From a candidate division WOR-3 bacterium (lineage in GTDB: Bacteria; Hydrothermota; Hydrothermia; LBFQ01): DNA of 42,019 bases. The position numbers were made by a program, and so were the translations under genes. Under the pieces are notes generated by a model, which saw nothing but the letters and a program-made list of their open reading frames with translations, did not search any database and had not been told where the DNA came from. Below, piece after piece: positions 1 to 42,019 of the stretch (the stretch's first letter is position 1; the number at the start of each line of letters is the position of its first letter). The DNA is taken from NCBI GenBank assembly GCA_039802605.1, contig JBDRWW010000012.1, positions 1-42,019 of the forward strand, read 5' to 3'.

Positions 1-16
1 ATGCTATTATTACCAT
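1..16 (-). CDS. Probable 5' end of a gene running off the window edge (MVIIA...)
   Basis: Minus-strand ATG at 16-14, with TAAAAT (31-26) and TTGACA (52-47) upstream; same layout as other gene starts in the window. Confidence 0.5.
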
Positions 17-25
17 AAAAAAAGT

Positions 26-52
26 ATTTTAAGGTTAAAAAGTTTTTGTCAA
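26..52 (-). promoter_or_regulatory. Sigma70-like promoter (TTGACA-15 nt-TAAAAT)
   Basis: Perfect -35 hexamer and near-consensus -10; spacer is short (15 nt). Confidence 0.55.
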
Positions 53-116
53 GGGGTATTAGAACATTCCCTTGCCACCGATTAAAAATTTCCCAACTTT
101 AAAATATTTCGCCCTA

Positions 117-1157
117 ATGAATATCCAAATTGAAAACATAAGCAAGATGTTTGGAGATTTTGTCGCTTTGAGGAATATAAACCTTGAAATAAAAAGCGGG
201 GAATTCGTTGTAATTTTGGGACCTTCGGGATGCGGTAAAACCACATTGTTAAGAATTATAGCGGGCCTTGAAAGGCCAACATCGGGGAGGATATACTTTG
301 ACGGTAAGGATATAACCGATTTGCCTCCATCAAAGAGGGATATAGGTATGGTCTTTCAAAACTACGCCTTATACCCCCATATGACCGTTTTTGATAACCT
401 GGCCTTTCCTTTAAAAATGAGAGGTATTAATAAGGATGAGATAAAACGCAGGGTTGAAAGGGTGGCGGAAAAATTAAGGATACATGAGCATTTGTATAAA
501 AAACCCAAGCAATTGTCGGGTGGTCAGAGGCAGAGGGTTGCCCTCGGTAGGGCGATTATAAAAGAACCCAAGGTTTTCCTTTTTGATGAACCCCTATCAA
601 ACCTAGATGCAAATTTGAGGACAGAGATGAGGGCGGAAATAGGAAGGCTTCACAGGGAATTGAAGACAACGAGTATATATGTTACACACGACCAGGTTGA
701 GGCCATGAGCCTCGCAGATAGGATAGTGATTATGAATAAGGGAGAAATAGTTCAGGTGGGAACACCTTTGGAAATATACGAAAATCCTAAGAATGTTTTC
801 GTGGCGAAGTTTTTAGGTTCCCCGCCTATGAATGTAATTGAAGGTGAGTTTTTTGATGGCGGTTTTTTAACGGATGGGTTGGAAATCAAAGGGGATTTTG
901 GTTATAAGGGTAAGGGGTATTTGGGTTTTAGACCCGAGAATTTGGAAATAAACGAAAGGGGTGAAATTACCGGGAGGGTTGAACACAGGGAGATTTTTGG
1001 GGATGAAAGTATAGTATATATATCTGCCGGGAAAATGATTATGGCCGTGAAGCATTCGGATACTCCTCCCGAGGTGGGCAATAAAGTCCGCGTAAATATA
1101 AAACGGTTCTATATTTTCAACGAAAAAGGGGAGAATTTAAAAGCCATAAGTATATGA
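117..1157 (+). CDS. Sugar ABC transporter ATP-binding protein (MalK/UgpC family)
   Basis: Walker A GPSGCGKT, signature LSGGQRQR, Walker B FLFDEPLSNLD, C-terminal TOBE-like region. Start moved from TTG 72 to ATG 117, downstream of TAAAAT (100-105). Confidence 0.93.
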   Translation: MNIQIENISKMFGDFVALRNINLEIKSGEFVVILGPSGCGKTTLLRIIAGLERPTSGRIYFDGKDITDLPPSKRDIGMVFQNYALYPHMTVFDNLAFPLKMRGINKDEIKRRVERVAEKLRIHEHLYKKPKQLSGGQRQRVALGRAIIKEPKVFLFDEPLSNLDANLRTEMRAEIGRLHRELKTTSIYVTHDQVEAMSLADRIVIMNKGEIVQVGTPLEIYENPKNVFVAKFLGSPPMNVIEGEFFDGGFLTDGLEIKGDFGYKGKGYLGFRPENLEINERGEITGRVEHREIFGDESIVYISAGKMIMAVKHSDTPPEVGNKVRVNIKRFYIFNEKGENLKAISI

Positions 1158-3326
1158 TACGGTTCTTATCCCCCCGCTTAAACCCGACCAACCTTCAATA
1201 TATGCATCCTTTGAAAGTTTAACATAAGAGGGCAAAACCGCTACGGACCTTGTAATATAGGGCACCAAGGACATACCAAGGCGCACCAAGGTGGTATCCT
1301 TTATCTTATAGAACAACACGAATTTTTCAAATGGCCCTTTTAAAACATCCAAGGAATTGTCCTCAATCTTTGAGAACAAAACTTTAATTGCCGCTGGGAG
1401 TTTTGGTTCCGAACCCACTATTACCACATTGTATTTTGAGAATACCTCCTCACCTGCCAATGTATCGGGCAATATCATGGCAAAGCCGTTTGCATACATC
1501 CACCACATGTTTGCCATATAAACCGAAAAGTTTTTGGTCCAACCTTCGGATGATGAATAAACTATAACAAAGGGGGACATAAAGACCTGCCTTATAAGTA
1601 AAGGCCTTGAATAAGCATATTTTTTGAAAACCCTCCAGCCCCTGCCGGTTTTAACGAGGGCCTCTCCGTTGTAATCCCTAATAACATCCCCATCTATGAT
1701 TACGGTTCCTTTGAATTCGGTAAAAACTAAGGACTTTATATTTTCGGTTTTTATAATGGCCTCGTTCTTTTCATACTCTACGACAAATTTTGCCTTTTCA
1801 AAAGGTTTTACACTTTCTAAAATCCTTATTCCATACGCGGAATCGCTAACATCAAGGGAAAATGTGGAAAAAACCCTTTCCTTTCTATTAACCTTTAAGG
1901 AAAACAGCGACTTCCAAGCATCGGGGTAATCCAACACCCCATCCCACCAATGCTTTTTGCCCGGAACCTCAATGTATTTAAACACAACCCCAAACCTACC
2001 GAGTATATCCGCCATTAATCTACTCTGAAAGGGTGGAACATTATCGTCATCACCCCCTTGAAGTATTACTATCGGAAGATTTAATAGGTTTTCAATGAGT
2101 TTATAGGGTTCGGACTGCTGGAAAATCCTTTCCCTTAAATGCGTAAACTCGCTTTCGGGAAATAGTTTTGACCGCTGTAAATGCGTGGATATGTATAACT
2201 TTACGGATGTCCAACCGGCCATAGGCAAACATCCACTCCAAATTGAAGGGTAAGATGTACATAAATGCCATACCCCATGCCCACCCATAGAATGCCCGGT
2301 TAGGTATATTTTCTTCCCGTTTATGTTAAAGGACTTTAATGCTTCGGATAAAACTTCCAAGGCATCAACCCTTCCCCAATCTTCCCAGTCAAAACCAAAC
2401 CTCCTTCTATTTGTAGGACATACAATAAATGCCCAATCCTTGGGTTTATAAGATTTGCAATGATTTACCGCCTCAACACCCGCCCCGTGAAGGGATAATA
2501 TAAGGGCATAACTCCTGAACCTGTTGTACCTTACCGGATACCTTACCGCAAAATATTGAACGGAGTAATCCGTTGATGACAGGAATGTCCTCCTTATAAC
2601 ATCGCTCTCGTTTTTCACATCAAAGGGTATATTGTAGGTTTTATCCATAAAATTTATGGGTACAAAGACCTTCCCAATTTTCTTGGGGACTTTAAAAGAA
2701 ATCATAACCGGAACCTTTAAAATCTGAAAGGCTTCTATGTAATACCTCCTGTTATTCAATGTTATCCATATCCCCTTTGGCGTTGGATTCACAACCGGAA
2801 CCCCTACATAACCAACATAACTTTCACCAACTATGAAATCCGGTTTTGTTATATCCTCTTCAAGAATATAAGGTTTATTGGGGGCCTTCTTTATTTCAAA
2901 CTTAACCGTTTTTGAACCCCCAAGTGCTGTAACTGCCATAAAGACATCGTTTTCCCTATTTAAGGGAACCGGTACAAAGTACCCATCATCATAAATATCC
3001 ATAATATAGCGGTTTCCGTTTATCTCCACCCAAAATACATTTGAAAACCTAAGGAGATAAACCCCTTCACTATCAACCCTTATTTTGCCCTTTACATAAT
3101 AAACCGTAAAAGAGGCCGCAACTCCCTGATATTCCACCAAATTTTTCAATTCGTTCGTATCATACTCCAATGTGAAGGTGTTTTCTTCAACCCTTAAAGG
3201 TTTCCACTTTATAGGTTCTCCGGAATACACGGAATAGTATTCCTCTGAGGGTGGATACAGGAAATTAACCATAGGTTCCCTAACGCCCGCTAAGAACGGC
3301 CCTATGAAAAACAGATTCTGCAACAT
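1137..3326 (-). CDS. Alpha/beta-hydrolase (prolyl oligopeptidase/esterase-like)
   Basis: LHGAG oxyanion motif, GHSMGG nucleophile elbow, GGDDDNVP acid residue and KKHWW histidine. Confidence 0.8.
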   Translation of the reverse strand: MLQNLFFIGPFLAGVREPMVNFLYPPSEEYYSVYSGEPIKWKPLRVEENTFTLEYDTNELKNLVEYQGVAASFTVYYVKGKIRVDSEGVYLLRFSNVFWVEINGNRYIMDIYDDGYFVPVPLNRENDVFMAVTALGGSKTVKFEIKKAPNKPYILEEDITKPDFIVGESYVGYVGVPVVNPTPKGIWITLNNRRYYIEAFQILKVPVMISFKVPKKIGKVFVPINFMDKTYNIPFDVKNESDVIRRTFLSSTDYSVQYFAVRYPVRYNRFRSYALILSLHGAGVEAVNHCKSYKPKDWAFIVCPTNRRRFGFDWEDWGRVDALEVLSEALKSFNINGKKIYLTGHSMGGHGVWHLCTSYPSIWSGCLPMAGWTSVKLYISTHLQRSKLFPESEFTHLRERIFQQSEPYKLIENLLNLPIVILQGGDDDNVPPFQSRLMADILGRFGVVFKYIEVPGKKHWWDGVLDYPDAWKSLFSLKVNRKERVFSTFSLDVSDSAYGIRILESVKPFEKAKFVVEYEKNEAIIKTENIKSLVFTEFKGTVIIDGDVIRDYNGEALVKTGRGWRVFKKYAYSRPLLIRQVFMSPFVIVYSSSEGWTKNFSVYMANMWWMYANGFAMILPDTLAGEEVFSKYNVVIVGSEPKLPAAIKVLFSKIEDNSLDVLKGPFEKFVLFYKIKDTTLVRLGMSLVPYITRSVAVLPSYVKLSKDAYIEGWSGLSGGIRTVSYTYGF

Positions 3327-4183
3327 TAGAAATAAACCCTCGGCATTAGGTATTCCTTTATGTTAAACACCTCTTCGCCTTCCAAAAGCCTTTGTAAAAA
3401 CCTCTTTTTCTCCCTTTTCTCAATGAACCTGATCTTTTTAACCTTTGCCTCCTTTTTGAGGATTTCAAGGGCGTCATACCTTGTGCCCAAGGTATCAACA
3501 AGACCCCATTTTAAAGCCTCGGGAGCCGTTAGAACCCTTCCGTCCGCTATTGGTAATAAATCCTCGGGTTTCTTTCCCCTACTCTTGGCAACCCTTTCAA
3601 GGAAAACCTTCCATATATCCTTTGATAACTCCGTTAATAGTATGCTATCCTTTTCCGTCCTCTTCCTAAAAGGTTGTGTTAAATCCTTGTTCTCACCGGA
3701 CTTGTATATATCCCATTTTATTCCGAGTTTGTTGGAAAGATCTACTATATCGGGCACTATGATTATTGCCCCTATGGAACCCGTTAAAGCGGTGGGGTTT
3801 GCAACTATCTTGTCCGCCGCCGATGCTATATAATAACCCCCGGATGCCCCTATGGAATGTATGTATGCTATCACCTTTTTACCCTTTTTCTTTGCATATT
3901 GCAATGCCTGATACATCTCCTCGCTTGAAGCCGCACTACCTCCGGGGCTGTTTATATCGACAAATACGGCCTTAATCCTGTTTCCCTTATCCTTTTCAAC
4001 CGTTTCATAAACCCATTGGGCGAGTTCTGGAATCTTTTCGTCGTCTATGTTTGTATGGATTTTTACATATAACACATTACCAAAGGAAAAGTTTATGGCC
4101 ACTATCCTTACGAAAAGGAATATCAAAACCGCAAGAATAACGATAAAAACAACAAAAAGCATCCATACATCTTTACCCTTCAT
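3326..4183 (-). CDS. sppA: Signal peptide peptidase SppA (S49, short type)
   Basis: N-terminal TM helix; INSPGGS, ASGGYYIASAAD, TGSIG, KSGENKD and DGRV motifs. Confidence 0.93.
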   Translation of the reverse strand: MKGKDVWMLFVVFIVILAVLIFLFVRIVAINFSFGNVLYVKIHTNIDDEKIPELAQWVYETVEKDKGNRIKAVFVDINSPGGSAASSEEMYQALQYAKKKGKKVIAYIHSIGASGGYYIASAADKIVANPTALTGSIGAIIIVPDIVDLSNKLGIKWDIYKSGENKDLTQPFRKRTEKDSILLTELSKDIWKVFLERVAKSRGKKPEDLLPIADGRVLTAPEALKWGLVDTLGTRYDALEILKKEAKVKKIRFIEKREKKRFLQRLLEGEEVFNIKEYLMPRVYF

Positions 4184-4229
4184 TGGTGGGTATTATAAAG
4201 GGGAATTTCCCCCAATTTTCCTTAACCCC

Positions 4230-4258
4230 TTGAAGTGGAATAAAGAAGGTTTTAACAT
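4230..4258 (+). promoter_or_regulatory. Sigma70-like promoter (TTGAAG-17 nt-TAACAT), 8 nt upstream of ATG 4267
   Basis: Canonical 17-nt spacing; start codon lies where transcription would be expected to start. Confidence 0.65.
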
Positions 4259-4266
4259 ATCTGGCG

Positions 4267-6225
4267 ATGATGGGAATAGCGATAATTCTGGCGCAGGCAA
4301 AGGATATAGTTGGGAGAACCGCCCCTTTTAACGGGTGGTCCCCCGAAAGGGAAAAGGTTGCAATGGAATGGTCTTCAAGGGATGCGGGTGCAATATTAGA
4401 CTCCCTACTTTCCGTTTGGGAATCCCTTAAATCTTCTGGATATTACGACCCGGTTCTTGATAGGAAAATAAGCCTTATGCGTGATAGGTTCTTGGTCAAG
4501 GGTAATATATGGGACTTAATACTAATTGCATCTTTCTTGGAGGATGTCCAAAGGCTGATGAAAGTTAAGGTTTCCCCTTCACCCAATGCGGTCGTAAAAA
4601 TATCCCCCCCTCTAAAAACCGTTATTGAAAACTACTCTTTAAACGATGGGAATAAATGGACATCTTCCCCATTATCAAACTCGGCGGTTATGGAAAGAAA
4701 ACCTACGATTGTACAGGTGGGCGAGGCGGATACCCTATTCGCCGCATTGGAGGTTGAGAATTGCAGCGCGGTTTGCTCCGTATCGCATTCCAATTCCTGT
4801 ATCCTTGTAAAATATTCATACGATCAGGGGACCTCTTGGAACCCGGCATTTTGCATAGAAAGTCCTATGGGAAATGTCAAAAGCCCGAGTATAACATCCG
4901 ACAATTTTAGAAGGGTTATAGGGGTTGTGTATTCCTTTGAAAAATCCCCTACGAATAGCGATATAGGCCTTTATATGTTCCACGCGGGCGATTTTACAAA
5001 AAATCAATCCGTATGGGTGGATACGACATCCACAAACACCATATCCCCCTCCGCGAAATTTACCACAAATCTCGGTGAGCCTTCATGTGAAGGGCAATGG
5101 ATAGGGGATTGCCCTTGCACATCCAACGATAACAAACTGTTTATTGCGGTTAGCAAAGTAAATTCATCGGGTGATGCAATCGGAATAAGGGTTTATAGGG
5201 GTGATGTGTGCGCATCCAATATAAATGTCTTTTATGAAGGTCCAAGTAGGAAAGGTTCGGCTTATACGGGAGATAATCAACCCTTTGTTGCGGTTGGGAA
5301 TTATCCGTTAACATCATCATCCGTTTGCCCTATATCCGGAGGTGGAGAAAACACCGTACATATCGTATATGCTTGGCAAAATTCCTCAACGGAACACAGG
5401 ATTGAACATCTATATACAGACCCATCAAACGGTTGGGGAAGTGTATGGATAAGTACTACGGTATTCTCGGGGTTGTTTTACCCCATAAGCCAGCCTACCA
5501 TAGCGGTTGCGAGGACCACGGATACATCAAACATGCCGCATTTAATAACATTTGAGATTAGGTATTCCCCTTCGGATGCGGATATATACTTTGTTTATAG
5601 GGGTTCTTTATCGGGTTCTTGGTCGGTTGGCAACATAGAGAAGAGTTCCCTTGACAGTAGAACTCCCATTGTTATAAGCGACGCGGAAAACTTAGCCTGT
5701 CCCAATATAAAAACATATGTCGCGGAGAATTTCCATATAGTCTTTTATCATAAATGCGATGTCGTTAATTGGTTATGCTCTGCATCTTCATATAATTCAA
5801 CTCTTAGACCGGTTGCAATAAGGAATCCTTGGAATTTCCCGGGTATTTGGCAGCAGGAATACTGCAATGGTAATGCGGATTACACGATTATACCACCTCC
5901 TCCGGCCTTTGAAAACGGGGGTTATTGGCAGGATTGGAGGAATATATATCCCGCGGTTTATAGGAGGTCGTCTTCATCCACCACACCTTGGTGGCTTGGC
6001 GTCCTGTGGGTTTATAACGACTCGGCCACATCCCTTGACGCATACTGGACGGTTTCGGATTGCGCCCTAGGTGCCGATGATGAACTATCAACATATGAAA
6101 TCTCTGAAAAGGGTTTGGATAAACCCGTTTACTACTCCGTTGATGGTAGGAGGGTTTCAAATAAGAAGAGGGGTATATTGTTTATTAAGGAGGGCAACAG
6201 GGTTAGCAAGGTTTTAAGGAGGTAA
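4267..6225 (+). CDS. Cys-rich secreted protein with an Asp-box and a short T9SS-like C-terminal tail
   Basis: Asp-box SYDQGTSW, 14 Cys, Ser/Thr-rich beta-type body, tail YYSVDGRRV...KRGILFIK...KVLRR. Confidence 0.7.
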   Translation: MMGIAIILAQAKDIVGRTAPFNGWSPEREKVAMEWSSRDAGAILDSLLSVWESLKSSGYYDPVLDRKISLMRDRFLVKGNIWDLILIASFLEDVQRLMKVKVSPSPNAVVKISPPLKTVIENYSLNDGNKWTSSPLSNSAVMERKPTIVQVGEADTLFAALEVENCSAVCSVSHSNSCILVKYSYDQGTSWNPAFCIESPMGNVKSPSITSDNFRRVIGVVYSFEKSPTNSDIGLYMFHAGDFTKNQSVWVDTTSTNTISPSAKFTTNLGEPSCEGQWIGDCPCTSNDNKLFIAVSKVNSSGDAIGIRVYRGDVCASNINVFYEGPSRKGSAYTGDNQPFVAVGNYPLTSSSVCPISGGGENTVHIVYAWQNSSTEHRIEHLYTDPSNGWGSVWISTTVFSGLFYPISQPTIAVARTTDTSNMPHLITFEIRYSPSDADIYFVYRGSLSGSWSVGNIEKSSLDSRTPIVISDAENLACPNIKTYVAENFHIVFYHKCDVVNWLCSASSYNSTLRPVAIRNPWNFPGIWQQEYCNGNADYTIIPPPPAFENGGYWQDWRNIYPAVYRRSSSSTTPWWLGVLWVYNDSATSLDAYWTVSDCALGADDELSTYEISEKGLDKPVYYSVDGRRVSNKKRGILFIKEGNRVSKVLRR

Positions 6226-6307
6226 AAAAAGGTATGTCTTGCCCGATACAATTGCAAACATGGGCGCTCCATCATAACAAGTTTATCGGAAGTAGAATAT
6301 CCCGCCT

Positions 6308-8533
6308 ATGCATTTCCTGGTATCAATTATAAGCGCCAATGTTATAACACTCGGGGAGTTAATACCGAAGAATACACCTTGGGTTTTAACGATTAACATA
6401 TCCCTTAATTCCTCATCCTCCCCCGTGAATTATGTAAAACTCGTTTTCCCATCCGGGTATAATTTTAGTACGGTTGCACCTGATGGTTCCTTTTTGGGTT
6501 CAAGTATCACCGTATCCCCTCCAAACATTGAAATTTCGGGATTTACCATGAATCCAGGGGGTGAGGGTGGGATTTCAATACGGGATTTCTCAACCAACAA
6601 CCAAGAGAAACTGGATTCCTTTCTTCTAATACTGGCAAATTCAACCGATACGACGAGATTACGGGTAAAATTTATGGTTATAAGGGAGGATACAACCGTT
6701 CCCCTCCTGTTTTTCCACAAATCCTTAGCGGAAAGGCCCTTCCTTTTGGGTAAAAGTGTAAATGTAAGGGGCATTGTTAGCGCGGTAATAGGTTCAAAAA
6801 CATATATCCAGGATACCATAAGGGATACCCTGAGCGGAATCGTTATTTATGGGGGTATTGGGGCTTATCCCGGAGAATACATAAAGGTTTCGGGAACATT
6901 CTCCCCTTATAGAGGTCTTGAAGAGATAGTAAACCCGGTTTTAAAGAGTAGGGAGTATGTCGGTGTGCCTTCCCCTTATGTAATTGATAGGCTAACATAC
7001 GCGAGGGAGCTGCGGTCGGGTGTTTTGATAAGGATTGACAGCGTAAGGATACCGGATACATTAACATACATTCCTATATCGACAAATATCACAATAACCG
7101 ATAAATACGGGAATAGCGGAAACCTTTACATAGACAGATATACATACATTGACGGCTTTTTCCCGCCGGATACAATATTTGACCTAATAGGGGTTGTTGA
7201 TGAGGATAGTTCATCTTCCGGAAACATTTACAGGATTATACCGAGAACCACATCGGATTTAATCTTTTACTCGTCCGTTTATGTTGATAGGTTAATCCCA
7301 TTATTTGGTAAAAGGAACACGCCACAGGATTGGAAGCTCTTGCTTTATTCAATTAACACTACTGCAAAATTAAGGGTTTGTTCGGATGGTTTAAGCGCCT
7401 CGGAAGTTGCCGGTATGAAGCTCGGAAATGAAACACCGGATAGCGTATTCTCCCTTGCGGATACGGTTTGTGCCCAGTTTTGGGGTATAAGTTTAACATT
7501 TGATACCTTAAAGTTTTCAACGGAACCCAAGAATACGGATTCCGTTATGCTTTATATATTCTCAGCCCCGGATACCCTCAGGAATTTCAAGAGGTCAATA
7601 TACACCCCGAGGTTATACTTTACGATACCTATAAGCGAGATACAGGCGAGAAATCCAGGCGAGTATTCTTCAAGGTTGGAAGGGCAAACGGTTTTAACGG
7701 CTGGTGTTGTTATGGCCGAGCCTTCAAAATTCTCAACATCAAACACATCAACATATATATACGACGGCACGGGTGGGGTTAATATTTATTCATCGTCGTT
7801 TTTGGGCTTGAAGAGGGGTAACGTTGTCCTCGTTAAGGGAACGGTTACCGAGTATAGGGGGTTAACGGAAGTCGTTTTCTCGGATTTAAGAATTATAGGC
7901 GAGGATACCCTACCCCAGCCCTTAAAACTTTTACCCGGGCAACCTTTGAACGAAGATTTGGAAGGTTTCCTCGTAAGGGTTGATACCGTTGTGGTTTCAT
8001 CTTTACCATCCTACGCGGGGATAGGTAAGTCCTTTACCGTTCAAAACGGTTCTGCACCCATAACCGTTTATGTTTATCCGAATACCGGGATAGACCTTTC
8101 AAGGATTGAACCCGGAAAATTTATCTCAATAGTAGGGATAGTGGGGCAATATTCAACAACACCCCCCTATAACACGGGATACCAACTAATTCCGAGGGAT
8201 ACCCCCGATATAATATTTCTCGGTGAAAACCTGTATTCTCAAAACCTCGGCGTTGTTATAAAGAAAAATGTTTTTATACCATCGAAAGGTGAGGTCGCGC
8301 TTATAGAGGTTAATGGTCCGCAGGGAATTTACGAGGTAAAAATATACGACGATATGGGTAGGTTGGTTAAAACCTTGGCGGAGGGGAATTATTCCGGAGG
8401 TTTTTTCACATGGGATGGCAAGAACATTTCCGGTAGGGTCATGCCTCCGGGGGTTTATGTCCTATATGTTGGCGTTAGGACGGGTGAAAGGACTTTAAAA
8501 AAGGTTAAACCGATAGTTATAGGCGTGAAATGA
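6308..8533 (+). CDS. Secreted protein with repeated OB-fold modules and a C-terminal FlgD-Ig-like domain
   Basis: Two repeats of V.GxV...YIxD...G..IY...G..V.V.G...YRGLxE followed by G.L.R.D...GxV...Y.(I/L)IPR...D; tail IYDDMGRLVKTL...WDGKN.SGR.MPPGVY. Confidence 0.7.
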   Translation: MHFLVSIISANVITLGELIPKNTPWVLTINISLNSSSSPVNYVKLVFPSGYNFSTVAPDGSFLGSSITVSPPNIEISGFTMNPGGEGGISIRDFSTNNQEKLDSFLLILANSTDTTRLRVKFMVIREDTTVPLLFFHKSLAERPFLLGKSVNVRGIVSAVIGSKTYIQDTIRDTLSGIVIYGGIGAYPGEYIKVSGTFSPYRGLEEIVNPVLKSREYVGVPSPYVIDRLTYARELRSGVLIRIDSVRIPDTLTYIPISTNITITDKYGNSGNLYIDRYTYIDGFFPPDTIFDLIGVVDEDSSSSGNIYRIIPRTTSDLIFYSSVYVDRLIPLFGKRNTPQDWKLLLYSINTTAKLRVCSDGLSASEVAGMKLGNETPDSVFSLADTVCAQFWGISLTFDTLKFSTEPKNTDSVMLYIFSAPDTLRNFKRSIYTPRLYFTIPISEIQARNPGEYSSRLEGQTVLTAGVVMAEPSKFSTSNTSTYIYDGTGGVNIYSSSFLGLKRGNVVLVKGTVTEYRGLTEVVFSDLRIIGEDTLPQPLKLLPGQPLNEDLEGFLVRVDTVVVSSLPSYAGIGKSFTVQNGSAPITVYVYPNTGIDLSRIEPGKFISIVGIVGQYSTTPPYNTGYQLIPRDTPDIIFLGENLYSQNLGVVIKKNVFIPSKGEVALIEVNGPQGIYEVKIYDDMGRLVKTLAEGNYSGGFFTWDGKNISGRVMPPGVYVLYVGVRTGERTLKKVKPIVIGVK

Positions 8534-9771
8534 AGGTTGGGATATTTTCCGATACCCATTTGGGCAATACGATGTATAAAAACAACAATATACCAGAGGG
8601 TGATAGGGATTACGGTAGAAAAGACGATTATAGGGATACCTTTGAAGAGGCCGTTGAAACCTTTTTAAGGGAAAAACCGGATTATGTGTTCCACGCCGGC
8701 GATCTGTTAGAGGCGAGGGCCGAAGGGGAGATATATAACGAAAGCATAAAGGTGGCAATTGAAGGTTTAAGCAAACTTTTGAAAGCGGGCATAAATGTGG
8801 TTTTAATAGAGGGAAATCACGACTTTGTAAGATCCCACAGTGTGGAAAACAGGGCGTTTTCAATAATTGAAACCGCATTAAACGACTTTGTGGGGGAAAG
8901 ACTCTTTATAGTTCGTGCAAACTCTTATGGTATTATACAAACACCCCTTGTACCAATAGTGGCGTTCGGATACTTTTATGAGGATAACCCCTCAATTTTA
9001 AAATCCAAGTTGGAGGAATCTTCAAAAAGGATAGGAAACAAACCCGCATTCTTAATACTCCACCAAAGCGTTGGGGAAGATATACCGTATTACTCCATAA
9101 AATACTCCGACATACCCCAAAACTTTCGGGTTATCATAAACGGGCACATACACAAACCACTAATAAAAGTTTTGCCCGATAGGAGGCTTTTTATAAATGT
9201 TGGTTCTACGGAATACGAAAATATTTCCGAATCGGTTGATTATAGGGAGATTTTGTTGTACGATGGGGACGAGTTTTTGAGATTTGTTTTGAAAGGGGTA
9301 TATATTTTAGAAAACGGGTATTTATTTGTTGAGAAAAGCGGAATTACCGACGAAGGCATTATACCGAAGGAATACATAAAAAACGAATCTTTTATACCTT
9401 TAAGGAAATGTCGCCCTTTTATGAGGTTTGATTGCGATGATTGGAAAACCTTGGAGATGGCATTGGAAAAAATAAAGGATTACGGTTTAAAACCGCCGTA
9501 TTTAAGGGTTGAACTCGGTTCGGAAAATAGAAGGGAAGTTGAGGAAAAACTTACGAGGCTTTTGGATAAGGGTTATATTTATAGGTATTTCATAAAAACC
9601 AAGAGTGCTTTAATTGATGATAGGGGTAATATCCAAATCCAAAGGGGGGGAATGGAGTTTGAAGATATGGAACCTTTAAAACCCTACGCAAACCTTATAA
9701 GATCACTTAGGGGTTTGGATGAAGAGGGGTTAAAGGAAAGGTTAAGGGAATACTTTAAACTGGGGAGATAG
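8530..9771 (+). CDS. Mre11/SbcD-family DNA repair nuclease
   Basis: Metallophosphoesterase motifs SDTHLG, AGDL, GNHD, LHQ, GHIH, GSTE. Confidence 0.85.
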   Translation: MKVGIFSDTHLGNTMYKNNNIPEGDRDYGRKDDYRDTFEEAVETFLREKPDYVFHAGDLLEARAEGEIYNESIKVAIEGLSKLLKAGINVVLIEGNHDFVRSHSVENRAFSIIETALNDFVGERLFIVRANSYGIIQTPLVPIVAFGYFYEDNPSILKSKLEESSKRIGNKPAFLILHQSVGEDIPYYSIKYSDIPQNFRVIINGHIHKPLIKVLPDRRLFINVGSTEYENISESVDYREILLYDGDEFLRFVLKGVYILENGYLFVEKSGITDEGIIPKEYIKNESFIPLRKCRPFMRFDCDDWKTLEMALEKIKDYGLKPPYLRVELGSENRREVEEKLTRLLDKGYIYRYFIKTKSALIDDRGNIQIQRGGMEFEDMEPLKPYANLIRSLRGLDEEGLKERLREYFKLGR

Positions 9772-9811
9772 CCCCTTGATAAACATTACAACCTTATAAT
9801 ACCCGTTTAAC

Positions 9812-9884
9812 GGGGCGGTAGCTCAGCTGGGAGAGCGCCTGAATGGCATTCAGGAGGTCGGGGGTTCGAGTCCCCTCCGCTCCA
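9812..9884 (+). tRNA. tRNA-Ala(GGC), CCA not encoded
   Basis: Cloverleaf with GGGGCGG/CCGCTCC acceptor (G3:U70), CCTGA/TCAGG anticodon stem, GGC anticodon and TTCGAGT T-loop; TATAAT at 9795-9800. Confidence 0.97.
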
Positions 9885-9894
9885 CTTTTTTATT

Positions 9895-10383
9895 TTATCT
9901 TACCTTAACACCCCTTTTTAACGAACTCCAAACCCAATCCAAAACTATGTGCATCGTATCCGCGAACAGAATACCCAACAAAAAGGGGATAAAATAGGGG
10001 TTTTTGAATATTGAAAGGGGTTTTAATTGGGGAGGTGATAAGCCTAGATTGTAAAGCGTTCCTGTTATTGAAAACCAAAAGAAAAGGAAAATGGCAAATA
10101 TATATCCAAACCTCGTTAAAATCCCTAAAATCGGAACATGCGATATTCCCCTATGTGGAACAATTAAGGAATAAGGCCTCCATATAAAGGATAAAATTCC
10201 CCACCTTTTAACGGGTTTTGAGTGGCTTAAATCCAAATCCGGGGAAAACCAAAGGGTCGCAACCAAACTCCCCAAACAAAAGGCAACAACCTCATCCAAA
10301 CCCATACCCCTTGAATACGCAAAATAACCCAATATTGCCGTTGAAACTATATTAACCCTATCGTGGGTTTTTCCGGATGGCAT
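9895..10383 (-). CDS. DUF2227-family putative metal-binding membrane protein
   Basis: MPSGKTHD start, SPDLD, HRGISH and DTMHIVLD motifs. Confidence 0.8.
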   Translation of the reverse strand: MPSGKTHDRVNIVSTAILGYFAYSRGMGLDEVVAFCLGSLVATLWFSPDLDLSHSKPVKRWGILSFIWRPYSLIVPHRGISHVPILGILTRFGYIFAIFLFFWFSITGTLYNLGLSPPQLKPLSIFKNPYFIPFLLGILFADTMHIVLDWVWSSLKRGVKVR

Positions 10384-11158
10384 TTAAATGCTCCCTCAAA
10401 GTTGCCGATTTATACTTTGCCGCGCGGGATTTGTGGGGTTTTATCTCCGCGGTTATAAAATCCTCTTCAAAAATTTTCCCCTCTGCCTCAACACTCCCAT
10501 CACCGTTAATAACCCTTGAGCCTCCAAAAAATATTATACCATCCTCAACCCCAACCCTGTTTGCATAAATGGTTGGAATTCCAAAGAACAAAGGGGGTAT
10601 GGATGCTATTCTATGCCAAACATTTACCGAATTGTCGGATATAACAACCCTTAAAGGGTTGTTTGCGATGAGGAGGATATAATCGGCATCGGCATAAGAA
10701 AGATACGAATCCAAGTGCCAAGCATCCTCGCATATAAGAATTCCAAACTTTCCTAACCTGCTATGGATAAGATTAAACGAACTCCCCGCCGTAAAAAACC
10801 TCCCCTCGTCAAACATCCCATATGTTGGCAAATATACCTTTTTATGAATCCCCCTTATCTCACCATCTTCAACGAATACCGCGGAATTATAAAATTGCCC
10901 GTTTTCCTCTATTATTGCGCCAAAAACAACGGCCATACCCTTTGAAGAGTCCAAAATCTTTTTGATTTCATAGGAATGTAAATCAAGGGCAACTATTGGC
11001 GTCATCCAACCCGTAAGGTAGCCTGTCAAACTCAATTCCGGAAATACGATTATATCCAGCCCCTTTTCCCTTGCGTTGTTTATGTATTTCAAATGCAAAT
11101 CCAGGTTATTTTCAACATTTAAAAGTTTAGGGCGTATTTGGGCTATACATACTTTCAA
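10358..11158 (-). CDS. Carbon-nitrogen hydrolase (nitrilase family), resembling the glutaminase domain of NAD synthetase
   Basis: Glu-Lys-Cys triad in FPELSLTGY, HKKVYLPTYGMFDE and ICEDAWH. Confidence 0.85.
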   Translation of the reverse strand: MKVCIAQIRPKLLNVENNLDLHLKYINNAREKGLDIIVFPELSLTGYLTGWMTPIVALDLHSYEIKKILDSSKGMAVVFGAIIEENGQFYNSAVFVEDGEIRGIHKKVYLPTYGMFDEGRFFTAGSSFNLIHSRLGKFGILICEDAWHLDSYLSYADADYILLIANNPLRVVISDNSVNVWHRIASIPPLFFGIPTIYANRVGVEDGIIFFGGSRVINGDGSVEAEGKIFEEDFITAEIKPHKSRAAKYKSATLREHLNAIRKNPR

Positions 11159-11225
11159 GCGGGTATTTTATGGGAGTCATATCTCCACCATACAAAACTT
11201 TCACCCTTAAAATATCCGCCTCAGT

Positions 11226-11474
11226 ATGGTAAAGATAAGGCTCCAGAGGGTTGGAAAGAAAAACGACCCAAGGTATAGGATAATTGTTGCGGATAGTAGA
11301 ACAAAGCGTGATGGAAAGGTTATAGAGATTTTGGGGCACCTCAACCCAAAGGACGATAACGATTGGAGTTTAAACTATGATAGGTATAAGTATTGGATAA
11401 GTGTGGGTGCCCAACCTACGGAACGCGTTTTATCCATTGTTAGAAGGTTTGAAAAACAACAGGCGACAAACTAA
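11226..11474 (+). CDS. rpsP: 30S ribosomal protein S16
   Basis: MVKIRLQRVGKK...YRIIVADSR..RDG...GAQPTERV. Confidence 0.98.
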   Translation: MVKIRLQRVGKKNDPRYRIIVADSRTKRDGKVIEILGHLNPKDDNDWSLNYDRYKYWISVGAQPTERVLSIVRRFEKQQATN

Positions 11475-11487
11475 AAGGAGGTGAAAT

Positions 11488-11724
11488 ATGGAACTGAAGG
11501 AACTGTTAGAATACATAATAAAGGCGCTTGTGGATAATCAGGGAGAGGTTTCAATAACCGAGGTAAAGGGTGAAAGGGCGGTAATATACGAGGTAAAGGT
11601 CGCGGACGAGGATAAGGCAAAGATCATAGGCAAGCAGGGTAGAACCGCAAACGCCATACGCCGTATAATAGAGGCAATAGGTAGGAAGCAGGGTAGGGTT
11701 GTAAGGGTAGAGATTCTGGCTTGA
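11488..11724 (+). CDS. khpA: KH-domain RNA-binding protein KhpA
   Basis: IIGKQGRTANAIR (GxxG loop); typical position after rpsP; GGAGG Shine-Dalgarno upstream. Confidence 0.93.
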   Translation: MELKELLEYIIKALVDNQGEVSITEVKGERAVIYEVKVADEDKAKIIGKQGRTANAIRRIIEAIGRKQGRVVRVEILA

Positions 11725-12209
11725 GGGTTAAGGTGGGGTTGATAACCAAACCTTTTGGGAGGTGGGGGGAGGTAAGGGTTAAAACCTCCTACCCACCCTC
11801 TTTTTTTGTTAACAAGCGGGTTTATGTTCTTAATTCGGAATATAGGGTTTTGAATGCGAGAAAATATAAAGGGGAGTTGATAGTTTTAAAACTATCCGGC
11901 GTTGAGGATATAAACCAAGCGGAGTTGTTGAGGGGTTTGTATTTGGAAGTTGATGAGAGTGATTTGGAACCTTTGAAAGAAGGGGAGTTTTATGTTTATC
12001 AGATTATAGGTTGCAGGGTTTATGATGAAAACTATGGATACCTCGGTGTGGTTAAGGATATGCACGAATGGGCACCCTATTGGACATTGGAAGTGTTGGG
12101 GGATAGAGAAATACTCATACCCTTCGTATCCGAATTCGTTTCCGATGTAGATATCGAAAAAAAGGAAATAAAAACCAGACTGCCAAAGGGTTATGTGGAA
12201 AATTTATGA
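11721..12209 (+). CDS. rimM: 16S rRNA processing protein RimM
   Basis: VG.I.KPFG..GEV, GEFYVYQIIG and EILIPFV motifs; synteny with rpsP-khpA. Confidence 0.93.
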   Translation: MRVKVGLITKPFGRWGEVRVKTSYPPSFFVNKRVYVLNSEYRVLNARKYKGELIVLKLSGVEDINQAELLRGLYLEVDESDLEPLKEGEFYVYQIIGCRVYDENYGYLGVVKDMHEWAPYWTLEVLGDREILIPFVSEFVSDVDIEKKEIKTRLPKGYVENL

Positions 12210-13536
12210 AATAGTAGAGGGTTATAAAAACAAAAGGTTTTCGGCAAAAGAGGTTTTTGAAGAGATTGGAAAGAGGATAAAAGAAAACGAACATCTCAAC
12301 GCGTTTATCACCCTCAACGAGTCGGATATACCCGAAAACGCACTGCCCATAGCGGTCAAGGATAACATTATAACAAAGGGCATAAGGACAACCGCAGGTT
12401 CAAGGATTTTGGAAAACTATATACCACCCTACAATTCAACTGTTGTTAAAAGGCTGCTTGATAAAGGCTTCTACATAGTGGGTAAAACAAACCTTGACGA
12501 ATTTGCCATGGGTTCAACGGGTGAAAATTCCGCATTTGGACCAACGCTAAATCCCTATAATAATGAATTGGTTCCTGGAGGGTCCTCGTCCGGTTCGGGT
12601 GCCGCTGTTGGCGCAAAAATGGTTCCCGTCGCCCTAGGAAGCGATACGGGTGGTTCAATAAGGTTGCCCGCGGCATATTGTAATATTTGGGGTTTTAAAC
12701 CCTCTTATGGCAGGGTTTCAAGATTCGGCCTAATAGCCTTCGCCTCGTCCCTTGATGTAATAGGGCCTATGGCATTATCCCCAAGGGATATAACCCTTGT
12801 AATGGAAATCATCTCGGGATACGACCCATTTGATTCTACGAGTTTAAAGATTGATGGTGTTAAAAGGGAAAGGGTTGATGAATTAAAGCGTAAAGGAAAA
12901 TGGGAAATAGGTGTTTTGGAAAACCTTTTGGATGTACTTGATGGGAAAATATCCGAGAAATTTGAGGTCTTTTTAAGGGAAATTCAAAAGTTCGGAGTTG
13001 AAATAAAAGGAATAAGTTTAAACTTTTCCGAATTCGCCCTGGCATCATATTACATAATAGCATCTTCCGAGGCTTCCTCAAACCTCGCTAGGTACGACGG
13101 CGTTAGGTACGGCGCCAGGATTATGGGCAATGACCTATGGGATACCTATGAGAGGACCAGGGAACTTTTTGGAAATGAGGTTAAGAGGAGAATAGGTATA
13201 GGGACATTCGCCCTTTCTTATGGCTATTACGATAAGTATTATTTAAAGGCATTGCAGGCCAGGAGGCTTATAAGGGATGAGTTAAATAAAGCCCTTGAAG
13301 GCGTTGATTTTTTGGTAATACCAACCTCCCCTTCCCTACCGCCAAAAATAGGTGCGGGATTTTCACCTTTGGACTACTATAAACTTGATAGTTTAACCGT
13401 TCCTTTTAGTTTGGCGGGCTTACCCGTTATGAATGTTCCCTTGGGTGATTTCGTTGGCGTTCAGGTTGCCGGGAGGTTTGCAGGGGATGAAGGGGTTTTG
13501 GCATTTTCCGAAGTTTTGGAGGAAATAATTGGATAA
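12193..13536 (+). CDS. gatA: Asp/Glu-tRNA amidotransferase subunit A
   Basis: AVKDNI, GKTNLDEFAMGS, GGSSSGS, GSDTGGSIR, EASSNLARYDGVRYG and EVKRRI..GTFALS.GYYD.YY.KA. Confidence 0.93.
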   Translation: MWKIYEIVEGYKNKRFSAKEVFEEIGKRIKENEHLNAFITLNESDIPENALPIAVKDNIITKGIRTTAGSRILENYIPPYNSTVVKRLLDKGFYIVGKTNLDEFAMGSTGENSAFGPTLNPYNNELVPGGSSSGSGAAVGAKMVPVALGSDTGGSIRLPAAYCNIWGFKPSYGRVSRFGLIAFASSLDVIGPMALSPRDITLVMEIISGYDPFDSTSLKIDGVKRERVDELKRKGKWEIGVLENLLDVLDGKISEKFEVFLREIQKFGVEIKGISLNFSEFALASYYIIASSEASSNLARYDGVRYGARIMGNDLWDTYERTRELFGNEVKRRIGIGTFALSYGYYDKYYLKALQARRLIRDELNKALEGVDFLVIPTSPSLPPKIGAGFSPLDYYKLDSLTVPFSLAGLPVMNVPLGDFVGVQVAGRFAGDEGVLAFSEVLEEIIG

Positions 13537-14575
13537 CTTTGAACTATTTTACGGGCATTATATACTAGGTAGGTTTTTGATGGAAGATTATAGGTTTTTT
13601 GATACGGGGGTTGAAAGGGGTTATTTTGTAATACTTTCGGGTGATTATGACGATTACGATGTTGAACTGTTAAAAAGGAACCGGATATTTAAGGAAACCT
13701 ATGTTTATAAGGATGAGGGAAGGATTGCGGTAATGCTCATAGAGGATAAGAGGGAAAGGTTTCCAACCTTGAATGTTGTAATGTTTCTCCTAACCCTTTT
13801 ATCAACATTCTTTGTAGGAGCCTTACAGTTGGGTTATAATCCCTTTGGCCCGGATATTTTGAAAGGTTGGATATTTTCCATTCCCCTTTTATCAATACTC
13901 GGGGCACATGAGTTTGGACACTTCATAGTTGCCAGAAGGTATGGAATACCCACATCTTGGCCTTATTTTATACCCTTTCCTTCAATAATAGGGACAATGG
14001 GGGCGGTTATTAGGCTTAGGGGCTTTATACCGAGTAGGAGGGCGCTATTACATATGGCCTTTGCCGGACCCATAGCGGGTTTCATAGTCGCATTACCGGT
14101 TTTGTGGATGGGGTTAAAACTTTCAAAGTTGGAGAGGGCGGTTTTTGAAGAGGGTGTATTTTTCGGAGAACCCTTGATCTTCAAGTTATTTTCATATATG
14201 ATTTTCGGGAATGTTGGGGATAACTTGGTTATAAACATACATCCCTTAGCCTTTGCAGGTTGGGTTGGTATTTTTGTAACCGCTTTGAACCTGATACCTA
14301 TGGGTCAGTTAGATGGGGGGCATATATTCTACGCCTTATTCCCAAAATATCACAGGATTGTGGGTTGGATTGTGGTTATCCTTTTAATAATTGGGGGAAT
14401 TTATTGGTCGGGTTGGTTTATATGGGCATTTTTCGGAATATTCGTAGGGGTATATCACCCACCTGCGGCCTTTATGGAGAGGAAGTTAAAACCCGTTGAT
14501 TACATTATAGGAGCTTTATCCGTAATAATGTTTATCTTGTGCTTTATACCGGTTCCCGTAAGGGTTTTGTTTTAA
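13529..14575 (+). CDS. Site-2 protease (M50 family intramembrane metalloprotease)
   Basis: HEFGH, AGP.AG and NLIPMGQLDGGH motifs; multiple TM segments. Confidence 0.92.
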   Translation: MDNFELFYGHYILGRFLMEDYRFFDTGVERGYFVILSGDYDDYDVELLKRNRIFKETYVYKDEGRIAVMLIEDKRERFPTLNVVMFLLTLLSTFFVGALQLGYNPFGPDILKGWIFSIPLLSILGAHEFGHFIVARRYGIPTSWPYFIPFPSIIGTMGAVIRLRGFIPSRRALLHMAFAGPIAGFIVALPVLWMGLKLSKLERAVFEEGVFFGEPLIFKLFSYMIFGNVGDNLVINIHPLAFAGWVGIFVTALNLIPMGQLDGGHIFYALFPKYHRIVGWIVVILLIIGGIYWSGWFIWAFFGIFVGVYHPPAAFMERKLKPVDYIIGALSVIMFILCFIPVPVRVLF

Positions 14576-14577
14576 CC

Positions 14578-16563
14578 CTAAAAACTATATCTCAAATGTA
14601 AAAACAGGGATCTTCCGGCCTGTGGTAGGGATGAAGGGTCCAAAGACCTGTAAGCAATGGCATTGTTCAGGTTATAAAGTCCAATCACGCCCGTAAGATT
14701 TCCAAACGAGATGTTTAAACCAAGGTCTACGGTTAAAAACGGGGGTTTTTCTTCCTCTATTTCGGCAACTTCCTTTGCTTCCGCTTGGTAGAAAATGTTT
14801 ATAAAGGGAGAAACCCTCGAATTGTACCCCATCCTCAAAAACATCCTTAAAGGAGGAACATCCGAGAGTTTAACGCTTCCCGCTTCACCCTCCATAAGCG
14901 TTATACCCGGATTCAAATAAACATTGCCGAATTTTAAATTCCCCTTTCCTTCAATCCCAAAAATCGTGGCGACTTCCGGAAGGTTTTTATATGAGAATAC
15001 CGTATCGCCGTACTCATTAACCCCTTCCTTATACATCTCAATGAAATCCCTCACAAATGTCCCAAACGCGACCAATTCAAACACCCTTGAACCAAAGGCG
15101 CCTTCAAGGGTTAAGGCCTTTTCGGGTTGTAAATCCGGATTACCCTTTAAAAACCCCCTTGGCCTCGGCGAATATGCATGCGTTTCCAAGAAGTGTGGAA
15201 ACCTGTAAGAGGCCATAATATTACCCCTTACAAAAAGCATCCCAAAACTATAAACCCCTCCAAAATGCCCGGAAGGTGCAAACTTAACACCCTTCAAGTT
15301 TGAGGACGAATAAACCCCACCCCTCAATCCCCCGGAAACTTCAAGGTTTGAAAACCTCTTACTCCCGAGGACAAATAAACCGTATTCGTGTAATGTCGCG
15401 TTTTTCAGTTCGTTATACCGAAGTTGACCGTTTTCATAAACTTGGGAATTAACATTGTACCTACCGAAGTAATCCGCACCCATTACATAATCCCCCAAAG
15501 GATAAAAAACCCTAAGGGACAAATCGTCCCCATTTCTCGGGTTATCCGTTGTATCGCTTCCCTTTACTTTCCTGCTTAAAGTATAATACCTATGGAAACC
15601 CACTTCAAAAAACCTCGCTTTCAGAAAGCCGTAAAGCTCGTTTATTTCCGGGTAATAGTTGATGGAGGACGATTTATAAGCCCTGTAAATGTCCCTACCC
15701 AAAAAGGCCACAAAGGAGGCGTTTATTCCCCTAAAACTTAAAGAGGATGTAAAGGTGTATTTCCTAAACGATGAGTTCTTTGCGCCTATTAAGGATGGAC
15801 TATAAAAACCGTTTCCTTTAACCGTATCGGGAAAGTAATAGTTGTTTGCGTTATAACCGCCAAATCCAATATAAAATTTTTCAACGGGTTTATATCCTAT
15901 ATATGTTCCCATTAATCCGTTGTTTGAGTTATACGATAGTTTAACCTCGTTTTGGGAATGGACACCTTTTAGGAAATACAAAACGGAACCGCCTATAGCG
16001 TCAGAACCGAAAACCGTAGCACCCCCTTTAAAAACCTCCGCCCTCTCCAAAACATCCGGAGATGCATAAAATAGGGAAGGGCCTATTTCCCTTTCCGTTG
16101 AAACCTTCATGTTTTCAAGAAATACTACCGTTCTAAACCTCGCCATACCCCTAACCGCCGGAACGGAACCTACAACATCCTTACCCTCATAGGCAACACC
16201 GGGAACAAACATTAAAACCTCTTCGGGTTTTATTATGGCAGAACCCTGAAAGTTCAAATCCTCACCCTTTATATGTTCAACGGTCTTAGTTTTTTCGGTT
16301 AGTTTTATGGGCTCACTTTCCACAATTATCTCCGAGAGCTTATAGGGTCTTGGTTTTAGGGTTATTTCAACATCTTCGCACTCTGCGTTAAACTCGTAGG
16401 GTTCGTATCCTATGGCCTTTACAACTATCCTTTCCCCTTTCCTCACCTTGACCTTCGCAAAGCCGCTATTATCCGCATAAATTGAGAAGGTCTCACCCCT
16501 TATATACGCCCCAGGTTGGGTTTTTATTACAAACTCGCACACCTGAGATATAACCCAAAGCAT
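14578..16563 (-). CDS. TonB-dependent outer-membrane receptor
   Basis: Plug motifs (VPGV, VRG, EVFKGG...GSDAIGG), GNPDLQPE, NLNN and C-terminal GRS.F..LRYSF. Confidence 0.9.
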   Translation of the reverse strand: MLWVISQVCEFVIKTQPGAYIRGETFSIYADNSGFAKVKVRKGERIVVKAIGYEPYEFNAECEDVEITLKPRPYKLSEIIVESEPIKLTEKTKTVEHIKGEDLNFQGSAIIKPEEVLMFVPGVAYEGKDVVGSVPAVRGMARFRTVVFLENMKVSTEREIGPSLFYASPDVLERAEVFKGGATVFGSDAIGGSVLYFLKGVHSQNEVKLSYNSNNGLMGTYIGYKPVEKFYIGFGGYNANNYYFPDTVKGNGFYSPSLIGAKNSSFRKYTFTSSLSFRGINASFVAFLGRDIYRAYKSSSINYYPEINELYGFLKARFFEVGFHRYYTLSRKVKGSDTTDNPRNGDDLSLRVFYPLGDYVMGADYFGRYNVNSQVYENGQLRYNELKNATLHEYGLFVLGSKRFSNLEVSGGLRGGVYSSSNLKGVKFAPSGHFGGVYSFGMLFVRGNIMASYRFPHFLETHAYSPRPRGFLKGNPDLQPEKALTLEGAFGSRVFELVAFGTFVRDFIEMYKEGVNEYGDTVFSYKNLPEVATIFGIEGKGNLKFGNVYLNPGITLMEGEAGSVKLSDVPPLRMFLRMGYNSRVSPFINIFYQAEAKEVAEIEEEKPPFLTVDLGLNISFGNLTGVIGLYNLNNAIAYRSLDPSSLPQAGRSLFLHLRYSF

Positions 16564-16570
16564 ACGGGGA

Positions 16571-16984
16571 TTATAGAGCTGTTATACCGGGTTTATACCC
16601 AAGGTATTCGCATAGGATTATGTATGCGGAAAGGGTATCAATTAGGTGTTTGTTTCTTTTGGTGATTTTAATACCCATACCTTTGAGGATCTCCTCCGCC
16701 TCCGCTGATGTGTATTCCTCATCCCAAAAAACGATATTTACACCGAAATTCCTTTTTAAAAAACACGCCAAGAAATTCACATCGTATAAAAGTTCCTTTC
16801 TTGGGGGCTTGCCTATTACAACGGTTTCAAAGGGTTTTTCCATATAAATTTCCCGCAAATATAAAAAAACATCCCCCCTTTTGGCGTCCAAAGTTTCTAA
16901 GGGAAAAGCAACCCTACCCTCCGGGTCGCTTATGGCAAACCCCACCCTCCTTTTACCGTAATCTATCGCTAAAACCCTACCCAA
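16571..16984 (-). CDS. ruvX: YqgF/RuvX-family nuclease (pre-16S rRNA processing)
   Basis: LAIDYGKRRVGFAISDP, WDEEYTS and ID.LSAYIIL motifs. Confidence 0.92.
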   Translation of the reverse strand: MGRVLAIDYGKRRVGFAISDPEGRVAFPLETLDAKRGDVFLYLREIYMEKPFETVVIGKPPRKELLYDVNFLACFLKRNFGVNIVFWDEEYTSAEAEEILKGMGIKITKRNKHLIDTLSAYIILCEYLGYKPGITAL

Positions 16985-18652
16985 TTACTTTAAATAATAA
17001 TTCATCTTCCACTTGGACCACTCTTCCGTTGCCGAAATATCCGAACCCGACTTTTTCGCTTGGGACTTTCTAAATTTAACCAATAGGGGGATTTTGACAA
17101 ATGGTCCAAGAAGGATTGCCTCACCGGGGTTTAACGCGGATAGGTAGTTTAACAGATCACCGCTTAGAGTCTCGGAGGCCCTTTGGATATGCCTTTGATC
17201 TTCGGGTTCAACGATCCTCAAAATGATCCAATTGTTCATCTGGGATAATATATTACTATCCAACCCTTTGGGTCTTTGGCTGACTAGTATAATCCCCAAA
17301 CCGAACTTCCTGGCCTCCCTTGCAACCTTTGACAAGGCTTCCTTCGTCCTCGTCGTACTATCCCAAGGTGCAAATATATGCGCCTCCTCAATTACAACTA
17401 TAACCGGAACCTTTATTTTGGATTCAAAACCGTGTATCGCCTTTTTTCTTTCGTTCAGGAGTTGATACAACAGGTGCGATAATATAACATCCATAGCATC
17501 GTAATCCAAATCCTTCATCCTCAAAACATTTATATATCCGTGTTTAATCTGTTCTATTAACGGTTGGTAGTTGTCGTCTATTCTGTTTCTTAGTTTTGTA
17601 CGCAGGTTGTTTAACCTTATGTGCACCCCTATTAGTTCATCCTTTTTTAAGTAATTTACAAATGAACAAAGCTTTATGATTTCGTATATTTCTCCCAATT
17701 CACCCTCCAAATCGTATTCCTCTTCCTCCGATTTACCCTTATTTGACCGATATTCTATAAGTACTTCCAGAGTTTTTATTAAGTCGTCTATGAAGGGGGG
17801 AAGGTTATCCGATTTATCTTCATTGTTTTCATCAAATCCACCCACATATCCGTTTTTTGCAACATCATTGCGGATATTGATAATTTTTTTAGCTTCCCTC
17901 ATCCTCCTAACGCATTCAACGAGTTTTTGTAAGACAAAATATTGCCTTCCGCTCCTGTCAAAGTCTATACCGCATAGTGTTGCGATTTCGTCGGCGCTGA
18001 GTTCGGAAAGGTTTATCTTAACATCTATCGGATGGACGACATTTTCCCCCCTTTCGTCTAAATATTCCGCATTTTCGTATTCCCCGTGGACATCGACCAC
18101 TATTACCGTTCCCCTCTTCTTGGCTATTTCTTCAAGTATGACGGATACGGCATTTGATTTGCCGCCACCCGTTATCGCCAAAACCGCCAGATGCCTTGAC
18201 GCTATCTGATCCAAATCCACATAAACCTTTACATCTCCGGAAGTTAATAGGGTTCCTACAGGTATATGGGAGTTTCCACCCTTTGAGAATATGCTTTCAA
18301 GTAGTTCTTTATCGGCCCTATAAACGGGTGATGCGGGTTTTGGGGGGTGTCTCAGGTTTTTCAAATCGTTGCCATCTATCATTCCAAGTATTGAAACATA
18401 GGACCTAAAGATCCCGTGGCTTTTATGAACATTTATTATGCTTTCCACAACCTCGGGTGAATAACTATCATTTCCTATAAACCTGTCAAACCTCTCAACG
18501 CCTTTGACAATACCCAGTATCCTTACGGTTTTATCCCCCTCGTTGGATTCCACGACAACGAATTCCCCCAAACTCGGGGGTTCAACGCTCGTAAAGATCA
18601 CTTCATCCGGCTTTAATACCCCAATACAATAACCCAAATGTTCCCTGTTCAT
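16985..18652 (-). CDS. HerA-like DNA helicase/translocase (HAS-barrel plus DUF87 ATPase)
   Basis: N-terminal HAS-barrel-like region, RHLAVLAITGGGKS Walker A, DVHGEY, IEEAH Walker B, REARKFG and SQRP. Confidence 0.88.
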   Translation of the reverse strand: MNREHLGYCIGVLKPDEVIFTSVEPPSLGEFVVVESNEGDKTVRILGIVKGVERFDRFIGNDSYSPEVVESIINVHKSHGIFRSYVSILGMIDGNDLKNLRHPPKPASPVYRADKELLESIFSKGGNSHIPVGTLLTSGDVKVYVDLDQIASRHLAVLAITGGGKSNAVSVILEEIAKKRGTVIVVDVHGEYENAEYLDERGENVVHPIDVKINLSELSADEIATLCGIDFDRSGRQYFVLQKLVECVRRMREAKKIINIRNDVAKNGYVGGFDENNEDKSDNLPPFIDDLIKTLEVLIEYRSNKGKSEEEEYDLEGELGEIYEIIKLCSFVNYLKKDELIGVHIRLNNLRTKLRNRIDDNYQPLIEQIKHGYINVLRMKDLDYDAMDVILSHLLYQLLNERKKAIHGFESKIKVPVIVVIEEAHIFAPWDSTTRTKEALSKVAREARKFGLGIILVSQRPKGLDSNILSQMNNWIILRIVEPEDQRHIQRASETLSGDLLNYLSALNPGEAILLGPFVKIPLLVKFRKSQAKKSGSDISATEEWSKWKMNYYLK

Positions 18653-18972
18653 CTCATCCTCATCATATAAAATGTGCCATCATACAACTTACTATTTTCC
18701 TCTTTAACCTTACCCTTTAAGTTGTTCTTATCCTTTATAATTGCAAACCCTTCGAGGTTTGCCGATGTAAAAGATGCCTCGGTTATTCTAAAATAAACCG
18801 TGTCGTTTTTTATGACCGCGGAAAACTTACCCCCCTGCTCAAAATTCCCAAGCAGGGAATCGCCCTTCTGTGTTAGTTCTAAGGTTCCAAAGCCCGTTTT
18901 CCACTTGCCGCTTAGGTCGGTATTACCACCACATGCCAAGATGAGGAAACCCAAAAGCGTTAACCTGTGCAT
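18649..18972 (-). CDS. Small lipoprotein of unknown function
   Basis: Lipobox ILA-C after MHR and a hydrophobic stretch; LSGKW start of a beta-rich domain. Confidence 0.75.
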   Translation of the reverse strand: MHRLTLLGFLILACGGNTDLSGKWKTGFGTLELTQKGDSLLGNFEQGGKFSAVIKNDTVYFRITEASFTSANLEGFAIIKDKNNLKGKVKEENSKLYDGTFYMMRMR

Positions 18973-19036
18973 ATCGTGGTATTATAAACCCGAAGGTTTT
19001 TTGGATTAAACCCTAAACCCCCATAGAATAACCCCT

Positions 19037-19876
19037 TTGGGGATTTTCTTAGCGTTTGTCGTGGCCCTTTTGGAATCCTTCAAGGATGTCCTTTCAAAAG
19101 AATTACTGAAAACCTTAAACCCCTTTGTTTTCGTTGTATGCGTGAAAGTTTTATCCTTCATCCTGCTCTTACCTACGATTTTAATACCTTTCACAATAAG
19201 CGATACGACAACTTTCGCCCTGGTATATTCGCTTAATGTGTTTTTAAACCTTATAAGCCTTTTGTTCTACTTTACCGCGATAAAATACTCCCCCCTATCC
19301 CTTTCCTTGCCAATGCTAACATTTTCACCGGTATTCCTTTTGATAACCTCTTATATTATGCTGGGTGAGAGGGTTTCCTTTACGGGTATGCTTGGGGTAG
19401 TTATGGTTTTTGTGGGTTCATATCTTTTAAACATTTCAAAAACAAGGGCCGGATTTTTTGAACCGATTAAAGGCATCTTTAAGGAAAGGGGTAGTAGATA
19501 TATGCTGGTTGTTGCCTTGATTTGGAGTATAACGGCAAACCTTGATAAAATTGGCGTAAAACTCTCCTCTCCCCTTATATGGCCGCTTTTTATGAGCGGT
19601 GGTATAGGTTTTTTGGGTTTGGCCCTGTTGAAAATCAGGGGTGAAAGTGTTGAGATAAATCCAAAAATGCTTTTGGTATCCCTTGCCGATTCCCTGGGTG
19701 GAATTTCCCAGATGGTTGCGGTATCCTTAACATTTGTGCCTTATGTAATAAGCATAAAAAGATTGAGCGTTCTCTTTTCTTCGTTGTGGGGAATTATCGT
19801 TTTTAAAGAGAGGGCCAACTTTTTGGGGATTATATTGATGGTCTTAGGGGCAGCAATGATAACGCTCTTTGGATAA
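19037..19876 (+). CDS. EamA/DMT-family transporter
   Basis: About 10 hydrophobic segments in two repeats; LGE and FKE motifs. Confidence 0.88.
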   Translation: MGIFLAFVVALLESFKDVLSKELLKTLNPFVFVVCVKVLSFILLLPTILIPFTISDTTTFALVYSLNVFLNLISLLFYFTAIKYSPLSLSLPMLTFSPVFLLITSYIMLGERVSFTGMLGVVMVFVGSYLLNISKTRAGFFEPIKGIFKERGSRYMLVVALIWSITANLDKIGVKLSSPLIWPLFMSGGIGFLGLALLKIRGESVEINPKMLLVSLADSLGGISQMVAVSLTFVPYVISIKRLSVLFSSLWGIIVFKERANFLGIILMVLGAAMITLFG

Positions 19877-19902
19877 TTTGAGCAGCCTGATAATACAAAA
19901 CT

Positions 19903-20886
19903 ATGCTTTTCTTGATCTCCTATAAACTTTTGGATGCCTTTTCGGGGCTTAAATTTAACAATCCGGTTTTTATGATAAACGACCCGGTGGATAGTAGTGC
20001 TTTTTATGTTGTTGAACAAATTGGCGTGATATTAAAGGTTAAGGGAAATAAGGTTGATACCTTTTTGAATATAAGGCATAGGGTTAAATACGGCGGTGAA
20101 ATGGGTTTATTGGGAATGGAATTACATCCGGAATTTCCCAAAAACGGGAAGTATTACATATCCTATACGGATAACGCCATGTATTCAATTGTGGAGGAGA
20201 GGAAAATCAATCAAAGGGATTATTCAAGGGTTTTATTAAGGGTCAGGCAACCTTTTACAAACCATAACGGGGGGCATATAGGGTTTGGACCTGACGGTTA
20301 TCTTTATCTTGGCCTTGGTGATGGAGGGGCGGCCGGAGATCCGCTAAACAACGCGCAAAATCCAAAAAGCCTTTTGGGAAAAATCATTAGGATAGATGTT
20401 AAAACCGGTAATGTTGAAATATACGCTATGGGTTTAAGGAATCCTTGGAGGTTTTCCTTTGATGGCAATACATTGTGGGTTGGAGATGTGGGGCAGAACG
20501 GATGGGAGGAAATAGATACGATTATAAAGGGTGGAAATTACGGATGGAGGTGTTATGAGGGAAATCACCCCTACAATTTAAAGGGTTGTAAAGAAAGGGA
20601 AAACTATATTTTCCCCGTTTGGGAGTACAAACGGAGCAATGGGAATTGTGCCGTTATAGGCGGATACGTTTATAGGGGTAAGAGGTTAAAGGATTTGTAT
20701 GGGGTTTATGTGTTTGGGGATTACTGTTCCGGGAGGATATGGGGTTTGAAAAGGGAATATAAGGGTTTTAAGGCTCAACTATTGGTTGATACGGAAGAAA
20801 ACATATCATCCTTTGCGGTTGATAATTACGGGGAAATATATGTCATAGGGCATACAAGCGGAAAAATTTATAAGTTGGTTGAGTGA
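19903..20886 (+). CDS. PQQ-dependent glucose/sorbosone dehydrogenase-family protein
   Basis: GEMGLLG, NHNGG.IGFGPDGYLY...GDGG, GLRNPWR, DVGQN.WEE and GGNYGW. Confidence 0.92.
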   Translation: MLFLISYKLLDAFSGLKFNNPVFMINDPVDSSAFYVVEQIGVILKVKGNKVDTFLNIRHRVKYGGEMGLLGMELHPEFPKNGKYYISYTDNAMYSIVEERKINQRDYSRVLLRVRQPFTNHNGGHIGFGPDGYLYLGLGDGGAAGDPLNNAQNPKSLLGKIIRIDVKTGNVEIYAMGLRNPWRFSFDGNTLWVGDVGQNGWEEIDTIIKGGNYGWRCYEGNHPYNLKGCKERENYIFPVWEYKRSNGNCAVIGGYVYRGKRLKDLYGVYVFGDYCSGRIWGLKREYKGFKAQLLVDTEENISSFAVDNYGEIYVIGHTSGKIYKLVE

Positions 20887-20898
20887 ATGGAAATGCCT

Positions 20899-22515
20899 TC
20901 ACCTAACCATAACCTTATTCACCTTACCTTTATAAACCACAAAATAAACCCCCTTTTTGTCCATCTTTACAACCCTCCTTCCCAAAACATCGTATATTCT
21001 TACATTCCCCCTTTCTTCTGCGGCCAATGCTTCCCTTACACCAACGACATCCGTTAATATGACATTCCCAAACCTAATTATATCCGAAATGCTTCCCGAG
21101 TTTTGCGGCCACCAACAAACATATTCGCCAAGGTTATCCGAAAATACCCCCACAAACAGCCCTATCGTGTCGTTTATAGAAGTTTTTATTTTTGCCGGGT
21201 CTTTTAGGGTATCAAAGGGTATTGCAACCTCAAATTGAAAGGAATAGTAATAAGAACTTTGAAGCGAAAGGGAAAAATATGCATTCATATCCGGCCTTGA
21301 AGTTAAAACTTGCGTATCGGATGGGGTAATGTAATAGGACATCCAACCCGTGGGAATTGGAAATATTATATTCACCCCTTCGGAGGAATCCGTCGCCCAT
21401 GTTTTGTTGTTGTTATCGTCAATTGATATAACTACCCTATCAAGGGATGTTATGTCGTTATCGTTTGCGTTTAGTATCCCAATATAAAGGTTATTACCGT
21501 CATGCTTGAAGAGAACCTTACAAGAGCCTATAACCTGTTCCATTCCCCCACCCAACCCGATGTAATCCGAACCCTCAACCTCAACCGCCCCAGCCCAACC
21601 CAAATCGCTCAAAGAGGAATTCCTTATAAACCCATCCAATGTAGGACCTATGGTGTCGTATGGAACATAAATCCAGATGTTTGGGGGCATATAAACCTTT
21701 ACTGCATCTATAAGGGTATCGTTATTGCGGTATTGATCAAGGGTATCGGAGATTATCAGGGCAACATAAAAGCTTCCTATGGTTGATGGCGTCCAGTTTT
21801 TAATGAGAAATGTATCCGCATTTGGGTTTAAGAATATTTTGGTGGAATCCAAGGAAGGGTGGATTCCGTAATAAACCTTTACGGTATCCCCGTTAATGCC
21901 GAGATTTGAAAGGTGAAACCTCAAAGTGTATGAAGAATCCCTTAGGGCGTAATCCGGCGATATTATGCTATCCGCCGAAAAGTCGTAGTTGAAATCCGTA
22001 TAATACACAACCTTAAAGTTATCAACACCAAAGTGGTAATCCCAAAACCTCGTGCCATACCAGAATGATACCCTTAAACTATCGGCACCCGTTGTTAAGG
22101 AAGTTATATCAATGAAACCGGAATATATGCTATCCCTTGAAAGGGTTAAAACTTCCGCCCAAGGTGACCAAAAACCGTTAAAAACGCTTACCAAAACCTT
22201 ACCGGTATCCGGATCACCGGGGAATTTTTTAAAAACCGCATCCAAATACAACTTTAAGGAATCGTATGCGTATCCTATGAAAATTGGGGGTGAAATCAGG
22301 GAGTCGTCAAAAATCGCATCGTATCCTATATCGGAATCGCATATGGCGTACTTTCCCGAAAAGTTGGGGTTTTCAAAGGGTTTAAAACCTTTATTCACAC
22401 CATTCCAGGTCGCGGTATCCCCACCGTTATAAATTCTCCAACCGTATGGGGGAAAAGGTCCGTTAAAATTCTGCGAAAAGATTACAACGGGCGTTGTTGC
22501 TAATAAAACTACCAC
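20899..22515 (-). CDS. Secreted multidomain protein (adhesin/MAM-like, CARDB-like and DOMON/CBM9-like regions) with a short T9SS-like tail
   Basis: FSQNF...FPP.GW...DDSLISP, NNDTL, PTLDG...W and FEVAIPF; tail IYDVLGRRV...KKGVYFV...KVMVR. Confidence 0.65.
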   Translation of the reverse strand: MVVLLATTPVVIFSQNFNGPFPPYGWRIYNGGDTATWNGVNKGFKPFENPNFSGKYAICDSDIGYDAIFDDSLISPPIFIGYAYDSLKLYLDAVFKKFPGDPDTGKVLVSVFNGFWSPWAEVLTLSRDSIYSGFIDITSLTTGADSLRVSFWYGTRFWDYHFGVDNFKVVYYTDFNYDFSADSIISPDYALRDSSYTLRFHLSNLGINGDTVKVYYGIHPSLDSTKIFLNPNADTFLIKNWTPSTIGSFYVALIISDTLDQYRNNDTLIDAVKVYMPPNIWIYVPYDTIGPTLDGFIRNSSLSDLGWAGAVEVEGSDYIGLGGGMEQVIGSCKVLFKHDGNNLYIGILNANDNDITSLDRVVISIDDNNNKTWATDSSEGVNIIFPIPTGWMSYYITPSDTQVLTSRPDMNAYFSLSLQSSYYYSFQFEVAIPFDTLKDPAKIKTSINDTIGLFVGVFSDNLGEYVCWWPQNSGSISDIIRFGNVILTDVVGVREALAAEERGNVRIYDVLGRRVVKMDKKGVYFVVYKGKVNKVMVR

Positions 22516-23882
22516 CTATAAATCAAACCGATATTCACTATGTGGGCGTTAAATGTATATTTTCCGGGCATATAAGGCGATTTGTAGGAATAATTATCCT
22601 TTGCCTTTATTTCCCTATCCGGAGCCATTGTGTATGTGTATGCCAAGTTGAGAGTCCAGTAATCCCCAAGGGCCAGACCGAACCCCCCGGAGAAACCCAA
22701 CCTTTTGCCCAAGTCGGGTATTAAGGGGTTAAATGTGGAATCGGGTATTGGGGATTGGTCATAGGCGAATCCCAACCTAAAAGTGAATCTATCGCCCAAG
22801 GATACCTCGGTACCAATCCCAAATTCATAGGTATTTTTCCAATGGAATTCCAAGGTATCGGAGCTAATCTGGTTGTACAAAAGGATCATGTCATCAAAGT
22901 TTAAGACAACTTTGTCCAATACTTTCCAGAAAACGTAGTTAAAACCAAAGTTTAGGGCAAAGGCCCTTGTGGGTCTAAATGAAAAACCTATTCCCATATC
23001 CGGAGGGAGAGGTAATGAGGTTTTACCAATGCCCTCCCCTTTAAATACATATCCGCTTACGAGCATAGCCGCATCCGGGGCGTTTTCCGCTATGTAATCG
23101 TTCCTCGGGGAGAAGAGTTGAAGGGTTGCCTTCCCATCAATTTGCATGGGTGTATAAAACCTTCCGGTTATGGCAAATCTAAACATTTCACCGATTAAAG
23201 CGGTTATTCCGGCGCTGCCGCCAAAGGCATACCCCGTTCCCCAAATCCTCGTATCAATCGGCCAAAGCCTGTATTCTATTGGCAAATCCGCCGCAGCCGG
23301 ATCTATCTCCGCCGGGTCCTGTAAGGTTACTTTCCTCATATATATCTTCCCTATTACAGGACCCCCCGCCAGACCCCACCTAAACATTCCGAATTCCCTT
23401 CCTAAACCGAACCAAAAGGCAAACGTCTTAACATCGGATTCCCAATCCCTTTCGGGATATTTCGGCTTTTGCCATGTTGTGTCGTATGAGTTGTAATAGT
23501 TTATCGGAGGGTCGTAAAGGTCCCAAGATGTTCCCATTCCAAAAGGAACGAATACACCAAATGCCCAAGTAAATGCATCGCTATACCTCGTGAAACCTAT
23601 GGAAGGTATGGTAGTCAAACCCCTTTGATTGTATGCCTTGTTATCCTTTAACCTCGGATATACGCCGTCATATCCCATAATGTTCGTGGTCATCTGATAT
23701 GTGGATAACCCGTAAAAGTTAAACAGGTCTATTGAGAAGGAATTGCGCTGATCCGAAAGTAGCGAAGGGTTCCAAAACACGGCCGACCAGTCATTCACAA
23801 GGGTGTAATTAACACCCCCTATGCCAAAAGAGGCCGTTCCGAACGCCAAACGAAAGCCGGAAGCAATTATCAGGTTTATCAT
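22509..23882 (-). CDS. FadL/OmpP1-family outer-membrane transporter
   Basis: SGF start, AVFWNPS, VPFGMG..W, LPLP and RLGFAYDQSP...P.IPD; C-terminal YRW; GGAGG Shine-Dalgarno 8 nt upstream. Confidence 0.88.
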   Translation of the reverse strand: MINLIIASGFRLAFGTASFGIGGVNYTLVNDWSAVFWNPSLLSDQRNSFSIDLFNFYGLSTYQMTTNIMGYDGVYPRLKDNKAYNQRGLTTIPSIGFTRYSDAFTWAFGVFVPFGMGTSWDLYDPPINYYNSYDTTWQKPKYPERDWESDVKTFAFWFGLGREFGMFRWGLAGGPVIGKIYMRKVTLQDPAEIDPAAADLPIEYRLWPIDTRIWGTGYAFGGSAGITALIGEMFRFAITGRFYTPMQIDGKATLQLFSPRNDYIAENAPDAAMLVSGYVFKGEGIGKTSLPLPPDMGIGFSFRPTRAFALNFGFNYVFWKVLDKVVLNFDDMILLYNQISSDTLEFHWKNTYEFGIGTEVSLGDRFTFRLGFAYDQSPIPDSTFNPLIPDLGKRLGFSGGFGLALGDYWTLNLAYTYTMAPDREIKAKDNYSYKSPYMPGKYTFNAHIVNIGLIYRW

Positions 23883-24682
23883 TTTCCAAACCTCCTTCCA
23901 AAAAAGTATAAAACATTACCTACAAAAATGAAGAAGAGTATAGCCCAATGTCCAAAGGTTTGTGAAAGCATACCTATGGTTGCCAATCCCCTCATATTTA
24001 CCAACCTCTCGTAATCCGCCGCCCCCCTCAATCCACCTATGAGTCCTTTTATCTGACCCGCCTGCCAATATGTATAGAAACTCGGGGCTATAACCGCGGT
24101 TGAACCTATGATTATTGGTATCCCAAACCTCGCACCCGTTATCTGTACCCAATTATCACCGGAGGCCCCGGCTGCGAAATCAACTACAAGGTCAAAATCC
24201 TTAACGGTTTTAACATCCTGTAAGAAGTCTATGCTATCCAGAGGTGTCCCCTTAACATCGGAATTATAAACGGATTTAAAATCAACCCCTATGTTGGTTA
24301 AAACGGCGGCTACACCCGGCCTAAACCCCAACATAACCCAATCCTTACCGTATTCTCTACCCATTTGTTTGGATATGGTATTCATGGCATCGTTTCCCAT
24401 AAGGATTCCCTGAAAGCTCCAAAGGGTCATAACCGCTATTTTACAATCCTTTCTGAAAAGTTGTTTTGCCATGGCCATAACCATTGGGTGTGTTTCGGGC
24501 ATTGCTGAAGGGCCGTAATCAATTGAGAACAAAACCCTACAATTATTCGGCAGGTTTTCGACATACTCGTATGCCTGTCTAACCTCGGGGGATGGCTCGG
24601 GCATTTTAAAACCCATTCCGGGAATTATAAATGGAAGGGATAGGGCAACGAATAACACGACATATATAACCTGCCTATCCAT
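23879..24682 (-). CDS. Hypothetical membrane protein (TM helix at each end, soluble alpha/beta middle)
   Basis: 267-aa ORF with hydrophobic termini and its own TATAAT box; ATGA overlap with the FadL-like gene. Confidence 0.75.
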   Translation of the reverse strand: MDRQVIYVVLFVALSLPFIIPGMGFKMPEPSPEVRQAYEYVENLPNNCRVLFSIDYGPSAMPETHPMVMAMAKQLFRKDCKIAVMTLWSFQGILMGNDAMNTISKQMGREYGKDWVMLGFRPGVAAVLTNIGVDFKSVYNSDVKGTPLDSIDFLQDVKTVKDFDLVVDFAAGASGDNWVQITGARFGIPIIIGSTAVIAPSFYTYWQAGQIKGLIGGLRGAADYERLVNMRGLATIGMLSQTFGHWAILFFIFVGNVLYFFGRRFGK

Positions 24683-24732
24683 TTGGCGGGTATTATATGG
24701 TGGAAAGCGTTCAACCGTATAATACCTATATC

Positions 24733-25659
24733 ATGATGTGGATAATTGGTTTATACGCGGCGCCTATGTACGGTATGTGGAGGGGTGCTATAGCCACCCC
24801 TAAGGTAAAGGTCTCGTATACACCCTTCACCTTGGACTGGCTAGGTATAGTGACGGGTAATTACTGGGATTACACCATAACCGGAGAACTATGGGGAAGC
24901 GGCACGGAGAGGGATAGCGTATTCCTCGTGGGAACTACCCCCGATACTCTCGGTACATGCGTATTCGTCGGCGGCCTTCCGGGGGCAAACTATCAAGTGG
25001 ATAGAACCACGGATTCCACAAGCGGTACCGGCGTTGATACCGGATTCATATATTTCCGTCAGGGATACGACAACCTTTACGGCGATGGCGGAGCGATGGT
25101 TATGAAGTATATGCCCTCCCTCGGTAACAGTTGGGAGGCCTGGGATACATGCCTCATATCCCTTAATACCAAGCTTCCCATAGGGGATATTGATGGCGAT
25201 ATGGTTGTGGATAGCTTATGGGTGCGCTCATCGAATACCCGGGTTTCTGGGGTGTCTGCGGATACATTTACGACGGTTATATCACCGCTTAAATATGTGG
25301 TATGGATATCTTCTCTATATACCGGTTATGGTGTTGATTCTATTGTTATATGGGATTACTACCGTTATAAGTTTGTTGCAAACTTTGGTAAGATTGAGGA
25401 ACACCTTGACAGTGAGAGGATTAGGTATTACATAGGGGCTTTCCTTGTTCTTGATACCACTTTCCGCAACCTATACCACAAGTTTATAAATACAACATCT
25501 ACCAAAGAATATACGCAACCCGTTATAACAAATTCCACATATGTATATACCGCTTCGGGTAGGTTTGCCGGAAAGGCTATACCCAACAGGAAAGGCGTTT
25601 ATTTCGTGGTAATGTCCACGGATAAAGGGAAACTCATAAGAAAGGTGGTTGTAAAGTAA
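24733..25659 (+). CDS. Secreted protein with a short T9SS-like C-terminal tail
   Basis: Start reassigned to ATG 24733, 9 nt after TATAAT (24718-24723); tail VYTASGR...RKGVYFV...RKVVVK; followed by a terminator. Confidence 0.72.
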   Translation: MMWIIGLYAAPMYGMWRGAIATPKVKVSYTPFTLDWLGIVTGNYWDYTITGELWGSGTERDSVFLVGTTPDTLGTCVFVGGLPGANYQVDRTTDSTSGTGVDTGFIYFRQGYDNLYGDGGAMVMKYMPSLGNSWEAWDTCLISLNTKLPIGDIDGDMVVDSLWVRSSNTRVSGVSADTFTTVISPLKYVVWISSLYTGYGVDSIVIWDYYRYKFVANFGKIEEHLDSERIRYYIGAFLVLDTTFRNLYHKFINTTSTKEYTQPVITNSTYVYTASGRFAGKAIPNRKGVYFVVMSTDKGKLIRKVVVK

Positions 25660-25681
25660 AACCCGAAAAAGGCTAAATAAT

Positions 25682-25707
25682 GGGGGGCCTTAGGCCCCCC
25701 TTTTTTT
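25682..25707 (+). terminator. Rho-independent terminator between convergent genes
   Basis: GGGGGGCC-TTA-GGCCCCCC hairpin followed by T7. Confidence 0.9.
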
Positions 25708-25864
25708 ATTTTACAAAATACCTTACAACCACATACCCCAAGAAAATCCCGATTATTCCCATTACCCCCGCCAATGTTGGGGGAGCGGGTATTGGGAGTT
25801 TTGCCATGCTGAATATGGCACCCGTTATGAAACCGGTTAAAAATGCTAAAACGATTTCCTTCAA
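25706..25864 (-). CDS. XapX/DUF1427-family small membrane protein (52 aa, not in the ORF track)
   Basis: Manual translation MKEIVLAFLTGFITGAIFSMAKLPIPAPPTLAGVMGIIGIFLGYVVVRYFVK with the family LPIPAPP..AG..G motif; TTGA overlap with the upstream gene; GAGGGGG Shine-Dalgarno-like sequence. Confidence 0.88.
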   Translation of the reverse strand: MKEIVLAFLTGFITGAIFSMAKLPIPAPPTLAGVMGIIGIFLGYVVVRYFVK

Positions 25865-26925
25865 GACAACCCCCTCTTTAAAGCCTCATCAATTGCCGAC
25901 CAGAATGGGTCAACCCTTGGGTGTTCAAGGGGTTTTTGTTCTCCGCTTTCCACTACCCACATACCCCTTTCCCTTGGTATAAACTCACCCACTATCTCCG
26001 CATCTATACCCTTATTTTTTAGTCTTCTTACGATTTCGTCCGCCTTATCCGGAACGGCTGCTATTACCAAGGTCCCCTCGCTGATCGAAGAATATGGTTC
26101 CATACCGAAGAGTTTGCATATCTCCAAAACGCCTTCCTGAACCGGAATTTTATCTTTATAGAGTATTACACCAACTCCGGAAGCTTCGGCCATTTCATAA
26201 ACCCCACCCAATACGCCGCATTCCGTAGCATCGTGCATGGCCTTAACCCCCTCTTCCCTATAACCCACGGATACGGCCGTTAAGGCATCATCAACGGTAC
26301 TCATCTTGTAAAACAGGGATTTACCCTTCTCCGCTATTTCATCCCCGAGGTTTTCCGCTATATAGTTGGGGAAAAGGTTTGCAAATATTCCCGTAGCCTC
26401 AACAGCCGGTCCTTTGGTTATTATCAATACATCACCTACGGAGGCCATTTTTGGGGTTAGGAATTTGTCCTCATCGCCAATTGCTATAAATGTAGCCCCT
26501 CCAACCATTGGGTATTCACAGCCCGGATACCTTGCGGTATGGCCGGTTACAACCGCCGCCCCATACCTTTTACTCTCCTCGTCCCAAACCCTCCAAACTA
26601 TTTCAAACTCTTCCTCCGTTATTTCCATCGGTAGGTTAAAATCCGCCGTTATGTATGCCGGGGGGTATCCGGAGGTGCTAACATCCGAGGCCAATATATG
26701 CCATGCAAACCAAGCGGCCTTTTCCCATCCATAAGCGGGAAGTATGTATATAGGGTCGGTTGTGAATATCATAACCTTGCCGTTTCCGATACGAACCACA
26801 CCCGTATCAACGCCATGCTGAGGAGGTACGATGACCTCCTCCCTCTTTGCACCAAGCCTTGGAAATATGTAAGTATCAAAAAACTCCGGAGAAATTTTCC
26901 CTATGCTTGGAAACCTTACCTTCAT
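25861..26925 (-). CDS. AIR synthase-related protein (PurM/HypE/ThiL superfamily)
   Basis: GVDTGV, TTDP, SDV, VTGHT, MHDATECGV.G...EMA.AS and ISEGTL. Confidence 0.85.
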   Translation of the reverse strand: MKVRFPSIGKISPEFFDTYIFPRLGAKREEVIVPPQHGVDTGVVRIGNGKVMIFTTDPIYILPAYGWEKAAWFAWHILASDVSTSGYPPAYITADFNLPMEITEEEFEIVWRVWDEESKRYGAAVVTGHTARYPGCEYPMVGGATFIAIGDEDKFLTPKMASVGDVLIITKGPAVEATGIFANLFPNYIAENLGDEIAEKGKSLFYKMSTVDDALTAVSVGYREEGVKAMHDATECGVLGGVYEMAEASGVGVILYKDKIPVQEGVLEICKLFGMEPYSSISEGTLVIAAVPDKADEIVRRLKNKGIDAEIVGEFIPRERGMWVVESGEQKPLEHPRVDPFWSAIDEALKRGLS

Positions 26926-26971
26926 AGGCGGGAATTATACCCCCGTTAAATCTCCCTTAAAATTCCCGCCT
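26926..26971. promoter_or_regulatory. Divergent promoter pair forming an inverted repeat
   Basis: AGGCGGGAATTATA-18 nt-TAAAATTCCCGCCT (13/14 match); each arm is a -10 box plus TCCCGCCT directly before a start codon. Confidence 0.7.
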
Positions 26972-27595
26972 GTGAGGAATATCTTAATCGTCGGTATTTT
27001 GTTCGTTGGGTGTTCCACAATATTTAAAAAAGGGGAAAAGGTCAATGTGGTTATACCCGAGGAATCCTTTAAGGCGGGTAAGGAGCTCTTTGAGAAGGGG
27101 AAATACAGAGATGCAATAAATAAGTTTAAAGAGGTTCTTTATGTAAAGGGTTTTGGACCTTTGGCGAACGAAAGCCAGTATTACATAGCGGAATCATATT
27201 TGAAAATGGGGGATTATGACCAGGCCATACTTGAATTCCGCACACTCGTTGAAAGTTATACGGGATTATCCGATAGTTTGAGGGCTAAGGCTTTTCTAGG
27301 GCTTGCGGAGGCGTATAATAAAAAGCACAAAAATCTATACCTTGATGTTTCGGAAATTGACAATGGCATATATTACGCCCAAAGGGTTAAGGAAATGGGT
27401 ATTTTCACTGAAAAGGCGGACAGCATACTAAAAGAGATCAACTATAAAAAGGCCACAAAACTCCTTTTGGAGGCGGATGTTTATTACAAACTAAAAATTT
27501 TGAGATCTTGGAAGTTATACCTTGAAGAGTTTTTAAAGCTGTATCCCGATGACCCCAGGGTTGATTCCGTTAGGGCCTTGCTGGGTGAAAAATGA
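26972..27595 (+). CDS. bamD: Outer-membrane protein assembly factor BamD-like TPR lipoprotein
   Basis: Start reassigned to GTG 26972 (MRNILIVGILFVG-C lipobox); TPR pattern F..GKY.DAI..F...SQYYIAESY...DY.QAI.EF; C-terminal YPD. Confidence 0.75.
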   Translation: MRNILIVGILFVGCSTIFKKGEKVNVVIPEESFKAGKELFEKGKYRDAINKFKEVLYVKGFGPLANESQYYIAESYLKMGDYDQAILEFRTLVESYTGLSDSLRAKAFLGLAEAYNKKHKNLYLDVSEIDNGIYYAQRVKEMGIFTEKADSILKEINYKKATKLLLEADVYYKLKILRSWKLYLEEFLKLYPDDPRVDSVRALLGEK

Positions 27596-28539
27596 AGGTG
27601 GGAATATTTGGCGGCAGGTTTGACCCCCCGCACTTTGGACACCTTTTATTGTGCAGGGATTTGGTGGAAGGGGGTTTTTTGGACGAGGTCAGGTTTTTGG
27701 TAAACTATCACCCACCGCATAAAAAGGCTTACGCTTCGTATTATCATAGGGTTAGGATGGTTGAAATTTTGTTAAGGGACGAGGAAAAATTAAAGGTAGA
27801 TACCTTTGAAGGGGATATGGGCATTTCCCCATCTTACACTTATGAAGTTTTAAAGCTTTACGGGGAGAAACACCCAAAGGATGAAATATTCTTCGTTTTG
27901 GGTGCGGATCAGATGGTGGATATAAAGACCTGGAAGAATTATAGGGAATTGCCATCCTTGGCCAAGTTTTTGGTTTTGGCAAGGGGAAACTTTCAAATTC
28001 CGGAAGATATTATGGAAACGTTTAAACCCGTTATTGTAAGGCATCGTTTGGTTGAAATATCCTCGTCCGAGATAAGGGAGAGGCTTTTCAGTGGTAAAAG
28101 CGTTAAAGGTTTAACATCCGAAGGGGTGATAGAATATATTCATGTTCATGGTTTATATTCAAAGCCTCAAAGTGTTGAAGTTTTTGTTGACGGTTCTTCT
28201 TTGGGAAATCCGGGTTTAATGAGGGCGGCATTTGTTGTCCTCGTTAATGGCAAAAAGGTTTATGAAGAAATTGAAGAGTTGGGAGAGGGAACGAACAACG
28301 AGGCGGAATATTATGCCCTTTTTAATGCTTTGAGTTGGCTAAAAGATAATTCAATTTTTGGGGCAAGGGTCTATATGGATTCCATGTTGGTGGTTAATCA
28401 GGTTAAAGGTTCGTTTAAACTGAGGGCGGAAAACCTAAGGGATTTAAACGCTAAGTGTAAGCAACTGCTTTTGGAAACCTCCTCCATCCTTGAATATATA
28501 CCAAGAAAATCAAATTTGGCCGATGCCATTATGAGGTAA
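27592..28539 (+). CDS. nadD: Nicotinate-nucleotide adenylyltransferase fused to an RNase HI domain
   Basis: N-terminal GGRFDPPHFGH, GAD, W, ISSSEIR and YI...GLY; C-terminal DGSSLGNPG, TNNEAEY, DS.LVV.Q and IPR..N.AD. Confidence 0.9.
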   Translation: MKVGIFGGRFDPPHFGHLLLCRDLVEGGFLDEVRFLVNYHPPHKKAYASYYHRVRMVEILLRDEEKLKVDTFEGDMGISPSYTYEVLKLYGEKHPKDEIFFVLGADQMVDIKTWKNYRELPSLAKFLVLARGNFQIPEDIMETFKPVIVRHRLVEISSSEIRERLFSGKSVKGLTSEGVIEYIHVHGLYSKPQSVEVFVDGSSLGNPGLMRAAFVVLVNGKKVYEEIEELGEGTNNEAEYYALFNALSWLKDNSIFGARVYMDSMLVVNQVKGSFKLRAENLRDLNAKCKQLLLETSSILEYIPRKSNLADAIMR

Positions 28540-28565
28540 ATTATCAAGGGTATAATATCGGGTTT

Positions 28566-29585
28566 ATGGTAATATTTTTAATAGCCCAATCGCAAGGGAT
28601 AGAACTGGAAGAAGAGGTTAAAGCCAAGAGGACAAAGTTTTACACCTTAGACGGGCAAATCGGTTTATGGGCTTCGGATAAACAGTATTACAGGGGAGAA
28701 TTGGGAATACAGATGCAGTACGACTTGGGTATTTACGGGCGCTTATCCTTTATATCCTTTGATAGGTTTTACGGTTTTGCGCTACCCTCTTTAAAGGAGG
28801 CCTTTGTGGAACTCTCCTTTGATAATTCGCTGGATATAAAGGGGGGTTTGGGAGCATTGTTTTGGGGAAACGGCCTTTTACTCGGCGATTACTTAGGGGG
28901 TAATCCCTTTGTTGAGGTTTCATACGGTAAAAGCGTTTGGTTTGGTTTTCTAATTGCCAATACACCATATACGGCCTTTGGAGGTTTGAGGGTGGCCTTT
29001 GACATAAAACAATTTGGATTTGAATTCTACGGAATAGCGGATACGGGCAAAACCCCATACGGTGGTTTGGTTTTTGAAATGGATTATCCCTTTTGGTATT
29101 TAAGCCTTGAAGGCGTAGCGAGTAGGGACACCGCCTTTGGTATATATTTAACGAATACATTCAACTTTGGAAGGTTTAGGTTTGGTATAAACGGGTTTTC
29201 CACAACGAAAAACTACCAAAGGATAGTCGGGCAGGGTTTGGTTTTTGATAGGGATTGGAGCCCCTTTATGGGATTTTCCACACACTTAACATATACATCC
29301 CCTTCAATACCTTGGACATATATATCGGGTAGATCCGGGGAGTTTATAAGGCTATCCTTCCTATACCCCATAAACGAGGATTGGACATTTAAGCCCTCTT
29401 TTGATCTGGGTATGTATCAAACCATACCTCTAAGCATTGAAAAGCACAACTACCCATTTGCCGATGCCCATATAAGGTTTGATTGGACGGAAAACATGTA
29501 TATGGGCTTATCCGCAGGTGCCCTTATAGATTCCACGGTTTATTGGAGAGTGGCGGGGTATGTATCAAGCACTTTCGGTTTTTGA
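28566..29585 (+). CDS. Putative outer-membrane beta-barrel protein
   Basis: Alternating aromatic/Gly amphipathic strands, LKEAFVE...KGG...WGNGLL porin-like segment and C-terminal Phe. Confidence 0.6.
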   Translation: MVIFLIAQSQGIELEEEVKAKRTKFYTLDGQIGLWASDKQYYRGELGIQMQYDLGIYGRLSFISFDRFYGFALPSLKEAFVELSFDNSLDIKGGLGALFWGNGLLLGDYLGGNPFVEVSYGKSVWFGFLIANTPYTAFGGLRVAFDIKQFGFEFYGIADTGKTPYGGLVFEMDYPFWYLSLEGVASRDTAFGIYLTNTFNFGRFRFGINGFSTTKNYQRIVGQGLVFDRDWSPFMGFSTHLTYTSPSIPWTYISGRSGEFIRLSFLYPINEDWTFKPSFDLGMYQTIPLSIEKHNYPFADAHIRFDWTENMYMGLSAGALIDSTVYWRVAGYVSSTFGF

Positions 29586-30239
29586 ATGACCATAGGGATA
29601 TTACGGGAATTTGACTTTTATCCCTTCACATTGAAAATCCCCAAGGATTGGAAAAAGTTATACTTATCCTTTTCGCAAATAGGGGCGGTTTTGCAATCCG
29701 GAAAGTTGGACGCCGCGCCTTATCCATATACATACTTGAACCTTTTGGTTGAAGGTTATGAACCCTCCGAACTATCATTAACATTAACCAAAGGTGCAAG
29801 AAGCTTAATACTAATATCAAAATTCCCCATTGAAAACATTGACGATTTTACCCTTGGTTTGGTTCAGGGATACGAACCCATATTGCACTGCGTTGAGCCC
29901 ATCCTTGAAAGGATGCTTTTGGGGAAAACTTTTAAAATAAGGGTTTTCCCAGATATATTTAATGCCGATGCCTTTTTAATATACGGGGATAGGGCGCTAA
30001 GGGGGGATTTTGGGGAATATAAATATGTTTATAACCTTGTGGAAGGTTATATAACCGTTGCCGTATGGGTTGTTAGAAGCGATCTAAAAGACGATATAAT
30101 CCCCCACATTGGGAATTCCCTGGCGCATTGGTATATGGACATGGAGGGTTATGTTTTAAAATACGCAAAACATAAGGGTTTGGATAAGGAAATCCTCATT
30201 GAGCACGCAAAGGGATTAAAGTTTAAGTATGGGGGATAG
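29586..30239 (+). CDS. Divergent MqnA/MqnD-like protein (periplasmic-binding fold)
   Basis: G.LDAA, S.ILISK.P, DAFLIYGDRAL and AVWVVR resemble chorismate dehydratase MqnA; shortened to 217 aa. Confidence 0.55.
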   Translation: MTIGILREFDFYPFTLKIPKDWKKLYLSFSQIGAVLQSGKLDAAPYPYTYLNLLVEGYEPSELSLTLTKGARSLILISKFPIENIDDFTLGLVQGYEPILHCVEPILERMLLGKTFKIRVFPDIFNADAFLIYGDRALRGDFGEYKYVYNLVEGYITVAVWVVRSDLKDDIIPHIGNSLAHWYMDMEGYVLKYAKHKGLDKEILIEHAKGLKFKYGG

Positions 30240-32004
30240 GGAGAGTTTCATAAACGATATAAGAAGGTTGGTGGCAAGGTATTCTTCAACATCCGTAGGC
30301 GAAAGGTTTGTTTTATCCCTTAATCCGGATTATAGCCGTGCTGTAAAGGATTTTAAGTTAATAGGAGAGGTGTTGCGGGAACACGAAATGGGTCGTTCGT
30401 TGTCCCTTCCGGTGTTTCCAGATATGGACGAGGTTTTTGATTATTTTAACAAGTTTGGCGTATTAACGGGTGAAAAGTTATACTCAATTGCGGAATTCAT
30501 AGAAAGATCGGTAAGGCTTAGGGAAGGGATGCACTCAATAAACTTGGCGTCTTACATTAATATAACCAAAGAACTTTTGGGTTTTTCGGAAAGGATAAAG
30601 GCAAACATTTCTAAGGATGGCAGCATTAAAACGGTGAAAAACCCCATTTTGAGGGATTTGTACGAGAAAAGGAATAAAATACGGGATGAACTTTTAAACC
30701 TTTATGCGGAAATAATTAACAAATATTGGGATAAATTGAGGGAAAGGCAACCCGTGATGAAAAACGGAAGGTTAACCCTTCCCGTAATATCCAATTATAA
30801 AATTGATGGGGTTGTACACGGATACTCATATACCACGGAAACGGTTTTCGTTGAACCATATGAGGTTATACCCCTACAAAACCAATTGATACAAATCGAC
30901 GACAGGATAAGGGAAGAGGAAAAGAGGATTCTAGGGAAGCTCCTTAACGATTTCTTGCGTTTAAAGGATAACTTGATAAATTTACATAAGTCTTTGGGCT
31001 TTATAGACAGCATTTATGCTAGGGCAAAGTTCTATTTGGAGTATAAATGCTGCTTCCCCGAATTCTCAAAGGATGGGAGATTTGAGTTAAGGGAATGTAG
31101 GGAACCAATACTTTACAGTAGGTTGAAGGAAAAGACCGTTCCCATATCTTTAAACATGGATAAATTTGCATTACTCATCACCGGACCGAACGCCGGGGGA
31201 AAAACCGTAAGCCTTAGAACCGTAGCCTATTGTGTTTTAATGGCATCTATGGGTATTCCCGTTCCCGCCAAAAAAGCCGTAATACCCTTCGGTTCGGATG
31301 TGTTTCCCCTGGGATTTACACCTTTGGGAAGCGTTGAGGAGGGGGTTTCACACTTTGTAGGGGAACTTAAAAGGATAAATGGGATTTTGAAGGGTGTTAA
31401 AGAATACGATATAGTAATTTTTGACGAGATATTTTCATCAACGGATCCGGATGAGGCATCCGCGTTGGCCTATGCAATTGGAAAATATTTATCCGACAAA
31501 AGGGTTTATATCTTTATGAGCACGCACTTTTCAAGCTTAAAAATCCTCGCCCAACATTCGGAATTTTTTAATATATCCACCCTTGAAAATTACCGCCTCG
31601 TAATTGGTAAATTGGGTGAAAGCAGGGGTATATACACGGCAAAAGTCGTGGGATTACCCGAAGAAATCATTAAATACGCCGAAGATGTCTTTGTACAAAT
31701 ACCATCTTATATACAAAAGTTGCGGGAAAGGTATGAGGATAAAGTTAAAAAATTGGAAAGGGAAAAAAGGGAAATTGAGGATTTGAAGAGGAAGTTAATA
31801 GTGGCATTGGCGTCCGCCAAGGAGGGTAAGCAACCGGAAGAAGCGGAAAAGATCCTAAGGACGGGTGAGACTTTGGAGGTGGGAAAGGAATATTTTATAA
31901 AAAATTTGGGTGTGAAGGGCACGCTTATTGAAATAAAGGGAAATAAAGCAAAAGTAAAGGTTAGGAATATAGTTATAGAGATTGATAAGGATAGTTTGGT
32001 TTGA
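30229..32004 (+). CDS. MutS2-like ATPase lacking the Smr domain
   Basis: GVVHGYS...TVFVEP, GPNAGGKT, S.F, DEI...TDP.E..ALA, STH and G.S; ends in a KOW-like domain. Confidence 0.85.
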   Translation: MGDRESFINDIRRLVARYSSTSVGERFVLSLNPDYSRAVKDFKLIGEVLREHEMGRSLSLPVFPDMDEVFDYFNKFGVLTGEKLYSIAEFIERSVRLREGMHSINLASYINITKELLGFSERIKANISKDGSIKTVKNPILRDLYEKRNKIRDELLNLYAEIINKYWDKLRERQPVMKNGRLTLPVISNYKIDGVVHGYSYTTETVFVEPYEVIPLQNQLIQIDDRIREEEKRILGKLLNDFLRLKDNLINLHKSLGFIDSIYARAKFYLEYKCCFPEFSKDGRFELRECREPILYSRLKEKTVPISLNMDKFALLITGPNAGGKTVSLRTVAYCVLMASMGIPVPAKKAVIPFGSDVFPLGFTPLGSVEEGVSHFVGELKRINGILKGVKEYDIVIFDEIFSSTDPDEASALAYAIGKYLSDKRVYIFMSTHFSSLKILAQHSEFFNISTLENYRLVIGKLGESRGIYTAKVVGLPEEIIKYAEDVFVQIPSYIQKLRERYEDKVKKLEREKREIEDLKRKLIVALASAKEGKQPEEAEKILRTGETLEVGKEYFIKNLGVKGTLIEIKGNKAKVKVRNIVIEIDKDSLV

Positions 32005-32025
32005 ACGGGGATAAAATACTCGCTT

Positions 32026-33486
32026 ATGAAGCTATACGAATGCGTGCCAAATTTTTCGGAAGGAAGGAATCAAGATGTTATAGAGGCATTAAAGGAAGCC
32101 ATAACATCCGTGCCCGATGTCAAGCTCTTGGATGTTGAAAGCGACCCGGATCATAATAGGAGTGTTTTTACATTTGTGGGAACCGCCGAAGGGGTTCTTG
32201 ATGCCGCATACAAATCGATAGAGGTAGCGGTTAAACTTATAGACTTGCGAAAGCATAAAGGGCAGCATCCGAGAATAGGCGCCGCCGATGTTGTACCTTT
32301 TGTACCCTTATTTGACGCCACTATGGATGAGGCGGTTGAGTTGGCAAAGACTTTGGCGGAAAGGGTTTCAAAGGATTTTAACTTACCGGTTTATTTATAC
32401 GGATATGCGGCCACAAAACCGGAAAGGGAGGATTTGGCTAATATAAGAAAGGGGGAGTTTGAAGGTTTAAGGGAAAAGATGAAGGACCCCAATTGGAAAC
32501 CGGATTACGGACCGGATGAACCCCACCCCACCGCCGGCGCAACCGTAATAGGTGCAAGGAAAATACTCATAGCGTACAACGTAAATCTTAAAAGTCAAGA
32601 TTTAAATGCGGCAAAGCGTATAGCAAAACATATAAGGTTTAGGGATGGGGGGCTTAGGTTTGTAAAGGCGTTGGGTTTTGAGTTGGCAACAAAAAACATG
32701 GTTCAGGTTTCGATGAATTTAACGGATTTTGAAGGCACCCCCATTTATGTTGCTTATGAAAATGTAAAAATGTGGGCCGAAAGGTATGGACAACCGGTTT
32801 ATGAATCGGAAATAGTTGGTTTGGTACCCTTAAAGGCCCTCGTAGATGTAGCAAAGTTTTATTTAAGGTTAAACGATTTCAAAGAAGATCAAATAATTGA
32901 AAGTAGGATATACGAAAGTTGGACCCTTGACCTTTACCTTTCAGAACTCGCAAGTTCCGAAGCCGTACCGGGGGGTGGCAGCGTTTCGGCTTTATCACTG
33001 GCTCAGGGGGCGGCGCTGGTTTCTATGGTTTGCGGAATAGGTTTAAAGGGGAAAAAATATTCCGATAATTGGAAAAGTTTTGATGGGATAAGATCCGAAG
33101 CGAAAAGGATACTAAAAAGGGCGAAGGAGTTGATATACGAGGATACCCAAGCCTTCAAAAGGGTTATGGAGGTTTATAAGTTGCCAAAGGAGGAAAGGGG
33201 AGAAAAACTAAAAGAGGCATTAATATATGCCGCAAAAGTTCCTCTGGAAACCGCAAGGTTATCCCTTGATGTATTAAAACTATGTAAAGATCTGGAACCA
33301 ATAGCGCCGAAAACGGCCATAAGCGATGTATATGTGGCAAGATACCAGTCCGTGGCGGCATTTAAGGGGGCGGTTGAAAATGTTAGAATAAACCTTGATG
33401 GTTTGGAAGAATGTAAGGAAAAGGAAGAACTATCCAACCAATTGAAGGATTTAACGGATATGTTTTCGGAATATGAAAGTAATTGA
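32026..33486 (+). CDS. ftcD: Bifunctional glutamate formimidoyltransferase/cyclodeaminase
   Basis: ECVPNFSEGR, DHNRSV, HPRIGA.DV.PF and VQVSMN; C-terminal domain PGGGSVSAL...NV.INL. Confidence 0.93.
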   Translation: MKLYECVPNFSEGRNQDVIEALKEAITSVPDVKLLDVESDPDHNRSVFTFVGTAEGVLDAAYKSIEVAVKLIDLRKHKGQHPRIGAADVVPFVPLFDATMDEAVELAKTLAERVSKDFNLPVYLYGYAATKPEREDLANIRKGEFEGLREKMKDPNWKPDYGPDEPHPTAGATVIGARKILIAYNVNLKSQDLNAAKRIAKHIRFRDGGLRFVKALGFELATKNMVQVSMNLTDFEGTPIYVAYENVKMWAERYGQPVYESEIVGLVPLKALVDVAKFYLRLNDFKEDQIIESRIYESWTLDLYLSELASSEAVPGGGSVSALSLAQGAALVSMVCGIGLKGKKYSDNWKSFDGIRSEAKRILKRAKELIYEDTQAFKRVMEVYKLPKEERGEKLKEALIYAAKVPLETARLSLDVLKLCKDLEPIAPKTAISDVYVARYQSVAAFKGAVENVRINLDGLEECKEKEELSNQLKDLTDMFSEYESN

Positions 33487-33880
33487 AGCCTGTCTATATG
33501 TTTCCGATATAGATAAGGCGGAAGAGTTTTATACAAACCTCTTGGGGGTAAAACCCTTTGCCAAGGCCAAAAACAGACATGTTTTTTATAAACTGGAAAA
33601 CTGCATGTTTTTGATCTTTAATCCCGAATATACGAAAATTGGCGGAGATGTTCCCCCCCACGGATATTACGGGCATGGTCATATAGCCTTTGCGGTTTCG
33701 GACGGAGAAATTGAACTGTGGAAGGAAAAAATAAAATCCCTTGGCATAGAGATAGAGGCGGAGGTTTTATGGCCTTCGGGCGGTAAATCGGTTTATATCA
33801 GGGATCCATTTGGGAATAGTGTGGAATTTATAACTCCTGAGGCTTGGGGATTCAATTGGAAGGATTGTACAGACTTATAA
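33473..33880 (+). CDS. VOC/glyoxalase-family protein
   Basis: LYV.D...A..FY...LG, H.AF and S.Y.RDP.GN.VE. Confidence 0.9.
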   Translation: MKVIEACLYVSDIDKAEEFYTNLLGVKPFAKAKNRHVFYKLENCMFLIFNPEYTKIGGDVPPHGYYGHGHIAFAVSDGEIELWKEKIKSLGIEIEAEVLWPSGGKSVYIRDPFGNSVEFITPEAWGFNWKDCTDL

Positions 33881-34965
33881 CATCTTTAATACCCGTAAAA
33901 TGCGAGGATAAAAATGGGGAAGTTTTATTTCACGCTTCATCCATAGGGGAAATTAACGCAATATATCCATTGATTAGAAGGTTTAAATCGCATAAAGTTT
34001 CGGTATTTACCAAATGGGGATACGATTATGCCAAGGAATTGGGATTAAACGCCTTCAGGTTTCCATTTGATAATCCGAGATGTTTAAAAAAAGTTTTGCG
34101 GGATGTTAAACTTGTAGTAATAGCCGAGACGGAAATATGGCCAAACCTAATAAATCTATCCAAATCTTTAAATATCCCGGTTTTTATAGTCAATGGGACC
34201 ATAAGCCCAGGAAGTTATAAGTTGTACAAGATGTTTCCAATTTTCCGTAAAGCTGTAAGTAGGGTAGATATGATAATTTGCCAGAGTTCTGCGGACGCCG
34301 ATAGATTTAGGGAATTGGGGGCTAAAAATACCCTAGTTATGGGTAATTTAAAGTTTGATAGCGTTGAGAGGCCGGTTAAGGATATAAAACTTAAAAACTT
34401 TAAGGTTGAAGGTTCTTTTCTCTTTGCAAACATAAGGGGTAGGGAGATAAAAACCGTAGTGGAAAGCATAGTTAAGGTTTCCAAACACCTGCCAGATACG
34501 AGGTTTATTATAGCCCCAAGGCACCTTGAAAATATAGGGAAAATATCTTCTATGTTGGGGGAATTCGGAGTATCCCACTCCTTGCGAACGGATGACGGGG
34601 ATACAATGGTTTTAATATTAAATACCCTTGGGGAACTTTGGAGTATTTATAGGTTTTGTAAGGCTTGTTTTGTAGGCGGTACCCTGTGGAATTACGGGGG
34701 TCATAGCCTAATAGAACCCGCTTATTGGAAACTACCAATTATATGCGGGGAACATTTATATAAGCAGCCATACGCTTGGGATATGGTTAAGGAAGGGATT
34801 GTGCGTATTGTTAAAAATTCCGATGAAATTGCGGATTTTATCGTAAAGATATACACGGATGAGAACTTTCACAGAGATTTATCGGAAAGGGTTTTTGAAT
34901 TTTACCTACGCAATAAAGGTATATCCGAGAAAGTTTATAAAATCCTCCTTTCGGCCTTAAAATAA
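33844..34965 (+). CDS. waaA: Kdo transferase
   Basis: HASSIGE, PFD, ETEIWPN, GNLKFD, APRH, GEL and GG....GGH..IEPA. Confidence 0.92.
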   Translation: MGIQLEGLYRLITSLIPVKCEDKNGEVLFHASSIGEINAIYPLIRRFKSHKVSVFTKWGYDYAKELGLNAFRFPFDNPRCLKKVLRDVKLVVIAETEIWPNLINLSKSLNIPVFIVNGTISPGSYKLYKMFPIFRKAVSRVDMIICQSSADADRFRELGAKNTLVMGNLKFDSVERPVKDIKLKNFKVEGSFLFANIRGREIKTVVESIVKVSKHLPDTRFIIAPRHLENIGKISSMLGEFGVSHSLRTDDGDTMVLILNTLGELWSIYRFCKACFVGGTLWNYGGHSLIEPAYWKLPIICGEHLYKQPYAWDMVKEGIVRIVKNSDEIADFIVKIYTDENFHRDLSERVFEFYLRNKGISEKVYKILLSALK

Positions 34966-34980
34966 TGGGAAGGGATAAAG

Positions 34981-35529
34981 ATGAAGGCCACGAAGGAAAA
35001 ACTCTGGACATATCGGGATTATTTGAAACTTGAAGACGATAAGCGTTATGAGGTTATTAACGGGAGGTTGGTAGAAATGCCCGCGCCAAACTTTGAACAT
35101 CAGAGAATTTCAAGGAATTTAGAATTTAAACTTTGGGAATTTGTTAAAGAAAATGGTTTGGGAGAAATTTTATACGCACCCTTTGATATTATACTATCCG
35201 AGGATATTGTTGTTCAGCCGGATATTGTTTTTATATCCAAAGACAACTTGAAAAACATAAAAGAAGGCCGTCTGTTCGGTGCTCCGGATTTGGTTGTGGA
35301 AATAGTATCACCGGTAAGTTATAAGAGGGATAGGTATGAAAAGTTTAGAATATACGAAGAACTTGGGGTTAAAGAGTATTGGATAGTTTTACCGGGTGAA
35401 AAGGTAATAGAGGTTTGGTGTTTGAAGGAAGGCAAGTATGTCTTACACTCCATAGCCGTTGAAAAAGGAGAGGTTGAAAGTTGCCTTTTAAAGGGTTTAA
35501 AGGTTAATGTTGAGGAGGTGTTTAAATGA
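34981..35529 (+). CDS. Uma2-family endonuclease (DUF820), copy 1
   Basis: RYEVING....PAP...HQ, QPD, PDLVVEIVSP, D...K...Y...GVKEYWIV. Confidence 0.92.
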   Translation: MKATKEKLWTYRDYLKLEDDKRYEVINGRLVEMPAPNFEHQRISRNLEFKLWEFVKENGLGEILYAPFDIILSEDIVVQPDIVFISKDNLKNIKEGRLFGAPDLVVEIVSPVSYKRDRYEKFRIYEELGVKEYWIVLPGEKVIEVWCLKEGKYVLHSIAVEKGEVESCLLKGLKVNVEEVFK

Positions 35530-36080
35530 AAGTGGATGTTAAGGAAAAGGTTTGGACTTACGAGGATTATCTGAAACTGGAAGACGATAAACGTTATGAG
35601 GTTATTAACGGGAGGTTGATAGAAATGCCCGCGCCAAATCCTTGGCATCAGGATGTTTCCGGAAATTTGGAATTTATAATGAGGAAATTTGTTATTGAAA
35701 AAGGTTTTGGGAAAATATACGATGCACCAATAGATGTTTTATTCAGGGAGGATGTTGTATTACAACCGGATATAGTTTATATTTCAAAGGAAAGACTTGG
35801 CATAATAGGGGATAAGGCTATAATGGGCGCTCCGGACTTGGTTGTAGAAATAGTTTCGCCATCAACAACGAGGAGGGATACGGTTGTCAAGAAGGGGATA
35901 TATGAGGAGTTTGGGGTTAAGGAGTATTGGATTGTTTATCCCGAAGAAAAGGCAATAGAGGTGTGGGTTTTGGGTGAGAAAGGAAAGTATGAACTTTATT
36001 CCTTTGCAGAAAAAGAGGGGAAAGTTAAAAGCAAGGTTTTGGAAGGCTTTGAGCTTGATTTAAAGGAGACCGTCTCATAA
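35526..36080 (+). CDS. Uma2-family endonuclease (DUF820), copy 2
   Basis: Same motifs as copy 1; ATGA/TAA overlap with it. Confidence 0.92.
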   Translation: MKVDVKEKVWTYEDYLKLEDDKRYEVINGRLIEMPAPNPWHQDVSGNLEFIMRKFVIEKGFGKIYDAPIDVLFREDVVLQPDIVYISKERLGIIGDKAIMGAPDLVVEIVSPSTTRRDTVVKKGIYEEFGVKEYWIVYPEEKAIEVWVLGEKGKYELYSFAEKEGKVKSKVLEGFELDLKETVS

Positions 36081-36114
36081 CAAACCTTTCACCCTTATAA
36101 TATCCACTTCACGG

Positions 36115-36186
36115 GCGGGAGTAGCTCAGCGGTAGAGCACCTGCTTGCCATGCAGGGGGTCGCGGGTTCAAATCCCGTCTCCCGCT
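36115..36186 (+). tRNA. tRNA-Gly(GCC), CCA not encoded
   Basis: GCGGGAG/CTCCCGC acceptor, U discriminator, CCTGC/GCAGG stem with GCC anticodon and TTCAAAT T-loop; TATAAT at 36096-36101. Confidence 0.97.
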
Positions 36187-36195
36187 CTTTTTTTA

Positions 36196-37056
36196 ATGAA
36201 GGTTGCACTGGTTCTTGGAGGTGGTGGGGCGAGGGGTTTCGCGCACATAGGTGTTATAAAGTACCTTACCGAAAAGGATTTCAAGCCCGATATAGTTGTG
36301 GGTTGCAGTATGGGGGCTATAATAGGGGGGGTTTATGCCGCCGGCTACTCTCCAAAACTCATAGAAGATGTTGCAAGGGAAATAGCCAAGGACCCCCGCA
36401 ATGAGTTTTTATCGCCGAGCTTCTCGTTAACGGAACTATACGATTCTTCAAAGTTTGAAAGGCTTTTGAGGAGATTGGTCGGTAGGATAAAGATAGAGGA
36501 ACTCCCGATAAAGTTTGCCGCAAACGCATACGATATTATATCCCACAAGGAAGTTATTCTTGACAGGGGAAGTTTGTTTTCGGCTTTGAGGGCATCCGCG
36601 AGCCTACCCGGAATTTACGAGTCTATACATTTTCCCAAGGAAAACCTAACCCTTATGGATGGGGGTGTTGTAAATCCCGTTCCCGTGAATATAGCCCGTA
36701 GGTTAGGTGCGGACTTTGTAATAGCCGTTAATGTTTTAGAAAGGTTTCCAAAGGACCAAATATCATCTTCACTACCCTACTTTCACAGGAAAAAGGGGAT
36801 TTTGCAAATCATAGGCAGAACATTTGCCTTTAAAAGGGAGAATGTTTTAAACGGTTTAATATCCTGGTTTATGGCTTCGCAGGGTGCCTTGGTAAATTAT
36901 CTCCTTGAATCCCAAAAACCCGATATACTTATAGAACCGGAATTAAAGGGAGTATCGTCAATTTTGGACTTTTCAAAGTTTGATGAAACCGTAATGGCTG
37001 GCTATATGGCCGCAAAACAGGTATTGGAGGGCAAATTGTCGGAAATTAAAAGGTGA
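36196..37056 (+). CDS. Patatin-like phospholipase
   Basis: GGGGARG.AHIG, GCSMG and DGG motifs; start moved to ATG 36196 because the longer ORF overlaps the tRNA. Confidence 0.92.
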   Translation: MKVALVLGGGGARGFAHIGVIKYLTEKDFKPDIVVGCSMGAIIGGVYAAGYSPKLIEDVAREIAKDPRNEFLSPSFSLTELYDSSKFERLLRRLVGRIKIEELPIKFAANAYDIISHKEVILDRGSLFSALRASASLPGIYESIHFPKENLTLMDGGVVNPVPVNIARRLGADFVIAVNVLERFPKDQISSSLPYFHRKKGILQIIGRTFAFKRENVLNGLISWFMASQGALVNYLLESQKPDILIEPELKGVSSILDFSKFDETVMAGYMAAKQVLEGKLSEIKR

Positions 37057-37784
37057 TAAAACTCGTAAATATTGAAAAATCATTTGGAAGCAACCATGTG
37101 TTAAGAGGGGTGAATTTGGAGGTTCAGGATGGGGAAACCGTTCTCGTGGTAGGGAAAAGCGGTATAGGTAAGTCAGTCCTCGTAAAATGCGTGGTTGGGC
37201 TTTTAAAACCGGATAAAGGGGAGGTATGGATAGACGGTATAAGGGTTGATGTGTTGAATGATAGGGAATTAAACAAACTGCGTAAGAGGTTTGGTTATGT
37301 TTTTCAACATTCGGCATTGTTTGACTGGATGGATGTTTTGGATAATGTTATGTTGCCTTTAAAAGAGATGGGGGTTAAACCCTCGGAGGCTAGGGATAAG
37401 GCCTTAGAAGTATTGAAAAGGGTGGGGCTTGAAGGCGTTGAGAATAAGTATCCCAATGAACTTTCGGGTGGCATGAGAAAAAGGGTTGGAATAGCAAGGG
37501 CGATAATAACGAATCCCGATTATTTGTTTTACGATGAACCCACGAGCGGTTTAGATCCACTAACATCAAGGTTGATATACGACCTTATGGAAGAACTAAA
37601 CGAAGAATTATCCTGCACAACAATAATAATCACCCATGACATTGAACTTATAAGGAGGTTTGGTAAAAGGGTTTTGTACTTGGATAACGGCACTATAGAA
37701 TTTGATGGTCCGGTTGAAAACGCCCACCTATCCCCTTCTTTTTCCAAATTCCTCGGCAATCTTCCCAATTATACCAAGGGATGA
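37053..37784 (+). CDS. ABC ATPase, MlaF/Mkl type
   Basis: GKSGIGKS, FQ.SALFD, LSGGMRKRVGIARA and YDEPTSGLDP. Confidence 0.88.
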   Translation: MIKLVNIEKSFGSNHVLRGVNLEVQDGETVLVVGKSGIGKSVLVKCVVGLLKPDKGEVWIDGIRVDVLNDRELNKLRKRFGYVFQHSALFDWMDVLDNVMLPLKEMGVKPSEARDKALEVLKRVGLEGVENKYPNELSGGMRKRVGIARAIITNPDYLFYDEPTSGLDPLTSRLIYDLMEELNEELSCTTIIITHDIELIRRFGKRVLYLDNGTIEFDGPVENAHLSPSFSKFLGNLPNYTKG

Positions 37785-38831
37785 CCTAGGTTTTCCAATT
37801 CTTCTCGCGTTTTCCGACATTTTTTTAATCTTTTCGGGGGACATCAAAAGTTCAAGGAGAATATTTGTAGCGTTTTCTGATGTTTTCGCGTTTATACCCG
37901 CCCCATACCTTTCAATTGCCCTAGCATTACCCTCCTCCTGACCTGGCATACTCCTTATAAATATCATAGGCAAACCAACCGCCAAACTCTCCGCAACTGA
38001 AACCCCACCCGCCTTGGTTATGAATATATCCGAAGCCCTCATAATATCCGGCACAAAATCCACAAAGGGATACACGACACCTTCTATGTTCAAATGCTTT
38101 AACAATCCCCTGTATTTCTCATAAGCCTCCCTTTTCTTTCCGGCCAAGATAACCACAAAAATATCTTTTCTGTCCTTTAACCCGCGTATTATGGGTTCAA
38201 TGGGGACGGAATCATAAGAACCGGCGGAAAAAAGTATAACCCTTTTATCCTTTGGATACCCCAATTCCCCGCGGATTAACTCCCCATCCTTTTCTTCCCA
38301 AAAAGCCTTTCGTAATGGTATTCCGGTTATATAAATTTTTTCCTCATCCACACCGTAATTTATTAAATCCCTTGCGGTATCTTCCAAACCCACAAAATAA
38401 CCATCAGTCCCTTCCCAAACCCACAAGGGATGGGCTACAAAATCCGTAATAACGGTAAATACAAGTGTGTTTTTAAACCTCGTCTGGTATATTAAGCCTA
38501 TGAGGGATGTCAGAAAGTGCGTGCTTATTATGACATCGGGTTCAAAATTGCGTAAAGGCTCCATAAATTTGTCCTTAAACACAAACTCGTAAATCTTTCT
38601 AACGGGTTTTGACGACGGTATCGGGTTGTAATAAAACATTTTCCACGCCAAGTGTCCCTTCCTCATCATTAACTCAAAGGCCCATGATGAAACCTTTTCA
38701 ACTATACCTCCGGATTTTACAACATCCAAAGAGGAAAACTCGTACCCCAAATGCCTTAAGGCGTCTTCAATTCCCCTCGCCGCTATTACATGCCCGCTTC
38801 CGTATTCCGCCGTAAGAACGAATACCCTCAT
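37728..38831 (-). CDS. Diacylglycerol glycosyltransferase (MGDG synthase/UgtP-like, GT28)
   Basis: GSGH, PDVIISTH, VITDF..H..W, TGIP, KAGG and PGQEEGNA; likely start ATG 38831 (track start 38840). Confidence 0.88.
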   Translation of the reverse strand: MRVFVLTAEYGSGHVIAARGIEDALRHLGYEFSSLDVVKSGGIVEKVSSWAFELMMRKGHLAWKMFYYNPIPSSKPVRKIYEFVFKDKFMEPLRNFEPDVIISTHFLTSLIGLIYQTRFKNTLVFTVITDFVAHPLWVWEGTDGYFVGLEDTARDLINYGVDEEKIYITGIPLRKAFWEEKDGELIRGELGYPKDKRVILFSAGSYDSVPIEPIIRGLKDRKDIFVVILAGKKREAYEKYRGLLKHLNIEGVVYPFVDFVPDIMRASDIFITKAGGVSVAESLAVGLPMIFIRSMPGQEEGNARAIERYGAGINAKTSENATNILLELLMSPEKIKKMSENARRIGKPRSSLGIIGKIAEEFGKRRG

Positions 38832-39297
38832 TCTTTGCAAATAACCCCCTTAATATCAATCCCATTATACCCAAGGAAACATAAACATCCGCAAGGTTAA
38901 AGGTAAACCACCTGAGGTTTCCTACTCCTATATCCACAAAATCAACAACGGCTCCGTTTATGATCCTATCCGTAATATTCCCTATTGCCCCACCCAGTAT
39001 AAGGGCGTACATCAGTTTAGAAAAATTATCGTTTTCTCTGATTAAAAGATATGCTACAAGGATGGCCAAGGCGATGGCAACATAGGCATAAGGAAAACTT
39101 TCGCCAAGGGATATTCCAAATGCCGTGTTTGGGTTTAATACGAGTGTAAATCTTAACAAATCTCCTATAATATTTACCGGCTTCATATAAGGCATGTTAT
39201 GTAAAACCCAAAACTTCGTTAATAGGTCTATTATGCCCAGAATAACGGATAAAAGGAAGAGAAAAGTGGTTTTATAAAGGGAAGTCATCATCCTCAT
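38767..39297 (-). CDS. lspA: Lipoprotein signal peptidase II
   Basis: D..TK, N...AFG, GGAIGN..DR...GAVVDF and FNLAD; exact start uncertain. Confidence 0.93.
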   Translation of the reverse strand: MRMMTSLYKTTFLFLLSVILGIIDLLTKFWVLHNMPYMKPVNIIGDLLRFTLVLNPNTAFGISLGESFPYAYVAIALAILVAYLLIRENDNFSKLMYALILGGAIGNITDRIINGAVVDFVDIGVGNLRWFTFNLADVYVSLGIMGLILRGLFAKNEGIRSYGGIRKRACNSGEGN

Positions 39298-39550
39298 TTT
39301 CAGAGAAGTCGTCCATATCCTTTAAAGAATCTATATCTACGATTTTTTTACTGGCTATGGCATAGGATAGCCTATCCAAAAACTCCTCAGCCTCGGAATA
39401 TGTTGGAAATGTTTCCAAAAGTATGGGTTGCGATCCGAATACGCCGGCAAGTACGGAATAATTCCCGTTTATCTCCCTATCTATCCAAAACTCGTGTATC
39501 CTATCCATACGGATTATCCTATCCCGCGTTTTCAACCATTTAAACTTCAT
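39272..39550 (-). CDS. Small hypothetical protein with an acidic C-terminus
   Basis: 92-aa ORF filling the gap between fusA and lspA; ATGA overlap with fusA. Confidence 0.65.
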
Positions 39551-41637
39551 TTCGCCTTTTGAAGATCCTTTTTCTTTTCCTCAATTATCTTTTGCGCTAT
39601 ATTCTGTGGAACTTCGGCATAATGGTCAAAAAACATAACAAAGTATGCCCTACCCTGTGTAATTGACCTCAGATCGCTTGCGTAGGCCATAAGTTCCGCC
39701 AGTGGAACCAAGGCTGTTATAACCTTAGCATTTCCCCTATCCTCTAAGGCCTTTATATGTCCCCTTCTGGCACCTATATCCCCAATAACATCTCCAAGGT
39801 ATTCCTCGGGTGTCACCACTTCAAGCCTCATAATGGGTTCAAGTAATACCGGGTTGGCCATTTTTAGCGCTTCCCAAAAAGCGGTTTTGGATGCTATCTT
39901 AAATGCCAATTCGGAAGAGTCCACCTCGTGGTAAGAACCATCAACGAGTTCAACCCTTACATCCACAACGGGATAACCCGCCAAAACCCCTTTTTGCATA
40001 GCCTCTTCTATACCCTTTTGAACGGCTGGTATGAATTCCTTCGGTATCTTTCCCCCTACAATCTTATCAACGAATTCAAACCCTTTACCCCTTTCAAGGG
40101 GTTCAACATTTATTATAACATGCCCGTATTGACCTCTACCTCCCGTCTGCCTGATAAACTTCCCTTCGACCATCTGAACGGGTTTCTTAATAGTTTCCCT
40201 ATAAGCAACCCTTGGGGGACCCACTTCCACATTTAGCCCGAAGTTTCTCCTCATTATATCAACCTTTATTTCCAGATGCAATTCACCCATACCCGCTATG
40301 ATAGTTTCGTTCGTTTCGTGATCAACCCAGAACTTGAAACTCGGATCCTCCTCGGCCAGTTTAACTAAGACATTAGATAGTTTTTCTTCATCGGATTTTG
40401 ATGTGCCTTTAATCGCCTGAGATATTACGGGTTCGGGTACTTCAAGGCTTTCAAGGATTATTGGGTTGTTTTCATCTGCCAATGTATCACCGGTTATTGT
40501 ATCTTTTAATCCAACAACCGCACCTATGTCCCCAGCCCTTAACTCCTGTACATCCTCTTGCATGTTTGCGTGCATCCTAACCAACCTTGAAATCCTTTCC
40601 CTCTTGCCTTTATTTACATTATAAACATATGTTCCGGATTGTAAAACTCCCGAATAGACCCTAATATATACGAGTTTCCCTATGTACCTATCTATTTGAA
40701 CCTTAAATGCCAAAGCCGCCAAGGGTTCGGTATCCTTTGGCTCCCTTAAAACCTCCTTACCATCCGGTGTTTTACCCTTTATAGCACCCCTATCAAGTGG
40801 AGAGGGTAGATAATCAATAACGGCATCCAACAGTGGTTGTATCCCCTTGTTTTTATAAGCGGAACCGCAGAAAACCGGAACGGCCTTAAATGCCAGAGTG
40901 GCCCTCCTTATGGCTTGCTTCAATTCTTCATTTGATATGGGCTTTTCCTCTAAATATTTCTCCAATATCTTTTCATCAACCTCCGCCAACCTCTCAATCA
41001 AAACGCCTCTCCAAAATTCCGCCTCATCCTTTAACTCATCCCTTATTTCCCTATATTCGTACTTTGCCCCCAGCGTTTCCTCAAGCCAAACGATTTCCTT
41101 CATCTCAACGAGGTCTATTACCCCCGAGAATTCGGATTCGGAACCTATGGGGTATTGCATGGGCAAGGGTATTGCCCCAAGCTTCTTTTCAATTGATTCT
41201 ATGGACTTAAAGTAATCCGCTCCTACTTTATCCATTTTGTTTACAAAAGTTATTCTCGGGACTTTATACTTTTCGGCCTGTCTCCAAACGGTCTCACTCT
41301 GCGGTTCAACCCCCTGTGATGCGTCAAGTATGAATATTGCGCCATCCAAAACCCTCAATGCCCTTTCAACCTCAATTGTGAAATCCACATGCCCTGGGGT
41401 ATCAATAATGTTTATTTGGTAACCTTTCCAAAAGCATGTGGTTGATGCGGATGTTATAGTTATACCCCTCTCCCTCTCTTGCTCCATCCAGTCCATCGTG
41501 GCTTCGCCTTCATGAACCTCACCTATTTTGTGTTTTCTTCCGGTGTAATAAAGTATCCTTTCAGTCGTAGTGGTTTTTCCCGCATCTATATGCGCAATAA
41601 TACCTATATTTCTGACCTTGCTTATATCGTAATTCAC
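39547..41637 (-). CDS. fusA: Elongation factor G
   Basis: [31 protein letters not shown] and [14 protein letters not shown] Shine-Dalgarno and TATAAT (41668-41663) upstream. Confidence 0.98.
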
Positions 41638-41663
41638 CTTACACCTCCTTTTACAAGTGGGAA

Positions 41664-42019
41664 TTATAAACCTGAAAAATCTTTTGGTTTAAAGTTCTTA
41701 GGGTTTAAAACCTTAACATCCTTGCCGTCTTTATGCTTTAAAACGATTAAACCCTTCTTACTAGCATACCTATCAATACCCTTCTGTATCCTCATTCCGG
41801 CAACGGCACCATACAACCTAAAACCTTTATACTCATAAAACACCTTTAAAAACTTATTCTTTAATCTTTCCTCAAACTCATCAACATCCCCTTTTTTTAA
41901 TGTGGTTTTCACCTCAACGACAATAACATAATCTTTTCCAACGGCCAACGCATCAACTTCCATATCCTTCCTTTTCCTATACTCCTCCAAGTAAAACCCT
42001 TTAAACCCCAACTCCTTTA
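41664..42019 (-). CDS. Partial PD-(D/E)XK-fold protein (DUF3782-like); 5' end outside the window
   Basis: EVDALAV...VVEVK motif; reading frame open to the window edge. Confidence 0.6.

Follow-up and report, generated by a model that had tools for sequence, protein, structure and literature searches.

Six- to nine-residue apolar N-termini as candidate minimal Sec-type signal peptides in a WOR-3 bacterium without detectable SRP

Introduction

Can a protein be directed out of the cytoplasm by an N-terminus of six to nine residues? This question is raised by one contig from the genome of a hot-spring Candidatus Caldipriscus (WOR-3/Pyropristinus), of which the whole stretch of 42,019 nucleotides analysed is here called the window. 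Several of its genes encode predicted envelope proteins that start with a short apolar stub, and the original prediction was that the lineage uses a miniaturised Sec signal. Signal peptides are taught as requiring a charged head and a membrane-spanning core and, to our knowledge, SRP (the signal recognition particle) as universal.

In the literature searched, no match combined 'short signal peptides' with 'leaderless', and the phrase 'unusually short signal' was not found. WOR-3 goes unmentioned in the literature matched on SRP terms, and neither 'signal peptide' nor 'SignalP' nor 'leaderless' appears in the main texts consulted on WOR-3/Caldipriscus, one of which is free of SRP terms as well. 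Caldipriscus is abundant in hot-spring communities, according to PMC11696919. Four of seven public RNA runs were examined: two raw-read runs yielded 6 and 0 reads of Caldipriscus, and two contig runs held pieces identical to several genes, such contigs carrying no RNA-end information.

The gene set consisted of 1550 crude calls (greedy ORFs), in which some starts are placed too far upstream. Stubs were defined by a strict rule (Met plus about 5-8 apolar residues, no Lys/Arg, charges excluded at positions 2-7), which selected 175 of the 1550 genes.

Stub loci and their start sites

The eight ORFs and N-termini of the original prediction are all at the positions given there. They are listed below, followed by a ninth stub-type candidate that the prediction did not include and by a lipoprotein that serves as an internal contrast to the stubs.

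4267-4293, plus strand: stub MMGIAIILA, then Gln; 652-aa T9SS-tail protein (local C-terminal-domain HMM set), gene 4267-6225
6293-6337, plus strand: TAGAAT box (6293-6298) and stub MHFLVSIISA (6308-6337); 741-aa protein with a FlgD_ig-type tail
16546-16575, minus strand: TATAAT box (16570-16575) and stub MLWVIS (16546-16563), then Gln; TonB-dependent receptor with a Plug domain, gene 14578-16563
19889-19920, plus strand: GATAAT box (19889-19894) and stub MLFLIS (19903-19920), then Tyr; glucose/sorbosone dehydrogenase (GSDH) family
22471-22515, minus strand: GTG start and 14-residue apolar leader (M)VVLLATTPVVIFS-Q; 538-aa T9SS-tail protein
23862-23895, minus strand: GGAGG (23891-23895) and stub MINLIIA (23862-23882), then SGF; FadL/TodX-family barrel (Toluene_X), gene 22509-23882
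24718-24759, plus strand: TATAAT box (24718-24723) and stub MMWIIGLYA (24733-24759), then Ala; T9SS-tail protein (local C-terminal-domain HMM set)
28551-28586, plus strand: TATAAT box (28551-28556) and stub MVIFLIA (28566-28586), then Gln; 339-aa protein, no Pfam family
1137-3326, minus strand: S9-family peptidase starting MLQNLFFIGPFLAG behind a Shine-Dalgarno-like site
18649-18972, minus strand: lipoprotein with the ordinary signal MHRLTLLGFLILAC (lipobox pattern)

Two window lipoproteins with normal signals had been proposed; the lipobox pattern returned only the one listed. The 22515 leader, described earlier as a 6-residue stub, proved to extend over about 14 apolar residues (VVLLATTPVVIFS-Q), has no Lys/Arg and exceeds stub length; its GTG is directly preceded by the stop of the upstream FadL gene.

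At 6308 the box begins at -15, C stands at -6 and an in-frame TAG lies four codons upstream, and at 19903 two in-frame stops lie 4-5 codons upstream. The predicted FadL start was borne out by the GGAGG and by the TAA that lies in frame at 23916-23918; the stretch 23937-23966 resembles a promoter, and in weak alignments to solved TodX and CymD, residue 14 of the FadL query falls opposite mature residue 9. Seven starts had been described as the most upstream available, which does not apply to 24733, where an ATG at 24697 lies further upstream. That ATG precedes the TATAAT box, which fits 24733 (box starting at -15, C at -6 and -3). Among the eight, the start at 4267 is the least secure (plus or minus two codons), because its TAACAT at 4253-4258 comes without C at -6.

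Across the genome, the same spacing recurs. Among 1545 upstream regions, 128 have TA[N]AAT starting at -15 and 158 have it at -14, with about 1-10 at other positions; other genes have GGAGG, which peaks at -12/-11 (50 and 55 regions). An extended TAnAAT motif is found in 441 genes (about 28%), with C at -6 in 95% and ACCC downstream; its spacer to the start codon is 6-10 nt (mode 8-9), so near-leaderless mRNAs are implied. A generic sigma-70 -35/-10 scan of positions 4000-23999 revealed no enrichment (36 sites vs. 47.7 expected) and, among the eight genes, matched only upstream of FadL; the scan is uninformative because these promoters have no canonical -35.

Would the stubs disappear if the starts had been misplaced? 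Upstream non-canonical codons, frameshifted exons or assembly errors might hide true signals of normal length, and 4267 illustrates how: in-frame ATA-AAG-AAG lies upstream, and from the ATA a classical signal, MKKVLTYLAMMGIAIILAQA, is possible. A near-cognate extension that gains Lys/Arg is, however, available to only 4 of the 175 stub genes, and an in-frame stop lies within 14 codons upstream of the stub start in 146 of them and within four codons in 83. The promoter box or GGAGG keeps a fixed distance from the called start, and orthologues from separate assemblies share this architecture, with ATG and GTG swapped at the same codon. For 4267 itself, the orthologues in genomes G002 and G003 retain MMGIA/T.., and in G003 a stop eight codons upstream makes an extension impossible; on these orthologues, the ATA was rejected as a start. 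The explanation by misplaced starts thus appears already largely refuted, and we give it a very small chance. It should be added that Pfam domains of stub proteins begin at residue 9-13. Taken as a whole, the gene architecture supports the reading of the stubs as true N-termini.

Frequency, composition and cargo

The frequency of the stub pattern is far above chance. In 400 kb of this genome, stubs account for 47 of 373 genes; two SRP-positive genomes from the same phylum, sampled over 400 kb each, have 16 of 330 and 16 of 351. Stub length, measured as the apolar run to the first polar residue or Pro with Met included, peaks at 7-9 residues; without Met, an apolar core of 5-7 residues is left, which is at or below the usual minimum, h-regions having about 7-15 residues. 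Trp occupies residue 3 in 37 of 175 stubs, vs. 4 of 239 classical signals and 18 of 1130 other proteins. Lys/Arg are absent at positions 2-7 of the stub residue table, though the stub rule itself excludes charges there.

The end of the stub is most distinct where Gln follows. After an apolar hexad, [A/S/G]-Gln occurs in 25 cases at residues 6-10 (12 of them at residue 7) against an internal background of 0.25 per position, and none of these 25 stubs has Lys/Arg in residues 2-8. They have the small residue at -1, and the same junction closes the classical signals of this genome, at residues 13-30. In roughly three in four stubs, the next residue is other than Gln and the end is less sharply delimited. 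Stubs have no lipobox and, being without Arg, no twin-arginine (Tat) motif; a conserved Cys that lies 2-3 residues past the TonB-receptor stub disagrees with a canonical lipobox in most orthologues. Together, these features support the view that stubs are probably under selection for length, Trp3 and the [A/S/G]-Gln end.

Pfam was run on 113 of 167 stub-pattern proteins, of which 80 received a family. Judged by family name, periplasmic, outer-membrane or secreted types make up about 60, integral membrane proteins 7 and cytoplasmic ones 13, some of the last resulting from starts called too far upstream. The envelope families include BamA, a second Omp85, SurA, two OEP (TolC-like), LolA_like, PD40, SprA, OmpA, Plug, cytochromes c, PCuAC, a DsbA-like protein and Por_Secre_tail proteins. 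Of 82 proteins with T9SS-like tails, 39 have stubs, 13 classical signals and 30 other N-termini, and stubs are found on 136 of the 1468 proteins in the rest of the proteome. The family assignments support the proposal that stubs sit on proteins obliged to leave the cytoplasm. A refuting result named with the original prediction, namely that most exported proteins elsewhere in the genome would have normal signals, did not materialise; stubs are the majority type on non-lipoprotein cargo. The original prediction is partly supported: the stubs appear real, conserved and in the majority, but classical signals of 18-22 residues with Lys/Arg coexist with them in the same genome.

Conservation and the export machinery

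The proposed genome-wide tabulation of N-termini and comparison with relatives gave the expected picture, with stub and box both retained in orthologues. In 8 of 9 orthologues of the TonB-receptor locus, ATG/GTG is preceded at 6-9 nt by TA(T/C)AAT and opens a stub of 6-8 residues; box and start are kept, the stub is variable and the mature part is conserved. The N-terminal signals of BamA are 8-13 residues long in the class and 8-9 in the family of the window. They are classical (about 20 residues, Lys/Arg) in families f11, f14, f17, f19, f20 and f25, and have 12-13 residues without Lys/Arg in f12 and f4. Samples of 400 kb from genomes G020 and G076 contain leaders of 10-13 residues that are free of Lys/Arg.

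The original prediction foresaw altered specificity of SRP, SecY or signal peptidase I. SRP appears instead to be absent, as Ffh, FtsY and SRP RNA were not found in this genome. The PF00448 profile detected Ffh and FtsY in none of 35 class genomes (the best score was 20.8 bits here and no more than 28.5 bits across the 35), and all 14 control genomes gave matches; the weak matches were considered as divergent FtsY and rejected, being MeaB and AAA_22 proteins. On this genome, tblastn with four FtsY proteins of the same phylum gave a best E-value of 0.096, and no SRP_SPB domain was found. SRP RNA (RF00169) was found in none of 23 sampled phylum genomes that have no strong SRP54 match, this one included, and in 37 of 38 that have one. 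Judging from these searches, SRP loss is apparently fixed in whole families and one class, and happened at least twice. The class and the other SRP-less WOR-3 bacteria are free-living, with genomes of 1.4-3.3 Mb and full envelopes. The link between stubs and SRP loss is imperfect because f12 and f26 have SRP and short BamA signals, and f20 and f25 have no SRP and classical ones.

The remaining machinery comprises SecA, SecY, YidC, trigger factor and one LepB with its catalytic boxes; SecB was not found in this genome. SecY and LepB have the usual motifs, with none of the obvious changes that altered specificity would suggest, and SecA, YidC and LepB look ordinary. Alignments to solved SecY structures made no pore or plug change evident, and, in a shallow check, the stretches that we take to form the pore ring are identical or conservatively changed vs. 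E. coli SecY. As classical signals coexist with stubs, the machinery is not simply retuned and, with no obvious change in SecY and LepB, it gives no explanation for stub acceptance.

How the stubs may work

On balance, we consider it probable that the stubs are real minimal Sec-type signal peptides, made of Met, 5-7 apolar residues (often with Trp3) and a small residue. Many stub genes would be driven by a -10-only promoter, C-N2-C-N-T-TAnAAT-ACCC, whose end lies 6-10 nt ahead of the start codon; with the promoter abutting the start, the mRNA would be nearly leaderless and nothing upstream would be translatable. With no SRP, the nascent or finished chain may be brought to SecYEG by SecA, and the ribosome or YidC might assist. 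There, the short apolar N-terminus would open the lateral gate of SecY, and the single LepB would cut past the small residue, often exposing Gln. Where transcription starts, passage via SecA, cleavage and the export of stub proteins itself are inferred. The amino group of Met1 might take the place of the missing n-region, as the original prediction suggested. A core of 5-7 apolar residues cannot span the membrane as a classical h-region does. It is a tentative possibility that the class has swapped SRP and the charged signal for a new N-terminal code, fMet-apolar-Trp-apolar(4-5)-small, which would be read at the ribosome exit on near-leaderless mRNAs, by SecA or another factor, and would amount to a new targeting route rather than an abridged form of the known one.

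The stubs could also be remnants, left when signals were truncated as promoters moved to the start codon, in which case export would depend on mature-domain targeting and a permissive translocon and the stub would add little hydrophobicity. Mature-domain targeting signals exist, E. coli prlA mutants export signal-less proteins, and the graded series of BamA signals across the phylum, together with the leaders of 10-13 residues without Lys/Arg in G020 and G076, is what progressive shortening would leave. Random decay, however, is not what is seen: the length peak is sharp, Trp3 is position-specific and the [A/S/G]-Gln end is kept, and the presumed pore ring of SecY is close to that of E. coli. 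We therefore regard remnants as unlikely. Quite improbable, in our estimation, is an uncleaved export or membrane-association tag that is kept on the mature protein or whose N-terminus crosses head-first. Six to eight residues would seem too short for the hairpin that presents a cleavage site to LepB, and the poorly defined ends of the roughly three in four stubs without a following Gln would suit such a tag; against it, the [A/S/G]-Gln junction is the one found after classical signals here, and the conserved mature parts and variable stubs of orthologues resemble those of cleaved signals.

If minimal signal peptides are the correct reading, a free-living lineage appears to run its envelope (BamA, SurA, TolC, T9SS cargo, cytochromes c) on tags of 6-9 residues without SRP, and would offer a natural test of the export minimum in which the minimum requirements of Sec targeting become directly testable. 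Prediction tools that learned from classical signals would probably overlook the larger part of the phylum's secretome, and conclusions about nutrient uptake and extracellular proteases in hot-spring communities rich in Caldipriscus would be skewed. Thermostable export tags of such minimal size could find practical use as well.

Comparison with known systems

Like classical Sec/SPase I signals, stubs are apolar, stand at the N-terminus and have a small residue ahead of the junction; SecA, SecY and LepB are present, and the cargo is the same (BamA, SurA, TolC, TonB receptors, cytochromes c, T9SS cargo). They differ in having 6-9 rather than about 18-30 residues, no Lys/Arg, a core of 5-7 residues and enrichment of Trp3. 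The lipoprotein (SPase II) signals of the same genome are likewise short and N-terminal, but have Lys/Arg, a core of about 10 residues and the lipobox Cys, all three of which the stubs lack. In the leaderless mRNAs of Actinobacteria and Deinococcus-Thermus, a -10 box lies about 10 nt before the start codon. Similarly, about 28% of genes here have a TAnnnT-type box at a constant, short spacing from the start, whereas the spacer is 8-9 nt vs. about 6-7, with C at -6 in 95% and ACCC downstream.

Gln after a small residue at the predicted cleavage site, in both stubs and classical signals, resembles the Q-rule of Bacteroidetes (PMC5837995 and PMC10653852), a rule stated there not to be valid throughout the FCB group. 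By contrast, this genome lies outside Bacteroidetes and Gln follows a minority of stubs; the plant-type glutaminyl cyclase PF05096 was not found in it, which says little because a Bacteroides control was also without a match. Finally, E. coli SRP-deletion suppressors (PMC7844537) similarly lack Ffh and FtsY, whereas here SRP loss appears fixed in free-living WOR-3 bacteria.

Stub signals and their predicted cleavage junction

Stubs (Met plus about 5-8 apolar residues, without Lys or Arg) begin 175 of 1550 proteins and are most likely genuine minimal Sec signals that are probably cleaved, as judged from sequence. The genome (1.65 Mb in 23 contigs, 41% G+C, 90% complete), of which the window is the entire contig C12, is that of a hot-spring Candidatus Caldipriscus, assigned to the Pyropristinus/WOR-3 lineage and abundant at 82-84 °C according to one report (PMC11696919). 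Genes were called crudely, by greedy choice among ORFs 100 aa or longer, with the first ATG, GTG or TTG as the start. Stub length up to the first polar residue or Pro has its maximum at 7-9, and Trp occupies residue 3 in 37/175 stubs, compared with 4/239 classical signals and 18/1130 other proteins. Its codons in the window are:

16557-16555, minus strand: Trp3 of the TonB receptor
24739-24741: Trp3 of the protein starting at 24733

Classical signals occur in the same genome (e.g., MKKVLLVFGFASPLFAQ and MKRLFLVLSIIPAVVFAQ, and MKGGRKMKRLFSLFLILWAAPLFAQ on a TonB receptor), as do many lipoproteins of the MKR...C type. After an apolar hexad, [A/S/G]-Gln is found 25 times at residues 6-10, never with Lys/Arg, against an internal background of 0.25 per position. 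Between residues 13 and 30 it is found 15 times, and Lys/Arg is present in 12 of these cases. Thus, stubs and classical signals end alike, and this shared ending points to one signal peptidase for both. It seems rather doubtful that the stub survives as a remnant, with the mature domains contributing targeting information, and an uncleaved tag is quite improbable.

Start codons and a promoter-like box

Judging from their upstream regions, the stub starts are real. An in-frame stop lies within 4 codons upstream in 83/175 stub genes and within 14 codons in 146/175, which makes it unlikely that these starts are artefacts of gene calling. Upstream extension could add Lys/Arg in 17/175 genes, only 4 of which offer a near-cognate start codon. 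Across 1545 upstream regions, TA[N]AAT starts 128 times at -15 and 158 times at -14, compared with approximately 1-10 times elsewhere, and GGAGG has its maxima at -12/-11. The box-aligned motif common to 441 genes reads AAA, five A/T, C (95%), N2, C (66%), N, T, TAnAAT, A, CCC; it lacks a canonical -35 element, and its box stops 6-10 nt short of the start codon, most often 8-9 nt. It may represent a -10-only promoter, in which case the predicted mRNAs would be almost leaderless. Examples in the window are:

28545-28565: promoter-like motif
24712-24732: promoter-like motif
16564-16581, minus strand: promoter-like motif

The positions and N-termini of all eight window ORFs were as originally predicted, and three of the names are backed by Pfam:

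14578-16563, minus strand: TonB receptor, Plug
19903-20886: PQQ dehydrogenase, GSDH
22509-23882, minus strand: FadL, Toluene_X

The product of 6308-8533 has a tail of the FlgD_ig type. The box with C at -6 is present in five of the eight genes; FadL has GGAGG in its place, and the start of 22515 adjoins the stop of the FadL gene. Other details of the original prediction needed amendment. The 22515 protein has a leader, but one of approximately 14 residues rather than a short stub. The start at 24733, thought to be the most upstream, is an internal ATG, yet a TATAAT box at -15 fits it. Gene 4267, the poorest fit to the box among the eight, could be extended through ATA-Lys-Lys, but its orthologue in another genome (G003) has an in-frame stop 8 codons upstream and thus no such extension, which again speaks against a start artefact. 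Only one of the two predicted lipoproteins was found. Elsewhere in the window, 9812-9885 (plus strand) encodes tRNA-Ala(GGC), where contigs of the RNA library provide the deepest coverage, and 38767-39297 (minus strand) encodes a 176-aa membrane protein that by eye looks like a candidate lipoprotein signal peptidase, LspA.

Cargo of the stubs

Pfam searches covered 113 of 167 stub-pattern proteins, namely those within the genome tiles examined apart from five in the window, and assigned a family to 80. Going by the family name, some 60 of these belong to the periplasm, the outer membrane or the secreted fraction, 7 are integral membrane proteins and 13 are cytoplasmic. Envelope families include BamA, a second Omp85, SurA, two OEP, LolA_like, PD40, SprA, OmpA and Plug/CarboxypepD_reg; these are joined by peptidases C25, S8, M14 and M23, amidases, SLT, cytochromes c, PCuAC, SCO1, a DsbA-like protein, redoxins and Por_Secre_tail proteins. 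In the envelope proteins the Pfam domain sets in at residue 9-13. In cytoplasmic RecA, RRF, L13, Ldh and acyl-CoA dehydrogenase it begins at residue 14-41, so here the start was called too far upstream.

A cargo set blind to the N-terminus was obtained with a locally built HMM of the T9SS-like tail, a C-terminal domain of approximately 82 proteins that usually ends in K-x-[VI]-[VI]-[KR]. These 82 comprise 39 strict stubs, 13 classical signals and 30 others, many of which are near-stubs, internal-start cases or contig-end fragments; in the rest of the proteome, stubs number 136/1468. Normal signals on most exported proteins elsewhere, the finding that would count against the original prediction, are thus not seen in this set. 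SprA itself begins with a stub (MIILLAYTDF). Most likely, stub signals would serve most non-lipoprotein cargo in a lineage with near-leaderless mRNAs and no SRP.

Sec machinery and the missing SRP

SecA (978 aa), SecY (443 aa), YidC, trigger factor and one LepB were found in the genome; SecB was searched for there and not found. Altered specificity of SecA, SecY or signal peptidase I had been anticipated, but SecY aligns along its length to solved SecY structures, with conserved stretches identical or conservative relative to E. coli, and LepB retains its Ser, Lys and GDN boxes. In SecA (G000:C3:24679-27615), SecA_DEAD spans residues 9-505 and the preprotein-binding domain residues 333-461, which suggests about 100 extra residues before the latter relative to the Pfam model; the Cys-rich C-terminal tail is absent.

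An SRP of altered specificity had also been proposed, but Ffh, FtsY and SRP RNA were not found in the genome at all. PF00448 (Ffh/FtsY) scored at best 20.8 bits here and at most 28.5 bits in 30 class relatives, while 14/14 control genomes matched; the weak matches were rejected as MeaB and AAA_22 proteins. Neither SRP_SPB nor RF00169 was detected in the genome, tblastn with four same-phylum FtsY queries reached a best E-value of 0.096, and Ffh/FtsY were found in 0/35 genomes of the class. Among 61 phylum genomes, this one included, 38 have PF00448 at 207-255 bits, nearly all as a pair fitting FtsY and Ffh in frame length; five have a single match at 138-158 bits, possibly FlhF; and 18, including this genome, have no score above 29 bits. 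RF00169 occurs in 37 of the 38 genomes with strong SRP54 matches and in 0/23 others. Completeness reaches 99-100% in several SRP-less genomes assembled into 3-4 contigs. A quick, midpoint-rooted BamA tree places the genomes without SRP in the class of the window (10 rows), in a clade of families f20, f24 and f25 (5 rows) and in one genome standing alone, implying at least two losses.

Distribution in relatives

At 8/9 orthologous TonB-receptor loci of the genus and family, TA(T/C)AAT lies 6-9 nt before ATG/GTG, and the start opens a 6-8 residue stub of variable sequence followed by a conserved mature part; at three further loci no N-terminal match was found. The orthologues all have a Cys 2-3 residues past the stub (..SQVCEF, ..SSICEF, ..AGTCRVE, ..LTSCEV), which may form a disulphide or belong to an atypical lipobox.

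BamA N-termini, graded across 30 phylum genomes (f, family)
This genome and f5: 8-9 residues
f4: 12-13 residues, mostly one Lys
f12: 12-13 residues, no Lys/Arg
f26: stub
f11, f14, f17, f19, f20, f24, f25: classical signals

Stubs, TAnAAT box and Trp3 stubs in 400-kb samples of this and other WOR-3 genomes
This genome: SRP absent; stubs 47/373 genes; box 30%; Trp3 stubs 13
G020 (same class): SRP absent; 33/343; 9%; 0
G076: SRP absent; 30/335; 2%; 0
G058: SRP present; 16/330; 4%; 1
G066: SRP present; 16/351; 6%; 0

Lys/Arg-free shortening is therefore widespread in the phylum, with the family of the window as its extreme. Short signals and SRP loss overlap without coinciding. In the sister-family sample (G020:C1:1-400000), many exported-looking proteins begin with Met-Asn and 9-12 apolar residues without Lys/Arg, and GGAGG rather than the TAnAAT box precedes most of their genes.

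Comparison with known systems

SRP is described as conserved in all organisms in the abstract of one publication (PMC7844537), and the literature searched yielded no account of its absence in WOR-3. The [A/S/G]-Gln junction shared by stubs and classical signals recalls the Q-rule of Bacteroidetes (PMC5837995).
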